Part shown: one piece after another, positions 1 through 60,606 of the stretch
Position numbering within the stretch: the stretch's first letter is position 1
Layout of the letters: every line of letters starts with the position of its first letter
Assembly: GCA_964374105.1 (NCBI GenBank)
Contig: CAYJXI010000009.1
Coordinates: 1-60,606, forward strand
Length of the DNA: 60,606 nt
Source of the DNA: an uncultured Planctomycetales bacterium
Lineage (GTDB): Bacteria > Omnitrophota > Gorgyraeia > Zapsychrales > JANLHA01
Reading direction: 5' to 3'
Made by a program: the position numbers and the translations under genes
The notes under the pieces: generated by a model
Told to the model about the DNA's origin: nothing
What the model saw: the letters and a program-made list of their open reading frames with translations, nothing else
Database searches by the model: none

Positions 1-59
1 GTTCCTAATTAATTGCGCGCGGATTCGATAATTTTAATTTCAAAAAAACTTGTTTTTTC

Positions 60-88
60 TTGTTTTTTAAATAGGTAGAAGGTATACT
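60..88 (+). promoter_or_regulatory. putative sigma70-type promoter upstream of the PPIase/tad genes
   Basis: -35 TTGTTT at 60-65, 17-nt spacer, -10 TATACT at 83-88. Same GTATACTT-type -10 as at 9319 and 23823. Followed by a GC-rich hairpin at 134-152 and RBS AGAGGAG at 172-178. Confidence 0.3.
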
Positions 89-184
89 TTTAAATATAAT
101 TTTTATTTTCGTTTAACTCAACTGAAGTTTCTTCACTCCCGCTTCGGGGGTGATCTTTATTCAAAATTTTTAGAGGAGTCAATA

Positions 185-1168
185 ATGTTAAAGAATAATA
201 GATGGGCGCCAGTTGTTTTATGTATAATTTTTTTAAGCAGCATAACAGGTTGTGAAAAAATTTCTGGATTTGTCGAATATTTCTCTCCCAAAAAGCCAAA
301 GCCCCCGGTAACGGCTACTCCGAAATCAGACCCCGGCCCTATCCCCGCCCAATCCATCGTTGCACCCGCTATCCCTCCTCAATCGGCAACGACAGAACCT
401 AAGGAGTTGCCCAATAATGTGTTGGCCAAGGTGGGAAATTGGACGCTCACTATTGAAGAATTTAAAGAAAGGTTAAATGCCCTTAAAGAAATGGTGCCTG
501 ACTTTGATGTCAATGATCCGGATGCAAAAAAAATGATCTTAGAGGAATTGATACGTCAACAACTTTTAGTGGAAGAAGGAGAAAAAACAGGAGTAGCCAA
601 TAAGAAAGATGTGATGATGGCGGTGGAGGAATTTAAACGAACGCTTTTGGTACGCGAGGTTGCTAATAATATCGTCAAAAATATTCAAGTGACCGACCAG
701 GAAGCCGAGGAATATTATAACCAAAATAAAAGCGAATTTGTGGAACGCGCCCAGTGGCGTTTGAGTGAAATTGTTGTTGATACGGAAGAGGTTGCCAAAG
801 AGATTTTAATCGAAATTTTAAAAGACGCAGATTTTGCTGAAATGGCTAAACAAAAATCAAAAGGCAAGACCGCAGCCGAGGGAGGAGACCTTGGTTTTAT
901 GGTATCTTTCGAATTCCCACAATTAGAAAAGGCGGTGGAAGGGTTAGAGGTAGGGAAAGTCAGTGGCGTCTTTCAAGGACCCGAGGGGTTTTATATTGTT
1001 AAATTAACCGATAAACAAGGTGGCGAGCAAAGGGAATTCGTTGGAATCAAGGACGATATAAAAAATGGTCTTACCATGCTGAAACAGCAACAAGCCATTG
1101 TGAAATATCTAGATGAGTTGCGTCAGAAGGCCACAGTCTATGTTAATGAAAAACTATTAGAGCTTTAA
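185..1168 (+). CDS. PpiC/parvulin-type peptidyl-prolyl isomerase lipoprotein (SurA/PrsA-like)
   Basis: 327-aa ORF. N-terminal signal with lipobox LSSITG|C. C-terminal parvulin-like block (RLSEIVV...AEGGDLGFM...GVFQGPEGFYIVKL). RBS AGAGGAG 7 nt upstream of the ATG. Confidence 0.8.
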   Translation: MLKNNRWAPVVLCIIFLSSITGCEKISGFVEYFSPKKPKPPVTATPKSDPGPIPAQSIVAPAIPPQSATTEPKELPNNVLAKVGNWTLTIEEFKERLNALKEMVPDFDVNDPDAKKMILEELIRQQLLVEEGEKTGVANKKDVMMAVEEFKRTLLVREVANNIVKNIQVTDQEAEEYYNQNKSEFVERAQWRLSEIVVDTEEVAKEILIEILKDADFAEMAKQKSKGKTAAEGGDLGFMVSFEFPQLEKAVEGLEVGKVSGVFQGPEGFYIVKLTDKQGGEQREFVGIKDDIKNGLTMLKQQQAIVKYLDELRQKATVYVNEKLLEL

Positions 1169-1199
1169 GGGATTTGGATAAGCAAGGGAGAGGAGGCCT

Positions 1200-2000
1200 A
1201 TGAATTTAGAAAATAAAAAACAAATCGCTATTGTCGCATTGGCCATCGGGTTTGGACTTGTAGCCGCGGTCTTAACCGGCAATCATATACAAGACAGCAT
1301 CAAGAAACAAACAGCTTTATTATCCCAGGAATATGAAAATAAAAAGATTAAACCGCTGATGCAGGAGATTCAAACCCTGCGTGATGAAATGAAAAAGCTG
1401 GCGACCCAACAAGCGACAGTAGCCCAGAAGGTTGGTGATACTAAATCAGAGGCCCCCGCCGCACCCAAATCCACGTTGGCTTTAAGAACTCCCGCAGGAA
1501 AAAGGGCGTATACCATATTGATCGATTCCCTCTCGGCCGTGGGTGGGCTTATCAACCCTGGTGACTATATCGATGTTATTGGCGATCTCAATATGCCGGA
1601 TCCTGTTACCAATAAAACTGAGAACATCATAACCATGTTGTTTCAAAATGTCCAGATTTTAGCGGTGGGAACCAATCTCACCGGCCCGGGAGGGTATGAA
1701 CAACAACAAGCCACAAGGGCTCTGAATATTACGTTTGCCTTGTCTCCCGAAGAGGCTGGACTTTTAACATTTATCCAAAAAAATGGGAGATTGTACTTGA
1801 TTTTAAGAGCACCGGCTGAGACGGAAACCCAAATCATGCAAGTTTCCAACTGGTCGGCCTTGGCGGATTACGTATTTGAAAAACAAGGAACGGAGTTGAT
1901 CATTCCCCGACAGCGCGCCCTTATTGAGCCGGTTCCAGGCGGTGGTAAGGATGAGGTAAAACCTTTTATCGAAATATTCCGCGGCGGGCGAGAGATGTAA
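1200..2000 (+). CDS. cpaB: Flp pilus assembly protein CpaB/RcpC
   Basis: 266 aa. N-terminal TM helix and coiled-coil linker, then a CpaB-type block (GKRAYTILIDSLSAVGGLINPGDYIDVIGDL...QNVQILAVG...ITFALSPEEAGLLTF..GRLYLILR). Confidence 0.75.
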   Translation: MNLENKKQIAIVALAIGFGLVAAVLTGNHIQDSIKKQTALLSQEYENKKIKPLMQEIQTLRDEMKKLATQQATVAQKVGDTKSEAPAAPKSTLALRTPAGKRAYTILIDSLSAVGGLINPGDYIDVIGDLNMPDPVTNKTENIITMLFQNVQILAVGTNLTGPGGYEQQQATRALNITFALSPEEAGLLTFIQKNGRLYLILRAPAETETQIMQVSNWSALADYVFEKQGTELIIPRQRALIEPVPGGGKDEVKPFIEIFRGGREM

Positions 2001-2085
2001 ACCTTTAAATAGATAGATAAGATCAATCCAACATGCTGTGATAAAGAATAATGGCTTATTTGAAGGAGGGATTGTAAGGGCAAGT

Positions 2086-4143
2086 ATGAAAAAAAATATT
2101 GAGAGATGGATTCGAGGCGTTCTGGTTTTTGCCTTTCTGTTATCGATGATATGCTATCCCGGATTTAGTATCGAAATTCAAGAATCTATTGATACCAAAG
2201 AAGAAAGCGATATTTTTATCTATCAAGGGGATTTGGTTTCCTTAAAGGTTTATTCTTTGACACGGATAGCGGTCAGTAATCCGGGAATCGTAGAAATTGC
2301 CAAGGCCGATGTTGATGAGATTCTTTTGATCGGGATGAAGGAAGGCGAGACTTCCATGTATCTGTGGGATGAGTTGGGCAAACGAATGGTCGTTGTACGC
2401 GTGTTTAGTGAGAATTTGGATGTTATTATTGCCCGGATGAAGAAACTATTAGAGAATGCTGAAATTGAAGGGATTGTATTTGAGAAAAACAACTATGAAG
2501 GAAAGGTGGTTATTAAAGGAATCGTTCCACCGGATAAGGGAGACGCTTTTACCCGGATCGCCGAACAGTTTGCGAACAAGTTGCTCAATTATGCCAAGGT
2601 CGAACAAAATAAAGATATGATTCAAATTGACGCGCAATTTACCGAGTTGACCTCAACACTTCAAAAAATCTTGGGGTTTGATTGGAATACGGGAACGGAA
2701 GGGATCACCTTGCCTTACAAGGAGACTTTGCCTACTCTGGATGGAAGTATAAGTGACTTTTTTAAGATCGGAGATTTCCGGCGGACGGCAACTATTATAG
2801 CCACTGTCAACGCCCTTCTTGCTGAGGGGAAAGCGCGCATTCTTTCAAAACCTAGTCTCGTTGTTATCAATGGGGCTGCAGCAAGTTTTATGGTGGGGGG
2901 CGAGATCCCTATCAGGACAACCACCACCAGTGCTGGCGGCAATGTCACGGAAAATATATCTTTTAGATCCTACGGAGTTGATTTGTCAGTCACCCCCACT
3001 ATTTTCGATCAGAACAAAGTTGACCTCTCCTTGAATATAGCAATTAGAGATATTGATGCGGCAAATGCCGCGGCAGGAGTGGTAGCCTTTACCACGAAAA
3101 CAGCAACTACAAAGCTGCTTTTAGAGGACGGCCAAACAATAGTATTAGCTGGATTTATTAAACATCACGTCGGCCAGACTATTCGCCGAATTCCATTTTT
3201 AAGCGATATCCCCGTTGTGGGGGCTTTCTTTCGTCACAAACAGTTTTCACCAAATAATGATCAGGAAGTCGTTGTGACATTAACCCCGCGGATTATAAGA
3301 CAGAAAAAGTCAGGGGAGGCGCAGGGAACGGAAGAAAAAGAGAAGCAGGAAGCAAAATTACAAGAAGAGAAAGAGATGATTGCTAAAGAAGATGCAACAA
3401 AGGAGGAAGGAGTTTCGCAAGCGAAAATGCCCGAGGAGGCAACATGGACAGAATCTAAAGAGGTTGCGGAAAAGAAAAAAGAGATTTCCAAACAGCCCAT
3501 AGAAAAAGCAGCGGAAGTCGAGGGCAAAGAAGTTATATCTGAAGAAGAGGATACGGATTTAGCCCAGTGGGATATCACAAAAGAGGAAGAACAGCTCAGT
3601 GAAGACGAAGAAATGGAAGCCGCCGTTAGAGATGAAGATGTTGCCGAGGAAGAATTAGAACAGGAGGCAAAGGAAATTGCCAAATTGCCTATTGAGGAAG
3701 AGATTGGCAAAGAAGCACCTCCAGGGGAAATGTCGAAAGCGGTTGAAATTACAAAAGAGGAAAAAGATACAACCGCGGTGATTACTTCTTATGTTCAGGC
3801 GATTCAGAAAAAAATTTCTCGGACTATCTCTTTCCCTTACGAAGCCAAACAGAAAGGGTGGGAAGGAACAGTTAAGCTCACCTTAACAATTTTAAGTGAC
3901 GGCACACTGAACGAAGTGACCATTAAAGAGTCATCAGGGCATAAGGTGTTTGACGCCGATGCGATGAATACCGCGCAAATCCTTGCTCCGTTCGATCCGT
4001 TCCCAGTGGAAATGGATTTGGAGGAATTAATTGTAACGATCCCCATCATTTATAGACAAGAGGCTCTTGAGCAAAACAAAGGAGATAATCCGTCAGATAA
4101 CAATTTATCCAGTGCAAAAAAAGAGCAAAAACTTCCGATTTAG
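2086..4143 (+). CDS. cpaC: CpaC/RcpA-type secretin fused to an acidic linker and a TonB C-terminal domain
   Basis: The track ORF starts at GTG 2038, but ATG 2086 gives a clean signal peptide (MKKNIERWIRGVLVFAFLLSMICYPGFS). Pilus N-terminal/BON-like region is followed by a canonical secretin core (ARILSKPSLVVINGAAASFMVGGEIPI...TIVLAGFI...IPFLSDIPVVGAFFR). An E/K-rich segment spans ~3300-3770, then a TonB_C-like block (FPYEAKQKGWEGTVKLTLTILSDGTLNEVTIKESSGHKVFDADAMNT). Confidence 0.85.
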   Translation: MKKNIERWIRGVLVFAFLLSMICYPGFSIEIQESIDTKEESDIFIYQGDLVSLKVYSLTRIAVSNPGIVEIAKADVDEILLIGMKEGETSMYLWDELGKRMVVVRVFSENLDVIIARMKKLLENAEIEGIVFEKNNYEGKVVIKGIVPPDKGDAFTRIAEQFANKLLNYAKVEQNKDMIQIDAQFTELTSTLQKILGFDWNTGTEGITLPYKETLPTLDGSISDFFKIGDFRRTATIIATVNALLAEGKARILSKPSLVVINGAAASFMVGGEIPIRTTTTSAGGNVTENISFRSYGVDLSVTPTIFDQNKVDLSLNIAIRDIDAANAAAGVVAFTTKTATTKLLLEDGQTIVLAGFIKHHVGQTIRRIPFLSDIPVVGAFFRHKQFSPNNDQEVVVTLTPRIIRQKKSGEAQGTEEKEKQEAKLQEEKEMIAKEDATKEEGVSQAKMPEEATWTESKEVAEKKKEISKQPIEKAAEVEGKEVISEEEDTDLAQWDITKEEEQLSEDEEMEAAVRDEDVAEEELEQEAKEIAKLPIEEEIGKEAPPGEMSKAVEITKEEKDTTAVITSYVQAIQKKISRTISFPYEAKQKGWEGTVKLTLTILSDGTLNEVTIKESSGHKVFDADAMNTAQILAPFDPFPVEMDLEELIVTIPIIYRQEALEQNKGDNPSDNNLSSAKKEQKLPI

Positions 4144-4255
4144 ATCCCAATTTTAAGTTTAACGGTGGAATGGATTTAATAATTAATTTGGACTTTCAAA
4201 CTCTTCTAATCTTAAAGAAGTTTCTCCCGCGCGCATACCAAGGTGACTAAAGACG

Positions 4256-6424
4256 ATGGATTCCAAAATCATATCAATATTCAGCAATAAAGGCGGGGTG
4301 GGGAAGACCTTTGTTGCGGTCAATTTAGCAACAGCCCTGGCGATTTCCGGCCGTCGGGTGCTATTGATTGATCTTGATTTTCAGGCAGGACAAGATATGG
4401 CAAGAATGCTCAATCTCGTTCCCCGCTATGCCCTGGTGAATGCCTTATCCCAAATTGAAAAGTCCGACAGTTCGGATGCAATCAAAAAATTTGTTATCTC
4501 TCATTCCAGTGGACTGGATTTCCTTCCGGCGGTTGTTCAAGTCAAGCAAGTCGGGCACATTACTCCAGATAACATCAAATTGTTTTTTAAAAAAGCTGCT
4601 TTAGCCTATGAATATATTATTATTGATGCCGGCAAATTATTCAGTGAATCTATCTTGACAGCCTTCGATCACTCTAATCTCATTTTGTTGATTGCCACCC
4701 CTGATGTTTTGGCTGTCTATCAGATCAAATGGTCAATTGAATGGTTGCAAAGTCTACATTTTCCGCTCAAGATGGTTAAATTGGTCCTCAATCGTTCGGA
4801 AAGTCGAGGAGGGGTTGCCTGGCAGGAGGTTAGAACAGCATTGGGTTGTGAAATCTTTGCCCGCATCCCCTCCGATGGCCACGTGGTTGGGTTGGCGCTT
4901 AATCGGGGCGTTCCCTGTGTTATCGATAGTCCTAAGAGCAAGGTTACCGAGGCTTTTAATAAAATGGTCAATGATCTTAAGAGTCCGGAGATTTATGTTC
5001 AGGCAACGGCGGAATTTACAAAAAAACGAGTCCTTGAGCAAGGGGTAGATGCCACTAATCAGTTCTGGGAAAAATTTGGTATCAGCCCTAAAAACCTTCC
5101 TGGCGCAGGTGAGGTTTTTGTTAAAGAAGAAGACGAGATTGTCGCTTTAAAAAAGAAAATCCACGAAAAACTCGTGGAGCGATTGCATGTGGAGGATTTA
5201 ACTCCCGAAACATTGAGCGATCCGAAAAAGGCAAAAGAACTCAAAGATTCCGCGCAAAAGATCGTTAGCAATTTACTTATTGAAGAAAAAGGGGCTTTGA
5301 TTTCCTCCCACGAGGAACGCTCTAAGATCGTTCAAGAAATCGTGGATGAGGCCTTAGGGTTAGGTGCTTTGGAGGAGTTTTTAGCGGATCCGGAAATATC
5401 GGATATTCTAGTGAATGGCAAAGATGAACTCTATATTGAAAAAAACGGAAAACTGATTTACACAAATAGGAAATTTGTTTCTGATCAACAGATGCGGGCG
5501 ATCATTGATCGGATCATCGCGCCTTTGGGAAGAAGAATTGATGAATCTGTACCGATGGTGGATGCCCGCCTGCCGGATGGATCGCGTTTTAATGCTATTA
5601 TCCCTCCTTTGTCTCTGAGCGGCCCCATGATTACTATCCGTAAATTCGGCGTTGAACGTCTCGAAGCCCAGGAACTTTTAAATCAATATCAGAGTTTGTC
5701 AAAATCCATGTATGATTTTCTGGAGGCCTGTGTTATAGGTCGACGGAATATTATTGTTTCGGGAGGGACGGGGGCAGGTAAAACAACGCTTCTTAATGTC
5801 ATCTCGCAATTTATCCCCGATAATGAGAGAATCATCACCATTGAAGATGCCGCCGAATTAAGATTGAAGAAGAGCCATTGGGGAAGACTCGAATCCCGCC
5901 CCTCCAACGTAGAAGGGAAAGGGGCCATTTCCATCCGGGATTTGTTTATTAATACCCTTCGTATGCGACCCGATAGAATCATCATCGGGGAGTGTCGCGG
6001 TCCGGAGGTTCTGGATATGTTGCAAGCCATGAACACGGGACACGATGGATCCATGACGACCCTTCATGCCAACTCAACGCACGATGCGATGGTTCGGATG
6101 AGTTCCATGATTTTGTTAAGCGGAATTGAACTGCCGGTTCGGGCCATCAATGAAATGATTGCCTCCGCTATCGACATCATTGTGCATATCGCTCGTCTTT
6201 CCGATGGGACAAGAAAGCTTACCGGAATTACAGAGGTAGCAGGATTACACCAAGATTTCCATGTTGATTTACGGGATATCTTTGTTTTTGATCAAAAAGG
6301 AAAAGACGAAAACGGTTTGGTGATTGGAGAGTACGCCTCCACTGGATATATCCCAAAATGTTTCCACGAACTGGTCACCTTAGGAATTAAATTGGATAAA
6401 TCGATGTTTAGTAAGCCCTCTTAA
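4256..6424 (+). CDS. cpaF: fusion of CpaE/TadZ-like MinD/ParA ATPase with CpaF/TadA secretion ATPase
   Basis: 722 aa. N-terminal deviant Walker A (SNKGGVGKTFVAVNLA) of the MinD/ParA family. The C-terminal half has a T2SS-E/VirB11-type Walker A (GGTGAGKTTLLN), IITIEDAAEL, RMRPDRIIIGECRG and GHDGSMTTLHAN. Confidence 0.85.
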   Translation: MDSKIISIFSNKGGVGKTFVAVNLATALAISGRRVLLIDLDFQAGQDMARMLNLVPRYALVNALSQIEKSDSSDAIKKFVISHSSGLDFLPAVVQVKQVGHITPDNIKLFFKKAALAYEYIIIDAGKLFSESILTAFDHSNLILLIATPDVLAVYQIKWSIEWLQSLHFPLKMVKLVLNRSESRGGVAWQEVRTALGCEIFARIPSDGHVVGLALNRGVPCVIDSPKSKVTEAFNKMVNDLKSPEIYVQATAEFTKKRVLEQGVDATNQFWEKFGISPKNLPGAGEVFVKEEDEIVALKKKIHEKLVERLHVEDLTPETLSDPKKAKELKDSAQKIVSNLLIEEKGALISSHEERSKIVQEIVDEALGLGALEEFLADPEISDILVNGKDELYIEKNGKLIYTNRKFVSDQQMRAIIDRIIAPLGRRIDESVPMVDARLPDGSRFNAIIPPLSLSGPMITIRKFGVERLEAQELLNQYQSLSKSMYDFLEACVIGRRNIIVSGGTGAGKTTLLNVISQFIPDNERIITIEDAAELRLKKSHWGRLESRPSNVEGKGAISIRDLFINTLRMRPDRIIIGECRGPEVLDMLQAMNTGHDGSMTTLHANSTHDAMVRMSSMILLSGIELPVRAINEMIASAIDIIVHIARLSDGTRKLTGITEVAGLHQDFHVDLRDIFVFDQKGKDENGLVIGEYASTGYIPKCFHELVTLGIKLDKSMFSKPS

Positions 6425-6435
6425 ATACCACTTCC

Positions 6436-6780
6436 GTGAGGATCCTTAATAAATCCAAGCAGACAATAATCTCCCAACAAACTAAAATTGCCGACTCGAT
6501 TCTTTCAAGACTTATCGGACTTTTGGAGCGATCCTCTATTGATCCCCAGGAGGCCCTTGTCATTACCCATTGTCGGGCCATTCACATGTTTTTTATGCGG
6601 TTTTCTATCGATGTCATTTTTGTGGATAAAAATAACCGAGCCATAGGGCTCATCGCAAGGATCAAACCCTTCCAAATCAGTCCTTACTTTTTTAGATCTC
6701 ATTATGCCATTGAATTGCCCCCCGGGAAAATACAAGAGACAAAGACGACGTTAGGGGATGTAATTGCCTTCGAGCAATAA
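6436..6780 (+). CDS. DUF192 family protein
   Basis: 114 aa, GTG start. Pattern RLIGLL...ALVITHCRAIHMFFMRFSIDVIFVDKNN...AIELPPG...LGDVI fits the DUF192/COG1430 signature as I know it. Confidence 0.6.
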   Translation: MRILNKSKQTIISQQTKIADSILSRLIGLLERSSIDPQEALVITHCRAIHMFFMRFSIDVIFVDKNNRAIGLIARIKPFQISPYFFRSHYAIELPPGKIQETKTTLGDVIAFEQ

Positions 6781-6861
6781 GAATTATCTCATCGTTAGAT
6801 TAGGAATGAGGTAAGTTGTCGGCCAGAGGAATGAATAAAGTCATCGGGAACGGAGAAACAT

Positions 6862-7101
6862 TTAGACGAGATCATCTAAGTCTATATCGCTAGCTGCACG
6901 GTCAATCTCATCCAGCCATCTTTGGCAATGCCGACAGAATTTGGCTTCTTTTAAAATTTTCTTCCCACAATAAATGCATCGTTTCTTTTCAACGCTAGGA
7001 TAATCCACATTAATGATATCATCAATAATAAATTGGGTACAGTGAGGGCAGCGGTTGGCACCCTCATTAATTAACTCATAACAATAAGGACATTTGTACA
7101 T
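6862..7101 (-). CDS. double zinc-ribbon protein
   Basis: 79 aa with four CxxC pairs (CPYC..CPHC, CIYC..CRHC). Convergent with the tad genes. Confidence 0.5.
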   Translation of the reverse strand: MYKCPYCYELINEGANRCPHCTQFIIDDIINVDYPSVEKKRCIYCGKKILKEAKFCRHCQRWLDEIDRAASDIDLDDLV

Positions 7102-7451
7102 AACGTTTAGTTCAGATGGACTTAGGCCTTCAAGGGAGTGATTCCGAATTTATTATACTATCAATTTGAAATTTTATGTGAATTTAATTTGGCCTTATAA
7201 GAAGTTTTTTTAATTTCTGAGGGAAATTTGACAAATGAATTTACTTTAAAATGGAGATGAATTATTTTGAGCCCTACTTTCGCATATGATATATTATTTA
7301 CTAATTGATTTTTCGAATACGCCAATACCCTAAATCGGTCTTGTCCCAAAAATATATGCGCTATCGGGGTAATTCCCCGAATGCTCATGAGAGGGCGGGA
7401 TTCATTACTCCAGCACCTTAATAAATAACAATTGGACAGAAAAGAATAAAC

Positions 7452-9251
7452 ATGGGCGTTATTTATAAATTAAAAGAAGATCTCATCACTTTCATTATTA
7501 ATCAAAAGAAAGAAAAACCTTATCTCAGTTGTCGCAACTTGGTTGGGATTATCCATCAAAATTTTCAAATCGAAGTGTCCAAATCCTCGATCAACACTGT
7601 ATTAAAAGGGGCGCATTTAAGTAGTCCTGTTGGTCGCCGACCCCTTGTTGCGGAAGAAGGTTTTACCCTTTCGAAGATGAAGAAATTCCAAATTCCAGCG
7701 GAAAAAAAGACTTGGTTATTAAATGCTAAACAAGAACAAAGGCTTAAACCAACAGAAAGTCAAATTCCCGTTCAGTTATCTGCCTCTTTGAGTGGATTGA
7801 CAGAAGCGAAGGCACGCCAGAATTTTCAAAACCTTTTGGAAGATAAAAAGTTAGGGGAAAGTCGCCTTTGTAAGGCCATGGGGTATATTTTCCTTAAAGC
7901 CGCGGAATGGGAATTGTCCGATGCTCCCATATTGGGCAAGGTTTTGAAGAATTATTTTGATCAGGATTTTTCATCCATACCCATAAATCAAATAGCAGAA
8001 ACCCTGCTTTTTATGAATGTATTTGACATTAAAAATTTAAATGAGATTCCCCGCCATCAAGATCTAGGGCCCTGGGTTCTCAGTGATTTTAACCGTCAAT
8101 TCAATCCCAGCGAGTTTAATAAAATCATTGAAGGTATTAGCGATTTAAAAAAATTTTACTTAAGTTTTTCAATCGAATTAAGCCAAATTCTCAAAGAAGC
8201 CTTTTTTGTTAAATTGTTTTTGGAAGATGGAAGCGAGGTGGGATTGGATCCGCAGATGACGTCGATTTGGCCCACACAGATTTCCAGGCCAATACCCGCT
8301 GCATTTTCTTCACCCATATGTAAAGCCACATCCTTCATCATTAAGCAAATTGTTAATAATTTCGAGCCAGCAATTCTTTCTGGTTTACAGAACGAGGCGA
8401 AAGAAGAATGGCGTAGTTTTCTCTTGGCTTTCGAGAATACTCCAGGGAAGATAATTCAAAAGATTGTTATCTATGACAACCAACAAAAAGAATTAACTTG
8501 TTTTCCCTGGATTCCCAAAAAAAGACGCCAATTTATCCTGGGAATATGGCCACGGCATCAGGACTTTAGTATATGGGAAAAAAGATTATTATTAGAAGAA
8601 GCCGGTAAGAGGGACTCCTTGTTTATACCGCCGTTGCAGAAACAAATTCATTATTATGAAAAGATTCTTTCATTTAACGACAGTAAAGATCCCTTTATCC
8701 CATCAAATTTAAAGGTAAGGGTGTTAGGATTAATGCAACCCGATAATTCCAGTCCTTATCTTATAATTTTGACCAATGCGTGTGAAAAAGAATATTCTGC
8801 AAAAGATTTGATTTGTTCTTATGTATTAAGATGGCCGAACTTAGAAAAAGGTAACAATATCCCTTTGTTAAGCAACCCGATTTTGTTTTCATCTCAAAAA
8901 TCGATGGAGTCAGATTGTGTAGAAAAGGATTTATTTAAAGAAGCCAATGCTTTGTCACTGGTAGGGAAGAAAGGCCCGAATGATTTTATAACTTATTTAG
9001 TATCATTGCTTAATAAATTTTTTGTTATCAAATATTTTCCTCAAAACCATAAGGATATTGATACAGCTAACATCAAATCAATTATTTATGAACTTTCAGG
9101 GGCATGTTGGAAGCAGGGAAATCATTTGATCATAAAACTTAATTTGCCAAAAGATTTTAACTATAAAGGTGAGGTGGAATTTGCCATATCTAGTCTTAAT
9201 GAAAGATCAATTAGAAATTTTCAAGGAGAGCAGGTCTATATAATAAATTAA
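7452..9251 (+). CDS. hypothetical protein with N-terminal HTH, possibly a degenerate DDE-transposase relative
   Basis: 599-aa ORF in a visibly AT-rich segment. N-terminal HTH-like LSCRNLVGIIHQNFQIEVSKSSINTVLKG. Near the C-terminus, AKDLICSYVLRWPNLEKG resembles the Y-x2-R-W..E signature of IS4/IS1634-type transposases with one extra residue. No terminal inverted repeats found by eye. Confidence 0.5.
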   Translation: MGVIYKLKEDLITFIINQKKEKPYLSCRNLVGIIHQNFQIEVSKSSINTVLKGAHLSSPVGRRPLVAEEGFTLSKMKKFQIPAEKKTWLLNAKQEQRLKPTESQIPVQLSASLSGLTEAKARQNFQNLLEDKKLGESRLCKAMGYIFLKAAEWELSDAPILGKVLKNYFDQDFSSIPINQIAETLLFMNVFDIKNLNEIPRHQDLGPWVLSDFNRQFNPSEFNKIIEGISDLKKFYLSFSIELSQILKEAFFVKLFLEDGSEVGLDPQMTSIWPTQISRPIPAAFSSPICKATSFIIKQIVNNFEPAILSGLQNEAKEEWRSFLLAFENTPGKIIQKIVIYDNQQKELTCFPWIPKKRRQFILGIWPRHQDFSIWEKRLLLEEAGKRDSLFIPPLQKQIHYYEKILSFNDSKDPFIPSNLKVRVLGLMQPDNSSPYLIILTNACEKEYSAKDLICSYVLRWPNLEKGNNIPLLSNPILFSSQKSMESDCVEKDLFKEANALSLVGKKGPNDFITYLVSLLNKFFVIKYFPQNHKDIDTANIKSIIYELSGACWKQGNHLIIKLNLPKDFNYKGEVEFAISSLNERSIRNFQGEQVYIIN

Positions 9252-9294
9252 TATAAATAATAATACTGTTTATTCAAAATTTTTTGCCTCAAAC

Positions 9295-9324
9295 TTGACA
9301 ATTTTCTTTTTTTTATGTTATACT
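9295..9324 (+). promoter_or_regulatory. strong sigma70-type promoter with extended -10 upstream of the pilin cluster
   Basis: TTGACA at 9295-9300, 18-nt spacer, TGtTATACT with -10 at 9319-9324. Confidence 0.45.
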
Positions 9325-9451
9325 TTCGTAGGTTGAAATAAGTAAATATAAATTATATCTAAGCCACGGAGAGAGGGGAATGAGTTTTTATCTTTTTAAA
9401 AAACTAATTCAGAATTTTTTAAATAAGAAATTCATTCATTCAGTAATTTAT

Positions 9452-9488
9452 AGTCTCCAGCAAAATGAGCTTGGAGACTTTTTTATTT
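9452..9488 (+). terminator. intrinsic terminator-like hairpin in the leader of the pilin cluster
   Basis: Stem AGTCTCCA (9452-9459) pairs with TGGAGACT (9472-9479), followed by TTTTTATTT. Confidence 0.45.
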
Positions 9489-9700
9489 GGTTAGAGGCCC
9501 AATTTTTAAAAAGGATCTCTACCCCATTAATTTGGGGTTTTATTCATTATTTTCTTTTATCGATATTAGAATTCAAGAGAATAATGAATGCCGATGAAAG
9601 AGAGTTGGTCGGCAATATAATGCCCTTGAGGGTGAATTCCACTCCTTTAGTTTTAAGGAGTAGGGCAAGTTTCATCTGAAATACTAAAGGTGCAGGCGCG

Positions 9701-9868
9701 ATGATGATCAAGGTAAAGAAAAAACTGAATAACCGAGGTCAAAACCTAATAGAATATGGCATCGTCGTGGCCGTAGTGGCTTCTGCCATGCTGGCGATGA
9801 GCACCTATGTATTTCGAGCGGTTCAGGCTTCTCATCAGATGATTCAAAAAGGATTCACCGAAGAATAG
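9701..9868 (+). CDS. flp: Flp-family pilin (55 aa, below the ORF-track size cutoff)
   Basis: MMIKVKKKLNNRGQNLIEYGIVVAVVASAMLAMSTYVF...: basic leader, G/Q cleavage-type motif, EY, hydrophobic helix. Stop TAG at 9866-9868. Confidence 0.75.
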   Translation: MMIKVKKKLNNRGQNLIEYGIVVAVVASAMLAMSTYVFRAVQASHQMIQKGFTEE

Positions 9869-9926
9869 GTGTTTGAACCAAACCCACACCTAGGTATTAG
9901 ACTTTTTTAAGGAGGAGGATTATATA

Positions 9927-10130
9927 ATGGTTAAATTCAAAAATAGAAAAAAGAAAGGGCAAAGTACCCTAGAATACATTCTATTATTAGCCGGCGTTGT
10001 TGCCATCATGATTATCTTCTTAAATCCTACAACCGGGCTTTTCAGTCAGGCTTATAATAGAACCTTGCAATCCAGTACAAATGGTATGGAATTTATGGGT
10101 GCAAGGATAGCTCAGACTAATAGGTATTAG
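9927..10130 (+). CDS. flp: Flp-family pilin
   Basis: 67 aa. KKKGQSTLEYILLLAGVVAIMIIF class-III signal/Flp motif. RBS AGGAGGAGG upstream. Confidence 0.75.
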   Translation: MVKFKNRKKKGQSTLEYILLLAGVVAIMIIFLNPTTGLFSQAYNRTLQSSTNGMEFMGARIAQTNRY

Positions 10131-10174
10131 AAAAAAGCAATACTTATCTTACCAAGTTTACGGAGGTGCAACAA

Positions 10175-10537
10175 ATGTTTAGAAAATTAATAAAAAATAA
10201 AAAAGCACAACAAACCGCTGAATATGCGTTATTAATCTCACTCGTTGTGGCAGCGATCATCGCGATGCAGACCTTCGCCCAACGAACTATTCAGGCGAGA
10301 ATCCGTGATGCCAGTGGTTACTTGGCCAAGCAAACCAGCGCGATGGGACAAACCAATCAATACGAACCATATTATCTAAAGTCCCAATATGAAATCTTCC
10401 GTGATGATTCTACCACTGAGGTTTTGGGTAACGCTGGGGCATTTAGAATGGATCTTGTGTCCAATAGGACTCGTTGGAATGGTGGTTTTGAATCAAAGTC
10501 ATATGATACTACTTTAGGGGTCATTAATGGTCTATAA
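10175..10537 (+). CDS. Flp/TadE-like pilin paralog (long form)
   Basis: ATG 10175 lies 8 nt after GGAGG (10162-10166); the track starts at GTG 10166. KKAQQTAEYALLISLVVAAIIAM. Shares R.RDA..Y and YEPYY.K blocks with the 11231 ORF. Confidence 0.7.
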   Translation: MFRKLIKNKKAQQTAEYALLISLVVAAIIAMQTFAQRTIQARIRDASGYLAKQTSAMGQTNQYEPYYLKSQYEIFRDDSTTEVLGNAGAFRMDLVSNRTRWNGGFESKSYDTTLGVINGL

Positions 10538-10586
10538 TCAACATTGGTTAGTCCTAAGGTAAGTTAATTATAAGGAGGAAATTTCA

Positions 10587-10919
10587 ATGTTTAAATTCCT
10601 AAGAAAGATGAAAGGGCAAAGTACCTTAGAGTACGCTGTTTTGATCGTCATTGTTATTGGTGCTCTTTTGTCCATACAAGTTTACATCAAGCGCGGTATA
10701 TCCGGGCGATTGAAACAGGCAGCCGATGATATCGGCGATCAATTTTCGACGGGTAACACCAATGTGCGAACGGTTACCATTGTCACGGGTAACACCCGAG
10801 AAAAATTCGGGATCGATGGCATTGGTGTTTCCAATACACAGATGTTGATGGATGAAGTTACTGATACCAAAACCAACTGGGAGATTCTCAACGCGGAATT
10901 TGAGTACTGGGGCAAATAA
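10587..10919 (+). CDS. Flp/TadE-like pilin paralog
   Basis: 110 aa. MKGQSTLEYAVLIVIVIGALLSI, then KRGISGRLKQAADDIGDQF shared with the 12224 and 18951 ORFs. RBS AAGGAGGA upstream. Confidence 0.7.
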   Translation: MFKFLRKMKGQSTLEYAVLIVIVIGALLSIQVYIKRGISGRLKQAADDIGDQFSTGNTNVRTVTIVTGNTREKFGIDGIGVSNTQMLMDEVTDTKTNWEILNAEFEYWGK

Positions 10920-10944
10920 CGTTCATCGATCAAATTGGCTAGTT

Positions 10945-10990
10945 AAACATGGCTTACTTGGGGGAAACTTCGGGTAAGCCATGTTTTGTT
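10945..10990 (+). terminator. intrinsic terminator after the 10587 pilin gene
   Basis: 13-bp perfect stem AAACATGGCTTAC (10945-10957) pairs with GTAAGCCATGTTT (10973-10985), followed by a T-rich tail (TGTT). Confidence 0.5.
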
Positions 10991-11230
10991 ATCTGCAGTA
11001 GAAACTACGCCCATAAGGGTGTAGAGTGAAAGATTTCCGCTATTGAACATAACAGTGAAATAGCGGACAAGCGAAGCTGGAATTTTAAATAAATGCTACG
11101 GCCGTGAGGCCGTAGATATTTACTTGGGTTAATTAAAATATTTGTTTTTTCTTATTCAAAAATAGATAGAATAGAAGTTAAAAGTAAGCAAGGAGTAATA
11201 GAGCGCCTCTTTTCAGGGAAAAAAGTAAGC

Positions 11231-11635
11231 ATGTTTAGGATTTTAAAAAATAACAAAGGGCAGGGCATCGCCGTTCAATACGTATTGACCTTTTTCCTTG
11301 TGATCGGAGTGGTTTCCGCCATGAGTGTTTATTTTCGCCGGGCGCTGCTGAGTCGAATTCGAGACGCCAGAAATTACATGGTGAGAACGGTCGATGAGGT
11401 TTATTCCGGGAACCTTTATTTAGAATACGAACCGTATTATGTTAAAACTGAGCAGACTCGTTATACCGATCGAACCGATACGCGTTCCCTCATGGGGAGT
11501 TTACCAGCCAGCTCAGGGATTTTTCAATATGATATAGATCTGACAACGATTACGCTGACAAATTCTGTTCAAACTCCTCCTAAGGAGGCAGACTTAGAGT
11601 TTATTGGAGTGATCCCTAGGGGAATGCCCCCTTAG
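11231..11635 (+). CDS. Flp/TadE-like pilin paralog (long form)
   Basis: 134 aa. NNKGQGIAVQYVLTFFLVIGVVSAM. Paralog of the 10175 ORF. Confidence 0.65.
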   Translation: MFRILKNNKGQGIAVQYVLTFFLVIGVVSAMSVYFRRALLSRIRDARNYMVRTVDEVYSGNLYLEYEPYYVKTEQTRYTDRTDTRSLMGSLPASSGIFQYDIDLTTITLTNSVQTPPKEADLEFIGVIPRGMPP

Positions 11636-11693
11636 GATACTTAGAATTTGCCAAGGGCTAAAAGTAAATAAAATTTATAATGGTAAGGCAAAC

Positions 11694-12044
11694 GTGGGGA
11701 AGAAAAATTTTATAAATAAAAGAAAGAAGAAAGAGGCTCAGACAATTGTGGAGTATACTGTTATTCTGGGCGTTATTGTGACTTTGTTGGTAGCGGCGTC
11801 TCCTCTTCTTAAGCGCAGTATTCAGGGCATGGTTCGTTTGGTGGCGGATCAAGTCGGCAATCAACAGAATGCGGAACAACCAGGGGGCGAGGCCGGCCAT
11901 TTGGTTGATTCCTACACTATTACTAGAGTTGATACTGATAAGAGAACCATTGAATCTTTGGGGTCGACAAATTTTATTTATGATGATAGGGTAAGGGCAG
12001 ATACCACGTTATTGTCGAACCAGGGTTTTACTGAGAGGAATTAA
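11694..12044 (+). CDS. Flp/TadE-like pilin paralog
   Basis: 116 aa, GTG start (uncertain). KKKEAQTIVEYTVILGVIVTLLVAA. Confidence 0.6.
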   Translation: MGKKNFINKRKKKEAQTIVEYTVILGVIVTLLVAASPLLKRSIQGMVRLVADQVGNQQNAEQPGGEAGHLVDSYTITRVDTDKRTIESLGSTNFIYDDRVRADTTLLSNQGFTERN

Positions 12045-12055
12045 TGACTCATTCG

Positions 12056-12107
12056 GGGCGCGCCATGCTCCGCTTTGAAGGAGCGGGGGGGTCAAAGGCG
12101 CCCTTTT
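12056..12107 (+). terminator. possible intrinsic terminator
   Basis: Outer stem GGGCGC (12056-12061) pairs with GCGCCC (12098-12103). Inner GCTCC/GGAGC stem, followed by TTTT. Confidence 0.3.
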
Positions 12108-12223
12108 AGAGTCACCTTAAGCCAAGCCCCAGAGCCAAAAGTGGGATAGTCGAAGGGTGACAAATTCATGGCATCACATTACGATTTTTTGCGGTTAGTT
12201 AATAACGAGGTGATAAAAAGAAA

Positions 12224-12532
12224 ATGTTAAGAAAGAAAGGGCAGGGCACTTTAGAATATGTCATCCTCTTGATTATTGTCATGGGGGCCTTTTTGGGGAT
12301 GGCGAATTATTTTAAACGCGCTGTCTCAGGACGATGGAAAGGGGCCGTAGATGATCTGGGAGATCAGTACGATCCACGATTGACAAATACGGATATTAGT
12401 CATCGCTTATCCTTGAATTCTCAAGTTCGCGTTACGACCGTAGATGATGCCACAGGATTTTGGACCATGCGCACCGATGTATCGAATTCCATTGAAACAA
12501 AAACAGGATCATCGCGCATTGGGGCATTCTGA
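12224..12532 (+). CDS. Flp/TadE-like pilin paralog
   Basis: 102 aa. KKGQGTLEYVILLIIVMGAFLGM, then KRAVSGRWKGAVDDLGDQYDPR. Confidence 0.7.
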   Translation: MLRKKGQGTLEYVILLIIVMGAFLGMANYFKRAVSGRWKGAVDDLGDQYDPRLTNTDISHRLSLNSQVRVTTVDDATGFWTMRTDVSNSIETKTGSSRIGAF

Positions 12533-12621
12533 AAGCTATCAGTCGTCAGCTTTCAGAATAGCTCAAAAATTGATCTGATAACTGCAGGCTTAAGGGCTGA
12601 CAGCTTATGAGGTGATTTGGA

Positions 12622-14235
12622 ATGCGGAAACATTTTTTGTTTAAGGATCAAAAGACGGCGCAAACGGCCTCGGAATTGGCGATTTTCGGTGGGGTTTTGC
12701 TTTTTGTCATTGGCAGTATCATCCGAACGGGCATGAATTCCAGCCAGGCCATGAATCAGCAACTGCGGGCTATGCGGCTGGCCATGACCGAATCTTATCG
12801 AACCGCGGAGGGAGCGTATAGACCTGGCAGAGAAGAATCCGGAGCGAGAAATACGGCTACCATTTTTATCTTGGAAGATCGCCTCACTGCGGATCCGCAT
12901 AGCAAATACACCGACAGAGACCGCATTCCTTTCATCGGCAACGGTTCAGCCACCTTCAGTAAAAATCTTTTCTTACCGATTGACTTCGGAGAAGTCCATA
13001 ATCTTCCCATCTATGATATTTTTGTTAATGGCCAGCGGTTTCCCTTTATAACCAGCAATTTTAAGAGTGTAACGCTCAATCAAAATAATTTCTCTCCGTG
13101 CGATCCCCCTATGGGGGCTTCCACAGGGAGGCCTTCCCCAACGGGGATTGTCACAAATGGGGCCTGTTGGGAGCCCAGTTGCTTTACCGAAACGGTGCAA
13201 ATAGGAATTGATCCTAATACCGGCTTACCCATTACCATAGAGGTAGTGCGGGGATGCGTCATTATGTTTACGGTTGTTGGGAATTTTAATAACAGCACAG
13301 AGTGGTGCGTTGGTGGCTGCACTACAAATATGTCCGCGGATAATCGATTCAATTTGGACTTTGTGGGCGGGCCGGATGTAGCTACCACGCTAAGGACAAG
13401 CTTCATGTGGCAATGGGTGAAGGTGGCGGGTGTGCGCAATGATGTCCGAGCGAAACTCATTCCTCCCGTTGAAGCGGGGGTCCAAGGCATCGATATCGAT
13501 GGTCGAATCAATACCCTGATTGATGTAGACGGGGATTATAAAGAAGAAGCGATTTTAAGTCTCAGCAGTGCGCCCAACGGACAGATAACCCAGCTGAATG
13601 TGATGGATAATCAGGAAGGGGATATGAATTTTACCACTGATGATCGCGATAGCGGGGAATGGGTCATCGTCAGCAACCGATGCGATGTATCTGATCCTCT
13701 TTGTGTATGTCCCACCAGTCCTACTGGTCCATGCCAACAGACAGTAGGAGGCCTTCCTAACGAAAGAGATGGCCGAAATTTGACCGGGGGGTGTGCCACC
13801 TGGAGATGTGTGGCAATAGAGTTGGGCGTTCAAAGCGATATGATGATGTTTTCCTTTACCTCGGCAAATCCAACCGCAGGTCAACCAGGTCGGCAAGGGA
13901 CATTTTTTAGAATTGAAGAAGGAAAATTGTTTAATCTCAGCACCGGACAATTTATCCGACACGTCAACCGTCAGGATCACGTTGATATTATTCAACGAGT
14001 GATGAGAATAAGCAGGGATACTGACCGTTTCTGCAATAGTAGTGGGGCACCCACCAACTGGGCCGGTATTGACGGGCTCCTTGGGCTTACCAATCCGGTG
14101 GAGGCGTGCAATAATTGTTTTTCTCCGGCTAATATCGAGAGAACTTGTATGGATGAGGATGAGTTAAGAATTTTTATAAGAAGCAGACTCCGGGACTTGC
14201 GTGGACGAAGATGGGTTACCCGTGTGGATCCATAG
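12622..14235 (+). CDS. large Cys-rich TadE-like pseudopilin
   Basis: 537 aa. N-terminal KTAQTASELAIFGGVLLFVIGSII (TadE-type), followed by a large Cys-rich, Gly/Asn/Thr-rich ectodomain. Confidence 0.7.
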   Translation: MRKHFLFKDQKTAQTASELAIFGGVLLFVIGSIIRTGMNSSQAMNQQLRAMRLAMTESYRTAEGAYRPGREESGARNTATIFILEDRLTADPHSKYTDRDRIPFIGNGSATFSKNLFLPIDFGEVHNLPIYDIFVNGQRFPFITSNFKSVTLNQNNFSPCDPPMGASTGRPSPTGIVTNGACWEPSCFTETVQIGIDPNTGLPITIEVVRGCVIMFTVVGNFNNSTEWCVGGCTTNMSADNRFNLDFVGGPDVATTLRTSFMWQWVKVAGVRNDVRAKLIPPVEAGVQGIDIDGRINTLIDVDGDYKEEAILSLSSAPNGQITQLNVMDNQEGDMNFTTDDRDSGEWVIVSNRCDVSDPLCVCPTSPTGPCQQTVGGLPNERDGRNLTGGCATWRCVAIELGVQSDMMMFSFTSANPTAGQPGRQGTFFRIEEGKLFNLSTGQFIRHVNRQDHVDIIQRVMRISRDTDRFCNSSGAPTNWAGIDGLLGLTNPVEACNNCFSPANIERTCMDEDELRIFIRSRLRDLRGRRWVTRVDP

Positions 14236-14241
14236 GGGCAA

Positions 14242-14262
14242 AACAAACACCCGGTGTTTGTT
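14242..14262. repeat. REP-like hairpin, single unit
   Basis: AACAAACAC-CCG-GTGTTTGTT: 9-bp stem with the same CACCCGGTGTTTGT core as the three doublets. Confidence 0.6.
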
Positions 14263-14278
14263 CGTGGGTGTGGGGAAA

Positions 14279-14593
14279 ATGGAAAATCGAAAATTGAAAA
14301 GAGAAAAAGGATGGTTTAAAAAAGGGAAATCGGGAAAGCCACTTTTTTGGGGCCAGGTCACAATTGAGTTTACGGTCACTATGGTATTTACTGTTTTGCT
14401 TATCTTAGGGATGATCAGGATTTTTGCCTGGACAGGGAGGGAGCTTGTGGAGCGTCGTAAGGCCCATGAATTGATTTTAACGCAACCGATTTGCGGGAGC
14501 TCTTCCTGCCCGTTAAGTCAGATCCGTCCGACATTTTTCCGCGGTGCTTCATTTAATGCCGCGGTCAGCAGTAATATATTTGGGACGAATTAA
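14279..14593 (+). CDS. TadE-like pseudopilin
   Basis: 104 aa from ATG 14279. The track start GTG 14201 would overlap the upstream gene and the hairpin. GKPLFWGQVTIEFTVTMVFTVLLILGMI. Confidence 0.6.
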   Translation: MENRKLKREKGWFKKGKSGKPLFWGQVTIEFTVTMVFTVLLILGMIRIFAWTGRELVERRKAHELILTQPICGSSSCPLSQIRPTFFRGASFNAAVSSNIFGTN

Positions 14594-14606
14594 TACAGTG
14601 AGGAAG

Positions 14607-14646
14607 CACACACCCGGTGTCTGTTTTAACAAACACCGGGTGTGTG
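14607..14646. repeat. REPIN-like inverted doublet hairpin
   Basis: CACACACCCGGTGTCTGTT-TT-AACAAACACCGGGTGTGTG: 19-bp stem with one mismatch. Confidence 0.65.
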
Positions 14647-14692
14647 GTGAAGATGTCAATAAAACAGCTCAATAAAGAGGAGTTTTGAAAAT

Positions 14693-17600
14693 TTGTTTAG
14701 ATTTCTTAACAAAATTTTTAAGATTTTAGGCAAAAGAAAAGACGCCTTGCAGGACCCAAAATCATCTCCTACGAGAAACCTTAAGCTCGGCCAAGTAGCC
14801 GTTATTATCATTTTGGTTTCGGCCTTAGGGCTCATCTTTCTTGCCATCGTCATGAATTTCGGGAGGATTTCCCAAGTCAAAACCTTGACGATGATAGCGG
14901 CCAATTCTTCCGCCAGCCAGATGGCCTCCTTCTTTGCCAGTTATGGCGAGCAGCTATACCAACAAACCTTGGGTGGACACAGAAAAATCTGTGCCTTAAC
15001 CGGAGTTCTGATTACTATCATTACTGTCGTTATCGTTGTTATTATCGTCATTGTCTTTATTATCTTTGTCATCACGACCGCCGGGGCGGGGTTAACAACG
15101 ACACAGCTTTGGGTCATTGCGATCATAGCGGTGGTAGGGGTCGCTGCGGCCGTTACCGCTTTGTCCCTGCAATTAGCCGTGGTGCAACCAGGCATCACTT
15201 CCATGTGGAATAAGATGATGGCAGCCTCCCTGTCTATTACCGATCAGTTTGTCGAACAGGGAATCCAATCGGGTCTTAGAGCCTCTGTCACCGACCGGGT
15301 GGAAATACCCGACTTTTATGACATTGATACGGATGGGCTATATGATGATAGACTCCCGCTTACTGTTAGGTCCGAGGCTGATTTTAATCTTGCGGAAGAT
15401 ACGGTTTCCCGTTTTGGTTTTTATAATAATGAACGAATTAGAAGAGTACGTCCTTCCGATATTGTCCCTGTTCAGCAGTTTCGTAATGCCCTAGAGGATT
15501 TTTTGTATCCCTTCATTGGCGACACCTTTGGGCTATACGATCCCTTGCGTTGTCAGAATTTTGTGCCGGGTGGTCATTCCTGTTGTCCTCTGGATCGAGT
15601 CACTAATCCAAATTTTCCTGCCCTGTGCGATGTCTGTTGCCAACAGCAGTTTTTGACGGATCGAAGCGGTGCTATTTTGACTGATACAGATGGAAATCCT
15701 ATCCGTATTCGGCCAGAATGTTGTGAGGCGGGCAGCCCTGCCAGGTGCGGTAATCCTGATACATGCGACGACAGGAGTTCTTACGATACCCCATATCCTT
15801 CTATTTATGATAAATTTTATGAAGATGCAAGTAATAACCCAAGAGGATCAAGAGTTTGCCCTTTTCTTAACCCTCTAACCGGCCTTCCTGATCCTTTAAG
15901 ATGCCTTTCCTTCCGGGAAAAATTAGGCCGGGATGATGAACACTACCAGTATCAGGTCAATATCTTAAATCCTAACTGGCATGTGGATATACCCGCTGGC
16001 GTACAATTGGCAAGGGGCCCTGTCCCTGTGCAGGCGGATCCGCTGGATCAAAAATTTTTCTTAGACGATACCACCGGTTATTATTCTGCCCCCGTATTCC
16101 CAGATGACGGCAATCCCCTTACCCATGATCAGGACGAGAAGTTGGGGATTTTCCCATTTTTCTACAAAATTGCCGATTGGGGATCACAACTTACAAGCCT
16201 CACATATACTAATGAGGAATGTCATTGGTGCGATCCGGCAGGTGATGGTGGGGTAGTACCGACTTGTCCTAGCCCTAACCCTTTGCCAAGGGAAATTCAG
16301 ACCCGGTTGACTCTTCCTGATATCCCAGGAATTCCAGGGGTTTCCCAATTTAACGGTGGTTTTTGTGTAGATAATACAAACTTGCCTATCTTGGTACTTC
16401 CCCCACTGTTCGCTAACCCACAACTGGCTGATCTTGTTCCTCTTCCCAATATTTTTGCTCCTGATAATCGATGCGCCTCCTCGGTCGATCCAGCGGGCGG
16501 CTGGAAAAGAGGAGCGGATCGATTTTGTACCAGTCCTATTCGAGCACCTTATCCTATCGCCTGTCCTAAGCACGGGACTACTTGCACCGAGCCGGATCCG
16601 GATTCGGCAACCGGGTTTATACCCGAAGATTGCCAATGCGGGCGAGGCAATGCCCTCCCTGCTGATCCTTATTGGCCGGAGGATAATTTGGACGATATCA
16701 TTTATGGCCTTACGGAATTTATCGAGTGGGCAGAAGCAATTGTGAGAACACCCCTAGAATCACTCACTCAAAATTTTGCAGAATGGTATGAGGAGGCGGC
16801 AGAATGGATTGAGCCTTCTTGCGTTGCTGACCCCCCAGGTTGCCCAGATCCCGCTCCTGAACCCGATGCCTGTAATTGTGACGGCAGTTTCACGGAGTTA
16901 GTTCGCGAAGGAGCCTTGCATATTTGGCGTAGAGAGATGGAAGGTTTTCGTGATCCCATTCTCAATTGGATCATTGATCAGGCCTTGCTTGCCGGCGGTG
17001 GCGGCAATCAATATGTAGGGGATGAATGCAATATTGATGACATCGCCGCAACGGGAGTTGATAATGATTCAGTCTGGTGTGTCCCGCCTGCCCGAGCGGG
17101 AGGTAATGAATACGGGATTAATGAATGCAATGGGGTGAATCATGAGGAAGCAGCTACCTTTGATTCTCAGCCGCCGGCAGTTTTTGGCGGCCCGGCAGGA
17201 AATGGAGTTCGAGGAGATTTAGAGGATGTCATGGCCTGTCTTCGTTGGAATGTGCAAGACACAACCCGGGGGCTTGCGCCCTTCGGCCAGCCCAATGCAG
17301 GTTATCCTACTGTTGTCACCGGGAATGCCGAAAAGTTTCAGCTCTGTGCCGATTATTGCAATGACATCAATTGTACGAATTACGGTTGTCTTAATGACCC
17401 AAATTGTTTTGGTGGCCTGTGGTCTCCTTCTGGTCTCCCTCGTTCTTTAGTTCCGGGAGTTCCTGATTATCAACCTAGTGCAGGAGACGATACGCTCTAT
17501 CAACACTGTATCATGTCTGAGACAATTCCCCGATGCAATATCCGTTGCAATGACGCTCTCTTGCCTGTTCCGGATCTGCCCTTACCTCCGCTTCCGCTCT

Positions 17601-18850
17601 GGGTTGCCCCTCCGGATATAGCCCAAATCGATAATCTTTACAATGTGATCCTGCCGGATTGTTTGGCAAATCCAGGGAATACCTGGCCCAATCAATGTGC
17701 TGGCGCGGCTACAACTATTGTTTGTAACAGCCCAACCTTATTGGCCGATCTTCATGCCTGTGCTTGTACTTTCAACACTGGAAGCTGTTCGGGCTGGTGC
17801 CCAGGCGGGGATACAACTTATTTGGATGCGGTTGTTGCGGCAAGTTTAATTGAACCGTCCACTTCCCCTGATTGCGATCCCCTCAATCCGCGAAGCTTAG
17901 TTTTTAGAACAGCCATGCTTGCCAGCGCTAACGAAGCGAGAAATCAAGTGGCGAAGTTCGAAAAGCGGCTGGAATTTTTACAAAATCGTTACCAAGAAGC
18001 AATGAATATTGTCGGGCCAACCGGGATTTTGACCGAGGGGATCAATGAATTCACGGCATTTTTGGATAATGGAACCGATTTTAATAATCCTGCTGCCACT
18101 CCTGTTTTTATTCCCGGACAGGACTCTCCCTCTGAGGCCCTGATACAGGCCAGGAAAGATCTGACTAATGCCGAGCCGTCTATACCATCGGTGGCGGTTT
18201 ATGCCTGGCGGGATCTGCCGCTAAAGACCCCTCGAACCGACCCTTTCAGCGGTACCCAAACCACCTTTGGGTATTGGCATATTGTCAAGGCAGAGGTGCG
18301 GATCCCTCGTCGCTGTAACAATGCCTGTGGGCTAGGAGGAACAGCAGATCCGGGATGGCCGAGAGTAAAAACATTTACCAAAAGCTGGGGGACCAAACGA
18401 TGTTATGAGTTAGACAATACCGAAGGCATGGTTAAGGCCCGGGTGATCCGCTGGGATGAAGATAAAGATCCCCGGCTTCTTACCTGGCCCAATGGAACGC
18501 CGATATGGAGTATCCGTTTATTCCATCCCGATGTAGGGAGAAGACGACCGGAGGACTTCACTGCGATCTGTGAGCCAGCCATCGATAATACTATCGAGGG
18601 AAGCACAACTGACCCTAACGATAGACCTTGGGGACATGCCTTTATGCTCAATAAGATACCCGATCTTACTTTGGTAGGGAATTGGTATACAGATTGTTGG
18701 AAAGCTGTACATGAAGTTCTGAAGAGTGGAGTGGTCTCAGATACGTGTGCCGAGTACTATTTTGGCTTAGGAGATGCGACCTTGGGCCGGCGAGGTTTTC
18801 GTCTGAAATTTGTTCCCTGCGACGCGAGGTTTTTAGATGGAGATATTTAA
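14693..18850 (+). CDS. very large Cys-rich TadG-like pilus-associated protein
   Basis: 1385 aa, TTG start (uncertain). TadG-type N-terminus LGQVAVIIILVSALGLIFLAIVMNFGRISQ...IAANSSASQ. Two further strongly hydrophobic segments at ~14980-15200. Cys-dense ectodomain (HSCCPLD, CDVCCQQQ, PECCEAGSPARCGNPDTCDD). Confidence 0.75.
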   Translation: MFRFLNKIFKILGKRKDALQDPKSSPTRNLKLGQVAVIIILVSALGLIFLAIVMNFGRISQVKTLTMIAANSSASQMASFFASYGEQLYQQTLGGHRKICALTGVLITIITVVIVVIIVIVFIIFVITTAGAGLTTTQLWVIAIIAVVGVAAAVTALSLQLAVVQPGITSMWNKMMAASLSITDQFVEQGIQSGLRASVTDRVEIPDFYDIDTDGLYDDRLPLTVRSEADFNLAEDTVSRFGFYNNERIRRVRPSDIVPVQQFRNALEDFLYPFIGDTFGLYDPLRCQNFVPGGHSCCPLDRVTNPNFPALCDVCCQQQFLTDRSGAILTDTDGNPIRIRPECCEAGSPARCGNPDTCDDRSSYDTPYPSIYDKFYEDASNNPRGSRVCPFLNPLTGLPDPLRCLSFREKLGRDDEHYQYQVNILNPNWHVDIPAGVQLARGPVPVQADPLDQKFFLDDTTGYYSAPVFPDDGNPLTHDQDEKLGIFPFFYKIADWGSQLTSLTYTNEECHWCDPAGDGGVVPTCPSPNPLPREIQTRLTLPDIPGIPGVSQFNGGFCVDNTNLPILVLPPLFANPQLADLVPLPNIFAPDNRCASSVDPAGGWKRGADRFCTSPIRAPYPIACPKHGTTCTEPDPDSATGFIPEDCQCGRGNALPADPYWPEDNLDDIIYGLTEFIEWAEAIVRTPLESLTQNFAEWYEEAAEWIEPSCVADPPGCPDPAPEPDACNCDGSFTELVREGALHIWRREMEGFRDPILNWIIDQALLAGGGGNQYVGDECNIDDIAATGVDNDSVWCVPPARAGGNEYGINECNGVNHEEAATFDSQPPAVFGGPAGNGVRGDLEDVMACLRWNVQDTTRGLAPFGQPNAGYPTVVTGNAEKFQLCADYCNDINCTNYGCLNDPNCFGGLWSPSGLPRSLVPGVPDYQPSAGDDTLYQHCIMSETIPRCNIRCNDALLPVPDLPLPPLPLWVAPPDIAQIDNLYNVILPDCLANPGNTWPNQCAGAATTIVCNSPTLLADLHACACTFNTGSCSGWCPGGDTTYLDAVVAASLIEPSTSPDCDPLNPRSLVFRTAMLASANEARNQVAKFEKRLEFLQNRYQEAMNIVGPTGILTEGINEFTAFLDNGTDFNNPAATPVFIPGQDSPSEALIQARKDLTNAEPSIPSVAVYAWRDLPLKTPRTDPFSGTQTTFGYWHIVKAEVRIPRRCNNACGLGGTADPGWPRVKTFTKSWGTKRCYELDNTEGMVKARVIRWDEDKDPRLLTWPNGTPIWSIRLFHPDVGRRRPEDFTAICEPAIDNTIEGSTTDPNDRPWGHAFMLNKIPDLTLVGNWYTDCWKAVHEVLKSGVVSDTCAEYYFGLGDATLGRRGFRLKFVPCDARFLDGDI

Positions 18851-18887
18851 AAGACAGTAGGGGCACGGCATGCGGTGTCCCTAATAA

Positions 18888-18930
18888 ACACACACCCGGT
18901 GTTTGTCTTATACAAACACCGGGTGTGTGT
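18888..18930. repeat. REPIN-like inverted doublet hairpin
   Basis: ACACACACCCGGTGTTTGT-CTTAT-ACAAACACCGGGTGTGTGT: perfect 19-bp stem. Confidence 0.7.
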
Positions 18931-18950
18931 GGGATGTTATGAGGCAAGCA

Positions 18951-19346
18951 ATGAGTAAAAAATTATTCCACAAGAATGCCTATTCAACCACAGAGTATAT
19001 TGCCCTTTTTATTTTTTTACTGTCGCTCATTTTTGTTTTTCAAAACTATATCGTCCGAGGCTTTTCTGGGCGATGGAAAAATGTGGGCGATATTTTTGGC
19101 TTCGGAAGACAATATGACCCCAGGCCTTTTGGGGCTGACGGAACTGGAGGCGGGACACAGGAATGTATGTGGATTGAGTCGTTGAATAATGAGGATTTCC
19201 AGTTATGGGTGGCCACCCGCTGTTTTAGAGCAAATTGTGACTGTACGCTTCCTCCGGATCATGCTCAATACAATTCTAGATGTCGAGACTGTATAAGAAC
19301 GACATGCAGAGCGACTTCGACTCAATTTCCAGAATGCAGAGATTGA
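18951..19346 (+). CDS. Flp/TadE-like pilin paralog with Cys-rich C-terminus
   Basis: 131 aa from ATG 18951, just after the hairpin. The track start 18903 lies inside the hairpin. AYSTTEYIALFIFLLSLIFVF, then VRGFSGRWKNVGDIFGFGRQYDPR (paralog of 12224). The C-terminus has 9 Cys. Confidence 0.6.
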   Translation: MSKKLFHKNAYSTTEYIALFIFLLSLIFVFQNYIVRGFSGRWKNVGDIFGFGRQYDPRPFGADGTGGGTQECMWIESLNNEDFQLWVATRCFRANCDCTLPPDHAQYNSRCRDCIRTTCRATSTQFPECRD

Positions 19347-19391
19347 TTTGTGCAAACGGCGAGTTATAATGTATTTTACCTATAAAAAACG

Positions 19392-19435
19392 AACACACAC
19401 CCGGTGTTTGTTTTTACAAACACCGGGTGTGTGTT
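19392..19435. repeat. REPIN-like inverted doublet hairpin
   Basis: AACACACACCCGGTGTTTGT-TTTT-ACAAACACCGGGTGTGTGTT: perfect 20-bp stem. Confidence 0.7.
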
Positions 19436-19455
19436 GAGAATAAAAGGATTGGTGA

Positions 19456-20310
19456 ATGGTTTTTACCTTATTTTTAGTCTTTTGTACCGCCGCCTTGATT
19501 GGGTATTCGGTTGTTCCGATTGTTTATAATAAGTCAGTGGCTTTAAGCCAAAAGCGGGCCTACAGTTTATCTAACCGACTGGAACGGGTGATCCCCAGAA
19601 CCCAACTGAAAGAATTGGCCAAAATTTATATGCTGGCTCCCATCGTCATGGCCGGCATTTTTTTTATCCTTTTTCCCCAGGAGCTAAGATTATTAGGGAT
19701 TGTGTTAGGGATCATTGGAGGCTTGATTTTCCCTTCTTTTTATACAAAGATCCTTATCGCCAATAATAAGAGTAAGTTTGAAGATCAACTGATCGATGCC
19801 TTGATGATTATGTCCAGCTCCTTTAGAGGGGGCTTAAGTTTGATCCAAGCTATGGAGGCGGTGGTGGAAGAGATGCCGGATCCAATCAATCAGGAATTTT
19901 CCACCGTTTTGGGAGAAAATAAGATGGGGGTGTCTTTAGAAGAATCCCTTAATCATTTGTATAATCGTATGCCTTCCGCTGCCTTACAGCAGATGAACAC
20001 CGCTATTCTCTTGGCCAAAGAAACAGGGGGAAACCTCCCTTTGATATTCCAGAGGATTGTCAATTCTATTCGGGAACATAAAAAGATCAAACAGCAAATT
20101 GATACGTTAACTCTGCAGGGGAAAATTCAAGGGGTGGTCATGTCAATTTTACCCGTTGCCTTTTTTATGGTCATTCAGTCAACTAACCCGACCTTTTTTA
20201 AATCCATGTTTAACTCGGAAGTGGGTCGGGGTTTGTTGGTTTATGCTTGTATTTCTGAAACGATCGGGGCTTATATGATCTGGCAAATCAGTACCTTTAA
20301 AGATTTTTAA
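19456..20310 (+). CDS. tadB: TadB (T2SS-F domain inner-membrane platform protein)
   Basis: 284 aa. N-terminal TM, T2SSF-like block (QLIDALMIMSSSFRGGLSLIQAME...ETGGNLPLIFQRI) and C-terminal TM helices. Confidence 0.85.
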   Translation: MVFTLFLVFCTAALIGYSVVPIVYNKSVALSQKRAYSLSNRLERVIPRTQLKELAKIYMLAPIVMAGIFFILFPQELRLLGIVLGIIGGLIFPSFYTKILIANNKSKFEDQLIDALMIMSSSFRGGLSLIQAMEAVVEEMPDPINQEFSTVLGENKMGVSLEESLNHLYNRMPSAALQQMNTAILLAKETGGNLPLIFQRIVNSIREHKKIKQQIDTLTLQGKIQGVVMSILPVAFFMVIQSTNPTFFKSMFNSEVGRGLLVYACISETIGAYMIWQISTFKDF

Positions 20311-20372
20311 GCAAAGGGACACGCGTGTCCTTAAAGGGACAGTCATCACCCATATAAGGATGGTCCAAAAAG

Positions 20373-21254
20373 ATGATCACATTTATATTAACTTTGTGTT
20401 TTTTATCTGGATTTAGTTTTGTTTTAGGACTTTTTCCATTGGAATGGGAAGTCAGGCCAACGCTACAGGCCTTTGGTTATGAAGTCAAATCCACCAAAAA
20501 AAGGAAGAACCCCTTCGCCTTTGTAAGGACGCTCGCTTTAATCAACAAGCCTATTGTTGCCGGAATGCTTCGTAGAAGAATCGCCAAGGATCTGGCAATG
20601 GGACATGTGAATATCACTCCGGAAGAATTTTTCTTATTCAAGGAATTGGGAATTATATTTACTTTGCTTATTACGTATCCCATGATTAAGCCGGATATGA
20701 TGGTTTTTTGGCTCTTAATGAGCACCGGCGTAGGATACATGCTGCCGGAATGGTGGATGAAAGGCAAAGTGAAATATGTCAAAAACACCATTATCCGGGA
20801 ATTGCCGGATTCGATTGATTTGTTGGCATTGTGCGTTAATGCCGGCCTTGATTTTATGTTGGCTTTAAAATGGGTTGTAGAAAAATCTCCGCCCTCGGTC
20901 ATGATCAACGAACTCAATGTCTTGTTGCAGGAAATCAATGTTGGCAAAACTCGCCGAGACGCCCTGAAAGACCTGTCCGCAAAATATGAACTTCCCGATT
21001 TATCGAGTTTTTCCAGAACCCTGATTCAGGCCGATAAAATGGGAACATCTGTTTCGGAGGCCTTGAATGTTCTCTCTGAAGACATGCGTTTGTCTCGATT
21101 CCGTCGAGGGGAACAGCTGGCTATGAAGGCGCCTATGAAACTGCTGGTGCCGCTTTTGTTTTTTATCTTTCCCGTTGTCGGCATCCTAGTTGCCGGTCCT
21201 ATCCTCATTGATTTTATGGAAAACAATCCTTTAAAGCAATTGGGCGGAGGTTAA
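20373..21254 (+). CDS. tadC: TadC (T2SS-F domain inner-membrane platform protein)
   Basis: 293 aa. ELPDSIDLLALCVNAGLDFMLAL...ADKMGTSVSEALNVLSEDMR...KAPMKLLVPLLFFIFP. Confidence 0.85.
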   Translation: MITFILTLCFLSGFSFVLGLFPLEWEVRPTLQAFGYEVKSTKKRKNPFAFVRTLALINKPIVAGMLRRRIAKDLAMGHVNITPEEFFLFKELGIIFTLLITYPMIKPDMMVFWLLMSTGVGYMLPEWWMKGKVKYVKNTIIRELPDSIDLLALCVNAGLDFMLALKWVVEKSPPSVMINELNVLLQEINVGKTRRDALKDLSAKYELPDLSSFSRTLIQADKMGTSVSEALNVLSEDMRLSRFRRGEQLAMKAPMKLLVPLLFFIFPVVGILVAGPILIDFMENNPLKQLGGG

Positions 21255-21373
21255 AATCAAAGACCACCCGCGTCCTTTAACCCCTTAGGCAGGGACATCC
21301 ACCGCCGGTTTTTTCGGAACAAATTCCCCTTTCAAATTTCTAACAACACTCCCCTAAAATATAAAATTCGATT

Positions 21374-21797
21374 ATGTCAAGGTCAGCGAGAATTGTGATC
21401 CTAAGGATTTGCTTATCATGTTACCCAGAGGGGCAATAATCGGCAGAGAGTTTTTACCGATGATTCTGATCGTGCACAGTATTTAGGTTGGCTTAAGCAG
21501 TACAGCCAGCAAGCGGGTTTAGAAGTATTGGGATATTGCCTTATGGACAATCATGTCCATTTTATTGTCATTCCACAAAATGAAGACGCCCTAGCCAAGA
21601 CATTCAGTTTAACACATATGAGCTATTCCCAATATTACAACAGAAGAGTTGGTCGGATAGGACATTTATGGCAAGGACAGTTTTATTCATGTGCGATGAG
21701 CGAGGAACATTTGAAAATGGCCTTAAGATATGTGGAGAGGAAGGCAAGACTAAGTCCACCTAAAATAGGTAGACCTAAAGGAAGTGTCAAAAAGTAG
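21374..21797 (+). pseudogene. decayed IS200-like / REP-associated tyrosine transposase (RAYT, COG1943-type)
   Basis: ATG 21374 gives MSRSARIVI, then the frame breaks at ~21398-21404. The next frame, from 21405, reads GFAYHVTQRGNNRQRVFTDDSDRAQYLGWLKQY..LGYCLMDNHVHFIV...GHLWQGQFYSC...ALRYVER. That runs straight into a GRPKG-type tail, implying an internal deletion. Confidence 0.6.
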
Positions 21798-21860
21798 TGT
21801 CTGTTGTACTAGCTCAATAATTGAACATATAAATCCGTCCCTAGTTTCCCATATATTAAC

Positions 21861-23308
21861 TAGTCGATCCTGAAAAAGTCTATTTTAGGCAAACGTTCTT
21901 TGAAAATTAACCGTTGTAATGCTATCGATGACATTCCGAATCCAGAGCCAAAAAGCTCTCAGGAGCTTTTTGATGTTAAATCCACACGCCGAGAAGACAA
22001 CATTGAGCTGATCACCCAATGCTCCGGCAAGCGGATTGCGGTTTAAACGATGATCACTTTTTTGATGACCGATGATGGGTTCAATCGCGTTGCGCCGTCG
22101 CCACCAGTTTCGGATTGCTCGACTTGCTTTGTTTTTTTGACGAGGAACAATCAATACCTTGGTGTTTTCAACGCTATGGCCGCGATATCCTTGATCACAA
22201 GTGGCTTGTTTAATCTCAATATGGGTGAGTCGCTCTGTTTGATCTAAACTCTTTTGAAGTGTATGTCCATCGTACGGATTGTCGGTAAAGGCTTGTGCGC
22301 CAATAATCCAGTTACCCTTGGCTGTCACTGAAAAACCTACTTTACAACCAAATTCATAACGTTGATGGGCTTTACCCTTGGCGATACATTGCACCTGCGG
22401 TTTGTGAATCGAATAAATCTTGTTTTTACTATCTCGTTGCTGTTGCATTAATCGGTTGGCTAACATTAATTGTTCTTTTAAAATTTCACAAGGTTCTGTG
22501 GCTTTGCGCTCGATGTCCCGAGTGACTCGACCCAACATGGTCTTGAGCCGTTTAGTCTCTTTGGCTGCCCGTCGGCCTTGTTGAGCGTGCGCGTAATTCT
22601 GTTGTCGTTGTAAACTTTGTTTGCCAACGCGTTCATAACTTTGTCTTAACACGATCCCTTGGGCTCGCGCTGTTTTAACAAGCCTCTCGCGCATGCGGTC
22701 ATATAATCGCGCGTCCATTGGGAACCGAACATCTTTGGTCTGTACCGTAGTGTCAACATTGACTTTTTGGCATTGCGATATTTTCAAATAACGCTCTTTG
22801 ACTGCCGTCGTGATCGTCTGGCTTAGCAATGCTTCAGCCCCTTCAACGCCGATTCGCTTGCGCCATCGCGTCATGCTTGATGGCTCTATCGGCAGTTTAT
22901 GCTCAAAATGCTGACGGCCGCTGAAGTATTGCCAGTATGGATTTTCAACCCACAAAGCAACTGTTTCTTCGTCGCTTAAATCGTGGGTGTATTTCAAATA
23001 ATGCAAGGCAACCATAAGCCTTGTCGCAATAGCAGGACGGCCTTCATCGGCAAAATGTGTTTTAAACTTTTGATCGAACGCATTCCAATCGATTTGATGG
23101 GCCAGTTTTACCAAAGGATGTTGCCCATTGACGATTCGATTAAGTTCGATTTTAAACAGGCCCCACTGTGGATCACGCTTTATTTTTTGTGGTTTCATTT
23201 TGCAAGGATTCCTTATCTTTTCCGTCGGATTCTTGCATATTTTACCACGATATTTTTAACTTAACTCTAGCAATTACAACAATTTAATTGGTTCTTCAGG
23301 ATCGACTA
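21861..23308 (-). mobile_element. IS5-family insertion sequence (~1.45 kb)
   Basis: Terminal inverted repeats TAGTCGATCCTGAA (21861-21874) and TTCAGGATCGACTA (23295-23308). One transposase ORF fills the element. The string TAACTAG is present at both junctions (21857-21863 and 23307-23313), so the exact ends and the target duplication are ambiguous. Confidence 0.75.
21885..23198 (-). CDS. IS5-family DDE transposase
   Basis: 437 aa. N-terminal block LFKIELNRIVNGQHPLVKLAHQIDWNAFDQKF...GRPAIATRLMVALHYLKYTHDLSDEE...ENPYWQYFSG typical of IS5-family (DUF772 + DDE_Tnp_1) transposases as I know them. Confidence 0.85.
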   Translation of the reverse strand: MKPQKIKRDPQWGLFKIELNRIVNGQHPLVKLAHQIDWNAFDQKFKTHFADEGRPAIATRLMVALHYLKYTHDLSDEETVALWVENPYWQYFSGRQHFEHKLPIEPSSMTRWRKRIGVEGAEALLSQTITTAVKERYLKISQCQKVNVDTTVQTKDVRFPMDARLYDRMRERLVKTARAQGIVLRQSYERVGKQSLQRQQNYAHAQQGRRAAKETKRLKTMLGRVTRDIERKATEPCEILKEQLMLANRLMQQQRDSKNKIYSIHKPQVQCIAKGKAHQRYEFGCKVGFSVTAKGNWIIGAQAFTDNPYDGHTLQKSLDQTERLTHIEIKQATCDQGYRGHSVENTKVLIVPRQKNKASRAIRNWWRRRNAIEPIIGHQKSDHRLNRNPLAGALGDQLNVVFSACGFNIKKLLRAFWLWIRNVIDSITTVNFQRTFA

Positions 23309-23799
23309 ACTAGGGAGAGCTGTCTCTAGTTTCATAGGTTCCTGTTCCCCAGAGCTTGACCTCCGTTTCCCCATTAATCGATTTCATATTTTTAGTCTTA
23401 TCTCGTTAAAACCGGTCAGTTGAAAATTAAAATGTCCAATTTGTAAATTTTTAAGATATATTTAATGTCCATTCTGTAATATTTCAAAGATTTAAAAACA
23501 GGCAAATTGGTAAGTGTGATAGAACATTAGGCTGACCAAATAATTTCTTTTTAGACTTAAGAAATTTTGCTTAACCTTTATCAATATCACCGACCCGGTC
23601 TGAGCTAATTCAAAAATGACTGAAGGGAAAGGTGTGTTTGTAACAAAATATTTAATGAGATGGGTATTACAATATCTGAGTTATTTGAATATAATTAATA
23701 TTAAATAAAAAGAGGGAAAGCAATAAAAAATTTTTCATATCAAAAACTTAACTTATTGGAAACTAATAAGATAAATTTTAAAAAAATTTTCCTGCCATC

Positions 23800-23828
23800 T
23801 TGTTCTCATCGAAGATGGGTGTTATACT
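23800..23828 (+). promoter_or_regulatory. sigma70-type promoter with extended -10 upstream of the giant gene
   Basis: TTGTTC at 23800-23805, 17-nt spacer, TGtTATACT with -10 at 23823-23828. A 7-bp inverted repeat CCATCTT/AAGATGG (23795-23801 and 23812-23818) overlaps the -35 and spacer. Confidence 0.4.
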
Positions 23829-23936
23829 TAAAAAGCAAGTGGTAAGATAGTCGGTCAGAAAGGCTTTCAAAAAAGATCGTCAAAATGAAAATTGCCGCGG
23901 AAAACTTAAACAATTTTGGAGTTTAGACTATTCTTA

Positions 23937-23967
23937 GAAGCTACCGTTATTCGCGGTAGTTTTTTTT
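23937..23967 (+). terminator. intrinsic terminator between the promoter and the giant-gene start
   Basis: Stem CTACCG (23941-23946) pairs with CGGTAG (23954-23959), extendable by A-T/G-U pairs, followed by eight T (23960-23967). Confidence 0.5.
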
Positions 23968-24074
23968 ATTTTAAAATTTAGTAGTCAGATTGGACAATCT
24001 TATCTTAAATTCATTTTTTATAGTTTGGACATTATTGATTCGCTAGAAGTTTAGCAAAGTAGGTCTGAATTTTA

Positions 24075-27000
24075 ATGGAAGAAAAAGAAAGATTGGACAT
24101 TAAAGAAGAAAGTAGTAATTTTAATTTAAATTCTATCAATAATAAGGATAGTAATCTAAATACTTTTTACACTTTTGCCCTGCCTGAAGAAAAACCCATC
24201 CCTTTTAAAAGTCACTTTAAATCTTGGATAAGAACAGTTGCCTTATTTGTCGTTTTAGTCTTCGTCCCTGAACAAATCAGCTGGGCGTTTAATTATGATT
24301 CAACTGTGATTTGGGGCTTTAAAAACGATCAATCCGCGACCCCATCGGCACCCACCGAACAGGTTGTTACAGCCAAGGTCACCGAAAGCATAAGAGATCT
24401 TTTAATTCAGTTGGCTTATCGGGAAAAGGCGGAGATAGATCTTATTTTATCCAACCCTCAGTCTGCCAAAAGGGAAAATTTTCAACCTCACATCAATTTT
24501 AGATCAAAACTGGATGTGACCGAGGGGATTATTAAGCAAGTTAACCAGTGGCTTTCTGATCCCAATATTCACCCCTTAAACTGCGGTGTGTATGCTTTAA
24601 GGGATCTTTTAAGACTCAGCGGCATACAGATTCCCTTGGAGGAACTTTCTGTCAGTACCTTAGCCGTTGATTTATTGCACGAGATCGTAAGACCTGGTGA
24701 GGAAAAACTTAAAACCTCCCTTTTTGCCATTGACAAGGTTGTACAGGCCTATGGCCTTCCCTTCCAAGCCGCCAAAATCAAACCTCAAGACATAACAAAG
24801 CTTAAAACCCCTTTCATCGCCAATTATGACTCCGAACACTTTGTTTTAGTAGGGAGGATGGATGAACAGAATATCCATTTTACCGATATCGGCCGTCATA
24901 TGTCGCTTCCGCGCGATGACTTTGTGAAGAATTTCAGCGGGTTCGTTCTTGCTCCTGAGCTAGATAAAGCTGGGATTGAATACGAACTGATCACGGACAG
25001 CCAAAAGGCCTTTGTTTGGGGAAACAAATGGGTCGACAATTCCGATGATTTGCCGGGATTAATAGATGCGGGAGATGTTGCCCTTTCAGTAGGCATTACT
25101 GTTTTGACCATAGTTATTGCCGCTGTGTCCTGCATATTTGCCGCCTGCGCTGGACTTGTTCTTTTACCCCTTTCCATTGGTGCCTCAGCACTCGGAAGCA
25201 CCCTAGGTCAGGTCTGCCAGTTGAAGTGGGGTTGTAATGAAGATCAGGCCATGCTTTTGAGTATAGGTGTTGCGGTTGGGTTAACCTTGGGGGCATCTAT
25301 ACTCTGGTCGTGGGGTTCATCCACAGCTCCTACGGTAGCTCAGGTAGCTACAGATGTAGGTCAACAAGTAGGCAAAGACGCTCCCCAACAGGCAGCCCAA
25401 CAAACTTCCAACGCGCTACAGATACTTTTGACTGCACTCAAAGATGCCGCAATTGCGGTAAAGGATGCCATTGTCGATACGGTCAAGCAGGTTGCCTTGG
25501 CGATTAAGGATGCAGTAGTTCAAATTTACACGGATATTGTTAATTTTGTTACAAATATAATTGAATTCTTTAGGTCAATCGGGACTTTTCTGGCGGATCT
25601 CTTTACTGGCCAGTTATTCACGGCCACAACAACAGCAACGACAACCACTACCTCGTCATTATCGTCATTAGGATCCGCCTCTGTTGTGGTGCTCAAAGAT
25701 GTTCTCAAACTCCTTGGGGGTATGCAGGAGACTAGACCGATCCATTTCTCATTGAGTGAATTATTATTTGCCATTCCTAAAACTATGGCGGTTACGGCGA
25801 CTTATGCGGCGATTAAAGTTTACTTGGGGAAATGGTTAAGAAAACAACTTGGTGATGACGTCATTGCCGAGGTGTTTAATTCGCTCATTACCTCCATTGC
25901 CGCGGATGTGGCGATCCAAGCCGAAGCGTATTTCTTAGACAGGCTAACCTTATCCGAGAACATGGCCTTTTCGGAATTCATGGGTGTAGGTGAGAAAAGA
26001 AGTGTAAGAGAGGCAAAAAAGCAAGGGGATGCTGCACGGGCTCAGGCCAAGGCTCAAAAATTAAGTCTAGACCAACAACAGGCCGCCTACGATGCGGCTT
26101 ATACTCAGACTTTAAGAGAACTTGATCCGGAATTAATTGCCAAAGACGCCGCAGATGCGAAGGTCGTTGCCGAAGCAAAAAAATTAAAAACCGATGACAA
26201 GAAACTCACTACAGACCAAGCTAAAAGTATTTGGACAGCAGAGTATAAAAAAGTTTTAAACAGTACCGCTGATCCCTTTGTTGTTGATTTACGCGCCGGA
26301 CTCGCTAATACGTTAGGTAATGCCTTTACGAGAACGCTTGGGGCCTTTGCCGGGATGACAGCAAGATATATTGCCATGGATCTTTTAGAAGAGGATGCGG
26401 ATCCCAATTCGCTTTTGTCACAGGCCATCGGTGACCTCTTCAGTGCTTTGACCATTGCCACCTATTCCGCCATGACCAACCATTTTTCTTATGAGGCCCC
26501 CGTGGATGTGAAAAAAGAAAAAGAAGGGGAGCATAAAGAGGAATATTATTACGAAAGGGTGACGGTTGATCCAAATACTAAACAAAAAACCACAACAAAA
26601 ATCTATGTGAATCCCGATGACGGGATTATTTACGCCAGATCCCCAGCGGATAAGACCGTTCCTATTACACCCGAGAATGTGCAGTTTGTTTTTCAGGAAC
26701 GAAAGGGTTTCTGGGAAACACTCCTTGTGACCGCAACGCCCAGGATCGCCAATGCGGCCATGGCCTGGGGATTGGATGAATATGAAAACAAAAATGTCAA
26801 AGAAGAATGCGATGATAACGGCGAAAACTGTCAGAAAGACGAGCTGCATCGGGCCGGGATTCGGGGACTATTTCTCCTATCGGCGGCAGCCATAGAAGGT
26901 GTAGCCAATGTGGCTATGTATTACTGGAATCGAGATACCGGCATCGATGGACAAAAAATCACCGTTGAAAATCCCCACGACATGGGTCTCTTTAGTGTTT

Positions 27001-30000
27001 TTGTTGATGAAGGCATCGGGCCATTGACCCATTTTGTTGAAAGTCTCGCTCTTGATTTTTATTCCTTCAATGGGACCGCCCCTTGGGCAGGCGGTAAAGT
27101 TGGTTTTGAAAACACCGCTCAATTTGTGGCCTTTGCGGATCAGCTAGGAGCCAGCACCGGCTACACCCACGAGGCACTTGACCAGATGCGGGCGGCCAGA
27201 AAACAAATTCAAAAACGAAATCAAGAAAACAGTTTAGCCGGTAACGGCCCCACTACCGAAGAAGATAGGAAGCTGGAAGAAGAGCAGGCCGAGGCAGAGT
27301 ATTTCTTAGCGGTGGACAATATCTTAAAATCCGGCCGGATCAGTTTTATTTTAAATCAGATAAACTCCAATTTGGCCTCAGGGTATGTCTATCAGGATGT
27401 GTATAAACAAGGCGGGTTATTCCCGACATTAACAAGAAGCTTTGAGGTTCTTGTCTCGAATTTTATCAATGATCCCACCATCCTCAATACTTTTGGTTTT
27501 GTCTATCGTCCGTGGCGAGGAGTAGAAACAGATACTAAGATTGTTGATCTTAAAGGGATTCGCGCTCCGGGAGATATTGGCAGTAGGTATAGCATCGCAA
27601 GTAAGACCACAGCTTTTTTCCCAGGGATTTTCGAAATGGCGGGTGTGGCGGACCGGGGCAGGGATTATTTCATTATCAATGATAATGGCACGGCGGTAGA
27701 GAATCCTAATCAAATCCGCTGGACACAAAAAGATGTTAAGGATCTTGGCATAGGAAACGGCAGGATTCTTACAAAAGATGGTGACTCCATTCCTTTGATG
27801 AGCCCTTATGCCGCTGATATCGTTGATGAAAATATTGCAAAGGTGGAAACGGGTTTCAAATTTTTTGATAGGTTGCCGTCCATCTATGACTTTCATGCCA
27901 ATGTGGGAAGAAAAGGGATCGGGTTTTTCAAAGTTTCTAGAGAAGGTGGAAAAGAAGGGGAATATCAAAATGAATGGCAAGTTTCTGGCAATGTTTATCA
28001 AAAAGACCAACAACCCGCCTTTCTTGTGGGCTTCTTAGCCGATTTCCTCCTAAAGGGAAAAGAAAAGGGGAATCTCACATTTGCACAGCCAGCCCTTTCC
28101 CCTGATGAAATGTATCTTTTTGCTCAATTTGCCTATGAAGACGGTTTTCTTGTTGAAGAAGGGGATGGACAGCTTATTATTTCAGATCCTGGGACACTGG
28201 ATAGTCTCATCGTCATGGATTTGGCAACGGGTAAAAGCGAAATAACAATCGACGCTAATTCTGATCTGGGTTTTGAGATTCGTAATTCAAAATTAGGATC
28301 TAAAATTAATGCTATTTCTCAAACACTTTTTCAAGGTAAGACCGATCTTCATAAACAAGATTTCCTCATGGCCTTTTTTGCGGAACACCTTCAGAAAGAA
28401 AAAGACGGCACCTTGAAATCAGAAGATGGTCAATGGGCCTTTGGGTCTATCAACTTGAGTCCTGAAGAAATTGATATCATTCGTACCGCAGCCCAGGCAG
28501 AAGGATACCAGATCGATGAAACAGAAAATAAACTTATTGTTTACGAAGATATCGACGATCTAAAAGAATATTTTATTGTGAATAAGACAACGGGGAAGAT
28601 GGAGTTAACGATTCCGTTGGAATCGCAATTAGGCCTTGCGATACGCAATGAAGCGATAGGAGAGATAGCGAAGGCAGTCACAACCGCTCAGGCCGGAAGT
28701 CCCACGCAGCCAGCGCAGGCGTTTCATATTGCGTTGTTATCAGATTTTGCAAGGAAGGAAGGGAGTAATCTAAAGAAAGACAGCAATGGGAATATACAGT
28801 TTGAGGCGATTGAGATAGACCGTGAGGAAATGGATGCGTTGGTGCAGAGTGCGATCGAGGAAGGGTATATTGTAGAGGAGCGAGACGGGCAAGTGACAAT
28901 CTCAGATCCAAACACCGCAGATATCATGTTGGCTTGGAATAAGACAACGGGAGGCAAGGTATTGCCTCTGATTGACAAAGGGTCGGTGTTGGGGCAGGCC
29001 ATTGAGGAATATGCGACCAATTCCAAAGGCCTTTATCGAACGCAATTTACCAAAGCCCATACAGATGTCATTGAAGGCTGGGATGGGCATGATGATTTTG
29101 TTCTCAAAGTTGTTTCGGAAAGGACGATAGGAAAAGATATTCCCTTAACTGAAAAAGACGGAAAGCTCATCCCAGCCGCTCCCCCCCGATATTTCATGAG
29201 TCAATATATTGGCAAAGATGCGCTTTTAAAAGATGAGGCACTCCAAAAAGCCTTCAAGGAATTAAGACAAGAAGCCTTAGGCAATGAGAAAATAGGTGAA
29301 TTTATTACCAAGATGGCCGAGGCTGTCTCCTTTGGTATGGATGTCCATCCTGCTGAACTTGCGCAGTTGTTGAAAGAAGTGGGTTTATTGACCCCAGAGG
29401 AGGCCGATAATGTTTTAGCGGCCATTGCTACAATTAGCAAATTACGCAAAGAACAACGCCGAGCGGATAGCATGGCTACGAATTTAACTGACCAAAAGAA
29501 AGACAATGTCGAAAAACTCATGGCGATCGCCAAGAAGGTCAAAGAAGGAACGCTGAATCCTCCTGAAGAGATGGAATTCCTGGGTCAAGCCTTTGGCACA
29601 ACCTCTTCTACGCTCCCTTCAATCATGAATGATGTTACAACGGAAAATGTTACCCCTAAAGAACTCGCCAATCAATTGACTGCCATGGGGTCAACCCTAC
29701 CGCCGGCGATGCAGCGGATCTTTCAGGCGATTGATGAGATGAAGAATAAAAAAGAAATAAGAAGGCAAGAACAAGCTGAACAGGCGATAGCCCAGCGAAG
29801 CGAAGAAGTAGCTGGCTTTTTGGCAGGGTTTGTCGGCCTTGCCAAGGATCCTGCAAATTTGAATATGGATCAATTGGAGGCTTTGCTAGGCGTTATGACC
29901 AGCCGTGATTACGATCTTCAATTGGTTATGGCGACCCTTAACCAAAAGCTAGGGATTGCGCAAGCATTGCCAACCACAACTTTGGCTTCTGCATCGATAA

Positions 30001-33000
30001 GCTCCTCTGGTCTTTCCATTGATCAGGGTTGGCAGATCGCGGGGATGGGTGATTTGGGGCTTCCTCAAAGTAAAGATATCCCTCATTTCGAAAAGAAGGT
30101 TATTGATACTGCCGTCACTCACCGCGAAACCAAAAAAGATTTCGAGGAAGGCTTAAAATTTTTATCAGGCAAAGATGTCACCACCTCCATTAGTGCCTAC
30201 GCCTTCACCGATAAAAATATTGATGAATTAGAGAAAGACGAGAGAGGTGGCTATATTCTAGACAATAAGGCTTTGGCCTTTGTTTATCAAGGTTTTGGGC
30301 AGATCATCAAGGGCGAAAAGAATCTCTCCACCAACTTTGCCTTTGGCGCATCAGCTGAGAAACCGATTCGTTTGGATGAAAACAAAAATCTTATCGATGA
30401 GGGAAGCGGAGTTATGATCCGATCGATTGGAAAAGGCGATAAAATTGATTTCTTGAGTTTATATTTAGGAAAGTTTGCAGAGGGGATCAATAATTTAGAA
30501 CCGGTCAGTGACAAGACTTCAGCAGTGGAGTCAGTCTTAGTCAAGGCCCAAGCCGCTGGCCAAGCGGAAACCAAAGCCCAAAAGGCTACAGCCTTCCACA
30601 TTGCGATGTTATCAGATTTTGCCAAGAGGGAAGGGAATAATTTACAGAGAGATAGTAATGGGAATATACAGTTTGAGGAGTTTGAGATAGGCAGTAATGA
30701 GATGGATGCCCTGGCGCAGAGTGCGATTGATGAAGGGTATATTGTAGAGGAGCGAGACGGCCGGGTGACAATCTCAGATCCAAACACCGTAGATATCATG
30801 TTGGCGTTAGACAAGACAACGGGGAAGATGGAGTTAACGATTCCGTTAGATTCGCAGTTAGGAAATGCGATACGCAAAGAGGCCGTAGGAGAGGTAGCGA
30901 AGGCGATAACCACTGCTCAAGCCGGAAGTCCCGCGCAGCCGGCCAAGGCGTTTCATATTGCGTTATTATCAGATTTTGCGAAGAGGGAAGGGAATAATCT
31001 AAAGAAAGACAGTAATGAGAATGTGAAGTTCGAGGAATTTGAGTTAGGGAATGAGGAGATGGATGCCCTGGCGCAGAGTGCGATTGATGAAGGGTATATC
31101 GTTGAAGAGAAAAACGGGCAATTGATTATTTCAGACAGGACGACCATGGATATCATGGTGGCATTGAATAAGACAACGGGAAAGATTGAATTAACGATTC
31201 CGTTAGATTCGCAATTAGGTCTTGCGATACGCAATGAAGCGATAGGAGAAACGGCGAAAACAGAACCCGCGGTGAAGTCAGAACCAGCCTTAGCCAAAGC
31301 AGAGGTTAAGGAAAAGAAAATAAAGGCCGAAGAGATAAGTCAGGCCTTGGATGCCTTTGGGATTATCTCTCCTCATGTGAGGGCCGTTGTAGCTGCGAAA
31401 TTAGCTGAGGAAGAAGCATCCGTGCCTGTGGTTGCGGCTTTAGCCAAGCTTGAGGCCAAGGAGAAGAAGCCGGTTATTTCTTCAAGGTCGCAGCCAAAAC
31501 CGCCGGAAGTTCCAGAGGGAAGAGATTATGTGGCCAAAATCTTTTATACTTCCGAAGAAGACAGCCAGGTGCCGGGGCAAAAAAATATCACCGCCGGCCG
31601 CATGTATTCATTTTTTAGGAACAAAGATATAAAGAAAGAAACCCATGCCTTGGTGATGGAGGGAACAAGCGGTCTTGATAAAGACGGGAATTTGACCTTT
31701 AGTGCCCGTGTGAATGGAGAGTACATCAATTTCCCGCCTCCCGGGCAAAATGGTGAAAAAGGCGGGGAGGGCAAAAAAGAAGGCTCGGTCACCCAAAGAG
31801 AAGTTTTAGCCAAGGGGGTTGAGTTTTTAAACTCGCCTTTAGGCTGGTATGCCTTTGTGCAGGATGAAGAGAAGGGAACTTTTGAGATTCATCCTGGGAA
31901 AATCTGGATTGATGATTTTATTGCCAGGCTCAATCAAGGGGTCTTTGTTTATGGCGATAAGTGGGGTTATCATCCGCTCACGGAAAATGCCGAGATTCGG
32001 AACACGATTGTCAAAGCCAATGAAGGCGGCAGAATCGAATTCTTCTTACGCGGCAAACGCGGGGAGATCAAGTACAAAGGCCATGTCTATACGATAGATA
32101 AGATGGAAGTGGAGGGTGTCAAAGGCGAAAAGGCGGTCCTTTTGGCCTTGCAGAATGCCGACCTACAATACATAGAAAAAACCCTCTTAGATTCAAAAGT
32201 TGATCCTGGGCAAGCCAGTACTATTACTTGGGAGATACAGGAAGCCCGTCAGAAAAATCCCGGGGCGTTTACGAGTTTAAATGATTTAAAGGCGGCCTTA
32301 GAGGCCTCAGGGAGCTGTTCAGCTGCCGAGGCGGTCTGCTCGGCATCAGGAGCCGTAGCCGGCCAATTCGAACAGCTTGTTTCCGCCATCGAACAAAAGG
32401 TGAGTGTGGAAGGGTATTTGGAAGGCGCGGTCAGATTTGCTAATCCCATAGAAGAGATCGGCCATATCGACGATCTCTTTGCCACAAAGATCCAAAGCCC
32501 CCAATGGGAAAAGCTCTGGGGCGATGCTGATTTCACTAAACAGCCGATCATGACTCAGACATTTTATAATCAAGAGGGAGCACCGATCGGGGAAAGAACC
32601 ATTGCCTACAAAGTGGATTTAAAAGATGATTTGACTATAGAAGGACTTAAGAATGGAGTGGTCTACACTGGCAATGAAGAAGCAGGCAGTAAGTTAATCT
32701 TAAATGAGCGAGGACTGCTTGAAGCCATCTTCACAAATCCGATTACAAAAGAAGATGATGTTCGTCAGATTAAATTAGCCCAGGGAATAAACGCCTTTTC
32801 TTTGAGTTTGGATAGTCCGACGGTCTCCATCCTTTTTGCCGCACCCAGTTTGGGACAGACAACCGAGACAGCAAAAACACCTAAGCAAGAGGGATCAGGC
32901 CAGCCGCCAGAATATTACGACAATGTCTTAAGCCTTGCTTGGACAAAACCGGTTGGAACAACCACCTCTTATGCCAGAACTGATGAGAAAGGAAATCTCC

Positions 33001-36000
33001 TTAAAGGCGAGAAACCGATGAATGTTTATGAAGGCGATATTGCCGGCGGAAGTGTGACAAAAGATTTTTATGCAAGAGACAGCAATGGGAATGTCAGATA
33101 TGAAAATGGGAAACCGGTGATCGCAACCGTTGAAGGTCAGGGTGATCGGCGGCTTACTTTCTATGCCGATCCATTTCAGTTTGGGTTTGGGAGCGAAAAG
33201 TACCCGGCCCGCATGTCGCAGTCCATGAAGACCTTCTTTATTGAAAATGAACAAGCCAGTATCAATTACGGGCCGGGAGCGGCCGTAGAAAAAGATGCGG
33301 AAGGGAAATTCAAGGCAGAACATATCGAAGAGATCAAAAACGACGGCCGGCTGCTGCATGTGAATACCTTGATTACCAAAGGATCACCCATTTTTGGTTT
33401 TGATAAAGAGCGAGATCCAGGGTTTTATACGCCTCTCTCAGAATTTACGACTTATCTAGGTAATGGAATCTTGACAATTGTTGATGGCAACATTTCGATT
33501 TTGAACGGTTCCGAGACCATGATTGTGATGGGAAGCGGAGCCGAGTTTGAATCGGCGGCTTATGAAAGATTCAATTTGCACAGCGGTTTCGAGCCACAAG
33601 TCTTAGCCATGGCCGAGAAAGAAGAAGATCCTATTAAATTGACCCAGACCCGCGTCGGCTATCACATGGACGGCAAACAGAAATATTCGACGATTATTAA
33701 AAGTGAGTACGATGAAGAGATCACTAAACGGGATGCGGAATTGGTGATTGCCGCCACCGGCGGCCTTATTGAGGAGAAATCAGATAATTATACTAAACCC
33801 AACATCGGGGAAAAAGACAAAGACCGGGCGGATGTGGAGGTGAAATTAAGCATTAAATCCGATGGAGATACGCCACAAGATATTGCCAAGATTTTAGCGG
33901 ATGTCGGCGGCAAGGTTACGCCTTATTGGGATAAAAATGGCGATATCGCCAGCAGTTTTATTAAAGTGGAATTTGGGTCAGCCGTTGATGAACGCAATAT
34001 GTTTACAGTAAAAATGAATATCAATCAAGTCGCTCGGATTATGGATTTGATTGAAAAGAATCCAGAAACTGCTAAAGATCCACGAAAACTTAAGGCCGCC
34101 TTTGAATCGGTTGGAATTCCAGTTGCCGAAACAAAGGCTAATAAAGAAGAACTTGAAAGGCTTGGCAATAAATTAGCCAGTAGTAAAGGAGATTCCAAAA
34201 GAGGCGAACAAGCAATTGAGGAAAGCCAGAAAGGTATTCAAGCCCGTCAACCCAACACTCCGCCTGTTGGGGAAAGTGCCGTTATTACCTTCCTTAAAAA
34301 GTTAGGGTTTATTTACACGGCAACCGATTTCCGTCAGTTGGGCTCTCGTGATCAATCAAGTAAGAAAGCTGAAGATACCCAGGCACCAGAGACTGCACCA
34401 CCTTCAACCACTTCTCAAAATTCTCAATTGACACTGGCAGCAGTTTTAAGAGCTGCTGTGGAGTACTTTGGTCAAAGGGTTCAGGAACAAGAATTTGCAC
34501 GAGGGGTGGGAGAAAGGATGGTATTAGAGGATCCCCCCGTGCAAGAAATATTTAATTTAGGGCGAGAAAGATCGCCTTTACAACAGTTGGAGGATTTGGC
34601 TTCTCCAAGACGCCACTTAGGTCTTTTTGACAGTGCTCAAGCACACGGCAGGATAACCCTTGAATTTCTCAGCGACGAAGAGTTAGCTAAAAATGAGGCC
34701 GGCCTTCGGCCTAACACCGGATTAGGCTTATGGGATTCTGGCCCTATGATCGAGAGGGGACAGGATCTTTTTGGCAGACAAAATAGGTCTGGGTTTATCA
34801 ATTCTTTTCTGGTTTTAGAATCTCAGGATGAGGGTGAGCTGGTACCAGTTGCTTTGACAGGGGATCAGGCCATTATTGGCGCCAGGGAAGCGGCAAAACA
34901 GGGCGGCCTTAACGGGTTCTTTGTTGGCCAAAGACCTGATGGCACCCTGGCCTTAAGAGTCATAGGACAGCCTGCAGGTATATTGCCTGAAAAGGAATCC
35001 GCAGAAGGAAGTGACCTAGCGCGGGCTTTCGCTGTGCCTGAGAGCACCTTTTTGCAGATCGATCTAAATGCCCTTCTAAAAGATGAAGGGCAACTGAAAT
35101 TAGCTGGCACTTCTTCTTCGCCAACCTTTAGTCGGGAGGGAAATATCCTTGGGGTTGAAAAGATAGGAGAACCGCCGCCTCCGGAACCGACTGCCGTTCA
35201 ACTCGCCATGAAAGATGCCCCTGAGCCCAGCCTTGTTTTTGCCTTAGGCCAGTTTAATCCAGTGACTGAACAGATGGAATTCACGGGCCGTGTTTCTCAT
35301 GCCCCGGGCGGACCTAACAGTTACTATGGGTTAGCTGCCGATAACCAGAGTCTGGTTACTTCAGTTCCCACCCAATTATCTTTCCAGGATGAAAAATTTA
35401 CCCTTGATCTTGTCGGCGGGCTTTACCGCACCGATGGAGAGGGTGCAGAAAATAGGTTTGTGGGGATCAAGATTGACGAGCAGGGACGCAAGATCGCTAT
35501 TAATAATCAGTTTATGATAGTTGATACAGGAAAAAATGATGATTTAGGCATTACTTATGATCCTTCTTACAAAGGATTAGTTGAGCTGGCCGCCAACCGT
35601 GCGATGTTTGATACCCGGCAGAGCTTAACTGCAGAAGAGATGGCAAATGTTTTAAAGACTGAGGCGAAGAAAGGGAAGGCTCTACCAGTAGAGTCTTTTC
35701 ACGAATTTTTTAAGAGATTAGTTCAGTCCCAAGCTTATCACATTTGGAATGAGTTGAAGAAAAATCCTGAAGCTAAACGGCGGATGGATACTAATCAATG
35801 GGGTGTAATTTGGGAAGAAATTCGAAGTAATGAAATGTATGGTAGGGGGCTTTATGGTATAGATATTGAAAAAAGTAAGGAATTAGCTGACCCCCTTGCA
35901 GGTCCAAAAGACAAAGGCGGGTATGATTTACAAGGCAATCAAGAGTTGCTTGATTTAGTTAATAAGGCAGCTATGCATATCGTGGAAAGGGAAGCGTTGG

Positions 36001-39000
36001 CTCAAAAGCATTATAGAGATGGTTCAACGATACGAGGGGGTTACAAAAATGAATATGGCGCCCCCAAGCCAGAATTTGATCCAAGCTACTATCCATTGGG
36101 AAGAGATGAATCTGTGGCTATGGGTACCTCTCTGCCTGATGAAAAGCGTTCATATATTGATAAATCGCTCAAATTAGAAAATGCACAAGAGTTGGCAACG
36201 CATTTCGGTGAGGAAAAGGCCAAAGAACGGATGCTGGCTCATCCAGAGTTAGCGAATTTGTCACCGGCAGAGAAAGAAGAGCTAAAGAAACTCAGTGCCG
36301 CCCAGATTGCGCTTAAATTTCCAAAGATTTGGGAAGGAGAAGGTGTTCCTCAGATGGTGTTAGTTGATGAACAAGGGTTGCCAATCCGCGCTTCGATGAA
36401 AGACGGCGTTGTTGAGCGCGACCATTATGGGAATATTAGGCAAGATCAGGACGGCGCAGTTGTGTTAGTGACTAAGACCATTAAGGAATCAGGAGAAGTT
36501 GGATATACGACCAACGATGGGAAAGCGGTTGACCTCAAGATGGTTAAGGAACTCATGTTTTATCATCCTGAGGTTGTATTAAATGGCGCACGAACAATTG
36601 AGGTCTATCAGGATATGGCCTTCCGCGGGAAGATGATTTTGCCGGATGATGATCATGACGGGGTGGCCTACTGGGGCCCCTTGAGTATGACCTTCGCATC
36701 TAAGAAAGATGATCCCGGCCTGGCAGATGCTGAGGTTTTGCCAACACGTTTTATTTTAGTTGATCAAAAGGGCGCGCCCATTCGAAAAGATGGAAGGTAT
36801 GTGGATCTGGTTAAAACCGCTAAGCCGTCAGAAGAGGTGATTTTCAAAGATCAAGAAGGTGATGAGATTAATCCAAGCTTTGTTAAAGAGTTGCCTAGCA
36901 GAATCTTTTCTCAACTTTTATACGGCCGACCTGTCGGGAGCGAAGAGGAAGATCAATGGAATTATAAGGCTACGATCGGCAAGCAGATTGGGATTAACCT
37001 CGAGACCGGGCGCTGGTATATCAGTCTCGTTGATGGGCAAATCGCCTTGCCAGCGGATTATCAAACCCACAATAAGATTTTGAATATCAATTCTGACCAT
37101 CCGGTGTTTTTAGCCAGCGCCATCGGAATTTTTAGAAAAGAACCGAAAGCCGGGCCCATACCGGCAGATTATTTATCTAAGCAAGAAGAAGAAAAAGAAA
37201 AGGAAAAAACGAAGAAAGAGAAGATAACTGAGGTGTCTCAAACCACCAGAATTGAGGACGTTTACTCTGATGGAAGTGTTCTAGCTAGATTAGGTAAAGA
37301 TAAAGCGATTAAAGAGGGGATATCGAGTCTTATTTTAGAATCAGCGGGATGGGGGAAGTATGCCTCGACTCTCGGTGATTCATGGACAACAATTGTTGCC
37401 CAACCTGGAGTTTCTCAAAAATCTCGTCGATATCTGATCGAAGAAGCCGGCGGCGGGGATGGGCAGGAATACGAATTTAAGACCACCAATAATTCCTTCA
37501 TCATTATGCCGACCCTGCCGGTTTTAGTGAGATTTATTAATCGTCTAAGACAAGGAGAGGTCCCCGGATATGATGTGGAAACAGAAACGGGACGAACGGG
37601 CGTGGCATTTAAAGAAGCCTTCGAGAAAGGAACCCCGGTGAGTGGATTCAAAGATAAGAGGAATCGCAGTGGGATTGTCCTAAAAGCCACTACCAAAAAT
37701 GGCGTAGAATACCGGCTCGTTGATCCAGATATTCTTCTTGGTGCGGGCGAGAAATGGATACCATCTTTCCGTTATAAAAGCGGAGTGAGGCGGATGGTGT
37801 ATACCAAGGCTTCGGTTTGGGAAGAGAGACCCGTTGATCAATCCTTGACCAAAGATAGTCAAGAGGTATGGAACTCCGATGACGTCATTATTGAAGTTGT
37901 AGGGAAGGATAGGACAAGTGAATTTAAATGGATAGACGATGATGACGTTCGAGTTAGGGTTGTCACAGCCACAGGGTTACCAGGAACAATGCTTGTCGAT
38001 TATTTTGAATCCACGGCGGACGATCTCAAAGGCTCAGTAGATGACAAAACCGTTAGTCTAGTTGAAGAAAGAATGGATGAAAACGGGAATATTAAAATGG
38101 TTGTGATTGGTAGAAAAATACGGGACGTGGATGATATTCAATTGGTCCCGGGGGTCGTAGAGCTTTATGGCGGCAAGGATCAGAATGGGAAAGATCTTGT
38201 TAAGATTGCCAGAGGTGTTGACCTTGCCCAGGTGATTGAGGGTGCGGCAGGGACTGTCGAACAATGGAAAAATCCTGAAAACATTTCTCAGTTCTGGAAA
38301 TTTTGGGAAGCGGATGGTTTTGGCGGAGGTGATATTGTAGTTCGTGTCCCTCGGCTTAATCCTTACAAATTGGACGGATCTTATGTCAAGAAGAGAAATG
38401 AAAAAGGGGAAGAAACCGATGATATTTTTTATGACTACTATCGGATTGATTTCAGCCACGTGAGAAATAAGATCGATGGGGAAGGGGCTAAGATTGTTTC
38501 TTTAGAAAACTTCCATGAAGGAAGAGGCCCTATTGCCAGCGAATCAACTTATTCTGGATTTTTTGACAGTTTTGATGGCGATCGAAACGAAGATAACGTG
38601 GTTGTTTCCCGTTTCAAGGAAGGCGAACTTTTGATGAGGCTGATCGATTACGAAACAACCCACGGCTTAGGCCATCTTGTAACCGATGAAATCAAAGACC
38701 CAGAGACTGGACGGGTGCTGGTGGCGCGGGGTGTTTTAAACAAAGATTTTGGCCTTAAAGACGCGGTCTTGATGGGGGAAAAGTTAGATCTAACTTCAAC
38801 AATCATTGGGTCGGTGGATGCTGTATTGGCTCCAGTGACCGTAGTTCTGGCTGTGACTGGCGTTGGGAATGCAATTAACGTTGGCATTAATGCCGGTAAA
38901 ACACTTTTGGTTGAAGGCGGCAAGGTCGCCCTCCGTCAAGCTGTTATGGCAGGGGTAAGAGCAGGCGCAAGCAGTTTGTTTGCGTTTGCCCGTAGTACCT

Positions 39001-42000
39001 ATCTTAGTAATCAAGCCTTGGCGATTTTTGCGGCTACAGAGACGTTCAATTATATGCAAACTGGAGAGATTGATCCGGCCATGACGGTGCGAAATTTCCT
39101 TTTAACTGGGGCTTTATCCGGCGCCTCACGGCTATCCTCATTTCTACCCAAGACAGCAGGAACCCAAGTTGCCGGCAAGACCTTGAACGTCTTTGGGGCA
39201 AAAATCCCTGTGCCTTCTTTAGGAAGTTTAGCTTTTAATAAGGCAGTGAGTATTGGCCTGCCGAACGCTGTATCGGTAGCCTCCGGGAATGGATTTTTAT
39301 CGCCAGAAACGAATCTGGCTTTAGTCATCGTCAGTTTTGCCGGCGGGATTGGAGGTAATTTTGCATCAGCGGCAAGAGCTGTCGGGCCAGGTTTAACAAG
39401 GGTCGGGTATATGACCTTATCCGAGGCCTTGTTATTTGGTCAAGTGTCTGCTGTCACAGGAACAACACTGCGGGCCTTCCAAAGACAGGATTCAGCCATG
39501 GATACCTTTTCAGACTTTGGAAAAGGATTTGCCTTAGGAGCGGTTGCCGGCGGTGCCATGGGGATTGGAGGAGGCATAGTTTCCGAGAGCGCTATCTATT
39601 CTAAGATGAAGGCCTATTTTGATAAGCATACAACTCAAGGTTTATTGGCAAGTTTAACTGCAAGAGGATTAGGAGGCGGCGTGGGCCTGCCGATATTAGA
39701 TGCCACATTAAAAACCTTTGAGGCCAGTCCAGTTCCTAACAAGGAAAAATCTTTTCCAGAGCAGATGAAAGATAGTTTCAGTACCGAGAATATTATTACG
39801 GGGATATTTCTTGGCCTCGCCAGCCGTGGCCTATCGGCTCAACGACTGCAAAAGGCATCAACGGCTACTAAGTTAGCTTATGGGGCAGGGGCAGGAGCTG
39901 CCGCCAATGTCTTGCACGGGTTTATTCGAGAATATAAAGATGCCAAGCAAAAACAAAAAGATATTGATTATTCTGGCGAGCAGATTTTCTTAGATGCCAT
40001 AAGTGGAGCGGCCTTAGGGATGCTGACGGTTTCGTATTTGGCTAGCCCTAAGAATTTTATCGGGAAAGGTAAAACAGCAGAACATAGTCTGAAAAATTTT
40101 TATGAAAACCCAGAAGCGCTGTTTATGTCATCTGCTCAAGGCGCAGCAAAATGGGTATGGGTATCCCCGGCCTTTGAGTTAGGAGGGGCCATTTTTAAAG
40201 GACAGGCGGTGCGTGTATCCAAAGCCGTTTTTGGAGAAGAGTCCATGTATGCTGGAGAGGATGTCCCTTGGTTGGCAGTTGACAAGGTGGATCCAGAAAC
40301 CGGGGAAGTGGTTAAAGGAAAACTGGATTCGTTAATGGAAAATGAATTGGGGATATCTGATCTTTCAAGACTTATGGAAGGGGCCATTCAAGGGCCCCAA
40401 TCCGGCCTTTGGATGGCGCCGTTGTTTGGAGTTATTCAAGCACAGGGTCTTAACGAAGGTGCAGCAAAGACGTTTTCTCAGAGAGTGCTTGCCAGTCTGC
40501 AGATGCCGAGGTGGCTTGAGAAGGTAGCGGAATCTCGATTTGGAAAGACGGTATTAGTTAAATTAGAAACTGTTAAACCGAAATCAGAAGCGGCAAAGCC
40601 GGCGGAAGCAGGGAAACCAGCCGAGGCAGGAAAACCCGCTGAGGCAGGATCGGGAAGCAGTGGTGAAGTTGCCAAAGCTGGCACAGAAGGAAAGGCCCCG
40701 ACCGGGCCTGGGCCAAATGACATTACGGTTGGGAGAGTATTAGCCAATACTTATCGTGATGTCTTTTATATGCCCACGGTTATCACCCTCATTCATGAAG
40801 GTATGCAATTTGCTAATGAGGTTAGCGATAAGATTGTAGGAAGAAAAGCAAAGAAGAATAAAGAGGGATCTGATCAATCTAAAGAGGAAGAAGAGTCCGA
40901 TGGATCATTGTTCACCCTCTCCCAGTCCTCCTATTTAGGCTGGTTAGGATTTTTATCCTTGCCGTCGTATCATCGGGGAGGAGTAGGAGCCGAAGACGGG
41001 GATGTGACCCGCATCCCGCCTCGTCCACCAACATTTGGCAAAGAAGGAGAAGGAGAAACGGGGGCCTCCCCAATGGAAACCAAAGCCAATAGGGTAGAAT
41101 CCCTCGTTGATCGCGCTTTGGGGCAGACGGAAAATTATCGAAATCAATACAATCAAGCTACCGCCGAGGCAGAAGCCTTAGAAACCAGGGCAAATGATTT
41201 GGAAATCAAATTAAAAAGTCTTCTTGCCAAGAGAAACGCTCAGGACCAAGGCCAGCCGCCCGCTGAAGTTGCCGGTGAAGAAACAGACGTGCTGGCGCGT
41301 TTAGAAAGACATAAACCAGACGATAATGGTTCTTCCGTTCCTCGACAAGCCCGGGGAGAGGAAGAGTTAGCGAGTCTTCCTGGATCAAATAACGGAAATG
41401 GGGCTGGATTAGAAAAAGAGGGGGTTTTCCTTGACCCTAATTTAGATGGAGGGCTTGCCAATCGTGTACCTACTTTACCTATTGAGGGAACACAAGGTTC
41501 GGGATCAGGAAATAAACTTCAACAGGAAATCGATGGGTTAAGGCAGCAAGCGGCTGCTAAACGTAAAGAGGCTGACGCTACCCTTCAATCTGTCGAGCAT
41601 CATGCAACAAGGGCAAAGAATTTAGCTGAGCAAGAATTAGGTTTAAGGGAGACAATCGCCTTAGGGACCGGGGATGGAATGAAGAGTGCAACACAAGGAT
41701 TGCCAGAAGCGAAAAAGGAATCGCAAGCAGGTTCTGATTCTTCTGGCAGTGAAGCAGAGCTGGCCTCAAGCAAAGGATCTTCGAAAGTCGGTCCTGCAAG
41801 AGAAGGCCAGGTGGACAAGGCCGTCGTAAGTAGACCAAAAGAAGAAGGGGTTTCTTCTCCCAAAGCACAGGAGAAATTAACTGCTGAATCAGGGGAGACT
41901 GCCAAGACTAGAGATATTTCTTCGGAGCCAGCAAAACCGCGTGATGGCCCGGCAGTTCAGGGAACGCCTCAAAGAACTACCCCGAAGACCGCCCGCGAAA

Positions 42001-45000
42001 TAGAACTCGAAAAAATAATCCAAGAAGCCGATATTTTCCTCGCCCAAGCCAATGAAGCCCTCGCCAGTTCTCCTTACACAAGAAGCCGAAAAGAATTAAA
42101 ACCTCTTACTCAAAAGGCCCAAAAGGGGGTTAAGAGAGTCGAAGAAATGATCAGCGATATTGATTCGCAACTTTCTTCTCTCGAAGGCCAGTTAACCGAG
42201 GCCCAGGCCCGTCGGGATAAATCCCAGAGAGAATTGGATAGAGAACAAAAAGATTTGGAATTAGCGGAAAAATTACTTTCCGAAGCCGAAAGGGATATTG
42301 AGGCAGAGCCGGGTGTTTCCAAAGCCAGGGAACGTGTTACCAAAGCGGAAACGAAGGCAGATTATGCGGCAGATAATTTAGAGAAGGCGAAGGCACAGAA
42401 ACAGAAGTCAGAAGCTGAATTAGCGGCCTTGAAGACAGAAGATCCTAAACGCTCGCCTAAGAAAGCCCGGGCACCTAATGAGAGTGAAGTCGGGGCTAAA
42501 GTTTTAGAGGCAAGAAAGAAGACAGAGAATGTTGAAGATACTAAAGAGAAATTAGAACGAGATGAAGATAAAGGCCATGATGCTCGGATTGAATTGGCCA
42601 AAGAAAGGGCCATGGCCGGTGAGAGATTAGGACTTGACGCCGCCAAAGAAATCGTTGCTGAACAAACAGCCTTAAGAGACCTCGCCCAACAGATTCGGGA
42701 AGACGACCATACAAAAGTCAAGGGTCTGGAAGCTCAAATCGACGCCCTGAAAGCAAAGAAACCCCACCTGGAAAAAGCCCTCGGGATAGCCCAAGCCAAA
42801 GTTGAAAAACGAAGATCGATTGTCACTAAAGAAGCCCGCCTTCGTCGTGCTAAAGAGGCGGGGGACAGAGCTGAAGCAACCGCATCCCGGATTGTTTCAG
42901 AGTTAACTGTCAGAGAAGGATCAGAACTTAAGATCAAAGACGGTCTTTCCGCAGAAGAACTTGATCTGTTAAAAATTTCTCTTGGCCGATTAAAAGAACG
43001 GGCTCAAACCGCTGAAACAATAGCCAAGGATATTTCAGAAACCCAAAGAAGCTTGGAAGCAACAGAAAGAGAGGCGGCTGATTTAAGTGCGGAATTAGAA
43101 AATCTCGGGACGCCGACAACAGCCGCAGCCCAAAGACGTATTGCGGAAATTTCCAAACGATTGGCAGAGATTTCGTCCACCCGTTCTGAGCTTAAGGCCA
43201 AACGGGAAGGATTTTTAGAGAAGGCCAAACAGGTTGATTTAGAAACCGTTGATCTTGATTCATTGATTAAGCTTGCCGTGGCAGAAAGAAGTGAGGGTCA
43301 ACGAGAAATCGAGAGGACCGATCGGGAGATTGAAGACAGCCGTCAAGAAGAAACTCGTGCCCAACAGCTCGTTGATCAAGCGCAAGCAGACTTAGATCAG
43401 GCAACAACTGCGTTAGCTGCAAAACAAAGGATTGCCAGTCAATCGGATCTTCGAGGAAAACCCGCACCGCAAGAGTTAGCCAAACGAAAAGGGCAAGGAT
43501 TTGATACGGGATACGAGTCACCTCGAGCCAAAAGAAAAGCCCGGGATGCCTCTGGAAAGACAGAAGAACAAGAGCTTGCCTCTAAGGTTTTAAAATCAGG
43601 TAAGGCGGAAAGAAATGCTGAAAAGAGCGAAGCTAAAAAGAAGAGGACACAGGAAAAATTTGATATTGAAGCGGCTCAAGAAGAAGCCGCGGCAAGACGA
43701 GCGGATTTGGAGACAGCAAAGCTTTTGTTGGCCAAGGCAAGGGTAAGAACAGCTCAAAAAGAAAAATCCTTAAGGTTAGCTGAAGCAAAAGGTGAAAAAT
43801 TAGATGAGGAAATCCTCTCATTTGGAACCGAACGGGATTCAAAAAGCACACAGAAGGCTGGGTATCAAGGTCAGGCGGCTGAGGCTCGAAAAGTCCCAAC
43901 CAAAGAGCATCTAACCCGCCTTGCTCAGGAAGCCGAACAACGGGCTGATGAATTATTAGTTAAAGAATTTCGCGATGGAAAAACAAAGGCAACACAAGAA
44001 GCCTACGAAGAAGTTGCTGCCGCAGCCAGCAGGTTGTCAGATAGGTATGCGAAATCAGAAGTAGAGTTAAGTGGCCAGAGACGATCTCTTGCGCAGGACA
44101 TTGAGGCCTCAGAGCATACCTTAAACAGATTATCTTCAGAGCTCTTTAGACTTGAGCGGGATAAGAAACAAAGCGAACAAAAGGTTGCGGAATTAAGAGA
44201 ACTTTTAGCTTCTGCCAAACAATCCGGCAAAGAACTCGAAAGCTCCCCATTGGCCAAAAAGTTAAGACAGGCAAGAGGAGCACAACAGAAAGCTTCGGAT
44301 CGTTACCAGGAAACTCAAGAGGATCCCACCAAAAACAAAGCAGTTCATCAGAAACTAAGAACTCAACAAAGGGCAGAAGAAAAATCAAGAAGGCTTCAGG
44401 AGAAATTTGATCGAGAGAAAGACGAGACCCAGGATCTAGAACAACTGATCCGCGAGGAAATCCAGACCGAGTCTAGAAAAATAGAGGAATTGGCCAAAGT
44501 CATTACCCGTCTTGAAAAGAGGGTTGACAGCGATTCCCGATTAGCGGTGGAACTTAAAGTCCAGCGCGAGGGGTTGGATCAGGTTGAATCGGATCTCAAA
44601 TTGGCCAGCAAAGAGGCCTATCAAAAGGTCAGTGAGCTGGCACGGCAAAAAGCTACAGAGGTTAGTGATGGAAAAACACCGATTGAAACCACTCCGACGT
44701 TAACACGGCCTCCGGAAAGTCCTCTCGAATTATTGGCAAAGAAATACCGAGCCGAGAGCGGAGAATCCGCCCCTGAGCAAGTCAAGCCGGGAAGTAAAAA
44801 AGAGGCAGCGGGAGAACGGGTTGCCCGAAGTACAAAAGCCATTCAAGATTCAGCCCGTCAGGAAATTGAACAACTTTTACCGCAAGTTGAATCTAGAGTC
44901 AAAGACACAAGAGAGATTCTTGCCCGGAAGTCTTCCCAAGTCTCAAAAGAACAATATGAAAGACTGGAAGGAGATCTCGGTCAACGAATTGTTAAAGAGG

Positions 45001-48000
45001 CGGAAAGAACAATTAGTGAGCTCGTTGAGCTTAATGAGTTTGGCGGGATTAAGTCAATTAAGGTGGAAGATGGTGATCTACAAGGAGCTCTTCGTGTTAT
45101 CAAGGCATATAAAATATTAGAAGAAAAGGCCTCCGATAAGGGAATGATCAAAGCCAATATTCAGCGAGCAGAAAATCGAGCCAAGGAACTGAAAGAGAAG
45201 ATCACCTCAGCCGAGGCACAGAAGGCTGATCGGGGAAAAGGTTTAGAGCAAGCTAAAGAACAAAGAATAAATGCCCAGGAACAACTGAGAGCTGAACAAG
45301 AAGAATATGCACGTCTTAACGATATCGATAATGATCCGGGTGTCAAAAAGGCAAAGGCCAAATTTGAAAAACAGGATGTGGCTTCCGAGCGGGCCGAATC
45401 GAATTACGAACGACTGCGCACAAATTATCAGACTGCCCAGAAGAAATACGAAGAGGCCTTGGCACAACAAGAAAAAGCCCCCAGCGCCGATCATGCCGAT
45501 AAGGCCTATAGAGCCAAACGCAATATGGAAGAGGCCTTTGGGAAAATGGAAAAAGCCGAAGCTGCGGCAAAGAAATTGGAGGTCCCCTATCAGCAAGCAA
45601 ATTTGGATTATCAAAAGGCAAAAGACATCGCCAGGGCAAAGGCCGCGGAACAAAAGCAATATGTACAGTTGGCCAAACAAGAATTGGCTCAAACAGAAAA
45701 GACGATAACAAGACGTCAAAGACATGTTGAGAAATTGGGCAAAATCAAAGAAGGATATGCAGAAAGACTTCTTGGCGAGCAAGAACAGATTGCCTTAAAC
45801 GAATCAACTCCTACTAAACAGAAATATCAATGGTTAAGCAGACAGGCAAAGGAAAAGGCTGTTGAAATTGCCGAAGGGGTTGTTAAGGCCTTGGCTGAGG
45901 TTGAGGTTGTTGATGGGGTTACAACAATTAAGAATATTAGGCCGACAAATAGAGAAGGATTTAAACGTTTAGCTCGTGCGGCAGATTTCTTAACCCGCCA
46001 CGCGAAATCAGAAGAATTGATTCAGCAGGAGATTCAGTTTAGGAAACGCGTTGTTTCTGCGAAAGAAAAGGATCAGGCAGACTTTAAAGAAGAATCAAAT
46101 CAAGGACAACCTGCCAATTCCTCATCCTATCGTCGACTTGCTCAAGCTGCTTTAGATCTAGCCAGAGGCAAGACTACCCCCGAACGCGAGGCATTAAAAG
46201 AGGCCAGAACCCGTCGAGAAGATTTATTGGCGCAAGAAAATGAGGGTGTTGGGGAAATTGATCGACAACTCTCCGATCACAAAGTTGAGCTCAATGAGGC
46301 CAGGACAAGAAAAGAGGGACTAAAGGGAGAAGTTGAAAAAGCCCAACGAGAGATTGCAGTAGCCGAAAGTCTTAACCAAGATGCACAGAGGCAATTAGAA
46401 CTCGCCTTAAGAAATGTGGTTCTGGATGAAGGTTTAAGACGCGCTATGGGAAATGCCGCCAACCAGAGAGCCGCCTCGCAAAAGGCCGGGGAAAATTATG
46501 AATTTGCTAAAAAGAATGATCGGGAGGCGAAAAAGAAATACGAAGAGGCCATCAAAGAGAGGGACGAGGCGATACAGAATGATTCTCCCAACAGTCATCA
46601 AAAATCATTAGAGGCCGATAATGCAAAAAGAAATATGGAAGAGGCTTCGGGTAATCTTAAGAGAGTTGAGGCCTCGGCTGAAAGAGTTGCGGAAAGTTAT
46701 CAAGCTGGTGAACTTGAATTAGCCAAGGCACGGGACACTGCGGAAAGGAAATTTAAGATTGCCGATTTACGTCAAGAAAAGAAAACCGCGGAAAGTATGC
46801 TGGAAAAGGCCACCAAAAATTATGAGGCTAAAGCCAGCGAATTCAATGAGGTCAATTCCGAAATCATTTCCCTTGAAAAGTCTATTGGCGATTTGGCGTT
46901 CCGCAGAGGTCTTAAAAAGATTGAAATCGCAAACGTTGAGAAAGATATAAGCACATTAAGAAAAATTCCAACGAAGGAAGAATATTCTTCCAAGGCTAAG
47001 GATGCTGCCAGAACCGCAGATGAACGGCTTATCCAAGAGGCCTGGCAGGGACGAGAACGCAGCAGTGCTCAAGAATATGATGAGGTTGCTAAGGTCGCGG
47101 ATAAGTTATATCGCGAGGCACCCACCCAAGAGACATTGGATCAGCAATGGCAGTCAGCAAGGCAGGATTATGAAGTTGAACGTCATAGTTTAAGAAAGGT
47201 CCGAGGCGAGATCGAAAAGACTCAATCCCAATTAGAAGAAGCTATCCGAAAGAGGGAACAATTAGAGAGCGATGTTGAATATGCTAAAGGAGAGGTGAAA
47301 GGCGTAGAAAGCACTAAACAAGGGAAAGGTCTTGCTCGAGCCGAGGTGAATCTGCGTAATCAACAAAAAGCCTTGGCAAAAGCTTTAAGCAAAGGAACAC
47401 CCGGTGAGACGCAGGGACAGGCTGTTTCTTCTAAAGAAAGAGCGGTCAGGCGGGCAACAGAAAAGGTTAAAAGTAAAAAGCCGGCTCTTGAAAAAGAGAC
47501 AACAGAACGGGAAGAATTCCTTGAATTAGCCAGAGTCGAGCTCAAAGAAGCCCGTGCCAAAGAAAAAGAACTCCGCCAGAATCTTTCCCGAATGCAGGCT
47601 ACAGAAAAACAAATTGAATCTGATCTAAGTCGAGCTAATGAAAGAGTTAAGGCTATCGAATCCACCTTATCCCGTGCAGAGCTTGCTTTGATCTCAAAAG
47701 AGGCAAAACAAAAGGCGCGGGAAATGGAACAGGGCCGAGTTTCCTCTCCTCAAGAGAAAAAAGAAGGAGAGCCAATATTACAGAAGGTCTTCCGCACTGA
47801 ACTGGAGTTGCAAGAGGGATTTGAGGTTGCCAAGCCATCGCAAGCTGAGCCGGGGACAAGGCGGCATGAAGCCCAAGTCAGATCTGCCAAGGTCAAAGGG
47901 GCGATGCAGAAAGGAGCCAAGGAGGCCTTAAGACAATTGGTTCCTGAAGTAGAACGAGGAGTCCAGGAATCAAAAGACTCTTTAGCAAAGAAAGAGAAAG

Positions 48001-51000
48001 AGATTTCTAAAGAAGGTTACACTGGGATAAAGAGGACCACGCTGAAAGAGATGTCTAGGTCGGCCCGAAGGGAATTATCCGAAGAGAGTGGTTCTCAATC
48101 GAGGATAGAGTCTGACATATCGCAAAGGGGTGAGGTCGTCCTAGGAGAAAGAGCTAAACGCGCTGAGGCCAGACGCAAGGAGATGAATATATTAGGGAAG
48201 GAGCTTGGCCAAGTCTCCCGTCAAGTAGCAGAGGTAGATACCCGCTTAGCGACATTAAGATCTCAATTGAAAAGCGGTGTTGCGGAGGGAAGGACCTTGG
48301 ATTCTTCTGAAAAAATCCATATGAGAGATACTCTTATCCCCCGATTAGAAAAACAGAGAAGCCGATTAGCAGAGAAATTCGATACCGCCAAAAAGAGTCT
48401 GGATCGTTTGAATGTGCAGTTACGTGCGCAAGAGGTAGCCGATCAAATATTGGCCAAGGCCTTGGCAACTTTGCCCAAACCACGGGTTGATAAGACACCC
48501 ATCAAGCCCCAGGCACCACCTAAGGAGTTTACATTTTCTGATGTTTTGGATAGAGTCATTGCCAAAAAGGATGATCGTGTCTTGGATGATTTCTTGGGTC
48601 GTAGCCTTGGTTCTGAAAGACAGGATATCCTTGAAGAATTATGGAGCCGTGCGAGATTGGAAACAGCTACGGAAGGCTCTATCATCTCAGAGGCTTTAAA
48701 AAAATTAGGACTTGATTATAAACTTAATGGATTAGAACCTTTTTATAAACAAGCGATTTCAGAAGATTCAGCGGCAGGGAGGCTTGCTGCCAAAAGAGAG
48801 TTATATTTAAGAAGTCAGAGTGCTACCTCAAGAACAGAAAGACTAGCCGCCCACTGGGCACTATCAGATATTGATCATATCCTAGCTGAACGCGCACGAT
48901 CTCAAAGTGACGAGTTAGCCGCATCGACACGTGATAAAGCAGTTAAAACCCAAACACCTCCCCGGTCTCGGCAGAAATCATCGAGGCCATCAACAGGAAC
49001 ATCCTCTCCAGATGGTACCAAGCCTTCGATCGTTCGCAAGGTTATTGATAAATATAAAGCGATAAAGCAGGAAAGAGAAGAGGTCAAGAGGGCAAAAAGG
49101 GTAGCCACCCTTGCTAAGGAATTGTTTGATAACGATGGTAAAGAAACACCTGCCTTTAGAGATGAGACATCAGTAGAAATTAAATCTGCTGCCTTTGAAA
49201 TGTATCGCACATTGCAAGATACGAAGACAGATATAGAAAATTTTGCTAGGGCCCAAGGAGAGAAACCTTTTGACCTTAAGACTGAAGATGTGGATTGGTT
49301 AGAGGTTTATGAAATGGCAAGGAATGCTTATGGACAATTCAAGAAGGGGGAAAAACCTTTTATTGTTATTTCCAAAGAAACCGGCGGCGGTAAGACTGTT
49401 TTGATTCAAGCCTTAGCTTTAATGCTGGCAAGGGATCCTTTTATGAGAGATCGGTCTGTTGTCATTGTTGTTCCAGAGTCAGTAAAGACAGAAATATTAA
49501 CGGATTCGACAAAGAGTATGTTGAAAGGCCGGATTAGGGATGTCAAGAATAAGAATGAAAGCTTGTCCATTGAGAGGGGCCTTAATATCGCCACCCATGC
49601 TGAGGCCCAGCGGTTACGCCATGAAAACAAGATTGACAAATCGATGATTGAATTGAGCGACGAAACCGACCGGCAGAACCGTATCCCTGTTTTGGTTGTC
49701 AGTAGCGGCCGGGATTCTGAGCAGATTATGGATCGGGCCAGGGCCGGAGATCGAAAAGCCAAGGAGATTGTCCGTAATTCAGAAGTGGATCGATCTCAGA
49801 CAGAACTTTTAGCACTTATTAGCGAAAAGTTGGTTGAGCAAGAGGGAGATATTCATAAGGTTGTTGCGTTTGATGGAAGTCGAAGAAAGAATCCTTGGGA
49901 TTTTAGGAAGGATAAGGACGATTCCGGATCTTCTGCCCGAGGGAGGGTTGAGAGACTTTATCGAGAGATTGTGGATTCTTGGGAAGGAAAAGAATTAGGC
50001 AAAGAAACCGCCCAGTTATTAGGGGAGTGGCAAAAGGATGCAAGTTTCAATGAAAGATTTAACACAGCTTTTGAGGGTTTCAGAAATGCGGGTGGTGAGG
50101 TTTTAGAGTTTAGTGGGAAAACCATGGAGAAAAAATTAGGTGCCTTGGCCCGGTATCTTTATAATCGGGCAACACCTGACTACAAATTTGATCCAGAAGG
50201 CGATATGCTTTTTTATATGTTAGCGGATAGTGGCCATTCGCAAAAGGGAACTATTCCCGGTGATTCCGAATACGCCAGGATGCTTGTCATTGCTGTGACT
50301 TGGGATAAATTAGGTGTGGGAAAACGCGGGGAAACCTTGAAGAATTATTTAACCGCAAGACGGACAAAGACAATGAATCCTGTATCCGACGTGGATGTGC
50401 ATTCAGCCTTTGGTCTTGTCATAGGCTTCTCAGGAACAGCAGAATCTATGGAATTGGCGGGCCGTGCCCAAGGGGCGAGATTTTTAAAACCTAAGACAGA
50501 GAGAAATAATGTGGATTTTATGGAGCTTAGATTAGATGACCGTCCAGTTGATGTGAGAGATCCAGTTAAATCAATTGCAGAAGGGATCAAGGAACATCTC
50601 TTTAGAGAAGATTTAAGGGACCCATCCAGGGGTGAAGATGGACGGGAATATAATAATGCTCGTTTAACAATCGCCACAACAGATCATCGTGAGGCATTTG
50701 ATAGATTAGTAGTTGAGGCCGAAGCCAATGGAGGTCGCCTGAAATTAGATGGGAAAGAGAAAAGGGTTGCCATTGTCACTGAATATAAAGATTCAGGAGA
50801 GATAGATGCCAAGCAATTGGAAGAGGCAAAAGATGCTGTAAAGAGGCTTCAAGAAGATAAGGATGAAGAACTGATTGTTTTGTTCCTAGGATTGAGTGGC
50901 GGTTCGAATATCGCGGCCTTAGCCGACAGGCTTGTAGAAACCGCGGGGAGTGTTGCTAAGGCCCGAGAAAGTGTTTCAAAAGCCAATGTTTTAGTTTTCA

Positions 51001-54000
51001 GCGCCAGAGCTACCGCAGACATGGGGCAAGCAGGCGGGCGTGTTAATATCGCAGGTGACAGGGAATCCCAACGTATGAATGCGCATAAGGTTGAAGGGAT
51101 TATCTTTATCAACGCAGATGGAAAAGTTGAGACTCCGCAACGGTCGCGTGCTCTGGATGCGGTTGCTTCTGGAGACAAGAACCAAATTCGACTCGTTGCC
51201 TTGGAGATTTTGGATTCCATCCAGAATCGTAATTTAATCAGCAAAGTTTATACTGTGGCCAAGACAAGCCCAGAATTAACTAAGGAAACAGTTAGAGACG
51301 TTGTCCATGATTTTATGAAGAAATCCACTGATCGACGTGTTATGGACATTATGGATCGATCAGGAAGATTTGAACTCAGTGTTGCCTTGGATTCGGGCAA
51401 AGGTTATGAGACTTATAAAGCCAAGAAATATGATGAAAATGGAAAAGTTAAAGAAGTTGAGGCGGTGAGCATAACCGCGACCACAGGACCGATTTTCTTT
51501 GGCGGTGGGGTTAGATTACAGCCCGGGCAAACTTACAATTATCAAGACGGATTTATCTATGCCACCGTTGAAAGTGAGAAAGGTAAACTGCCTCTGAGTG
51601 CGGTAGCTGCCAATCTTCAAGACAAGAAACCAGCCATGCAGCCGGTGGCGGTCTTCAGAACTTATTACGATGAAAAGAAACAAGGTTTCGTCAACGGGAT
51701 TTTTGATATTCAACTGGATACGGAAGGGAAAAAATATTTTGCACGACCAAATGAGAAAGTCGAATTCGTCCAAGAAGACGGCAAAAAGGTTTCCGTTGCT
51801 GTTGATAATGTCCAGTATCTCGATCAGGAAAAGAAGAATGAAAATTACTTAAAAGTCACTCAGGGTTCTAAAGAACTGGGGATCAGGGCAGGTGATCAAA
51901 TCCTTTCTTTGAATAATAGGATTGTCGTGACAAGGCAGCAAGGACCGCAAAGGCTTATTAAAAAGATTCTCGCCAAGGATTCTTCCGGCTCATTTAAACT
52001 CTCTAATTTGAAAGTTTCTAATTTAGAAGTATCGGGACCCAAAACAGAAAACCCCGATGGCACCGTTGGCATTACGGAAGAAACCTTTAGAGCTTTAAAG
52101 CATCAAGAGAAAATTGTTTCGCAGATGTTAGCCGCAACAAGCGAATTGCCGCAGCTTCATAATTCCGGAAAGATTAAGGCCTCCGTCGAAGAAATGTTAA
52201 GCCAGGCGCAATCTCTTCTCGGTTATCGAGAAGGCTGGCAGGTGACAAGAAAAGGGGATTGGCAAATCGAAGGCGGCCGAATTGTGGAACATCCCTATTT
52301 AGAGATTGCCCATCAAGATGACATCCAAGGGGAGAGAACCCAGTTAGGGAAATTACAAAAAGTCGCTGAGAAAAAATATGGGACTAAGTTTATCTTTGAT
52401 CCTTTTATGGAACACCACGGCACCGCTGGGGAAGCAGACAAAGAAAAGAGAGAATTGCTTTTGGGTACGCATGCCTTTGTGACCTTAGCCACTCCTATCA
52501 AGACCATGCAGGGTTCTGGGGTTGCTTGGCATGAGGTTTCGCACATGACCGATAATTACCGTGAGGCCCAAGGAACTCCTAATATCGGTGGTGCAGCCAG
52601 AATTAGGGTTGTTAACCGGGGCAAACGACTTCCGTTTTATAAGGAAGACGATATTGGGGGTTATCATGATGATTTTGCCATAGGAGAAATCAAGACCCAT
52701 GAGATTACCGGCGCCGCAAGATTGATTGATATGAGAGACGCGGTAAGGTTGGGTGACGAGAAAGGGGCAGATTCTTTTGCTTATGGAGCGCTGGATTATT
52801 TAGAAAGAGGGGCAAAGATCGCCTTCAATACCCAGTTTGCCACCGAGTTTGCCTTAAGATCCGTCGCCCGTCAAGATAGAACTTCTGGCGAGTGGGTTTT
52901 GGATCGGGATAAGAGTCATAACATTGAAATCCAAGGGAATAAAGCTGTGATAAAGGTTTTGGATGACGATGTGGAAGAATTTATTGAGATAGACCAGCCG
53001 CTTCCTCAGAATCTAAGCAATGATAGTGATAAGAAAGAGTGGATTGTCAAACAGCTTGATTTAACCGCTAAGATGGCCAAGACAAGAGGCTCTGCCATGA
53101 AACTTAAAGCGGCCCTGGCTAAAAGTCATCGCGATGATTCATTGATTAGCGATGCGATCAAGAATTCAAGAAGAGAGCTGAAAGATATATTAGGAGAGGC
53201 GGTTAAAGAAGATGGCCGTTTTACGGCAATAGAGCCAAGCCGTAGCGAGGCCGAACTGGTTCTCTCAGAGGTTTTGAGTACGGCTAGGCCGGTTGAAGAG
53301 AAGAATCAAGTGACTTATATCAGTCCAATCACAGGGCGGGGGATCGTGGTTGATTCTGATTCAAGAAAAATCGTGAAATTCATTTCCCAAGAACCAGCCT
53401 TGACAAAATTCCTTGATTTTGTTGTTGATGAGAAGGATAAAAGCGAAGCGATCGAACGAGTACAAGCCACCGATCGTTCTCCTGAAGGCCGGGCCTTCAA
53501 ATCGGCCTATCAAAAAGCACAGCTTCTAGAGGAACCGGAGATTCTCGATAGAGTTCAATTATTTGCCTTGTCAGATAATGACCTTCAGAGAGAAGTCACC
53601 TTTTTCGTTGATCAGTATAAATCAAAAGTGACGGATGTGGGTTCACAAGCTCTGCAACAGGAACTTTCCGCTGATCGACGATTCGTTTCCCATTCAAGAA
53701 AACTTAAAAGCCATCCAGAGATTTATATTGCCAAGGCTGACAAGGTGGCCTCAAGAATCAGTGACTTTTTAGAATCAGTCGGCGGACATGATTTGGTTGT
53801 GGCCGATACTTCAGAAAAGATGTCCTGGGTTGTTCTTTTTGAGGCCCTGACCTTAAAGAATCCAACGATGAGTGATGATCGTAAAATTGCTCAATTGCGC
53901 GATTGGTATCAAGAACTCGAATCGTCTGAGGGGATTGATATAGATGAAGATATAGATATTGAAGAACCTTCTTATGCCTCGGTTGACAGGGCGATGTTGT

Positions 54001-57000
54001 CCCTTGGCCGGTCGAAGAGAATAGAGATGCCAAAAACTTCTGCCTTACCAAGAATCAGAAGTCAAAAATCTCAATCAAGTCAAACCGATGAACGTTCACG
54101 ATTATACGACATAGCCGAAGGGATTAATAGAGGAAGCAGAGAAGATTTGGCAAGTGAGAGTTCTTTTTCGACTCCTCAAGTCAAGGCTATGTCAAAGATC
54201 GTTGAGAGATTAACAAAAACAATCCCAGGATTTAAACCCGAGTTAGGTCAGACCGCTTTGGGTTATGCCACATTAGAAAGCGCAGAGAGGGCTGCCGAGG
54301 GCAAAGGAGACATCTTGCTTTGGGTCTCTCCCCAGGGAAGAGGAAAAACAACAATAGGAGTTCCTTCAGCCATGGAAGCCGCAAAGAGAGAAAATATCCC
54401 GATTGTTTATTCGGCCTCGGATGAGGCTAATGCAGCCAAGATTGTGATAGAAGCCGAACGTCTTTTAGGCCCTGGTGCAGTTGATCGAGTTCAATATGAA
54501 AGGGGAAGACCAGTTCTTCAAGAACTCAAGAAAGGCCGCGTTGTTGTCATGACCATCCGGGAACAGCAGGAATTCCAATCCCGCGGCAAACTTTCGAATG
54601 TCTTTGGTTTGTTAGATGAAGCCCATCGGACAACCTCTGCGGCACCCTTAGTCGAAGGCCCGGCCCGCGGGATCGGCAGGGATATGCTCTCAAGCGAACG
54701 AGGCCGAATTGAGGTTAAAAGATTGAAATTCAAAGAACAACTGGAGCATAACATTGCGCTTATGGATACGGTCAGAGAAGTGGCTGGTGAAATCGGCGGG
54801 AAAGATCCCTGGATCATCGTTAAGAATCAGGAAGATCAAAGCGGGAACCCCATTGGCGAGGCATTTGAGAGCAGAGACGTGGCGGTTGATATTTACGGAA
54901 ATGTTTTGAAAGATAATAATGGCAATGCCATCCGGCCTAAACAGATCATTTTAGAAAGATTTGCTCAGAGACCCGAATCCAAGGCTTATGAATTTACGGA
55001 AACAGAGATGAACGCATTACTAAATTCTGGTGTCCGTATGCTCATGAGCGAAATGAATGCACCCCGTGTCGCCTATAAAGAAGGAAGAGACGGCAAAATC
55101 GAAGATTATGCCCCCATTGATATTGACACCGGGGAGGCCAAGTGGGGACAGATTTTTGGAGATCCAACGGGGGGTCTTAATCCCGATGGGCGTATGGCCA
55201 TTGCCTCCCAAGGGAAAAAGGCCTCGCTAGACCTTTATATTGATAATGTCTTAAGCAAAACAACGAAAGAAACAACCGGGATTGATGTCATCAAAGGAAT
55301 GAGCGGATCAATCTTGGCGACCGGGACATCGGATTTAGCTATGGATATGATCGCCAAAAGAAAAGTCCAGACCAATCCTCAAATTAAATTGGGTGAGATG
55401 GCTGCCAAACTCATTCTTGATGACGGCAATAGTCCTAATTCGCGAGCAATAGCCGCGGTTGATCGGACCTTAGCCCATATCAATTCTAGGGAAGGAAGGG
55501 ATACGAATCTGGTCATTATCGACAGCAGTATTCCAACAGACCGGGAATATCATCGAAAGCAGCTGGAAGGGTTAAAGGGGTATACCTTTGTTGAGAAAAC
55601 CGGGGAAGAACTGGCCAATTTCGTAAAAGATTTTAATGAAGGCAAAGTCAAGGGCAAGGTTATTCTTTCTACCCAAGTGTATGATGGGATTTCTTTCGAA
55701 GGGCCAGGGAAGATTCATATGATCTTGGCCAATGCTACTTCAGAAAATAATCGGAACCAGGCTTTTACCCGCGGCGGATCAACTCCTGAACTGGCTAAAC
55801 GCAGAACCCCGATGACCGCGGAACAAATCATGAATATGAACGATCCCCAGTTCGATCATAAGACAAGAACTCGGTTAGCCCTAAGAAAGCTAGAGTTAAA
55901 GCAGGCGGAAAAAGAGGCAGGGGTTAATCCCCAAACCGGCGAGATTGTAAGTTTTGATCCCGCCAAGATCGAGAGAGTCAAGACAGCCAGGGTTAATCTG
56001 CAGGCTGAACTTGAAGGAGTAGCGCATCAGTTGGCAAGCCGCGCCCAAACACCAAGTTTAAGACAAGTTTCTCGATTAAGTCAAAAGGCAGAAGGGGAAA
56101 GATATTCTGAACAAGAAATCATGCAAAGAATCGAGGAATACGAAACAGCCCAGTTAACGAGCCGGGCCAAGTGGGCGATGGAATCAACCGGACAGAAAAG
56201 GGTTGATATCTCTTTTGAGAACAACAAGGGTTACGAGACCTTTGTCTTGGATGCGACCCAAAAGTCAGGTGTTCGGCCGATCAGCATTTCGGCAACAGCA
56301 AGCCTCCCCTTAAACTATGGTCTTGTTTTACAGTCTGGCCAGACCCTAGATCTCGATCAGCATTTGATCTATGAAGACGATAAAGATGGAAATCGCTCTC
56401 AAGAACCCACGGCAATTGTGCAGTATACGCCGGTCGTGGAAAACAATGTGCCTCGTATGGAGACCAAGGTTCTGCCATTAACCAACGGGAGATATTTTAC
56501 GAAAGATATCCAACAGGGCTTTAAGAGTGATCTTGCGTTAGAGAAAGTGACTTATGAGATTGGGACGAAAAAACAGGATAAGCCTAAGCTCACCCATTAC
56601 CTTGTGCGGGCAACGCCTCAAATTCGTCAGGAATTTGGATTTACCGAAGCGCAGGATCAAGAAGGTCTTGTTAAGGTTCCTAAAGAACATTTTGAACGCG
56701 CAATAGCTCTTAATGAAAACAAAAATTTACGAAATCAAAAATTCAGCGAGATCCTCGGGAAAATCCAGGGCTCAGTGATAGCTGATCTGATGAGCGCCGA
56801 AAGATACCAGAAGGCAAGTCAAAGAGAGACCGAGATAAGAAAAGCCGTTGAGTTGGCCTTATCCGAGGTCAGTGAGGTTGATAAACTCACCCTAAGCGAA
56901 ATGGGTTCGAGTGAAAAAGAATTTTTAAAGAGAGCCTTGGATTCTAAAGATGATAAGGCCGAGGTTGTGATGTTTGATGTCAACAAAGATGAGCTGCGTC

Positions 57001-60000
57001 AGGAGATTGCAAAGACTTTGGATAGTTTGGTTGAAACCAAACAGATTTCTAAGAAAGAACGCGTTCAATTCGAACATCAAATGAAGGATCGGTTGATCGG
57101 CGGGCATTACGGCTTGGGCGGGAAATTTACCGGCCATGGCCGAGAGACAGTTTATATGTTCAAAAACGCCGATGAGGCGGAAGACTTGTTGACCGAAATT
57201 GGGCGAGAGGAAACCGAAAGACCGCAGAGAATAGCGCAAGGCGTGCTGCACGAAACCATCGGTTTGGTCAGCAAGGTCGATGAATATCTTGATGAAAGAG
57301 GCCATGAAGAGAATGTGGCTATCCAGCGGCAATGGAATGAATTATTAGGGAAGGTAGCACCTCAAGAACGAAGACAGGCCGCCTTAAAATCTAAAGAGGC
57401 GAGTGACACGAAAGATTATGCCATTTTAGCTACGCCCAAAGAACTCGTTCCTCAAGTCGCTCCACAACCCGGTATAGAGACCCCAATTCAGTTGACGCCT
57501 GTTTTACCGACTATGCCAACCCTTACCCCCATTCTTCCCTTAGGTCGCAAAACGGAAACTAAGAAGAAAAAGGAAACAGAATTAGCCGTTTCATCTAAAC
57601 CAGTAAGGAGAGATACGGCGATCCTCACCCAGGTGAGACCCGGCATGTTCGATCGATTCAGGTCCCGCCTAACACAGATGGGCGGGATAACCGCGGTGGG
57701 GCTGTTAGGATTTTTTAGCCCGACACCCAAATTGGAGGCGCAGTCACAAGAAAGTGTTGAGTTCTATCAAGCCAGTGATGAACAGCATAAAAGCGATTTT
57801 GGCTTCCCGCAGGCCAAACAAGAGCTTTCCCTTAATCTAGACCAGATGCTTGACAGTTTACGCGCTGACCGCGGCGGGATTGTTCCTGCGGAAATCAATG
57901 CGCCAAACCTTATGAAAATTGCCGGCAGCCTGCCGAAGTCGAGGCCGACGTTTGAAGATTTTACGAAGGCCGTTTCCCGCGAACTGAAAACCAGATATGA
58001 CCGCTACAATAAAGGCCAGATGTCAGCCGCCGAAGTTGAGGAGCTGGCGAAAATGGAAGGCGAGGTCCTGCGCTGGACGTATAAATTTTGGGATCACAAT
58101 GTGGCTTACGATACAGAGGGTGTGCGTACGGGTGCGTGGAAAATCGGCGACCTTCACCATGCCGTCGTTGGTAATCCGAACCTTCCTGGCCGGCCGCGGA
58201 CCGGGGTGTGCGATTCCTGCAGTGACCTCACCACGATGACCTTAAACGAACTCGGGTTCGGTCATAAAAAAGACAGTGTTTCGAAGGTCGGTGTCAAGGT
58301 GAATTTTGCCGGCAGGGATCAGGATGCAGGCGGCGGGCATACGGCCGTGCTGTGGAAGGGCGTCAAAGCAAACGGCATCATTGACTTAACCCAAGGTGTG
58401 AAGGGAGATCTCAATACCGATGTGAAACACAAGGTCCTTTGGGTAAACACACAAAACGGTAAAAGGTTCATTGATTTAAGCCGGGAAGATTTGGCCGATG
58501 TCACCGGTGAGACCTTCGGCAATCTCCTGGAATTCAAGAAGACCTGGGTGGCAGCCAATAAATTGATTGAGAATCACAACGCGACCATTGCCTTGGTTAA
58601 CAGCGGCCGCACGCCGTTAGATCTCATTATGCCATCCCTGGAAGACATTGCCTATAAGACCGGTGTCTTAAAAGGATCGCCGGCCACGGCCCATCGACCC
58701 GAATTGAGGAAAAATTTAGAGCAGTTAAGTATTGGGGTTGCCCAAAGCATGGCGACCGCCAGATACAACGACGGTGTCAAGACCCACGAGCGGCTGGTCA
58801 ACAAACTGAACGAGGCCAATCAGCTGGCTAATGACGGAAAATTCAACGAGGCCATCAAGCTTTACGATTCTGTCAAGAAAGACGCTCAGGATCATGCGGC
58901 CCGTTTGGAAAAATCGCCGCTGGTGAATATCAAAAAGGCGGATATGGACGGACGGAGGATTATCAGCGAAATTCACAAGGCCGCCGAGGTCGCCGAGCAG
59001 AACCGCCAGGCGGCGGAACATAATAAAACTATAGGCGCTCGGGGCGTTAAGACCGCGGCGGTCAGCGGCTCTGTCCAGGGTGCCATTGAGGCCATGAACA
59101 GATTTAATGAGAGGTTAAATCTGGCCAACCGCGAGTTTAAGAAAGGCAATTACGAAGAGGCCAGACGGCAATACGATTCCATAAAGAAAGAAATTTCGAA
59201 AACCGTCGAGTCGTTCAATGCCTCAGCGTTGGCCAAATTAACCGAAAGCGAATCGAATCTGCAGGATGAACAGGGCCGAGCAGTGAGCGGTAAACAACTG
59301 ATTGGCAACATCGATCAGTTGCGCAAAGTTGCCGAGAGCAATCTTAAGGCTACCGAGCAGAATATTCATACGGGTCAGTATAACAATCTGGTGAAGCAGT
59401 TTAATGACTATGCCAATGCCCGGAATCTTAATGAGGTTTTGAGGAACATCGGCAATGTCAGCCGTGAGGCCGACCGTTTCGCTAAGGAGCCGGCGGTTGA
59501 AACCAAAATGCGTGACGCCTTCAAAGAATTGAAGAAGCAGGCCGACAAGGTGATTCAGCAAAAAACAGAATCCGGCGCGCTCATGCCGTCGGCAAAAGCG
59601 GAGGTTCAGTTGGCCATGGCTCCGATCAAGGAGTTGGCGCCGGCCAAGGATTCCGTAGGGCTTACCGCTATCTCCTTGGCGCAGACGCCAAGTTCACTTG
59701 TGCTAGCCCGGGCCAAGGGCATGACTTCATTGCCAGAGGAGAGGTATGCGGAATTTGATAAGATCAATGACACCTTGCTTATGAAACAGATTTCCCTAGA
59801 ATCTCTGAAAATGAAGTTATCCAACATCCCAGCGGCCGAACGTACCGAGCAGGAGAGGATTCAAAAGCAGATTGCATCGGTCGAAACCGAGATTAGGATA
59901 TTGGAAGAATTGAATCAGAAGATTTCAGAGACCCTGGATACTTTGGTTGAAACCAAACAGATTTCTAAGAAAGAACGCGTTCAATTCGAACATCAAATGA

Positions 60001-60606
60001 AGGATCGGTTGATCGGCGGGCATTACGGCTTGGGCGGGAAATTTACCGGCCATGGCCGAGAGACAGTTTATATGTTCAAAAACGCCGATGAGGCGGAAGA
60101 CTTGTTGACCGAAATTGGGCGAGAGGAAACCGAAAGACCGCAGAGAATAGCGCAAGGCGTGCTGCACGAAACCATCGGTTTGGTCAGCAAGGTCGATGAA
60201 TATCTTGATGAAAGAGGCCATGAAGAGAATGTGGCTATCCAGCGGCAATGGAATGAATTATTAGGGAAGGTAGCACCTCAAGAACGAAGACAGGCCGCCT
60301 TAAAATCTAAAGAGGCGAGTGACACGAAAGATTATGCCATTTTAGCTACGCCCAAAGAACTCGTTCCTCAAGTCGCTCCACAACCCGGTATAGAGACCCC
60401 AATTCAGTTGACGCCTGTTTTACCGACTATGCCAACCCTTACCCCCATTCTTCCCTTAGGTCGCAAAACGGAAACTAAGAAGAAAAAGGATGCGGCCATT
60501 TTAACCCAAGCCAGACCTATTTCCATTACAAAATCACAAGATCGATATGTAGCTTATGATTCCAATGAAATCAGCGAGGCCCAAGTTGAGGACATCATGG
60601 CGGTTG
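24075..60606 (+). CDS. giant protein, 5' partial: at least 12,177 codons with no stop in the window
   Basis: In-frame TAG at 24060-62 and TGA at 24066-68, then ATG 24075. I read no in-frame stop to 60605. The ORF track has no + ORF in this frame after 24 kb but has 13 short ones in the other two + frames. Frame checks at 24582, 28722, 40551, 49383, 54330, 58209 and 60543 all agree. TAA, TAG and TGA all terminate neighbouring genes. Confidence 0.9.
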   Translation, partial: MEEKERLDIKEESSNFNLNSINNKDSNLNTFYTFALPEEKPIPFKSHFKSWIRTVALFVVLVFVPEQISWAFNYDSTVIWGFKNDQSATPSAPTEQVVTAKVTESIRDLLIQLAYREKAEIDLILSNPQSAKRENFQPHINFRSKLDVTEGIIKQVNQWLSDPNIHPLNCGVYALRDLLRLSGIQIPLEELSVSTLAVDLLHEIVRPGEEKLKTSLFAIDKVVQAYGLPFQAAKIKPQDITKLKTPFIANYDSEHFVLVGRMDEQNIHFTDIGRHMSLPRDDFVKNFSGFVLAPELDKAGIEYELITDSQKAFVWGNKWVDNSDDLPGLIDAGDVALSVGITVLTIVIAAVSCIFAACAGLVLLPLSIGASALGSTLGQVCQLKWGCNEDQAMLLSIGVAVGLTLGASILWSWGSSTAPTVAQVATDVGQQVGKDAPQQAAQQTSNALQILLTALKDAAIAVKDAIVDTVKQVALAIKDAVVQIYTDIVNFVTNIIEFFRSIGTFLADLFTGQLFTATTTATTTTTSSLSSLGSASVVVLKDVLKLLGGMQETRPIHFSLSELLFAIPKTMAVTATYAAIKVYLGKWLRKQLGDDVIAEVFNSLITSIAADVAIQAEAYFLDRLTLSENMAFSEFMGVGEKRSVREAKKQGDAARAQAKAQKLSLDQQQAAYDAAYTQTLRELDPELIAKDAADAKVVAEAKKLKTDDKKLTTDQAKSIWTAEYKKVLNSTADPFVVDLRAGLANTLGNAFTRTLGAFAGMTARYIAMDLLEEDADPNSLLSQAIGDLFSALTIATYSAMTNHFSYEAPVDVKKEKEGEHKEEYYYERVTVDPNTKQKTTTKIYVNPDDGIIYARSPADKTVPITPENVQFVFQERKGFWETLLVTATPRIANAAMAWGLDEYENKNVKEECDDNGENCQKDELHRAGIRGLFLLSAAAIEGVANVAMYYWNRDTGIDGQKITVENPHDMGLFSVFVDEGIGPLTHFVESLALDFYSFNGTAPWAGGKVGFENTAQFVAFADQLGASTGYTHEALDQMRAARKQIQKRNQENSLAGNGPTTEEDRKLEEEQAEAEYFLAVDNILKSGRISFILNQINSNLASGYVYQDVYKQGGLFPTLTRSFEVLVSNFINDPTILNTFGFVYRPWRGVETDTKIVDLKGIRAPGDIGSRYSIASKTTAFFPGIFEMAGVADRGRDYFIINDNGTAVENPNQIRWTQKDVKDLGIGNGRILTKDGDSIPLMSPYAADIVDENIAKVETGFKFFDRLPSIYDFHANVGRKGIGFFKVSREGGKEGEYQNEWQVSGNVYQKDQQPAFLVGFLADFLLKGKEKGNLTFAQPALSPDEMYLFAQFAYEDGFLVEEGDGQLIISDPGTLDSLIVMDLATGKSEITIDANSDLGFEIRNSKLGSKINAISQTLFQGKTDLHKQDFLMAFFAEHLQKEKDGTLKSEDGQWAFGSINLSPEEIDIIRTAAQAEGYQIDETENKLIVYEDIDDLKEYFIVNKTTGKMELTIPLESQLGLAIRNEAIGEIAKAVTTAQAGSPTQPAQAFHIALLSDFARKEGSNLKKDSNGNIQFEAIEIDREEMDALVQSAIEEGYIVEERDGQVTISDPNTADIMLAWNKTTGGKVLPLIDKGSVLGQAIEEYATNSKGLYRTQFTKAHTDVIEGWDGHDDFVLKVVSERTIGKDIPLTEKDGKLIPAAPPRYFMSQYIGKDALLKDEALQKAFKELRQEALGNEKIGEFITKMAEAVSFGMDVHPAELAQLLKEVGLLTPEEADNVLAAIATISKLRKEQRRADSMATNLTDQKKDNVEKLMAIAKKVKEGTLNPPEEMEFLGQAFGTTSSTLPSIMNDVTTENVTPKELANQLTAMGSTLPPAMQRIFQAIDEMKNKKEIRRQEQAEQAIAQRSEEVAGFLAGFVGLAKDPANLNMDQLEALLGVMTSRDYDLQLVMATLNQKLGIAQALPTTTLASASISSSGLSIDQGWQIAGMGDLGLPQSKDIPHFEKKVIDTAVTHRETKKDFEEGLKFLSGKDVTTSISAYAFTDKNIDELEKDERGGYILDNKALAFVYQGFGQIIKGEKNLSTNFAFGASAEKPIRLDENKNLIDEGSGVMIRSIGKGDKIDFLSLYLGKFAEGINNLEPVSDKTSAVESVLVKAQAAGQAETKAQKATAFHIAMLSDFAKREGNNLQRDSNGNIQFEEFEIGSNEMDALAQSAIDEGYIVEERDGRVTISDPNTVDIMLALDKTTGKMELTIPLDSQLGNAIRKEAVGEVAKAITTAQAGSPAQPAKAFHIALLSDFAKREGNNLKKDSNENVKFEEFELGNEEMDALAQSAIDEGYIVEEKNGQLIISDRTTMDIMVALNKTTGKIELTIPLDSQLGLAIRNEAIGETAKTEPAVKSEPALAKAEVKEKKIKAEEISQALDAFGIISPHVRAVVAAKLAEEEASVPVVAALAKLEAKEKKPVISSRSQPKPPEVPEGRDYVAKIFYTSEEDSQVPGQKNITAGRMYSFFRNKDIKKETHALVMEGTSGLDKDGNLTFSARVNGEYINFPPPGQNGEKGGEGKKEGSVTQREVLAKGVEFLNSPLGWYAFVQDEEKGTFEIHPGKIWIDDFIARLNQGVFVYGDKWGYHPLTENAEIRNTIVKANEGGRIEFFLRGKRGEIKYKGHVYTIDKMEVEGVKGEKAVLLALQNADLQYIEKTLLDSKVDPGQASTITWEIQEARQKNPGAFTSLNDLKAALEASGSCSAAEAVCSASGAVAGQFEQLVSAIEQKVSVEGYLEGAVRFANPIEEIGHIDDLFATKIQSPQWEKLWGDADFTKQPIMTQTFYNQEGAPIGERTIAYKVDLKDDLTIEGLKNGVVYTGNEEAGSKLILNERGLLEAIFTNPITKEDDVRQIKLAQGINAFSLSLDSPTVSILFAAPSLGQTTETAKTPKQEGSGQPPEYYDNVLSLAWTKPVGTTTSYARTDEKGNLLKGEKPMNVYEGDIAGGSVTKDFYARDSNGNVRYENGKPVIATVEGQGDRRLTFYADPFQFGFGSEKYPARMSQSMKTFFIENEQASINYGPGAAVEKDAEGKFKAEHIEEIKNDGRLLHVNTLITKGSPIFGFDKERDPGFYTPLSEFTTYLGNGILTIVDGNISILNGSETMIVMGSGAEFESAAYERFNLHSGFEPQVLAMAEKEEDPIKLTQTRVGYHMDGKQKYSTIIKSEYDEEITKRDAELVIAATGGLIEEKSDNYTKPNIGEKDKDRADVEVKLSIKSDGDTPQDIAKILADVGGKVTPYWDKNGDIASSFIKVEFGSAVDERNMFTVKMNINQVARIMDLIEKNPETAKDPRKLKAAFESVGIPVAETKANKEELERLGNKLASSKGDSKRGEQAIEESQKGIQARQPNTPPVGESAVITFLKKLGFIYTATDFRQLGSRDQSSKKAEDTQAPETAPPSTTSQNSQLTLAAVLRAAVEYFGQRVQEQEFARGVGERMVLEDPPVQEIFNLGRERSPLQQLEDLASPRRHLGLFDSAQAHGRITLEFLSDEELAKNEAGLRPNTGLGLWDSGPMIERGQDLFGRQNRSGFINSFLVLESQDEGELVPVALTGDQAIIGAREAAKQGGLNGFFVGQRPDGTLALRVIGQPAGILPEKESAEGSDLARAFAVPESTFLQIDLNALLKDEGQLKLAGTSSSPTFSREGNILGVEKIGEPPPPEPTAVQLAMKDAPEPSLVFALGQFNPVTEQMEFTGRVSHAPGGPNSYYGLAADNQSLVTSVPTQLSFQDEKFTLDLVGGLYRTDGEGAENRFVGIKIDEQGRKIAINNQFMIVDTGKNDDLGITYDPSYKGLVELAANRAMFDTRQSLTAEEMANVLKTEAKKGKALPVESFHEFFKRLVQSQAYHIWNELKKNPEAKRRMDTNQWGVIWEEIRSNEMYGRGLYGIDIEKSKELADPLAGPKDKGGYDLQGNQELLDLVNKAAMHIVEREALAQKHYRDGSTIRGGYKNEYGAPKPEFDPSYYPLGRDESVAMGTSLPDEKRSYIDKSLKLENAQELATHFGEEKAKERMLAHPELANLSPAEKEELKKLSAAQIALKFPKIWEGEGVPQMVLVDEQGLPIRASMKDGVVERDHYGNIRQDQDGAVVLVTKTIKESGEVGYTTNDGKAVDLKMVKELMFYHPEVVLNGARTIEVYQDMAFRGKMILPDDDHDGVAYWGPLSMTFASKKDDPGLADAEVLPTRFILVDQKGAPIRKDGRYVDLVKTAKPSEEVIFKDQEGDEINPSFVKELPSRIFSQLLYGRPVGSEEEDQWNYKATIGKQIGINLETGRWYISLVDGQIALPADYQTHNKILNINSDHPVFLASAIGIFRKEPKAGPIPADYLSKQEEEKEKEKTKKEKITEVSQTTRIEDVYSDGSVLARLGKDKAIKEGISSLILESAGWGKYASTLGDSWTTIVAQPGVSQKSRRYLIEEAGGGDGQEYEFKTTNNSFIIMPTLPVLVRFINRLRQGEVPGYDVETETGRTGVAFKEAFEKGTPVSGFKDKRNRSGIVLKATTKNGVEYRLVDPDILLGAGEKWIPSFRYKSGVRRMVYTKASVWEERPVDQSLTKDSQEVWNSDDVIIEVVGKDRTSEFKWIDDDDVRVRVVTATGLPGTMLVDYFESTADDLKGSVDDKTVSLVEERMDENGNIKMVVIGRKIRDVDDIQLVPGVVELYGGKDQNGKDLVKIARGVDLAQVIEGAAGTVEQWKNPENISQFWKFWEADGFGGGDIVVRVPRLNPYKLDGSYVKKRNEKGEETDDIFYDYYRIDFSHVRNKIDGEGAKIVSLENFHEGRGPIASESTYSGFFDSFDGDRNEDNVVVSRFKEGELLMRLIDYETTHGLGHLVTDEIKDPETGRVLVARGVLNKDFGLKDAVLMGEKLDLTSTIIGSVDAVLAPVTVVLAVTGVGNAINVGINAGKTLLVEGGKVALRQAVMAGVRAGASSLFAFARSTYLSNQALAIFAATETFNYMQTGEIDPAMTVRNFLLTGALSGASRLSSFLPKTAGTQVAGKTLNVFGAKIPVPSLGSLAFNKAVSIGLPNAVSVASGNGFLSPETNLALVIVSFAGGIGGNFASAARAVGPGLTRVGYMTLSEALLFGQVSAVTGTTLRAFQRQDSAMDTFSDFGKGFALGAVAGGAMGIGGGIVSESAIYSKMKAYFDKHTTQGLLASLTARGLGGGVGLPILDATLKTFEASPVPNKEKSFPEQMKDSFSTENIITGIFLGLASRGLSAQRLQKASTATKLAYGAGAGAAANVLHGFIREYKDAKQKQKDIDYSGEQIFLDAISGAALGMLTVSYLASPKNFIGKGKTAEHSLKNFYENPEALFMSSAQGAAKWVWVSPAFELGGAIFKGQAVRVSKAVFGEESMYAGEDVPWLAVDKVDPETGEVVKGKLDSLMENELGISDLSRLMEGAIQGPQSGLWMAPLFGVIQAQGLNEGAAKTFSQRVLASLQMPRWLEKVAESRFGKTVLVKLETVKPKSEAAKPAEAGKPAEAGKPAEAGSGSSGEVAKAGTEGKAPTGPGPNDITVGRVLANTYRDVFYMPTVITLIHEGMQFANEVSDKIVGRKAKKNKEGSDQSKEEEESDGSLFTLSQSSYLGWLGFLSLPSYHRGGVGAEDGDVTRIPPRPPTFGKEGEGETGASPMETKANRVESLVDRALGQTENYRNQYNQATAEAEALETRANDLEIKLKSLLAKRNAQDQGQPPAEVAGEETDVLARLERHKPDDNGSSVPRQARGEEELASLPGSNNGNGAGLEKEGVFLDPNLDGGLANRVPTLPIEGTQGSGSGNKLQQEIDGLRQQAAAKRKEADATLQSVEHHATRAKNLAEQELGLRETIALGTGDGMKSATQGLPEAKKESQAGSDSSGSEAELASSKGSSKVGPAREGQVDKAVVSRPKEEGVSSPKAQEKLTAESGETAKTRDISSEPAKPRDGPAVQGTPQRTTPKTAREIELEKIIQEADIFLAQANEALASSPYTRSRKELKPLTQKAQKGVKRVEEMISDIDSQLSSLEGQLTEAQARRDKSQRELDREQKDLELAEKLLSEAERDIEAEPGVSKARERVTKAETKADYAADNLEKAKAQKQKSEAELAALKTEDPKRSPKKARAPNESEVGAKVLEARKKTENVEDTKEKLERDEDKGHDARIELAKERAMAGERLGLDAAKEIVAEQTALRDLAQQIREDDHTKVKGLEAQIDALKAKKPHLEKALGIAQAKVEKRRSIVTKEARLRRAKEAGDRAEATASRIVSELTVREGSELKIKDGLSAEELDLLKISLGRLKERAQTAETIAKDISETQRSLEATEREAADLSAELENLGTPTTAAAQRRIAEISKRLAEISSTRSELKAKREGFLEKAKQVDLETVDLDSLIKLAVAERSEGQREIERTDREIEDSRQEETRAQQLVDQAQADLDQATTALAAKQRIASQSDLRGKPAPQELAKRKGQGFDTGYESPRAKRKARDASGKTEEQELASKVLKSGKAERNAEKSEAKKKRTQEKFDIEAAQEEAAARRADLETAKLLLAKARVRTAQKEKSLRLAEAKGEKLDEEILSFGTERDSKSTQKAGYQGQAAEARKVPTKEHLTRLAQEAEQRADELLVKEFRDGKTKATQEAYEEVAAAASRLSDRYAKSEVELSGQRRSLAQDIEASEHTLNRLSSELFRLERDKKQSEQKVAELRELLASAKQSGKELESSPLAKKLRQARGAQQKASDRYQETQEDPTKNKAVHQKLRTQQRAEEKSRRLQEKFDREKDETQDLEQLIREEIQTESRKIEELAKVITRLEKRVDSDSRLAVELKVQREGLDQVESDLKLASKEAYQKVSELARQKATEVSDGKTPIETTPTLTRPPESPLELLAKKYRAESGESAPEQVKPGSKKEAAGERVARSTKAIQDSARQEIEQLLPQVESRVKDTREILARKSSQVSKEQYERLEGDLGQRIVKEAERTISELVELNEFGGIKSIKVEDGDLQGALRVIKAYKILEEKASDKGMIKANIQRAENRAKELKEKITSAEAQKADRGKGLEQAKEQRINAQEQLRAEQEEYARLNDIDNDPGVKKAKAKFEKQDVASERAESNYERLRTNYQTAQKKYEEALAQQEKAPSADHADKAYRAKRNMEEAFGKMEKAEAAAKKLEVPYQQANLDYQKAKDIARAKAAEQKQYVQLAKQELAQTEKTITRRQRHVEKLGKIKEGYAERLLGEQEQIALNESTPTKQKYQWLSRQAKEKAVEIAEGVVKALAEVEVVDGVTTIKNIRPTNREGFKRLARAADFLTRHAKSEELIQQEIQFRKRVVSAKEKDQADFKEESNQGQPANSSSYRRLAQAALDLARGKTTPEREALKEARTRREDLLAQENEGVGEIDRQLSDHKVELNEARTRKEGLKGEVEKAQREIAVAESLNQDAQRQLELALRNVVLDEGLRRAMGNAANQRAASQKAGENYEFAKKNDREAKKKYEEAIKERDEAIQNDSPNSHQKSLEADNAKRNMEEASGNLKRVEASAERVAESYQAGELELAKARDTAERKFKIADLRQEKKTAESMLEKATKNYEAKASEFNEVNSEIISLEKSIGDLAFRRGLKKIEIANVEKDISTLRKIPTKEEYSSKAKDAARTADERLIQEAWQGRERSSAQEYDEVAKVADKLYREAPTQETLDQQWQSARQDYEVERHSLRKVRGEIEKTQSQLEEAIRKREQLESDVEYAKGEVKGVESTKQGKGLARAEVNLRNQQKALAKALSKGTPGETQGQAVSSKERAVRRATEKVKSKKPALEKETTEREEFLELARVELKEARAKEKELRQNLSRMQATEKQIESDLSRANERVKAIESTLSRAELALISKEAKQKAREMEQGRVSSPQEKKEGEPILQKVFRTELELQEGFEVAKPSQAEPGTRRHEAQVRSAKVKGAMQKGAKEALRQLVPEVERGVQESKDSLAKKEKEISKEGYTGIKRTTLKEMSRSARRELSEESGSQSRIESDISQRGEVVLGERAKRAEARRKEMNILGKELGQVSRQVAEVDTRLATLRSQLKSGVAEGRTLDSSEKIHMRDTLIPRLEKQRSRLAEKFDTAKKSLDRLNVQLRAQEVADQILAKALATLPKPRVDKTPIKPQAPPKEFTFSDVLDRVIAKKDDRVLDDFLGRSLGSERQDILEELWSRARLETATEGSIISEALKKLGLDYKLNGLEPFYKQAISEDSAAGRLAAKRELYLRSQSATSRTERLAAHWALSDIDHILAERARSQSDELAASTRDKAVKTQTPPRSRQKSSRPSTGTSSPDGTKPSIVRKVIDKYKAIKQEREEVKRAKRVATLAKELFDNDGKETPAFRDETSVEIKSAAFEMYRTLQDTKTDIENFARAQGEKPFDLKTEDVDWLEVYEMARNAYGQFKKGEKPFIVISKETGGGKTVLIQALALMLARDPFMRDRSVVIVVPESVKTEILTDSTKSMLKGRIRDVKNKNESLSIERGLNIATHAEAQRLRHENKIDKSMIELSDETDRQNRIPVLVVSSGRDSEQIMDRARAGDRKAKEIVRNSEVDRSQTELLALISEKLVEQEGDIHKVVAFDGSRRKNPWDFRKDKDDSGSSARGRVERLYREIVDSWEGKELGKETAQLLGEWQKDASFNERFNTAFEGFRNAGGEVLEFSGKTMEKKLGALARYLYNRATPDYKFDPEGDMLFYMLADSGHSQKGTIPGDSEYARMLVIAVTWDKLGVGKRGETLKNYLTARRTKTMNPVSDVDVHSAFGLVIGFSGTAESMELAGRAQGARFLKPKTERNNVDFMELRLDDRPVDVRDPVKSIAEGIKEHLFREDLRDPSRGEDGREYNNARLTIATTDHREAFDRLVVEAEANGGRLKLDGKEKRVAIVTEYKDSGEIDAKQLEEAKDAVKRLQEDKDEELIVLFLGLSGGSNIAALADRLVETAGSVAKARESVSKANVLVFSARATADMGQAGGRVNIAGDRESQRMNAHKVEGIIFINADGKVETPQRSRALDAVASGDKNQIRLVALEILDSIQNRNLISKVYTVAKTSPELTKETVRDVVHDFMKKSTDRRVMDIMDRSGRFELSVALDSGKGYETYKAKKYDENGKVKEVEAVSITATTGPIFFGGGVRLQPGQTYNYQDGFIYATVESEKGKLPLSAVAANLQDKKPAMQPVAVFRTYYDEKKQGFVNGIFDIQLDTEGKKYFARPNEKVEFVQEDGKKVSVAVDNVQYLDQEKKNENYLKVTQGSKELGIRAGDQILSLNNRIVVTRQQGPQRLIKKILAKDSSGSFKLSNLKVSNLEVSGPKTENPDGTVGITEETFRALKHQEKIVSQMLAATSELPQLHNSGKIKASVEEMLSQAQSLLGYREGWQVTRKGDWQIEGGRIVEHPYLEIAHQDDIQGERTQLGKLQKVAEKKYGTKFIFDPFMEHHGTAGEADKEKRELLLGTHAFVTLATPIKTMQGSGVAWHEVSHMTDNYREAQGTPNIGGAARIRVVNRGKRLPFYKEDDIGGYHDDFAIGEIKTHEITGAARLIDMRDAVRLGDEKGADSFAYGALDYLERGAKIAFNTQFATEFALRSVARQDRTSGEWVLDRDKSHNIEIQGNKAVIKVLDDDVEEFIEIDQPLPQNLSNDSDKKEWIVKQLDLTAKMAKTRGSAMKLKAALAKSHRDDSLISDAIKNSRRELKDILGEAVKEDGRFTAIEPSRSEAELVLSEVLSTARPVEEKNQVTYISPITGRGIVVDSDSRKIVKFISQEPALTKFLDFVVDEKDKSEAIERVQATDRSPEGRAFKSAYQKAQLLEEPEILDRVQLFALSDNDLQREVTFFVDQYKSKVTDVGSQALQQELSADRRFVSHSRKLKSHPEIYIAKADKVASRISDFLESVGGHDLVVADTSEKMSWVVLFEALTLKNPTMSDDRKIAQLRDWYQELESSEGIDIDEDIDIEEPSYASVDRAMLSLGRSKRIEMPKTSALPRIRSQKSQSSQTDERSRLYDIAEGINRGSREDLASESSFSTPQVKAMSKIVERLTKTIPGFKPELGQTALGYATLESAERAAEGKGDILLWVSPQGRGKTTIGVPSAMEAAKRENIPIVYSASDEANAAKIVIEAERLLGPGAVDRVQYERGRPVLQELKKGRVVVMTIREQQEFQSRGKLSNVFGLLDEAHRTTSAAPLVEGPARGIGRDMLSSERGRIEVKRLKFKEQLEHNIALMDTVREVAGEIGGKDPWIIVKNQEDQSGNPIGEAFESRDVAVDIYGNVLKDNNGNAIRPKQIILERFAQRPESKAYEFTETEMNALLNSGVRMLMSEMNAPRVAYKEGRDGKIEDYAPIDIDTGEAKWGQIFGDPTGGLNPDGRMAIASQGKKASLDLYIDNVLSKTTKETTGIDVIKGMSGSILATGTSDLAMDMIAKRKVQTNPQIKLGEMAAKLILDDGNSPNSRAIAAVDRTLAHINSREGRDTNLVIIDSSIPTDREYHRKQLEGLKGYTFVEKTGEELANFVKDFNEGKVKGKVILSTQVYDGISFEGPGKIHMILANATSENNRNQAFTRGGSTPELAKRRTPMTAEQIMNMNDPQFDHKTRTRLALRKLELKQAEKEAGVNPQTGEIVSFDPAKIERVKTARVNLQAELEGVAHQLASRAQTPSLRQVSRLSQKAEGERYSEQEIMQRIEEYETAQLTSRAKWAMESTGQKRVDISFENNKGYETFVLDATQKSGVRPISISATASLPLNYGLVLQSGQTLDLDQHLIYEDDKDGNRSQEPTAIVQYTPVVENNVPRMETKVLPLTNGRYFTKDIQQGFKSDLALEKVTYEIGTKKQDKPKLTHYLVRATPQIRQEFGFTEAQDQEGLVKVPKEHFERAIALNENKNLRNQKFSEILGKIQGSVIADLMSAERYQKASQRETEIRKAVELALSEVSEVDKLTLSEMGSSEKEFLKRALDSKDDKAEVVMFDVNKDELRQEIAKTLDSLVETKQISKKERVQFEHQMKDRLIGGHYGLGGKFTGHGRETVYMFKNADEAEDLLTEIGREETERPQRIAQGVLHETIGLVSKVDEYLDERGHEENVAIQRQWNELLGKVAPQERRQAALKSKEASDTKDYAILATPKELVPQVAPQPGIETPIQLTPVLPTMPTLTPILPLGRKTETKKKKETELAVSSKPVRRDTAILTQVRPGMFDRFRSRLTQMGGITAVGLLGFFSPTPKLEAQSQESVEFYQASDEQHKSDFGFPQAKQELSLNLDQMLDSLRADRGGIVPAEINAPNLMKIAGSLPKSRPTFEDFTKAVSRELKTRYDRYNKGQMSAAEVEELAKMEGEVLRWTYKFWDHNVAYDTEGVRTGAWKIGDLHHAVVGNPNLPGRPRTGVCDSCSDLTTMTLNELGFGHKKDSVSKVGVKVNFAGRDQDAGGGHTAVLWKGVKANGIIDLTQGVKGDLNTDVKHKVLWVNTQNGKRFIDLSREDLADVTGETFGNLLEFKKTWVAANKLIENHNATIALVNSGRTPLDLIMPSLEDIAYKTGVLKGSPATAHRPELRKNLEQLSIGVAQSMATARYNDGVKTHERLVNKLNEANQLANDGKFNEAIKLYDSVKKDAQDHAARLEKSPLVNIKKADMDGRRIISEIHKAAEVAEQNRQAAEHNKTIGARGVKTAAVSGSVQGAIEAMNRFNERLNLANREFKKGNYEEARRQYDSIKKEISKTVESFNASALAKLTESESNLQDEQGRAVSGKQLIGNIDQLRKVAESNLKATEQNIHTGQYNNLVKQFNDYANARNLNEVLRNIGNVSREADRFAKEPAVETKMRDAFKELKKQADKVIQQKTESGALMPSAKAEVQLAMAPIKELAPAKDSVGLTAISLAQTPSSLVLARAKGMTSLPEERYAEFDKINDTLLMKQISLESLKMKLSNIPAAERTEQERIQKQIASVETEIRILEELNQKISETLDTLVETKQISKKERVQFEHQMKDRLIGGHYGLGGKFTGHGRETVYMFKNADEAEDLLTEIGREETERPQRIAQGVLHETIGLVSKVDEYLDERGHEENVAIQRQWNELLGKVAPQERRQAALKSKEASDTKDYAILATPKELVPQVAPQPGIETPIQLTPVLPTMPTLTPILPLGRKTETKKKKDAAILTQARPISITKSQDRYVAYDSNEISEAQVEDIMAV
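24555..24965 (+). other. C39-like papain-fold cysteine peptidase domain of the giant protein
   Basis: NCGVYALRDLLRLSGIQIPLEEL (Cys codon 24582-84)...AYGLPFQAAKIKPQDITKLKTPFIANYDSEHFVLVG (His codon 24837-39)...IHFTDIG...RDDFVKNFSGFVLAP. Order and spacing match the C39 bacteriocin-processing peptidase pattern. Confidence 0.6.
25070..25320 (+). other. membrane-spanning cluster 1 of the giant protein
   Basis: GDVALSVGITVLTIVIAAVSCIFAACAGLVLLPLSIGASALG and AMLLSIGVAVGLTLGASILWSW. There is also an earlier TM helix, WIRTVALFVVLVFVP, at ~24225-24290. Confidence 0.6.
28026..29030 (+). repeat. three tandem copies of a ~112-120-aa module in the giant protein
   Basis: Units start at ~28026, 28362 and 28722. 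Shared pattern F..A.LSDFA.KEG.NL......F......EEMD....A..EGY.VEE.DG...ISDP...D.......TTGK.ELTIPL.SQLG.AIRNEAIGE.AKA.TTAQAGSP. Confidence 0.7.
30594..31260 (+). repeat. two further tandem copies of the same module
   Basis: Units start at 30594 and 30951 (357 nt apart). High nucleotide and protein identity to the unit at 28722 (FHIA(L/M)LSDFAKREGNNL...EMDALAQSAIDEGYIVEE). Confidence 0.75.
38795..40200 (+). other. membrane-spanning cluster 2 of the giant protein (Gly/Ala-rich polytopic region)
   Basis: Roughly 8-10 hydrophobic Gly/Ala-rich segments, e.g. VLAPVTVVLAVTGVGNAINVG, ALVIVSFAGGIGGNFA, FALGAVAGGAMGIGGGIV, IITGIFLGLASRGL, ISGAALGMLTVSYLA. Confidence 0.55.
40593..40649 (+). repeat. (KPAEAG)x3 microrepeat linker
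   Basis: AKPAEAGKPAEAGKPAEAG, encoded with different synonymous codons in each unit. Confidence 0.8.
41075..48480 (+). other. very long coiled-coil/charged helical region of the giant protein
   Basis: Almost continuous E/K/R/A/Q/L-rich heptad-like sequence, interrupted by an S/G/P-rich stretch at ~41230-42000. Contains diverged ~364-370-aa super-repeats. Confidence 0.65.
49340..51080 (+). other. SecA-DEAD-like P-loop ATPase module 1
   Basis: KETGGGKT (GGGKT at 49383-49397), then SVVIVVPESV, LSDETDRQNRIPVLVVSSG, VIGFSGTAESMEL (50430-50441) and MGQAGGRVNIAGD. The order parallels SecA motifs TGEGKT / VVTVNDYLA / DEVDSILIDEARTPLIISG / GMTGTA / RGRAGRQGDPG. Confidence 0.6.
52530..52544 (+). other. 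HExxH motif (HEVSH)
   Basis: GVAWHEVSHMTDNY. Motif-level evidence only. Confidence 0.25.
54290..55800 (+). other. SecA-DEAD-like / DEAH P-loop ATPase module 2
   Basis: SPQGRGKTT (54330-54353), IPIVYSASDEANA, LLDEAHRTTSAAPLVEG (DEAH at 54615-54626), ILATGTSDLAMDM and QAFTRGG. Confidence 0.6.
57021..57574 (+). repeat. copy 1 of a 554-bp near-identical in-frame direct repeat
   Basis: Identical by eye to 59937-60490 except G57025 versus C59941. The offset is 2916 nt (972 codons). Confidence 0.85.
58190..58400 (+). other. transglutaminase-like (papain-fold) Cys-His-Asp core
   Basis: GRPRTGVCDSCSDLTTMTLNELGF (Cys 58209-11)...AGGGHTAVLWKG (His 58338-40)...NGIIDLTQG (Asp 58383-85). Spacing fits transglutaminase-core cysteine peptidases. 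Confidence 0.4.
59937..60490 (+). repeat. copy 2 of the 554-bp direct repeat
   Basis: See copy 1. After the repeat the protein stays homologous (DTAILTQVRP versus DAAILTQARP) following an ~11-aa indel. Confidence 0.85.

Follow-up and report, generated by a model that had tools for sequence, protein, structure and literature searches.

The pairing of a Tad-type locus with a giant gene is confirmed in the DNA analysed here; it is conserved and already known from Omnitrophota. The window is a whole contig of 60,606 bp, in which a complete Tad/Flp-type locus on the (+) strand (185-21254) is followed, 2.8 kb further on, by the start of a giant open reading frame (ORF) on the same strand. Only two genes, encoding a zinc-ribbon protein (6862-7101) and an IS5 transposase (21885-23198), lie on the (-) strand. 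Omnitrophota are tiny predatory bacteria whose giant proteins are among the longest known, with presumed roles in preying on or parasitising other microbes. In gene content the contig is another copy of a published Omnitrophota locus and adds nothing new. What appears to be previously unreported is a set of control signals common to the pilus locus and the giant gene.

The published locus comprises a Rotamase_2 peptidyl-prolyl isomerase (PPIase), rcpC, gspD/E/F and class-III-signal genes upstream of giant genes, with a proposed joint role (West-Roberts et al. 2023, 10.1101/2023.11.21.568195). The preliminary description of this DNA had referred to a 2023 preprint on giant genes; the preprint exists and contains what was ascribed to it, and it already proposes the coupling of pilus and giant protein that the description put forward as its own hypothesis. 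Subsequently, the locus was confirmed for 13 of 14 giants, IS5 flanks were noted, and a group of 24 giants with a PF03412 (Peptidase C39) architecture was delineated (Nielsen and Lui 2026, 10.64898/2026.06.07.730766). Tad loci plus giant ORFs are also treated as symbiosis traits (PMC10066038). The window matches the published arrangement in its Rotamase_2 PPIase, rcpC, gspD-like secretin, gspE-like ATPase, two gspF-like proteins, small class-III-signal genes and giant protein with an N-terminal C39 domain. Thus, an Omnitrophota lineage, an upstream secretion/pilus locus of >10 genes and a C39 domain near an N-terminal anchor are all found. The published class is defined by lengths >30,000 aa and by PilZ and sugar-import genes downstream. 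The present ORF is cut at aa 12,177; its size class, any SecA-like domains and any downstream PilZ and sugar-import genes would lie beyond the contig end.

The Tad/Flp-type locus and its junction with the giant gene

The genes and gene remnants of the window are the following.

185-1168, (+): PpiC/SurA-like peptidyl-prolyl isomerase (Rotamase_2; Pfam PF13145, E 8e-19), first gene of the conserved locus
1200-2000, (+): RcpC/CpaB (Pfam PF16976, E 6e-22)
2038-4143, (+): secretin of RcpA/CpaC type (Pfam Secretin, E 1e-43; T2SS-T3SS_pil_N, E 6e-10)
4256-6424, (+): fusion of a ParA/MinD-like domain (TadZ/CpaE type) with a T2SSE ATPase (CpaF/TadA type), from Pfam
6436-6780, (+): DUF192 protein (Pfam PF02643, E 3e-15)
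6862-7101, (-): zinc-ribbon ORF, 79 aa
7452-9251, (+): 599-aa protein with an N-terminal transposase-type helix-turn-helix (HTH) and a Tn5/IS4-like core, candidate locus regulator
9701-12532, (+): seven small Flp/class-III-signal pilin genes, 55-134 aa (translations, weak Pfam matches)
12622-19346, (+): four larger pilin-like proteins of 537, 130, 1385 and 147 aa, with pilin-type hydrophobic N-termini and 2.3-6.1% cysteine
19456-20310, (+): TadB (T2SSF domain, Pfam PF00482)
20373-21254, (+): TadC (T2SSF domain, Pfam PF00482)
about 21375-21797, (+): decayed Y1/REP-associated tyrosine transposase (RAYT) gene, frameshifted and truncated (NCBIfam REP_Tyr_transpos, E 4e-7, below cutoff)
21861-23308, (-): intact IS5-family insertion sequence, with its transposase gene at 21885-23198
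24075-60605, (+): giant ORF, >=12,177 aa long and incomplete at the contig end (stop-free frame 24069-60605, first ATG 24075)

The following components that define a Tad/Flp system are present: prepilins with a short basic leader, a G/xxxxEY-like processing motif and a hydrophobic helix, a TadA/CpaF ATPase, TadB and TadC (PF00482, E 5e-16 and 2e-14), an RcpA/CpaC secretin and RcpC/CpaB. In the fusion protein, AAA_31/CbiA/ParA matches cover aa 3-241 and the T2SSE domain aa 368-651 (Pfam, E 1e-58), and the fusion is kept in the related locus L069 with 67% identity over 720 aa. The secretin carries an E/K-rich linker and a C-terminal TonB_C domain (aa 598-673; Pfam, E 1e-15). TadB and TadC share 37-69% and 38-77% identity, respectively, with their relatives, exceeding 55% in the closer ones.

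The seven small pilins begin with N-termini of the G/A-Q-x-x-x-E-Y type (e.g. KKGQSTLEY, NRGQNLIEY and MKGQSTLEY). Pfam finds Flp_Fap on one of these ORFs (E 1e-4, below cut-off) and Class_IIIsignal on two, above cut-off only for that at 9927-10130. The four larger pilin-like proteins, presumed to be minor or tip subunits, match no Pfam or NCBIfam profile, those of TadE and TadG included. The preliminary description had spoken of a Cys-rich expanded pilin set; this holds for the four large proteins, whereas the seven small pilins are devoid of cysteine. No A24 prepilin peptidase (TadV/CpaA) is detected by Pfam or NCBIfam among the (+) strand genes of 185-21254, the giant ORF, the IS5 transposase, the Y1 remnant and the zinc-ribbon ORF. 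Therefore, pilus assembly is only partly accounted for by the contig, and the gene may sit elsewhere in the genome.

With the Tad/Flp systems of Aggregatibacter, Caulobacter (Cpa) and Bdellovibrio-like predators, the locus shares Flp pilins, CpaF/TadA, TadB/TadC, RcpA/CpaC, RcpC/CpaB and a TadZ/CpaE-like ParA domain. It departs from these systems by the fusion of TadZ to the ATPase and by the TonB_C domain of the secretin. It also has seven Flp paralogues and four large, Cys-rich pilin-like proteins, the longest of 1,385 aa, lacks TadV, TadD, RcpB and Pfam-recognisable TadE/F/G, and has additional PPIase, DUF192 and HTH genes.

Placement of the contig in Omnitrophota, as implied in the preliminary description, is borne out by two sets of relatives. 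The N-terminal part of the giant protein has 10 homologues, of which the six with a source name are all from Omnitrophota, and 60 related loci from GTDB species representatives come nearly all from Omnitrophota metagenome-assembled genomes, with a few labelled otherwise. No ribosomal or marker gene is found on the contig, and Rfam families give no match at gathering score in the whole window, with only chance-level matches in 23300-24200. Comparison of the related loci shows one gene order across dozens of Omnitrophota species: PPIase, RcpC, secretin-TonB_C, TadZ-CpaF, DUF192, HTH protein, seven Flp pilins, four Cys-rich pilin-like proteins, TadB, TadC and giant protein, the upstream half being preserved in L057, L059 and L067-L072. 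The PPIase also lies upstream of RcpC in L069 with order unchanged, the DUF192 gene holds the equivalent position in L057, L059 and L067-L072, and L067, L069 and L070 each contain orthologues of all the small pilin paralogues, arranged identically. About 50 loci have the large pilin-like genes arranged alike upstream of TadB.

Adjacency to the giant gene is equally strict. Among the 53 of the 60 loci with >3.5 kb of upstream DNA, scored for the genes of the 537-, 1385- and 147-aa Cys-rich proteins, TadB and TadC, 51 have the minor pilins, TadB, TadC and the giant gene on one strand and in the same order, with no IS in between. This is far beyond chance. The gap between tadC and the giant gene has a median of 887 bp in the relatives, and the giant ORF exceeds the 10-kb flank (>3,600 aa) in nearly all of them. 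A few relatives depart from this arrangement: L005, with an inverted order and a 1,198-aa C39 protein, and L054, which has no tad genes upstream.

In the window, the tad genes and the giant ORF are all on the (+) strand and the gap from tadC to the giant ATG measures 2,821 bp, close to the ~2.8 kb of mobile-element debris and regulatory DNA first described. It is filled by the Y1/RAYT remnant, the IS5 element and ~770 bp of AT-rich regulatory DNA. The IS5 element has the hallmarks of its family, namely a DDE transposase (NCBIfam transpos_IS5_1, NF033578; 498 bits versus a cutoff of 275), inverted repeats of 17 nt that are 94% complementary (21861-21877 and 23292-23308) and a short target-type direct repeat, TAACTA (21857-21862 and 23307-23312). 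The element and the decayed Y1 gene were inserted between tadC and the control region of the giant gene, and disrupt neither gene nor control region.

That an IS5 element and a transposase remnant sit exactly between the two parts, in a setting where mobile elements are common beside giant genes (10.64898/2026.06.07.730766), might suggest an artefactual or accidental adjacency, owing to a chimeric join at the IS or to a chance neighbourhood devoid of function. Misassembly is rejected by three observations. The junction is covered by an independent assembly (Logan contig ERR3478686_1327794, matching window positions 11096-28613 with 3 mismatches), the ends of the IS are intact and flanked by the direct repeat, and the relatives have the same neighbours without an IS5 element at this position. 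A weak Y1_Tnp match on the Logan contig marks the same remnant. A search for a longer source contig via two encoded proteins yielded nothing beyond Logan contigs of 17.5 and 11 kb. Cis-elements common to both parts also speak against a chance neighbourhood. As far as sequence data reach, the artefact or accident reading is already refuted, and its probability is negligible. Loss of the adjacency in relatives, a lineage lacking such genes and a misjoin at the IS had been named in the preliminary description as grounds for giving up the association; none of the three is observed.

The giant protein and its N-terminal module

Along its 12,177 available residues, the giant protein has a single Pfam match above the curated cut-off, Peptidase_C39, and no match to PDB sequences. 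It is rich in A/E/K with 11 cysteines overall, and has internal duplications; at the DNA level, only one tandem repeat is found. Homologues of the body are absent from 5.8e9 proteins for aa 4400-5600 and from 1.84e9 representatives for aa 1290-2400. No SecA_DEAD/SecA domain is found in aa 1-12,177, either with Pfam at E <= 0.01 or in the PDB sequence search at E <= 0.1. The 12,177 aa also show no demonstrable adhesin, carbohydrate-binding or lytic domain, the sole hint being a sub-threshold CBM58 match (Pfam, E 0.002). On the Kyte-Doolittle scale, about three strong hydrophobic segments lie near the N-terminus and four to six weaker ones at aa 596-614, 4909-5322 and 8932 of this incomplete protein. 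Most, not all, published giants have SecA-related domains, which in Dockerin-type giants follow transmembrane (TM) anchors near the C-terminus (10.1101/2023.11.21.568195), a region of this protein past the end of the contig. The statement that the window shows all traits of Omnitrophota giants stands for the upstream pilus locus and the lineage, but goes too far for SecA-DEAD domains, none being detectable, and for many TM segments, only about 3 to 7 being detectable by hydropathy in the 12,177 aa available. The 39,678-aa giant protein of Velamenicoccus archaeovorus LiM has 42 TM helices and is proposed to act at prey contact, in a genome with an expressed Tad locus (PMC10066038). The present protein comes from the same phylum and also has a Tad locus in its genome, but no sequence similarity is demonstrable for the two searched stretches of its body.

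The conserved part of the protein is its beginning.

24228-25310, (+): N-terminal module of the giant protein, with a TM helix (aa 52-72), a C39 domain (about aa 160-300) and two to three more TM helices (aa 332-412)

Similarity among relatives is confined to the first ~330-340 aa, with identities of 30-55% across relatives and 41-51% among the ten closest homologues. Only these first ~330 aa, a TM anchor and a papain-like C39 peptidase with intact Cys/His/Asp, are conserved. The C39 domain is recognised with 36.5 bits against a cutoff of 22 (Pfam PF03412, E 5e-9), and its catalytic set Cys170/His255/Asp271 as well as the motifs HPLNCGV and EHFV are invariant in 11 sequences. The predicted structure has a pLDDT of 80-93 over aa 90-310, and Foldseek relates the C39 model to PCAT1 (E 9e-7), LahT150 (TM-score 0.70) and the C39-like domain (CLD) of HlyB. 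A papain-like fold and the catalytic Cys, His and Asp are thus all found.

Likeness to the C39 domains of PCAT/AMS exporters (PCAT1, LahT150) and to the inactive C39-like domain of HlyB concerns the fold of the isolated domains (Foldseek E 9e-7 to 7e-4, TM-score 0.70-0.73). As in PCAT1 and LahT150, Cys, His and Asp are conserved and the domain adjoins TM helices. Unlike in the PCAT/AMS proteins, it occurs without an ABC transporter, is flanked by TM helices near the beginning of a giant protein, and has no evident double-glycine substrate. Pfam detects neither ABC_tran nor ABC_membrane in the giant protein. C39 peptidases normally have Gln 6 residues before the catalytic Cys, a position that is not conserved here. 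Provided that it obeys the positive-inside rule, the protein would have its C39 domain in the periplasm.

Control regions and a candidate DNA-binding protein

The control elements of the window are located as follows.

9295-9487, (+): pilin-operon promoter (TTGACA, 18 nt, TGTTATACT) and leader, from direct reading of the sequence and folding
23431-23471, (-) orientation: two distal CAGATTGGACATT-type boxes, ~370-400 nt upstream of the giant promoter
23805-23972, (+): giant-gene promoter (TTGTTC, 17 nt, TGTTATACT), leader and terminator-like hairpin, from alignment, terminator scan and folding
23991-24101, (+) orientation: three proximal CAGATTGGACATT-type boxes, at 23991, 24026 and 24094

The giant gene is a transcription unit of its own: its extended -10 promoter is conserved, its leader spans 100-450 nt, and a terminator-like hairpin is usually present. 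Its promoter motif is found upstream of the giant gene in 56 of the 60 loci, against about 0.19 expected per locus, and ATGYTATACTT is invariant in the cross-species alignment. Therefore, co-orientation with the tad genes does not mean co-transcription. In the window, the leader of ~135 nt includes an GCCGCGGAA box at about 23893, and a hairpin with a 12-pair stem followed by T8 lies at 23936-23972 (terminator scan); a hairpin with a T-run occurs in the giant leader of 38 of the 60 loci. The pilin operon is similarly equipped. Its leader contains AAGCCACGGAG at 9362-9372, then a terminator-like hairpin and a T-run (9443-9487), and this layout of promoter and leader recurs in L057, L059, L061 and L067. 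An AAAGCCACGG box is common to the two leaders of the window. Twenty-two giant leaders have it in the form AAAGCCACGGR, as do the pilin leaders of four loci (the window, L057, L061 and L067); among giant leaders the AAAGCCACGG box is restricted to about a third. The terminator arm CGCGGTAG may resemble the E. coli ops core GGCGGTAG.

Two other views of these regions were considered and set aside. A structured, riboswitch-like leader is unsupported: RNAalifold yields the terminator stem only, and, compared with shuffled sequence, the leaders show no significant gain in stability (z -1.5 to -2.2). An invertible promoter between inverted boxes is rejected, since no locus has the promoter in the opposite orientation.

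A second type of element, the TGGACA box, has an extended logo that reads CAGATTGGACATT. TGGACA reaches 3.98 per kb around the giant start, versus 0.60 per kb elsewhere, and ranks top among the 180 permutations of the hexamer. The box at 24094 falls within codons 7-9 of the giant ORF, >20 relatives likewise have a box at +13 of the ORF, and distal (-) clusters are also present in most relatives. A further box, at 7433, stands 19 nt 5' of the ATG of the gene for the 599-aa HTH protein, and a box precedes this gene in 8 of the 9 loci where the gene is found between DUF192 and the pilins.

The 599-aa protein has 71 homologues; those with a source name are all hypothetical proteins, nearly all from Omnitrophota. 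A metagenome scan with it returned 6 loci only. Ten of 43 family members match HTH_Tnp_Tc3_2. The predicted structure (pLDDT 81.9) has the Tn5 transposase as its best PDB fold match (E 3e-3, probability 0.77), and a weak IS4 profile match is accompanied by a Y..RW...E-like signature. An invariant residue of the family is Asn442, where an acidic catalytic residue might be expected. With the DDE transposases of the Tn5/IS4 family, the protein thus shares an N-terminal transposase-type HTH and the Tn5 fold match; unlike Tn5/IS4 elements, its gene is single-copy, occupies one syntenic position across species and has no surrounding terminal inverted repeats. The idea that it is an active IS with TGGACA boxes as terminal repeats is rejected, given the single copy, the synteny across species and the inconsistent box orientation at the HTH gene. 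Because of the single copy, the fixed position, the lack of terminal inverted repeats and Asn442, the protein is read as a domesticated DNA-binding protein rather than an active transposase. Judging from co-occurrence, its probable targets are the CAGATTGGACATT boxes, both those preceding its own gene and those bracketing the promoter and start codon of the giant gene.

Neither preprint on giant genes (10.1101/2023.11.21.568195 and 10.64898/2026.06.07.730766) mentions a promoter, a terminator or a helix-turn-helix, and the HTH gene is absent from both gene lists. Therefore, the promoter, leader and terminator, the AAAGCCACGG box, the transposase-derived HTH gene and the CAGATTGGACATT boxes appear to be unreported.

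Proposed mechanism and competing explanations

A Tad (type IVc)-like machine and a giant membrane-anchored protein that are functionally linked and co-regulated would best explain the ensemble, and we hold this explanation to be somewhat probable, its functional steps being drawn from synteny and motifs. The machine would build a surface fibre out of Flp pilins, with the disulfide-rich large subunits as tip or minor pilins contacting prey or host. The N-terminal helices would hold the giant protein in the inner membrane, where its N-terminal module may act with or beside the conserved machine through docking and/or proteolytic processing. The fast-evolving body would then be the lineage-specific adhesive or envelope-attacking part. 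Two or three helices are possible after the C39 domain, and therefore the bulk of the giant protein could be cytoplasmic, which would weaken its reading as a surface effector. Coupling of the pilus and giant units would rely on co-regulation, not on co-transcription, both leaders having an AAAGCCACGG box followed by a terminator.

A more specific version is tentative, and we lean against it. It supposes an undescribed dedicated circuit, in which the domesticated IS4/Tn5-type 599-aa protein binds CAGATTGGACATT boxes and gates the giant gene, with antitermination common to both leaders. The protein would bind the boxes before its own gene and two groups that bracket the giant promoter, leader and first codons, and the shared antitermination step might license both the ~12-kb pilin operon and the >36-kb giant gene. 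By analogy, the control of long operons by RfaH and LoaP resembles such a step.

Two other explanations keep the association of machine and giant protein and assign the parts differently. The giant protein, or fragments of it released by the C39 peptidase, may be the cargo of a Tad/T2SS-like machine, the pilins acting as a pseudopilus piston through the secretin. The machine is indeed T2SS-like in its secretin and its GspE-like and GspF-like components, the giant gene follows it in 51 of 53 loci, and a nearly Cys-free, A/E/K-rich body is to be expected of an extended polypeptide that is exported; West-Roberts et al. raise the possibility that C39 cleaves the giant protein into fragments (10.1101/2023.11.21.568195). 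Yet T2SS cargo is normally folded, periplasmic and of ordinary size. By hydropathy, no cleavable signal peptide is identified in the giant protein, its first hydrophobic stretch (aa 52-72), ~50 residues in, reading as a TM anchor. No double-glycine leader substrate is identified among the pilin translations and the giant protein, in whose first 600 aa GG occurs only once. Seven Flp pilins with large Cys-rich subunits suit an external fibre better than a piston, and the giant protein as cargo is unlikely.

Even less likely is that the N-terminal TM and C39 module belongs to the pilus machine itself, e.g. as a Flp leader peptidase that replaces TadV, the giant body being an add-on. Such a role would fit the lack of an A24 prepilin peptidase in the locus, the invariant catalytic Cys/His/Asp and the status of the module as the only conserved part of the giant protein, with 30-55% identity against 37-77% for TadB/C. 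The module also occurs as proteins of ordinary size, 900-1,200 aa, beside the same tad genes (P0001 and P0006). However, C39 peptidases cut after Gly-Gly, whereas the pilins here have K/R/N-G|Q sites without a double-glycine leader, and a TadV gene may sit elsewhere in the genome. Moreover, prepilins are cut on the cytoplasmic face, opposite to the periplasmic location that the positive-inside rule would give to C39.

Collectively, the analysis quantifies how strictly tad loci and giant genes are paired, and delimits the N-terminal TM and C39 module as the only conserved part of the giant protein. It also supplies testable control elements, namely a promoter, a leader terminator, two short DNA/RNA boxes and a candidate DNA-binding protein, which could help to ask when and how so costly a gene is switched on.

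The Tad/Flp-type locus and the giant protein

The G+C content of the 60,606-bp contig is ∼45% overall (34–51% across 2-kb windows) and GC skew is positive along its entire length; whole-window scans yielded no tRNA genes and no Rfam families. A complete Tad/Flp-type locus occupies positions 185–21254 of the + strand and is followed by a stop-free open reading frame (ORF) from ATG 24075, confirming the preliminary description's observation of a co-oriented tad locus and giant gene. The 2,821-bp gap between tadC and this giant ORF contains mobile elements.

Genes of the tad locus and mobile elements of the gap
from 185, +: PpiC-type PPIase, first gene of the locus
after the PPIase gene, +: RcpC/CpaB
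2038–4143, +: secretin ending in a TonB_C domain, with an E/K-rich linker before it
4256–6424, +: ParA-like (TadZ/CpaE-type) domain fused to a CpaF/TadA-type ATPase
between the ATPase fusion and the 599-aa ORF, +: DUF192 gene
7452–9251, +: 599-aa ORF without Pfam match (the HTH gene)
3′ of the 599-aa ORF, +: seven small Flp/class-III-signal pilin genes
within the tad locus, +: four larger pilin-like genes (537, 130, 1385 and 147 aa)
end of the locus, to 21254, +: TadB and TadC
∼21375–21797: decayed (frameshifted and truncated) Y1/REP-associated tyrosine transposase gene
21861–23308 (21857–23312 with flanking repeats): intact IS5-family element, 1,448 bp

The secretin–TonB_C and TadZ/CpaE-like ParA–CpaF/TadA ATPase fusions are unusual, and both are kept in relatives. 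The upstream half of the locus, from PPIase to pilins, is collinear with the window in eight related loci (L057, L059 and L067–L072). No prepilin peptidase was found in the window's tad locus. Cysteine amounts to 2.3–6.1% of the four large pilin-like proteins, presumably minor or tip subunits, and is absent from the small pilins, so that the label ‘Cys-rich expanded pilin set’ given earlier fits the large subunits only. Between the DUF192 and HTH genes lies a 79-aa double zinc-ribbon ORF (6862–7101, − strand) with four CxxC pairs, whose sole match, to the N-terminus of TcaA, is at chance level.

The giant ORF is still open at the contig's final base and encodes at least 12,177 aa. In this available part, Peptidase_C39 alone exceeds the Pfam threshold (aa 170–294, E 5e-9), a CBM58 match is sub-threshold, a PDB sequence search gave no match, and neither Pfam nor the PDB search found SecA_DEAD. 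Hydropathy indicates about three strong hydrophobic segments (aa 54–72, 346–364 and 392–410) and weaker ones around aa 4909–5322. The earlier claim that all published giant-protein traits are present therefore holds only in part. In the Dockerin-type giants of 10.1101/2023.11.21.568195, SecA-related domains come after transmembrane anchors close to the C-terminus, and the C-terminal part of the window's protein is beyond the contig end.

Alignment with ten homologues delimits a sharply bounded conserved module, aa 44–330. Its TM helix bears the motif PEQISWAFNYNP; next comes the C39 domain with invariant HPLNCGV (Cys170), EHFV (His255) and Asp271, and the module closes with AFVWG.KW, beyond which the homologues share no similarity. 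The AlphaFold model of the N-terminal module is confident over aa 90–310 (pLDDT 80–93), and its structural matches include the C39 domains in PCAT1 (E 9e-7), LahT150 (TM-score 0.70) and HlyB. The body is A/E/K/L-rich, with 40% charged residues at aa 6000–8000 and only 11 cysteines, and contains three sets of internal duplications. One is recent (aa 10927–11198 versus 11901–12157, 76–90% identity; window ∼56853–57668 and ∼59775–60545). The older ones relate aa 1300–1700 to 2100–2400 (units of ∼120 aa with the sub-threshold CBM58 match) and aa 6500–7000 to 7500–8000 (E/A/K-rich, 40% charged). Two body regions of 1,100–1,200 aa, one searched against 5.8 billion proteins and the other against 1.84 billion cluster representatives, had no homologue. 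Since similarity ends after the module and the body searches were empty, conservation in the giant protein is, by sequence comparison, that of a membrane anchor plus peptidase, and the remainder evolves beyond recognition.

Conservation of the adjacency

The join at the IS element, a possible site of misassembly, is real. Run ERR3478686, assembled independently by Logan, gives a 17.5-kb contig that corresponds to window 11096–28613 with three mismatches and therefore joins pilins, TadB/C, IS, gap and giant gene. The gap is, as proposed, mobile-element debris plus a regulatory region: the Y1 remnant, the IS5 element and ∼770 bp of AT-rich DNA. The IS5 transposase scores 498 bits (cutoff 275), and the element has 17-nt inverted repeats at its ends and a flanking direct repeat TAACTA. 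It was inserted between tadC and the giant-gene control region. Without IS and transposase remnant the gap measures ∼0.9 kb, the usual size in relatives, which makes IS5 a simple secondary insertion, placed upstream of the control region. Reconstruction of the target gives a small palindrome, CCCTAGTT...AACTAGGG, adjoining the decayed REP-associated tyrosine transposase gene.

Searching with aa 1–1200 of the giant protein gave ten homologues, all with a C39 domain; Candidatus Omnitrophota is the origin of each of the six that carry a source name, and T2SSF genes adjoin the C39 gene on the contigs encoding four of the ten. A survey of one genome per GTDB species, in which the aligned sequences of the conserved N-terminal segment served as query, yielded 60 loci, nearly all labelled Omnitrophota. 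Synteny was judged by tblastn of window proteins where upstream DNA exceeded 3.5 kb (n=53). In 51 of these 53 loci, the large Cys-rich pilin-like proteins Cys537, Cys1385 and Cys147 (named by length), TadB and TadC are encoded upstream of the giant ORF on the same strand. TadC and the giant ORF are separated by a median of 887 bp (range 280–8,212), and in nearly all loci the giant ORF extends past the 10-kb flank. Exceptions include L005, with an inverted arrangement and a C39 protein of 1,198 aa, and L054, from which the upstream tad genes are absent. The survey shows that the machine and the C39-anchored giant gene are a conserved, co-inherited pair.

Some relatives encode the C39 module as a protein of its own, 570–1,870 aa long (L002, 10001–22907; L005, 349–3945; L003, L014 and L042); further long same-strand ORFs follow it in L002, and in L005 it is convergent with the tad genes. 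Such cases could be true gene splitting or assembly frameshift errors. Many locus-bearing MAG records are titled ‘uncultured Planctomycetales bacterium’, one ‘Deltaproteobacteria’ and one ‘Planctomycetales’ (L009–L014, L016, L022, L028, L033, L036, L038, L041, L042, L046, L048, L050, L055, L057 and L062); these Omnitrophota-type loci probably belong to mislabelled records.

Promoters, leaders and TGGACA boxes

Predicted regulatory elements
7433–7438, +: TGGACA box before the HTH gene
9295–9324, +: pilin-operon promoter (TTGACA, 18 nt, TGTTATACT), read from sequence
9443–9487, +: pilin-leader hairpin and T-run
23431–23471, −: distal CAGATTGGACATT boxes
23805–23828, +: giant-gene promoter, by motif
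23936–23972, +: giant-leader hairpin, 12-pair stem and T8
23991–24033 and 24094–24101, +: proximal CAGATTGGACATT boxes

The giant gene has its own predicted promoter. In the cross-species alignment of its upstream DNA, the extended −10 ATGYTATACTT is invariant, 17 nt 3′ of a −35 of the TTG type and a tract rich in A/T. The motif occurs less than 700 nt from the giant ORF in 56 of 60 loci (expected ∼0.19 per locus), and 38 of 60 giant leaders carry a hairpin with T-run. From these motifs, pilin operon and giant gene share one predicted design, namely consensus extended −10 promoter, AAAGCCACGGR leader box and terminator-like hairpin (window 9295–9487 and 23805–23972; L059 2800–2955 and 9765–9900; also L057, L061 and L067). 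The box lies 45–95 nt 3′ of the −10 in 22 giant leaders and recurs in four pilin leaders (window, L057, L061 and L067), L059 having a variant; for any one leader, the chance of an exact 10-mer at this position is ∼1e-4. Many terminators have their 5′ arm and loop formed by another conserved box, GGYTRCCGAA. Whole leaders were not unusually stable on folding, hence no riboswitch-like fold was seen. We infer a regulated terminator or antitermination step, and the common design suggests shared conditional-termination control of both units. The comparison shows tad machine and giant gene as separate predicted transcription units with shared cis-elements. In L004/L044, L026 and L051 the conserved promoter lies just ∼15 nt before the giant ATG, so that their giant mRNA would be nearly leaderless and without leader terminator. 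The first codons of L026, MKSAAEQN, resemble a short ORF in the window's leader, MKIAAENL (23885–23926).

The HTH gene is conserved as part of the locus: it always lies between DUF192 and pilins, and is single-copy and syntenic across Omnitrophota. Its 71 homologues are hypothetical proteins wherever the source gives a name and almost all are labelled Omnitrophota; family members have 350–650 aa (e.g. L057 1365–2756, L059 1558–2613, L067 704–2500 and L069 10001–11815). The N-terminus reads M..YKL in all nine sequences read and MGVIYKL in eight. A Tc3-type transposase HTH is matched by 10 of 43 members, and the fold that best fits the model (pLDDT 81.9) is that of Tn5 transposase (E 3e-3, probability 0.77), which agrees with a weak match to an IS4 profile. 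Because of this HTH, the Tn5-like fold, single copy and synteny, the protein looks like a domesticated IS4/Tn5 transposase.

Between −700 and +120 relative to the giant ORF start, TGGACA has a density of 3.98 per kb, versus 0.60 elsewhere (62 loci), and is by far the most enriched of all 180 letter permutations in the same regions. The logo extends to CAGATTGGACATT, and boxes of this type are enriched 6.7-fold at promoter and start codon, in the window as in the same regions of ∼50 related loci. Distal boxes, upstream of the promoter, are on the − strand, and proximal ones, around the start codon, on the + strand; a recurrent box at +13 accounts for the otherwise odd conserved ‘RLD’ in the first giant codons. 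Five of the 11 TGGACAWT matches in the window fall within 23431–24101. Boxes also lie within ∼100 nt (mostly 60 nt) 5′ of the HTH-gene ATG in 8 of 9 loci, forming the palindrome TGTCCAgagTGGACA in L070 and L071. The CAGATTGGACATT boxes are probably operators of the HTH protein, which, by putative binding to them, may autoregulate and control the giant gene.

Models of coupling

The window is an instance of a locus already described, as its gene set and C39 giant are in preprints. West-Roberts et al. reported gspD, gspE, gspF and rcpC homologues, a Rotamase_2 PPIase, many small class-III-signal genes and peptidase domains of the C39 type close to the giants' N-terminus, and proposed prey adhesion and cell-wall attack (10.1101/2023.11.21.568195). 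Nielsen and Lui found secretion or pilus genes beside 13 of the 14 largest giants, IS5 and other transposases in giant flanks, a 24-member group of long proteins with PF03412 (Peptidase C39) architecture, and 80% sequence singletons among long proteins (10.64898/2026.06.07.730766). Seymour et al. regard both Tad complexes and giant ORFs as markers of symbiosis in the phylum (PMC10066038). The pilus/giant coupling put forward in the preliminary description is the published hypothesis and is not new; the interpretation given in that description is, taken as a whole, partly supported here. In the two preprints no mention of a promoter, terminator or helix-turn-helix was found, and their flanking-gene lists do not name the HTH gene.

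In the most likely mechanism, the Tad-like machine would assemble an external fibre, and the large, disulfide-rich subunits of that fibre would touch prey; the giant protein, anchored in the inner membrane, would cooperate with the machine through its N-terminal module, by docking or processing. The variable body may be a lineage-specific effector, and the HTH protein and common leader-termination step would coordinate expression of pilus machine and giant gene. That the giant protein is instead cargo of a T2SS-like piston seems unlikely. Less likely still is a C39 module acting as the prepilin peptidase missing from the locus. An artefactual adjacency, for which the IS element at the junction was the suspect, is most improbable, given the bridging Logan contig and the order kept across the related loci. 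The regulatory elements make the long-standing question of functional coupling between pilus and giant protein testable.

What the first reader, a model, noticed from the sequence alone, without database searches (positions are those of the whole stretch)
24075..60606. One uninterrupted ORF of at least 12,177 codons, invisible in the ORF track
The frame of ATG 24075 is closed just upstream (TAG 24060, TGA 24066). After that I found no stop through the last base of the window, a span of 36.5 kb. The supplied track lists only stop-bounded ORFs, so this gene is missing from it. Its footprint is still visible: there are no + ORFs in this frame after 24 kb, only short ones in the other + frames, plus dozens of antisense shadow ORFs. 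TAA, TAG and TGA all terminate neighbouring genes, so stop-codon reassignment does not explain it. The translation reads as real protein throughout, with domains, TM helices, coiled coil and catalytic motifs. The 3' end lies outside the window, so the true size is larger.
Basis: seen in the sequence. Interest (0 to 1): 0.95.

Follow-up and report, generated by a model that had tools for sequence, protein, structure and literature searches.

The report
Truncated giant Omnitrophota membrane-protein gene
The stop-free 36.5-kb reading frame is real and is the 5' part of one of the giant genes (over 10,000 codons) already known to be common in the tiny, probably predatory Omnitrophota bacteria, so it is a new, very divergent example of a known oddity and not a new kind of thing.

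Summary
Observation confirmed. The frame of ATG 24075 has no stop for 12,177 codons, up to the window end. The other five frames have 416-977 stops. The codon model built from the upstream genes favours this frame in all 24 sub-windows. TAA, TAG and TGA all terminate neighbouring genes.

Identity: this is an Omnitrophota giant gene.
- Its N-terminus (one membrane helix plus a C39 cysteine peptidase, Cys170/His255 invariant) has homologues in 60 species-representative genomes, mostly labelled Omnitrophota.
- In 58 of 62 related loci the homologous ORF also runs open to the end of the fetched DNA.
- The upstream gene order (PPIase, RcpC, secretin, TadZ/A, Flp pilins, two Cys-rich proteins, TadB, TadC) matches the published conserved neighbourhood.

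The rest of the protein is almost orphan. It contains five ~119-aa repeats, a ~2,200-aa charged helical stretch and two weak DEAD-like ATPase modules.

Function is inferred, not shown: a membrane-anchored envelope or host-contact protein working with the Tad-like apparatus.

Caveat: an exact 549-nt direct repeat brackets a compositionally odd 2.3-kb segment at the 3' end.

Side finding: a conserved promoter and terminator-containing leader lie upstream of these genes.

Verdict: new member of a known kind, of moderate-to-low interest.

The parts
24075..60605 (+). Giant ORF of at least 12,177 codons, open at the 3' window end
   Evidence: No in-frame stop; frame 0 is favoured by the codon model in all 24 sub-windows.
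24204..25064 (+). Conserved N-terminal module (aa 44-330): membrane helix aa 54-72, then a Peptidase_C39 domain (aa 170-294) with invariant Cys170, His255 and Asp271
   Evidence: Pfam PF03412, 37-38.5 bits against a cut-off of 22. 33-50% identity to proteins of Omnitrophota metagenome-assembled genomes (MAGs); invariant columns in alignment A2. 60 genome loci.
25110..25304 (+). Two strongly hydrophobic segments (aa 346-364 and 392-410), with Cys pairs 353/358 and 381/387
   Evidence: Kyte-Doolittle 19-residue means of 2.79 and 2.12; Cys positions.
28011..29042 (+). Three tandem copies of a ~115-120 aa repeat unit (aa 1313-1656)
   Evidence: Self-BLASTP and alignment A3. dN/dS between copies 0.17-0.36. 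AlphaFold2 model pLDDT 67, with no significant PDB fold match.
30537..31259 (+). Two further copies of the same repeat unit (aa 2155-2395)
31611..35645 (+). Region (aa ~2513-3857) collinear with the giant ORFs of the closest relatives L015, L063 and L018 at 25-37% identity
   Evidence: tblastn of the whole ORF against the related loci.
38787..40514 (+). Gly/Ala-rich hydrophobic cluster (aa ~4905-5480), a candidate second membrane-spanning region
   Evidence: Hydropathy peaks at aa 4909, 5081 and 5304; composition. No Pfam hit.
41922..48524 (+). ~2,200-aa highly charged helical-type region (KRDE ~40%, A/E/K/L/Q/R ~65%, Gly+Pro ~6%) with internal divergent repeats
   Evidence: Composition; modest 3.5-residue periodicity; self-hits 6752-6982 vs 7779-8003 and 7081-7186 vs 7445-7556.
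49272..51674 (+). ATPase module M1 (aa 8400-9200): P-loop TGGGKT, a DETD box, then a beta-rich domain
   Evidence: Alignment A1; Pfam ResIII 0.0015 and DEAD 0.02, both below threshold.
52530..52544 (+). The only HExxH motif (HEVSH, aa 9486-9490), a possible metalloprotease site
   Evidence: Motif count 1 against 0.15 expected by composition. No family match. A lead only.
54222..56504 (+). ATPase module M2 (aa 10050-10810), a paralogue of M1: P-loop QGRGKT, a DEAH box, then a beta-rich domain
   Evidence: Pfam DEAD 5.6e-5, 23.4 bits against a cut-off of 26. Collinear 23% identity over ~800 aa to P0011.
56999..57574 (+). Direct repeat, copy 1 (576 nt; the last 549 nt are identical to copy 2)
   Evidence: blastn self-comparison and mismatch list.
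57575..59914 (+). In-frame segment between the repeat copies with anomalous GC3 (0.58-0.65). It starts with an SD-like GGTGAG, ATG 57645 and a signal-peptide-like sequence. It also contains a CxxC...H...D region and weak TPR-like repeats.
   Evidence: GC3 profile against 0.34-0.49 in upstream genes. Sequence read. TPR_2 8.7e-5, below threshold. No relatives in the metagenome scan.
59915..60490 (+). Direct repeat, copy 2, ending 116 nt before the window end
23800..23828 (+). Conserved promoter-like element of the giant gene: -35 TTGTTC, 17-nt spacer, extended -10 TGtTATACT
   Evidence: TGnTATACT occurs 47 times forward and 3 times reverse in 989 kb of related loci. 40 of the 47 forward copies lie within 500 nt upstream of the giant ORF.
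23936..23975 (+). Terminator-like hairpin (GCTACCG...CGGTAGT) plus T-run inside the ~240-nt leader
   Evidence: The same hairpin is conserved, with compensatory changes, in L015, L018, L063, L024 and L038.
185..21254 (+). Upstream Tad-like secretion/pilus locus: Rotamase_2 PPIase, RcpC, secretin with a TonB_C tail, TadZ-like/TadA-like fusion, at least 7 Flp-type pilin-like ORFs, Cys-rich 537-aa and 1385-aa proteins, TadB, TadC
   Evidence: Pfam; ORF translations; synteny u537-u1385-p147-TadB-TadC-giant in about 50 related loci.
21861..23308 (-). Insertion sequence (DUF772/DDE transposase, 437 aa) with 17-nt terminal inverted repeats, lying between TadC and the giant-gene promoter. A Y1_Tnp remnant sits next to it at 21528-21797 (+).
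   Evidence: Pfam Y1_Tnp (weak) on the identical Logan contig.

Best explanation
The span 24075-60605 is the 5' portion (at least 12,177 codons) of a genuine single protein-coding gene of an uncultured Omnitrophota bacterium. It belongs to the class of giant genes that sit directly downstream of a conserved Tad-like (type IVc pilus / T2SS-like) locus and begin with a membrane helix plus a C39 cysteine peptidase.

Shown here:
- The frame is coding throughout.
- The N-terminal module and the upstream gene order are conserved across roughly 60 species-representative genomes, mostly labelled Omnitrophota.
- In those relatives the homologous ORF is likewise thousands of codons long.
- The gene has its own conserved sigma-70-type promoter with an extended -10.

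Inferred mechanism:
- The protein is inserted in the cytoplasmic membrane through the N-terminal helix and later hydrophobic clusters.
- The catalytically intact C39 domain processes the protein itself or partner proteins.
- The repeat domains and the ~2,200-aa charged helical region form an extended envelope or surface structure.
- The two divergent DEAD-like P-loop modules provide NTP-driven work, such as export or remodelling.
- Together with the co-encoded Tad-like pilus/secretin, the protein mediates attachment to, or attack on, host or prey cells. This role was proposed for the 39,678-aa protein of Velamenicoccus archaeovorus and for other Omnitrophota giants.
For: Coding signal:
- There are 0 stops in 12,177 codons, against 416-977 in the other frames. 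The codon model prefers frame 0 in 24 of 24 windows. All three stop codons are used by neighbouring genes.
- Internal repeat copies show dN/dS of 0.17-0.36.

Homology and synteny:
- Peptidase_C39 scores above the curated cut-off. Cys170, His255 and Asp271 are invariant in 11 sequences.
- The named N-terminal homologues are annotated as Candidatus Omnitrophota.
- 60 related loci were found in GTDB species representatives. Most are titled Omnitrophota (Omnitrophota/Omnitrophica, Ca. Zapsychrus, Ca. Aceula); about a third carry other labels (uncultured Planctomycetales, bacterium, one Deltaproteobacteria).
- In 58 of 62 related loci the homologous ORF runs to the end of the fetched DNA, up to 3,887 codons.
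- The order u537-u1385-p147-TadB-TadC-giant, on the same strand, recurs in about 50 loci.
- The window's order Rotamase_2 PPIase, RcpC, secretin, T2SSE, T2SSF x2 is the neighbourhood described in 10.1101/2023.11.21.568195 section 11 and in 10.64898/2026.06.07.730766.
- The promoter motif is found almost only upstream of the giant ORFs.

Independent assemblies and literature:
- An independent assembly (Logan, ERR3478686) reproduces 11096-28613 at 99.98%.
- Giant ORFs over 20 kb occur in 77 of 116 Velamenicoccia genomes and in other classes. Peptides of the V. archaeovorus giant protein were detected and increased in attached cells (PMC10066038).
Against: - No expression data exist for this gene.
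- The 3' end and the downstream genes are missing.
- Only one domain passes a curated threshold. The SecA_DEAD domain reported for most Omnitrophota giants was not detected: there was no PF07517 hit, and hhalign against E. coli SecA gave a probability of 0.4%.
- The HEAT, glycosyltransferase and dockerin hallmarks of the two published subtypes are absent from the first 12,177 aa.
- Topology rests on hydropathy alone, so which parts lie inside or outside the cell is unknown.
- The last 3.6 kb contains an exact 549-nt repeat and a compositionally deviant insert. Its arrangement and copy number need read-level confirmation.
- In a few relatives (L002, L019, L037) the homologous gene is split by frame changes, and in L003 the module is a stand-alone 1,206-codon ORF. 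A single polypeptide is therefore not obligatory for the family.
Confidence: 0.85

Rival explanations
1. The ORF is real for most of its length, but its 3' end (from about 57.0 kb) is an assembly construct. The assembler traversed an exact 549-nt repeat twice. It thereby either stitched in a segment from another locus, strain or element, or mis-counted a 2,916-nt tandem unit.
For: 57026-57574 is identical to 59942-60490, and the second copy ends 116 nt before the window end. The enclosed 2.3 kb has GC3 of 0.58-0.65, against an ORF mean of 0.43 (sd 0.06) and 0.34-0.49 in upstream genes. The segment begins with an SD-like GGTGAG, an ATG and a signal-peptide-like sequence, as an independent gene would. 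The short-read Logan contig breaks exactly at another internal repeat, at 28613, which shows that repeats do fragment this gene in assemblies.
Against: The repeat spacing is 2,916 nt, exactly 972 codons, and the insert has no stop in frame 0 over ~780 codons. The codon model still prefers frame 0 there. The copy boundaries have diverged: there are 6 mismatches in the first 27 nt, and related but different sequence follows each copy. This is as expected for a genuine segmental duplication. Any number of passes through the loop keeps the frame open, so the main observation is unaffected.
Confidence: 0.15
2. The reading frame is one gene at the DNA level but does not yield one 12,000+ aa working protein. 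It is a polyprotein cut by its own C39 peptidase, and/or it is also translated from internal starts, into several smaller membrane, structural and enzymatic products.
For: An apparently active C39 peptidase sits at the N-terminus. West-Roberts et al. raise self-cleavage as a possibility. There is an internal SD-like sequence, ATG and signal-peptide-like sequence at 57632-57740. In relatives the homologous region is sometimes several consecutive ORFs, or a stand-alone 1,206-codon ORF.
Against: No cleavage sites or products are known. The splits in L002, L019 and L037 have long frame overlaps typical of frameshift errors or pseudogenisation. 58 of 62 loci keep a single frame. This rival concerns maturation, not the reality of the gene, and is compatible with the main explanation.
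Confidence: 0.3
3. The long open frame is not a translated gene: it is a chance or compositional artefact, a decayed pseudogene, or a product of stop-codon reassignment.
For: None found. There is no direct expression evidence for this locus, and 97% of the sequence has no database homologue.
Against: The chance probability is about 1e-325. The other frames have normal stop densities, the codon usage matches neighbouring genes, and all three stop codons are used nearby. There is purifying selection between repeat copies, a conserved N-terminus, promoter and synteny, and no in-frame stop that would need reassignment.
Confidence: 0.01

Closest known systems
Omnitrophota giant genes (West-Roberts et al. 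2023, bioRxiv 10.1101/2023.11.21.568195; Seymour et al. 2023, PMC10066038; Nielsen & Lui 2026, bioRxiv 10.64898/2026.06.07.730766)
   Same: The phylum matches. The ORF is over 20 kb. The N-terminal C39 peptidase lies next to a membrane or signal segment, and there are several hydrophobic clusters. The preceding locus has a Rotamase_2 PPIase, RcpC, GspD-like secretin, GspE-like ATPase, class-III-signal pilins and two GspF-like proteins. Transposases sit nearby, as noted by Nielsen & Lui. The sequence is unique outside the N-terminus: they report that 80% of proteins of at least 10 kAA are singletons at 30% identity. It fits their 'PF03412-only' architecture cluster.
   Different: No SecA_DEAD, HEAT, glycosyltransferase, dockerin or TSP3 domains are detectable in the part seen. 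The two ATPase modules are only generically DEAD/ResIII-like. The full length and the downstream PilZ and solute-binding genes cannot be checked. The conserved promoter and leader terminator found here is not mentioned in the two giant-gene preprints I searched for these terms.
The 39,678-aa giant protein of Velamenicoccus archaeovorus LiM (Kizina et al. 2022, as summarised in PMC10066038 and 10.1101/2023.11.21.568195)
   Same: It is a giant, multi-TM protein of an Omnitrophota cell that also encodes and expresses a Tad complex. It is the only member of the class with peptide evidence, and it has a proposed role in host attachment and surface degradation.
   Different: I made no direct sequence comparison with it; it was not among the hits. 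The 'Archaeovorin' domain set (HEAT, GT5/GT1, TPR, NUDIX, methyltransferases) is not seen here, apart from weak TPR-like repeats.
Peptidase C39 domains of bacteriocin/RTX ABC exporters (PF03412; for example NHLM_micro_ABC1, TIGR03796)
   Same: The papain-like C39 fold is detected above threshold, with the conserved Cys and His.
   Different: It is not fused to an ABC transporter. It sits after a single membrane helix at the start of a giant protein. The substrate is unknown.
Tad / Flp (type IVc) pilus systems of predatory and adherent bacteria
   Same: RcpC, an RcpA-like secretin, TadZ-like and TadA-like ATPase domains, TadB, TadC and many Flp-type pilins with the G/xxxEY motif lie immediately upstream.
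   Different: The secretin carries a TonB_C domain. TadZ and TadA are fused. Two large Cys-rich proteins (537 and 1385 aa) with no Pfam match are conserved parts of the locus. The locus is tightly linked to a giant gene.

Membership tests
Omnitrophota giant genes (West-Roberts 2023 / Seymour 2023) | Very long single ORF (over 20 kb in Seymour et al.; over 30,000 aa / over 90 kb for the 46 'giant' genes of West-Roberts et al.) | tested here: met
   At least 36,531 nt / 12,177 codons without a stop. This meets the over-20-kb criterion. The over-30,000-aa criterion cannot be judged because the 3' end is outside the window.
Omnitrophota giant genes | Encoded by a member of phylum Omnitrophota | tested here: met
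   The named N-terminal homologues are annotated as Candidatus Omnitrophota. Most of the 60 genome loci are titled Omnitrophota; about a third carry other labels (uncultured Planctomycetales, bacterium, one Deltaproteobacteria). TadB/TadC are 56-78% identical to those of these genomes. No rRNA or marker gene is in the window, so placement is by homology and synteny only.
Omnitrophota giant genes | Preceded by a conserved secretion/pilus locus (Rotamase_2 PPIase, rcpC, gspD, gspE, gspF, class III signal peptide genes) | tested here: met
   Pfam hits on the upstream ORFs; pilin-like ORFs; the same order in about 50 related loci; description.
Omnitrophota giant genes | N-terminal C39 (or S8) peptidase near a signal or TM segment | tested here: met
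   PF03412 at aa 170-294, 37-38.5 bits against a cut-off of 22. Hydrophobic helix at aa 54-72. Both are conserved in alignment A2.
Omnitrophota giant genes | Numerous transmembrane regions | tested here: inconclusive
   Eight 19-residue windows reach a Kyte-Doolittle mean of 1.6 or more, in clusters at aa 54-72, 346-410, 596-614, 4909-5322 and 8932. No dedicated topology predictor was available.
Omnitrophota giant genes | Divergent SecA DEAD helicase / SecA preprotein-binding domains (present in 'most') | tested here: not met
   No PF07517 hit at E up to 5 on short segments or on long ones. hhalign of the M1/M2/P0011 profile against validated E. coli SecA 1-668 gave probability 0.4%. The PDB profile search found only a weak SF2 P-loop match. 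Only generic DEAD (5.6e-5) and ResIII (0.0015) signals were seen, both below cut-off. More domains may lie beyond the window.
Omnitrophota giant genes | Followed by pilZ homologues and solute-binding/transport genes | not testable with these tools
   The 3' end of the gene is outside the window, and scans for the window end in the metagenome collection found nothing.
Archaeovorin subtype | HEAT repeats, GT5/GT1 glycosyltransferases, methyltransferases, NUDIX and similar domains | tested here: not met
   None detected in 12,177 aa. Only sub-threshold TPR was seen.
Dockerin-type subtype | Multiple dockerin and TSP3 repeats | tested here: not met
   None detected.
Peptidase family C39 | Match to the family model, with the conserved Cys and His retained | tested here: met
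   The score is above the gathering threshold. Cys170 (in IHPLNCGVYA), His255 (EHFV) and Asp271 are invariant in 11 sequences. That these are the catalytic residues follows from the family's known Cys/His mechanism and was not tested.
Peptidase family C39 | Cleavage of double-glycine leader substrates; fusion to an ABC exporter | not tested
   No ABC domain is present in the ORF (Pfam). Substrate specificity cannot be computed.
SF2 helicase-like P-loop NTPases | Walker A (motif I, xTGxGKT) and DExx (motif II) at the right spacing, plus a family model match | tested here: inconclusive
   GKT and DE columns are invariant in M1, M2 and P0011. Pfam DEAD scores 23.4 bits against a cut-off of 26, and ResIII 18.9 against 22.5. 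The AlphaFold2 model was too poor to use, pLDDT 42.5.

The most novel reading that the evidence does not exclude
Two features found here may point to undescribed biology of giant genes.

(1) Transcription control. The gene is driven by a phylum-conserved extended -10 promoter (TTGnnn-17-TGnTATACT), followed by a leader that contains a conserved intrinsic-terminator hairpin. The window's Flp-pilin cluster has the same layout at 9295-9490. Transcription of genes over 36 kb could therefore be gated by a dedicated attenuation or processive-antitermination switch that co-regulates the pilus and the giant protein.

(2) Growth and diversification. The 3' end carries an in-frame 2.3-kb segment of foreign codon composition that begins like an independent secreted-protein gene. 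It is bracketed by exact 549-nt direct repeats. This is the footprint expected if giant genes grow and diversify by in-frame capture or exchange of gene cassettes through homologous recombination.
Probability: 0.2. Interest if true: 0.65.

Novelty: new member of a known kind. Interest (0 to 1): 0.33.

Why it matters
Giant genes of Omnitrophota are among the longest known in any organism, and their function, export and even translation as single chains remain unproven. This locus adds a highly divergent member:
- An exhaustive search of 1.84 billion representative proteins with a 971-aa C-terminal segment gave only two weak hits.
- It belongs to the 'C39-only' architecture.
- It has a clean, complete upstream Tad-like locus.

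The comparative work done here also yields two handles that could make the class more tractable. One is a sharply position-specific promoter motif that can be used to find gene starts in fragmented assemblies. The other is a conserved terminator-containing leader that suggests regulated transcription. In itself, however, the long ORF is not surprising to anyone who knows this phylum.

Tried and rejected
- Word-index searches with aa 9990-11189 and with profile A1 found nothing.
- An exhaustive phmmer search of aa 10030-11000 gave only P0011 (3.6e-9) and P0012 (1e-6), neither of which is informative in Pfam.
- PDB sequence searches of aa 8301-12177 gave no hit. The profile search gave only weak P-loop matches.
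- SecA-likeness looked convincing by eye (GKT, DEAH-RT...P, GFSGTAES versus SecA GMTGTA). It was not supported by hhalign against a validated SecA sequence or by Pfam, so I do not claim it.
- The AlphaFold2 model of module M2 had pLDDT 42.5 and was unusable.
- The AlphaFold2 model of the 119-aa repeat had pLDDT 67. Its best Foldseek PDB hit had E 0.022 and TM 0.3, so no fold was assigned.
- A transglutaminase-like Cys-His-Asp reading of aa ~11370-11470 and a metalloprotease reading of HEVSH 9486 had no family support. They remain leads only.
- NCBIfam added nothing.
- No tRNA or Rfam family was found in the window or the leaders.
- A search for the window's last 49 nt, and for relatives of the high-GC3 segment, in JGI metagenome contigs found nothing.
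- The first genome scan, with the single N-terminal sequence, found nothing. The profile scan succeeded.
- Small ORFs called upstream of the giant gene in L002 and L003 are not conserved.
- Stop-codon reassignment and a chance ORF were rejected.
Full report
**1. The observation**

Translating the window from ATG 24075 to base 60605 gives 12,177 codons and no stop. The frame is closed just upstream by TAG 24060 and TGA 24066, and ATG 24075 is the first start codon after them.

- Over the same 36.5 kb, the two other + frames contain 660 and 977 stops and the three - frames contain 416-644.
- With the region's base composition, a stop is expected every ~17 codons, so the probability of a chance open run is about 1e-325.
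- A codon model trained on the 17 upstream + strand genes scores frame 0 best in each of 24 consecutive 1.5-kb windows.
- TAA, TAG and TGA all end neighbouring genes, and since there is no in-frame stop, no reassignment needs to be invoked.

**2. Independent support for the sequence**

Exact-protein look-ups found two other public assemblies that carry this DNA.

- A Logan contig from run ERR4904390 covers window 14380-19316 with 2 mismatches.
- A 17.5-kb Logan contig from run ERR3478686 covers window 11096-28613 with 3 mismatches and no gaps. It includes the IS element and the first 4.5 kb of the giant ORF.
- That contig stops at 28613, exactly where the first internal repeat family begins (28579/28584). 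This illustrates why such genes are usually fragmented in short-read assemblies.

**3. What it is**

*Upstream locus.* The + strand carries, in order:
- a Rotamase_2 PPIase (185-1168);
- RcpC (1200-2000);
- a secretin with a TonB_C tail (2038-4143);
- a ParA/TadZ-like plus T2SSE/TadA-like fusion (4256-6424);
- at least seven small Flp-type pilin-like ORFs with the class-III signal motif (9701-12532 and 18903);
- two Cys-rich proteins of 537 and 1385 aa with no Pfam match;
- two T2SSF (TadB/TadC) proteins (19456-21254).

This is the neighbourhood West-Roberts et al. describe as conserved in front of Omnitrophota giant genes (10.1101/2023.11.21.568195, section 11). Nielsen & Lui report the same (10.64898/2026.06.07.730766).

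*N-terminus.* The giant ORF begins with a hydrophobic helix (aa 54-72) and a Peptidase_C39 domain (aa 170-294, 37-38.5 bits against a cut-off of 22). A homology search with aa 1-1200 returned ten proteins. All carry PF03412, and the named ones are annotated as Candidatus Omnitrophota. They are 33-50% identical over the first ~400 residues. In the alignment, Cys170 (IHPLNCGVYA), His255 (EHFV) and Asp271 are invariant.

*Related loci.* A profile scan of GTDB species-representative genomes found 60 loci. Most are titled Omnitrophota (Omnitrophota/Omnitrophica, Ca. Zapsychrus, Ca. Aceula); about a third carry other labels such as uncultured Planctomycetales.
- In 58 of 62 related loci, the ORF carrying the homologous module is still open at the end of the fetched DNA, up to 3,887 codons. 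That figure is limited by the 10-kb flank or by the contig end.
- In about 50 loci the order u537, u1385, p147, TadB, TadC, giant gene is kept on one strand.
- The four exceptions are three genes interrupted by frame changes with long overlapping open frames (L002, L019, L037) and one stand-alone 1,206-codon ORF (L003).

The window therefore holds a typical Tad-linked, C39-headed Omnitrophota giant gene. The published surveys report the following:
- Giant ORFs over 20 kb occur in 77 of 116 Velamenicoccia genomes and in other classes (PMC10066038).
- There are 46 genes over 90 kb, up to 85,804 aa.
- There are 5,761 proteins of at least 10 kAA, 80% of them sequence singletons. A 24-member 'PF03412' architecture cluster is one of the two largest.

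**4. Anatomy of the 12,177 residues**

Beyond residue ~450, homology fades. Four loci match aa ~750-1160. Three loci (L015, L063, L018) are collinear over aa ~2070-3860 at 25-37% identity. Features along the protein are:

- **Hydrophobic pair.** Two strongly hydrophobic segments at aa 346-410.
- **Repeats.** Five copies of a ~119-aa unit lie at aa 1313-1656 and 2155-2395. dN/dS between copies is 0.17-0.36, which is direct evidence of selection on the protein. The AlphaFold2 model of the unit is of moderate confidence (pLDDT 67) and matches no PDB fold significantly.
- **Second hydrophobic cluster.** A Gly/Ala-rich hydrophobic cluster at aa ~4905-5480.
- **Charged helical region.** At aa ~5950-8150, ~40% of residues are K/R/D/E and only ~6% are Gly or Pro. 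It has internal divergent repeats but only modest heptad periodicity. 'Coiled coil' is plausible, and a single-alpha-helix type is equally possible.
- **ATPase modules.** Two paralogous ~800-aa modules, M1 (aa 8400-9200) and M2 (aa 10050-10810), each have a P-loop (TGGGKT / QGRGKT), a DExx box (DETD / DEAH) and a C-terminal beta-rich domain. M2 is collinear with one other large protein, P0011. Pfam sees them only below threshold: DEAD 5.6e-5 and ResIII 0.0015.
- **HExxH.** There is a single HExxH motif at aa 9486.
- **3' repeat structure.** Described in section 5.

An exhaustive HMMER search of aa 10030-11000 against 1.84 billion representative proteins gave two hits below 1e-3. Word-index searches gave none. 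PDB, NCBIfam and Pfam add nothing else. Cysteine is almost absent: 11 of 12,177 residues, mostly in close pairs.

**5. The 3' end needs read-level checking**

- Positions 56999-57574 and 59915-60490 are 99% identical. All six mismatches lie in the first 27 nt, so 549 nt are exactly repeated, 2,916 nt (972 codons) apart. The second copy ends 116 nt before the window end.
- The 2.3 kb in between has GC3 of 0.58-0.65. The ORF mean is 0.43 (sd 0.06), and upstream genes range from 0.34 to 0.49.
- That segment starts with GGTGAG, a 7-nt spacer, ATG 57645 and a sequence that looks like a signal peptide (MFDRFRSRLTQMGGITAVGLLGFFSPTPKLEAQ). The signal-peptide reading is by eye.
- It stays in frame and stop-free, and frame 0 is still preferred there.

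This may be a genuine in-frame duplication or cassette capture, a collapsed tandem array, or an assembler path through a repeat. Whichever it is, the frame stays open, so the main finding does not depend on it.

**6. How it most likely works**

*Shown:* a coding, selected, conserved gene with an apparently intact C39 active site, tightly linked to a Tad-like pilus/secretin locus.

*Inferred from the literature on the class:* a membrane-anchored protein whose bulk forms an extended envelope or surface structure used in contact with host or prey cells. The literature basis is that peptides of the V. archaeovorus giant protein were enriched in attached cells and its Tad complex was expressed. The C39 domain may process the protein itself or partner proteins. 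The DEAD-like modules may supply energy for export or remodelling.

*Not settled:*
- topology, that is, which parts face the cytoplasm;
- whether the chain is cleaved;
- any enzymatic activity.

The published claim that most giants carry SecA-like DEAD domains could not be reproduced for this protein.

**7. Side finding: conserved promoter and leader**

- 247 nt upstream of the ATG lies TTGTTC, a 17-nt spacer and TGtTATACT (23800-23828).
- The 9-mer TGnTATACT occurs 47 times on the gene strand and 3 times on the other strand in 989 kb of the related loci. Of the 47 forward copies, 40 fall within 500 nt upstream of the giant ORF. 41 of 59 loci have [TG]nTATACT there, typically with a CTTG(C/T)(C/T) -35 element.
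- About 110 nt downstream of the -10 there is a GC-rich hairpin plus T-run (23936-23975).
- The hairpin is conserved, with compensatory changes, in L015, L018, L063, L024 and L038. By a strict criterion, 12 of 44 loci have such a hairpin in the last 250 nt before the ATG, against 7 of 44 in a control interval.
- A second full copy of the promoter (perfect TTGACA, 17-nt spacer, TGtTATACT at 9295-9324) is also followed by a hairpin and T-run (~9454-9490). It precedes the Flp-pilin cluster.
- No Rfam family matches either leader.
- The two giant-gene preprints I searched for these terms do not mention a promoter or terminator.

This suggests separate, possibly attenuated and co-regulated, transcription of the pilins and the giant gene. 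It is a lead, not a demonstrated mechanism.

**8. Other context**

Between TadC and the promoter, the window carries a remnant of a Y1 (IS200/RAYT-type) transposase (21528-21797). It also carries a 1.45-kb IS with a DUF772/DDE transposase and 17-nt inverted repeats (21861-23308). In relatives this spacer is only a few hundred nt. The insertion leaves the promoter intact. Transposase-rich flanks of giant genes were noted by Nielsen & Lui.

**9. Verdict**

However, the phenomenon is well documented, so this is a new and very divergent member of a known kind. I score interest at 0.33. A specialist would not be surprised by the ORF itself. The residual value lies in the orphan sequence, the promoter and leader, and the repeat-bracketed cassette.

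Noticed in passing
window 23800-23828; related loci L002-L063, within 500 nt upstream of their giant ORFs: A conserved extended -10 promoter motif (CTTGyy, 17-18 nt, TGnTATACT) occurs almost only just upstream of the giant genes. 40 of the 47 forward-strand TGnTATACT copies in 989 kb lie there, against 3 copies on the reverse strand. It is not mentioned in the two giant-gene preprints I searched for the term.
   Followed up: partly
window 23829-24074 (hairpin 23936-23964, T-run to 23975); L015, L018, L063, L024, L038: The ~240-nt leader of the giant gene contains an intrinsic-terminator-like hairpin (GCTACC...GGTAG plus Ts) that is conserved with compensatory changes in relatives. There is also a GCAAGTGGTAA box right after the -10, and a 13-codon mini-ORF at 23886-23927. 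This could be an attenuator, an antitermination target or a small RNA. No Rfam match was found.
   Followed up: partly
window 9295-9324 and ~9454-9490: A second copy of the same promoter type (perfect TTGACA, 17 nt, TGtTATACT) is also followed by a hairpin and T-run, ahead of the Flp-pilin gene cluster. This suggests shared regulation of the pilins and the giant gene.
   Followed up: partly
window 56999-57574, 57575-59914, 59915-60490: An exact 549-nt direct repeat (576 nt at 99%) brackets an in-frame 2.3-kb segment with GC3 of 0.58-0.65, against 0.43 for the rest of the ORF. The segment begins with an SD-like GGTGAG, ATG 57645 and a signal-peptide-like sequence. It may be a captured gene cassette, a collapsed tandem array or an assembly path.
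   Followed up: partly
window 21861-23308 (-) and 21528-21797 (+): An IS element (DUF772/DDE transposase, 17-nt inverted repeats) and an adjacent truncated Y1 (IS200/RAYT-type) transposase remnant are inserted between TadC and the giant-gene promoter. The same insertion is present in the independent Logan contig L064.
   Followed up: partly
window 12622-14235 and 14693-18850: Two large Cys-rich proteins (537 and 1385 aa) have no Pfam match but are conserved in position in about 35-41 related Omnitrophota loci. They are probably uncharacterised components of the Tad-like apparatus (minor pilins or TadG-like?).
   Followed up: partly
window 2038-4143 and 4256-6424: There are two unusual fusions in the Tad-like locus: a secretin with a C-terminal TonB_C domain, and a single 722-aa protein that combines a ParA/TadZ-like domain with a TadA-like T2SSE ATPase.
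   Followed up: no
L027, L043, L049 (about 20-40 nt around their ORF starts): In three relatives an ATG lies only 7-9 nt after the TATACT -10 box, which suggests leaderless translation of the giant gene in those lineages.
   Followed up: no
L064 (Logan ERR3478686) = window 11096-28613; L001 (Logan ERR4904390) = window 14380-19316: The same organism, at over 99.95% identity, is present in two other public sequencing runs. The 17.5-kb short-read contig ends exactly at the start of the internal 119-aa repeat family.
   Followed up: yes
giant ORF, aa 170, 353/358, 381/387, 912/919, 2748/2755, 11379/11382: There are only 11 cysteines in 12,177 residues. Apart from the conserved C39 Cys170, they occur as five close pairs (CxxC to Cx6C spacing).
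   Followed up: no
L002, L019, L037, L003: In three relatives the homologous giant gene is broken into consecutive ORFs in different frames with 200-370-nt overlaps, through frameshift errors or decay. In L003 the C39 module is a stand-alone 1,206-codon ORF convergent with the Tad genes.
   Followed up: partly

Follow-up and report, generated by a model that had tools for sequence, protein, structure and literature searches.

Giant proteins of the Omnitrophota are thought to mediate prey attachment and degradation, and the published idea on the export of polypeptides of 10,000-100,000 residues is that SecA-like domains embedded in these proteins help. So what are the two motor-like modules carried by the giant protein described here, how are they related to each other, and does the second of them belong with SecA or with the helicases?

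The giant gene and its surroundings

In the window, by which we mean the whole stretch of 60,606 nucleotides that was analysed, frame +3 is free of stop codons from 24069 to 60605 (12,179 codons) and is open at the window end. The locus comprises the following features.

185..21254, forward strand: Tad/T2SS-like cluster upstream of the giant ORF, recognised with Pfam (Rotamase_2 PPIase, RcpC, secretin-TonB_C, a TadZ-TadA fusion and two T2SSF genes)
24075..60605, forward strand: giant ORF with both motors inside, counted from the first ATG at 24075; at least 12,177 codons, with the 3' end beyond the window
24582..24956, forward strand: N-terminal Peptidase_C39 domain, aa 172-296 (Pfam E 5.1e-9, 36.5 bits, gathering score 22)
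38799..40040, forward strand: cluster of hydrophobic, transmembrane-like segments, aa ~4911-5324, from a hydropathy scan; upstream of both motors

The N-terminus of the giant protein is a signal anchor plus a C39 peptidase, the C39 domain being the sole Pfam match when the whole protein is scanned, and the transmembrane cluster is homologous to the transmembrane-rich region (aa 2110-2517) of another protein, P0001. The neighbouring TadZ-TadA protein shows 61-77% identity to Candidatus Omnitrophota MAGs. With its long ORF, N-terminal C39 domain, transmembrane segments, upstream cluster and Omnitrophota origin, this is a typical Omnitrophota giant-gene locus.

The second module

The first-pass annotation had flagged positions 54290-55800 as a SecA-DEAD/DEAH-like ATPase module, and the match to an HMM of the module family is slightly wider than this span.

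54189..55862, forward strand: module 2, a putative SF2/SecA-like ATPase, aa 10041-10598, ~560 residues, from the family HMM match
54327..54353, forward strand: motif I (Walker A), SPQGRGKTT, aa 10087; G52-K53-T54 invariant in the 4-member alignment
from 54396 (aa 10110), forward strand: IPIVYSASDEANA, in frame with the module 2 motifs
from 54609 (aa 10181), forward strand: LLDEAHRTTSAAPLVEG, in frame with the module 2 motifs
54609..54659, forward strand: motif II, LLDEAH, and the next strand, APLVEG; D143 and E144 invariant; aligned with SecA by hhalign in global mode
54660..55307, forward strand: ~215-residue insert between motifs II and III, delimited from alignments, in the position of the SecA preprotein-binding domain
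55311..55334, forward strand: motif III, ILATGTSD, aa 10415; family consensus GFTGTAEGF, compare SecA GMTGTA
55335..55862, forward strand: RecA2-like half, with a beta-alpha-beta pattern; Q524 and R528 invariant
55755-55778, forward strand: motif VI, NQAFTRGG (QAFTRGG from aa 10564, nt 55758)

The five motif strings of that annotation all lie where it had placed them, in frame +3 of one uninterrupted frame, and the layout of the module is GxGKT, DEAH, the insert, TGT and Q-x3-R-x-G. As in SF2 motors, motif I (GxGKT) has a hydrophobic strand ahead of it (LLWVSPQGRGKTT), and FGLLDEAH follows 94 residues past the P-loop, within the SF2 spacing of about 90-100. The insert contains a conserved G-x4-Y-x3-D-x3-G...GD signature, motif VI is shortened to Q-x3-R-x-G with a single conserved arginine, and a stretch of ~130 residues extends past this motif. 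The family members share 20-31% identity overall, with the catalytic residues still invariant: G-K-T, D-E, the threonine of motif III and the glutamine and arginine of motif VI are the same in 4 of the 4. Judging from this pattern of conservation, module 2 is probably catalytically competent.

The membership of module 2 in SF2 is well supported because sub-threshold Pfam matches to DEAD and ResIII, the Foldseek probabilities and hhalign scores far above those of shuffles all point to it. The RecA1 half matches Pfam DEAD with E 4.8e-5 (23.6 bits, under the gathering score of 26) and SWI2_SNF2 with E 0.0055; module 1 matches ResIII with E 0.002, and the RecA1 part of the family consensus matches ResIII with E 8e-6 and 26.3 bits, over the gathering score of 22.5, which is passed by this consensus only. 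Local hhalign scores against profiles of SecA, DEAD-box proteins and DinG are 32-41, compared with about 15 +/- 2-4 (maximum about 22) for column-shuffle controls, that is, about 6-8 standard deviations over the shuffles.

The AF2 models, built from a 4-sequence alignment, are of low confidence, with a mean pLDDT of 49.7 for module 2 and 39.6 for module 1. Within the model of module 2, RecA1 has a pLDDT of 65-83, the RecA2 core (module residues 440-500) 66-74, and the insert less than 50. When this model is compared with PDB, the Foldseek matches up to E 1e-3 are all SF2 motors, at TM-scores of about 0.2; the top matches are RIG-I, FANCM, Hef and DinG (probability 0.98-0.99), and SecA appears at rank 26 (E 1.6e-3), after these and Snf2-type motors. 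The model of module 1 yields no meaningful Foldseek match. The failure of either region to model as tandem RecA-like domains had been named as grounds for abandoning the assignment; module 2 models in this manner only weakly, and the model of module 1 is uninformative at its pLDDT.

An ancient duplication

A first module of the same kind had been placed ~1,650 residues upstream, and the distance is as described, the P-loop of module 1 (ETGGGKTV, aa 8439) lying 1,651 residues upstream of that of module 2. Each of the two modules is followed by a further domain.

49239..51206, forward strand: module 1, paralogous motor, aa 8391-9046; Walker A ETGGGKTV, motif II LSDETD, motif III GFSGTAES
51336..51560, forward strand: domain after module 1, aa 9090-9164, also present in the proteins P0002 and P0003
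56163..56372, forward strand: homologous domain after module 2, aa 10699-10768, from its sequence match to aa 9090-9164

Are the two modules independent in origin, as the word 'independent' in the annotation might suggest? When a profile of module 2 and two database homologues is compared with module 1 using hhalign, the two align over 489 columns with E 1.6e-10 (probability 96.9), so the modules are paralogues and not independent in origin. The copy is not a recent one, as the annotation had also maintained: BLASTP of module 1 against module 2 finds nothing (best E 0.58-0.81), and the identity is 19.6% over 495 aligned positions. The duplication reaches beyond the motors, the downstream domains at aa 9090-9164 and 10699-10768 being 30% identical (E 3e-5). 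Thus, module 2 is a true, ancient paralogue of module 1; the old internal duplication that had been suggested as one possibility did occur, and the duplicated unit, of which the giant protein contains two, is the motor together with the downstream domain, with the catalytic residues kept in both copies.

The notion that the motifs merely co-occur by chance in a very long, low-information protein, to which the presence of short motifs such as DE-x-x elsewhere in the giant protein lends some colour, is already refuted by this alignment of the modules to each other, by the phmmer match to P0001 (E 2.7e-18 in 1.84 billion proteins) and by the excess of the profile scores over column shuffles.

A third, degenerate module in the window was considered as well and rejected, the family HMM finding just modules 1 and 2. 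Besides the P-loops of modules 1 and 2, G-x-GKT occurs once more, at aa 5332, outside any module.

SecA or helicase?

The specific SecA label for module 2 is only moderately supported. In the global mode of hhalign, the module aligns collinearly, end to end, with an 11-sequence profile of the SecA motor, with all motifs, and also the stretch past motif VI, in register (score 45.6, E 1.7e-8). The score is 39.4 before the divergent Legionella sequence is added to the profile, and 42.3 core to core; the E-values of these global alignments span 1.7e-8 to 2.3e-7 and are indicative only, this mode being fragile to the extent that one shuffled DEAD-box control scored 126. The SecA shuffles score at most 11.1, the DEAD-box profile 9.5 and the DinG profile 1.0, and a full-length collinear alignment is obtained with SecA only. 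The signal requires a multi-sequence SecA profile, E. coli SecA alone or any single SecA sequence giving none with hhalign. Furthermore, the insert between motifs II and III occupies the exact position of the SecA preprotein-binding domain, and the motif III form G-F/M-T-G-T-A and the extension past motif II are SecA-like.

On the other side of the balance, Pfam SecA_DEAD (PF07517) and SecA_PP_bind match no member of the family, nor the family consensus, even at E <= 10; the NCBIfam models of SecA and SecA2 give no match; and sequence and profile searches of PDB return neither SecA nor a helicase with a significant E. The insert by itself, when aligned to the SecA preprotein-binding domain with hhalign, scores 12.4, which is at the noise level of the shuffles (11.2 +/- 1.8). 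The best local hhalign match of the insert-free core is the DEAD-box profile (41.2, E 1.2e-4, 199 columns). What remains of the original SecA-DEAD label is, then, the full-length collinear alignment and the position of the insert, whereas a Pfam SecA match is missing and the DEAD-box profile is equal to SecA in local scores.

Could module 2 be a generic SF2 helicase or translocase module (DEAD/DExH/ResIII-like) that acts on DNA or RNA and is specifically related neither to SecA nor to protein export? We consider this rather unlikely, if well worth weighing. Such a reading would readily accommodate the best Pfam matches, which are DEAD, ResIII and SWI2_SNF2 and never SecA_DEAD, the nucleic-acid motors at the top of the Foldseek ranking, the local DEAD-box alignment of the core and the noise-level comparison of the insert. 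Against it stand the collinearity with SecA only and the SecA-like insert, motif III and extension past motif II; moreover, Pfam detects no nucleic-acid-binding domain near the modules, and the published relatives in Omnitrophota giants are annotated as SecA-like. The likeness to DEAD-box and ResIII helicases lies in the RecA1 half, with borderline Pfam matches and the local alignment over 199 columns, whereas module 2 differs from them in the ~215-aa insert, in the lack of an end-to-end alignment (global score 9.5) and in its C-terminal half, where Pfam Helicase_C has no match at E <= 10 in any member or in the family consensus. Distinctly improbable, in our opinion, is that module 2 has decayed into a catalytically dead copy and would now be a structural or spacer domain only: the extreme divergence from module 1 and the cut-down motif VI would fit with decay, and no close homologues were found for selection testing, but the invariance of the catalytic residues in the four members at 20-31% identity and a frame intact over 36.5 kb argue against it.

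A possible role in export

The explanation that best accommodates the findings overall, with a probability of roughly 0.6, is that module 2 is an SF2 ATPase with the motor plan of SecA, part of a duplicated unit and probably with a polypeptide substrate. The module would then consist of two RecA-like halves with the insert between motifs II and III, i.e. follow the plan of NBD1, preprotein-binding domain and NBD2. Both motor units, which are C-terminal to the transmembrane cluster, would face the cytoplasm and its supply of ATP. In P0001, the order is C39 domain, transmembrane cluster, DnaJ J-domain and then motor; the J-domain argues for a cytoplasmic location. Both motors might use ATP hydrolysis to drive the movement or remodelling of a polymer, most likely a polypeptide, given the parallel with SecA and with what has been published on the SecA-like domains of giant proteins, and the polypeptide that is exported or assembled could be the giant protein itself, its C39-cleaved fragments or partner proteins.

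This scenario can be extended to a two-engine export or assembly device, that is, a giant surface protein whose cytoplasmic tail provides the SecA-like ATPases for its own translocation, each with the same downstream adaptor domain, and which partners with the adjacent Tad/T2SS-like machinery rather than with SecYEG. We regard the extension as unlikely; if true, it would represent a self-contained mode of secretion, none such having been described among characterised systems. The motor with its adjoining domain is a compact, expressible fragment (~700 aa), which makes the protein-translocase and nucleic-acid-helicase readings directly testable.

Relatives and known systems

A HMMER scan of 1.84 billion representative proteins identified two other proteins only with this type of module, both of them partial Omnitrophota proteins (MDD4908046.1 and MBL8013117.1). 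A word-indexed homology search with module 2 and with a 3-sequence profile gave no match within a candidate list that saturates at 8,000, neither GTDB genomes nor JGI metagenomes yielded a relative when scanned with module 2 or with the P0001 module, and NCBIfam, PADLOC and PHROGs offered nothing useful for the modules. The giant protein has no tblastn match in 41 Omnitrophota Tad loci (+/-10 kb), and a search with its N-terminal C39 region returned 22 short contig-end fragments only.

Omnitrophota giants with an N-terminal C39 domain and divergent SecA_DEAD and preprotein-binding domains without scaffold and wing have been described, along with a cluster upstream of the giant genes that includes Rotamase_2, rcpC and gspD/E/F (West-Roberts et al., 2023, bioRxiv 10.1101/2023.11.21.568195), and clusters of architectures with C39 and SecA_DEAD in such giants have been reported (bioRxiv 10.64898/2026.06.07.730766). 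The present protein resembles the published ones in the phylum, the upstream cluster (Rotamase_2, rcpC, secretin, gspE-like, gspF-like), the N-terminal C39 domain, the motor that comes after the transmembrane region, the insert between motifs II and III, and in that no SecA scaffold or wing is detected. The differences are that Pfam SecA_DEAD recognises the published motors and misses modules 1 and 2, the two homologues and the family consensus, and that two motor copies per protein, as found here, are not mentioned by West-Roberts et al. (2023). Thus, motors of this kind are already known in Omnitrophota giants, and the pair formed by modules 1 and 2 is unusually divergent and anciently duplicated; giants that are 'C39-only' by Pfam also bear motors, which are too divergent for standard annotation.

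Module 2 has motifs I, Ia, II, III and VI in the same order and with the same spacing as canonical SecA and SecA2 (NBD1, preprotein-binding domain, NBD2), and it shares with them the position of the insert, the T-G-T of motif III and the full-length collinearity. The identity is about 15%, and the family databases and PDB, as detailed above, fail to connect the two by sequence. In canonical SecA, motif VI contains an arginine pair (GRxGRQG) as opposed to one arginine in module 2, and SecA is a free protein of ~900 aa, whereas the motor here is embedded twice in a protein of >12,000 aa. SecA-type motors without the C-terminal scaffold and wing also occur in large or truncated plasmid proteins, namely the SecA-like proteins of Methylosinus and Pontibrevibacter (~600 aa) and a ~2,948-aa protein of Legionella geestiana. 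A tblastn search with E. coli SecA finds these proteins directly (25-43% identity) and misses modules 1 and 2; the Legionella geestiana motor, as the motors here, is located inside a very large protein.

A divergent, probable tandem-RecA motor in a giant protein

Frame +3 contains no stop codon between nt 24069 and the end of the window (12,179 codons, first ATG at 24075), and everything described in the first-pass annotation falls within this single giant reading frame, to which the amino acid numbering refers. The five motif strings on which that annotation had based a second ATPase module are all found where it placed them, and the domain is indeed present in the flagged span, although a family HMM gives it a slightly wider extent, aa 10041-10598 (nt 54189-55862).

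Several lines of evidence, each of them modest, agree with this module 2 being an SF2 tandem-RecA ATPase. When isolated, its N-terminal half (RecA1) matches the Pfam families DEAD (E 4.8e-5, 23.6 bits, against a gathering score of 26) and SWI2_SNF2 (E 0.0055); the upstream motor, module 1 (aa 8391-9046), matches ResIII with E 0.002, and the consensus of the family, which also includes the motors of the database proteins P0001 and P0002, exceeds the ResIII gathering score (26.3 vs 22.5 bits). The G-K-T and D-E residues, the motif III threonine, and Q and R of motif VI are invariant in all four members. The AlphaFold2 model of module 2, built on the four-sequence alignment, has a mean pLDDT of only 49.7 but contains the expected beta-alpha-beta pattern (pLDDT 65-83 in the RecA1 half and 66-74 in the core of the C-terminal half, RecA2); in a Foldseek search of the PDB with this model, all 19 matches at E <= 1e-3 are SF2 motors, among them RIG-I, FANCM, Hef, DinG, Snf2-type remodellers and XPD, with probabilities up to 0.99. 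The model of module 1 (pLDDT 39.6) is too poor for a structural statement. In profile-profile comparison with SecA, DEAD-box and DinG profiles, the scores range from 32 to 41, compared with about 15 +/- 2-4 (maximum about 22) for column shuffles.

Likeness to SecA

The more specific label of a SecA-like module is moderately supported: the end-to-end layout matches that of SecA, whereas SecA-specific matches are absent from Pfam (neither SecA_DEAD nor SecA_PP_bind), from the NCBIfam SecA models and from a PDB sequence search. We compared the module with a SecA motor profile of 11 sequences (E. coli secA along with plasmid-borne SecA, SecA2 and SecA-like genes) and with control profiles for DEAD-box (n=9) and DinG (n=7). 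Among the three, only SecA yielded an end-to-end collinear alignment in the global mode of hhalign, scoring 45.6 (E 1.7e-8), 39.4 once the divergent Legionella sequence is left out and 42.3 when core is aligned to core, vs at most 11.1 for SecA shuffles, 9.5 for DEAD-box and 1.0 for DinG, in a mode that misbehaved once, on a shuffled control. In this alignment, SPQGRGKT lies opposite MRTGEGKT (motif I), ILATGTSD opposite LAGMTGTAD (motif III) and NQAFTRGG opposite NQLRGRSG (motif VI); in the motif II region LLDEAH...APLVEG is aligned with a SecA stretch, and VDEHTGRTMQGRRWSD is the SecA partner of another paired stretch. The insert of about 215 residues between motifs II and III sits at the site of the SecA preprotein-binding domain; when compared alone with that domain, it shows no significant similarity (hhalign). 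The best local alignment of the insert-free core is with the DEAD-box profile, and SecA appears only at rank 26 in the Foldseek list. The module can be read as laid out, and perhaps working, like a SecA-type motor, a reading that stops short of placing it in the SecA family.

SecA-like motors also occur on plasmids. The 13.8 kb Legionella geestiana plasmid NZ_CP041715.1 consists mostly of one hypothetical protein of about 2,948 aa whose SecA-like motor is 25% identical to E. coli SecA, and alphaproteobacterial plasmids (Methylosinus, Pontibrevibacter) encode SecA-like proteins of about 600 aa that lack both scaffold and wing; one of these carries the annotation 'prepilin peptidase'.

Two copies and their relatives

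A word-indexed homology search found no relatives of module 2 or of its three-sequence profile, and HMMER, run in full over 1.84 billion representative proteins, produced only three matches. P0001 (4,868 aa, E 2.7e-18) and P0002 (2,703 aa), partial proteins from Omnitrophota MAGs (MDD4908046.1 and MBL8013117.1), contain the same module; the match to P0003, from a sediment metagenome, is restricted to the domain downstream of the motor. Genome and metagenome scans with module 2 and the P0001 module as queries added no members.

The only other module-heading G-x-GKT P-loop lies 1,651 residues upstream, in agreement with the claimed spacing of about 1,650, and BLASTP between the two module regions gives no match, as expected if neither is a recent copy of the other. 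The suggested internal duplication is borne out by an hhalign match of 489 columns between the profile of module 2, P0001 and P0002 and module 1 (E 1.6e-10, prob 96.9), spanning from before motif I to past motif VI; BLASTP additionally connects module 1 with P0001 (E 3e-9). The domains of about 75 residues that follow the motors are homologous as well (aa 9090-9164 vs 10699-10768, 30% identity, E 3e-5), so the duplicated unit comprised the motor and the adjoining domain. Module 2 shares 25% identity with P0001 and P0002 and 19.6% with module 1, which means either that the duplication took place before the lineages of P0001 and P0002 branched off or that module 1 evolves more rapidly. No third copy is detected in the window by the family HMM.

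Genomic context

The locus is organized as reported for the giant genes of Omnitrophota: a conserved cluster containing Rotamase_2, rcpC and gspD/E/F-like genes lies upstream, and the giant proteins have an N-terminal C39 domain and transmembrane regions (bioRxiv 10.1101/2023.11.21.568195; 10.64898/2026.06.07.730766). Here, Pfam identifies a Tad/T2SS-like cluster upstream of the giant frame.

Features of the locus (nt, genes, from Pfam; aa, giant protein)
nt 185-1168, Rotamase_2 PPIase
nt 1200-2000, RcpC/CpaB
nt 2038-4143, secretin fused to a C-terminal TonB_C domain
nt 4256-6424, TadZ (ParA-like)-TadA/T2SSE ATPase fusion
nt 19456-21254, two T2SSF genes
nt 21885-23198, - strand, IS5-type transposase (IS5/DUF772-DDE)
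N-terminus, hydrophobic anchor
aa 172-296, Peptidase_C39 domain (Pfam, E 5e-9)
aa 348 and 394, hydrophobic segments (hydropathy)
aa ~4911-5320, cluster of hydrophobic segments (hydropathy)

The secretin-TonB_C and TadZ-TadA/T2SSE proteins are unusual fusions within a pilus cluster; the latter is 61-77% identical to counterparts in about 40 MAGs, most labelled Candidatus Omnitrophota and several uncultured Planctomycetales. Three large ORFs of the cluster have no Pfam match: 7452-9251 (599 aa), 12622-14235 (537 aa) and 14693-18850 (1,385 aa). A Logan contig from run ERR3478686 contains the Tad part in identical form. The transposase gene separates the Tad cluster from the giant gene, in keeping with a report that mobile elements are enriched beside giant-gene loci (bioRxiv 10.64898/2026.06.07.730766).

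SecA-like domains inside Omnitrophota giant proteins are already known: the published giants contain a 'divergent SecA DEAD helicase' and preprotein-binding domains, but neither the scaffold nor the wing of SecA (bioRxiv 10.1101/2023.11.21.568195; 10.64898/2026.06.07.730766). Compared with these, the present modules are more divergent, being invisible to the Pfam SecA models. What sets them apart is this degree of divergence, with only two other proteins among 1.84 billion sharing the modules, and the double occurrence of a motor-plus-adaptor unit with the catalytic residues kept in both copies.

Possible function

The transmembrane cluster precedes both motors in the giant protein. P0001 is collinear with it, from the C39 N-terminus through the transmembrane cluster to the motor, and has a DnaJ J-domain (aa 2646-2696) between that cluster and its single motor, about 300 residues before the latter; in the window's giant protein, neither a DnaJ match nor an HPD motif was found. 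The J-domain is a partner of cytoplasmic Hsp70, and ATP is available in the cytoplasm only. Taken together, the position of the motors, the J-domain of P0001 and the location of ATP suggest that both motors would reside on the cytoplasmic face of the membrane, where ATP hydrolysis by both could drive the movement of a polymer. The likeliest substrate would be a polypeptide, be it the giant protein as such, fragments of it or partner proteins, in line with what has been proposed for this class of proteins (bioRxiv 10.1101/2023.11.21.568195); the main rival interpretation is that the polymer is nucleic acid.

Other repeats in the giant protein

Two stretches of about 220 residues, 972 residues apart (aa 10974-11191, nt 56988-57641, and aa 11946-12150, nt 59904-60518), are 90% identical, suggestive of either a recent internal duplication or, possibly, assembly collapse/expansion. 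A pair of about 500 residues with roughly 30% identity at an offset of about 1,020 residues (aa 6480-7000, nt ~43500-45020, vs aa 7505-8005, nt ~46580-48080) represents a further old internal duplication. Finally, an array of repeats of about 120 residues, 30-70% identical to one another, occupies nt ~27970-31270 (aa ~1300-2400), with a weak SusG_CBM58-like Pfam match inside it (aa 1473-1528); this array probably forms the region of the giant protein that binds outside the cell.
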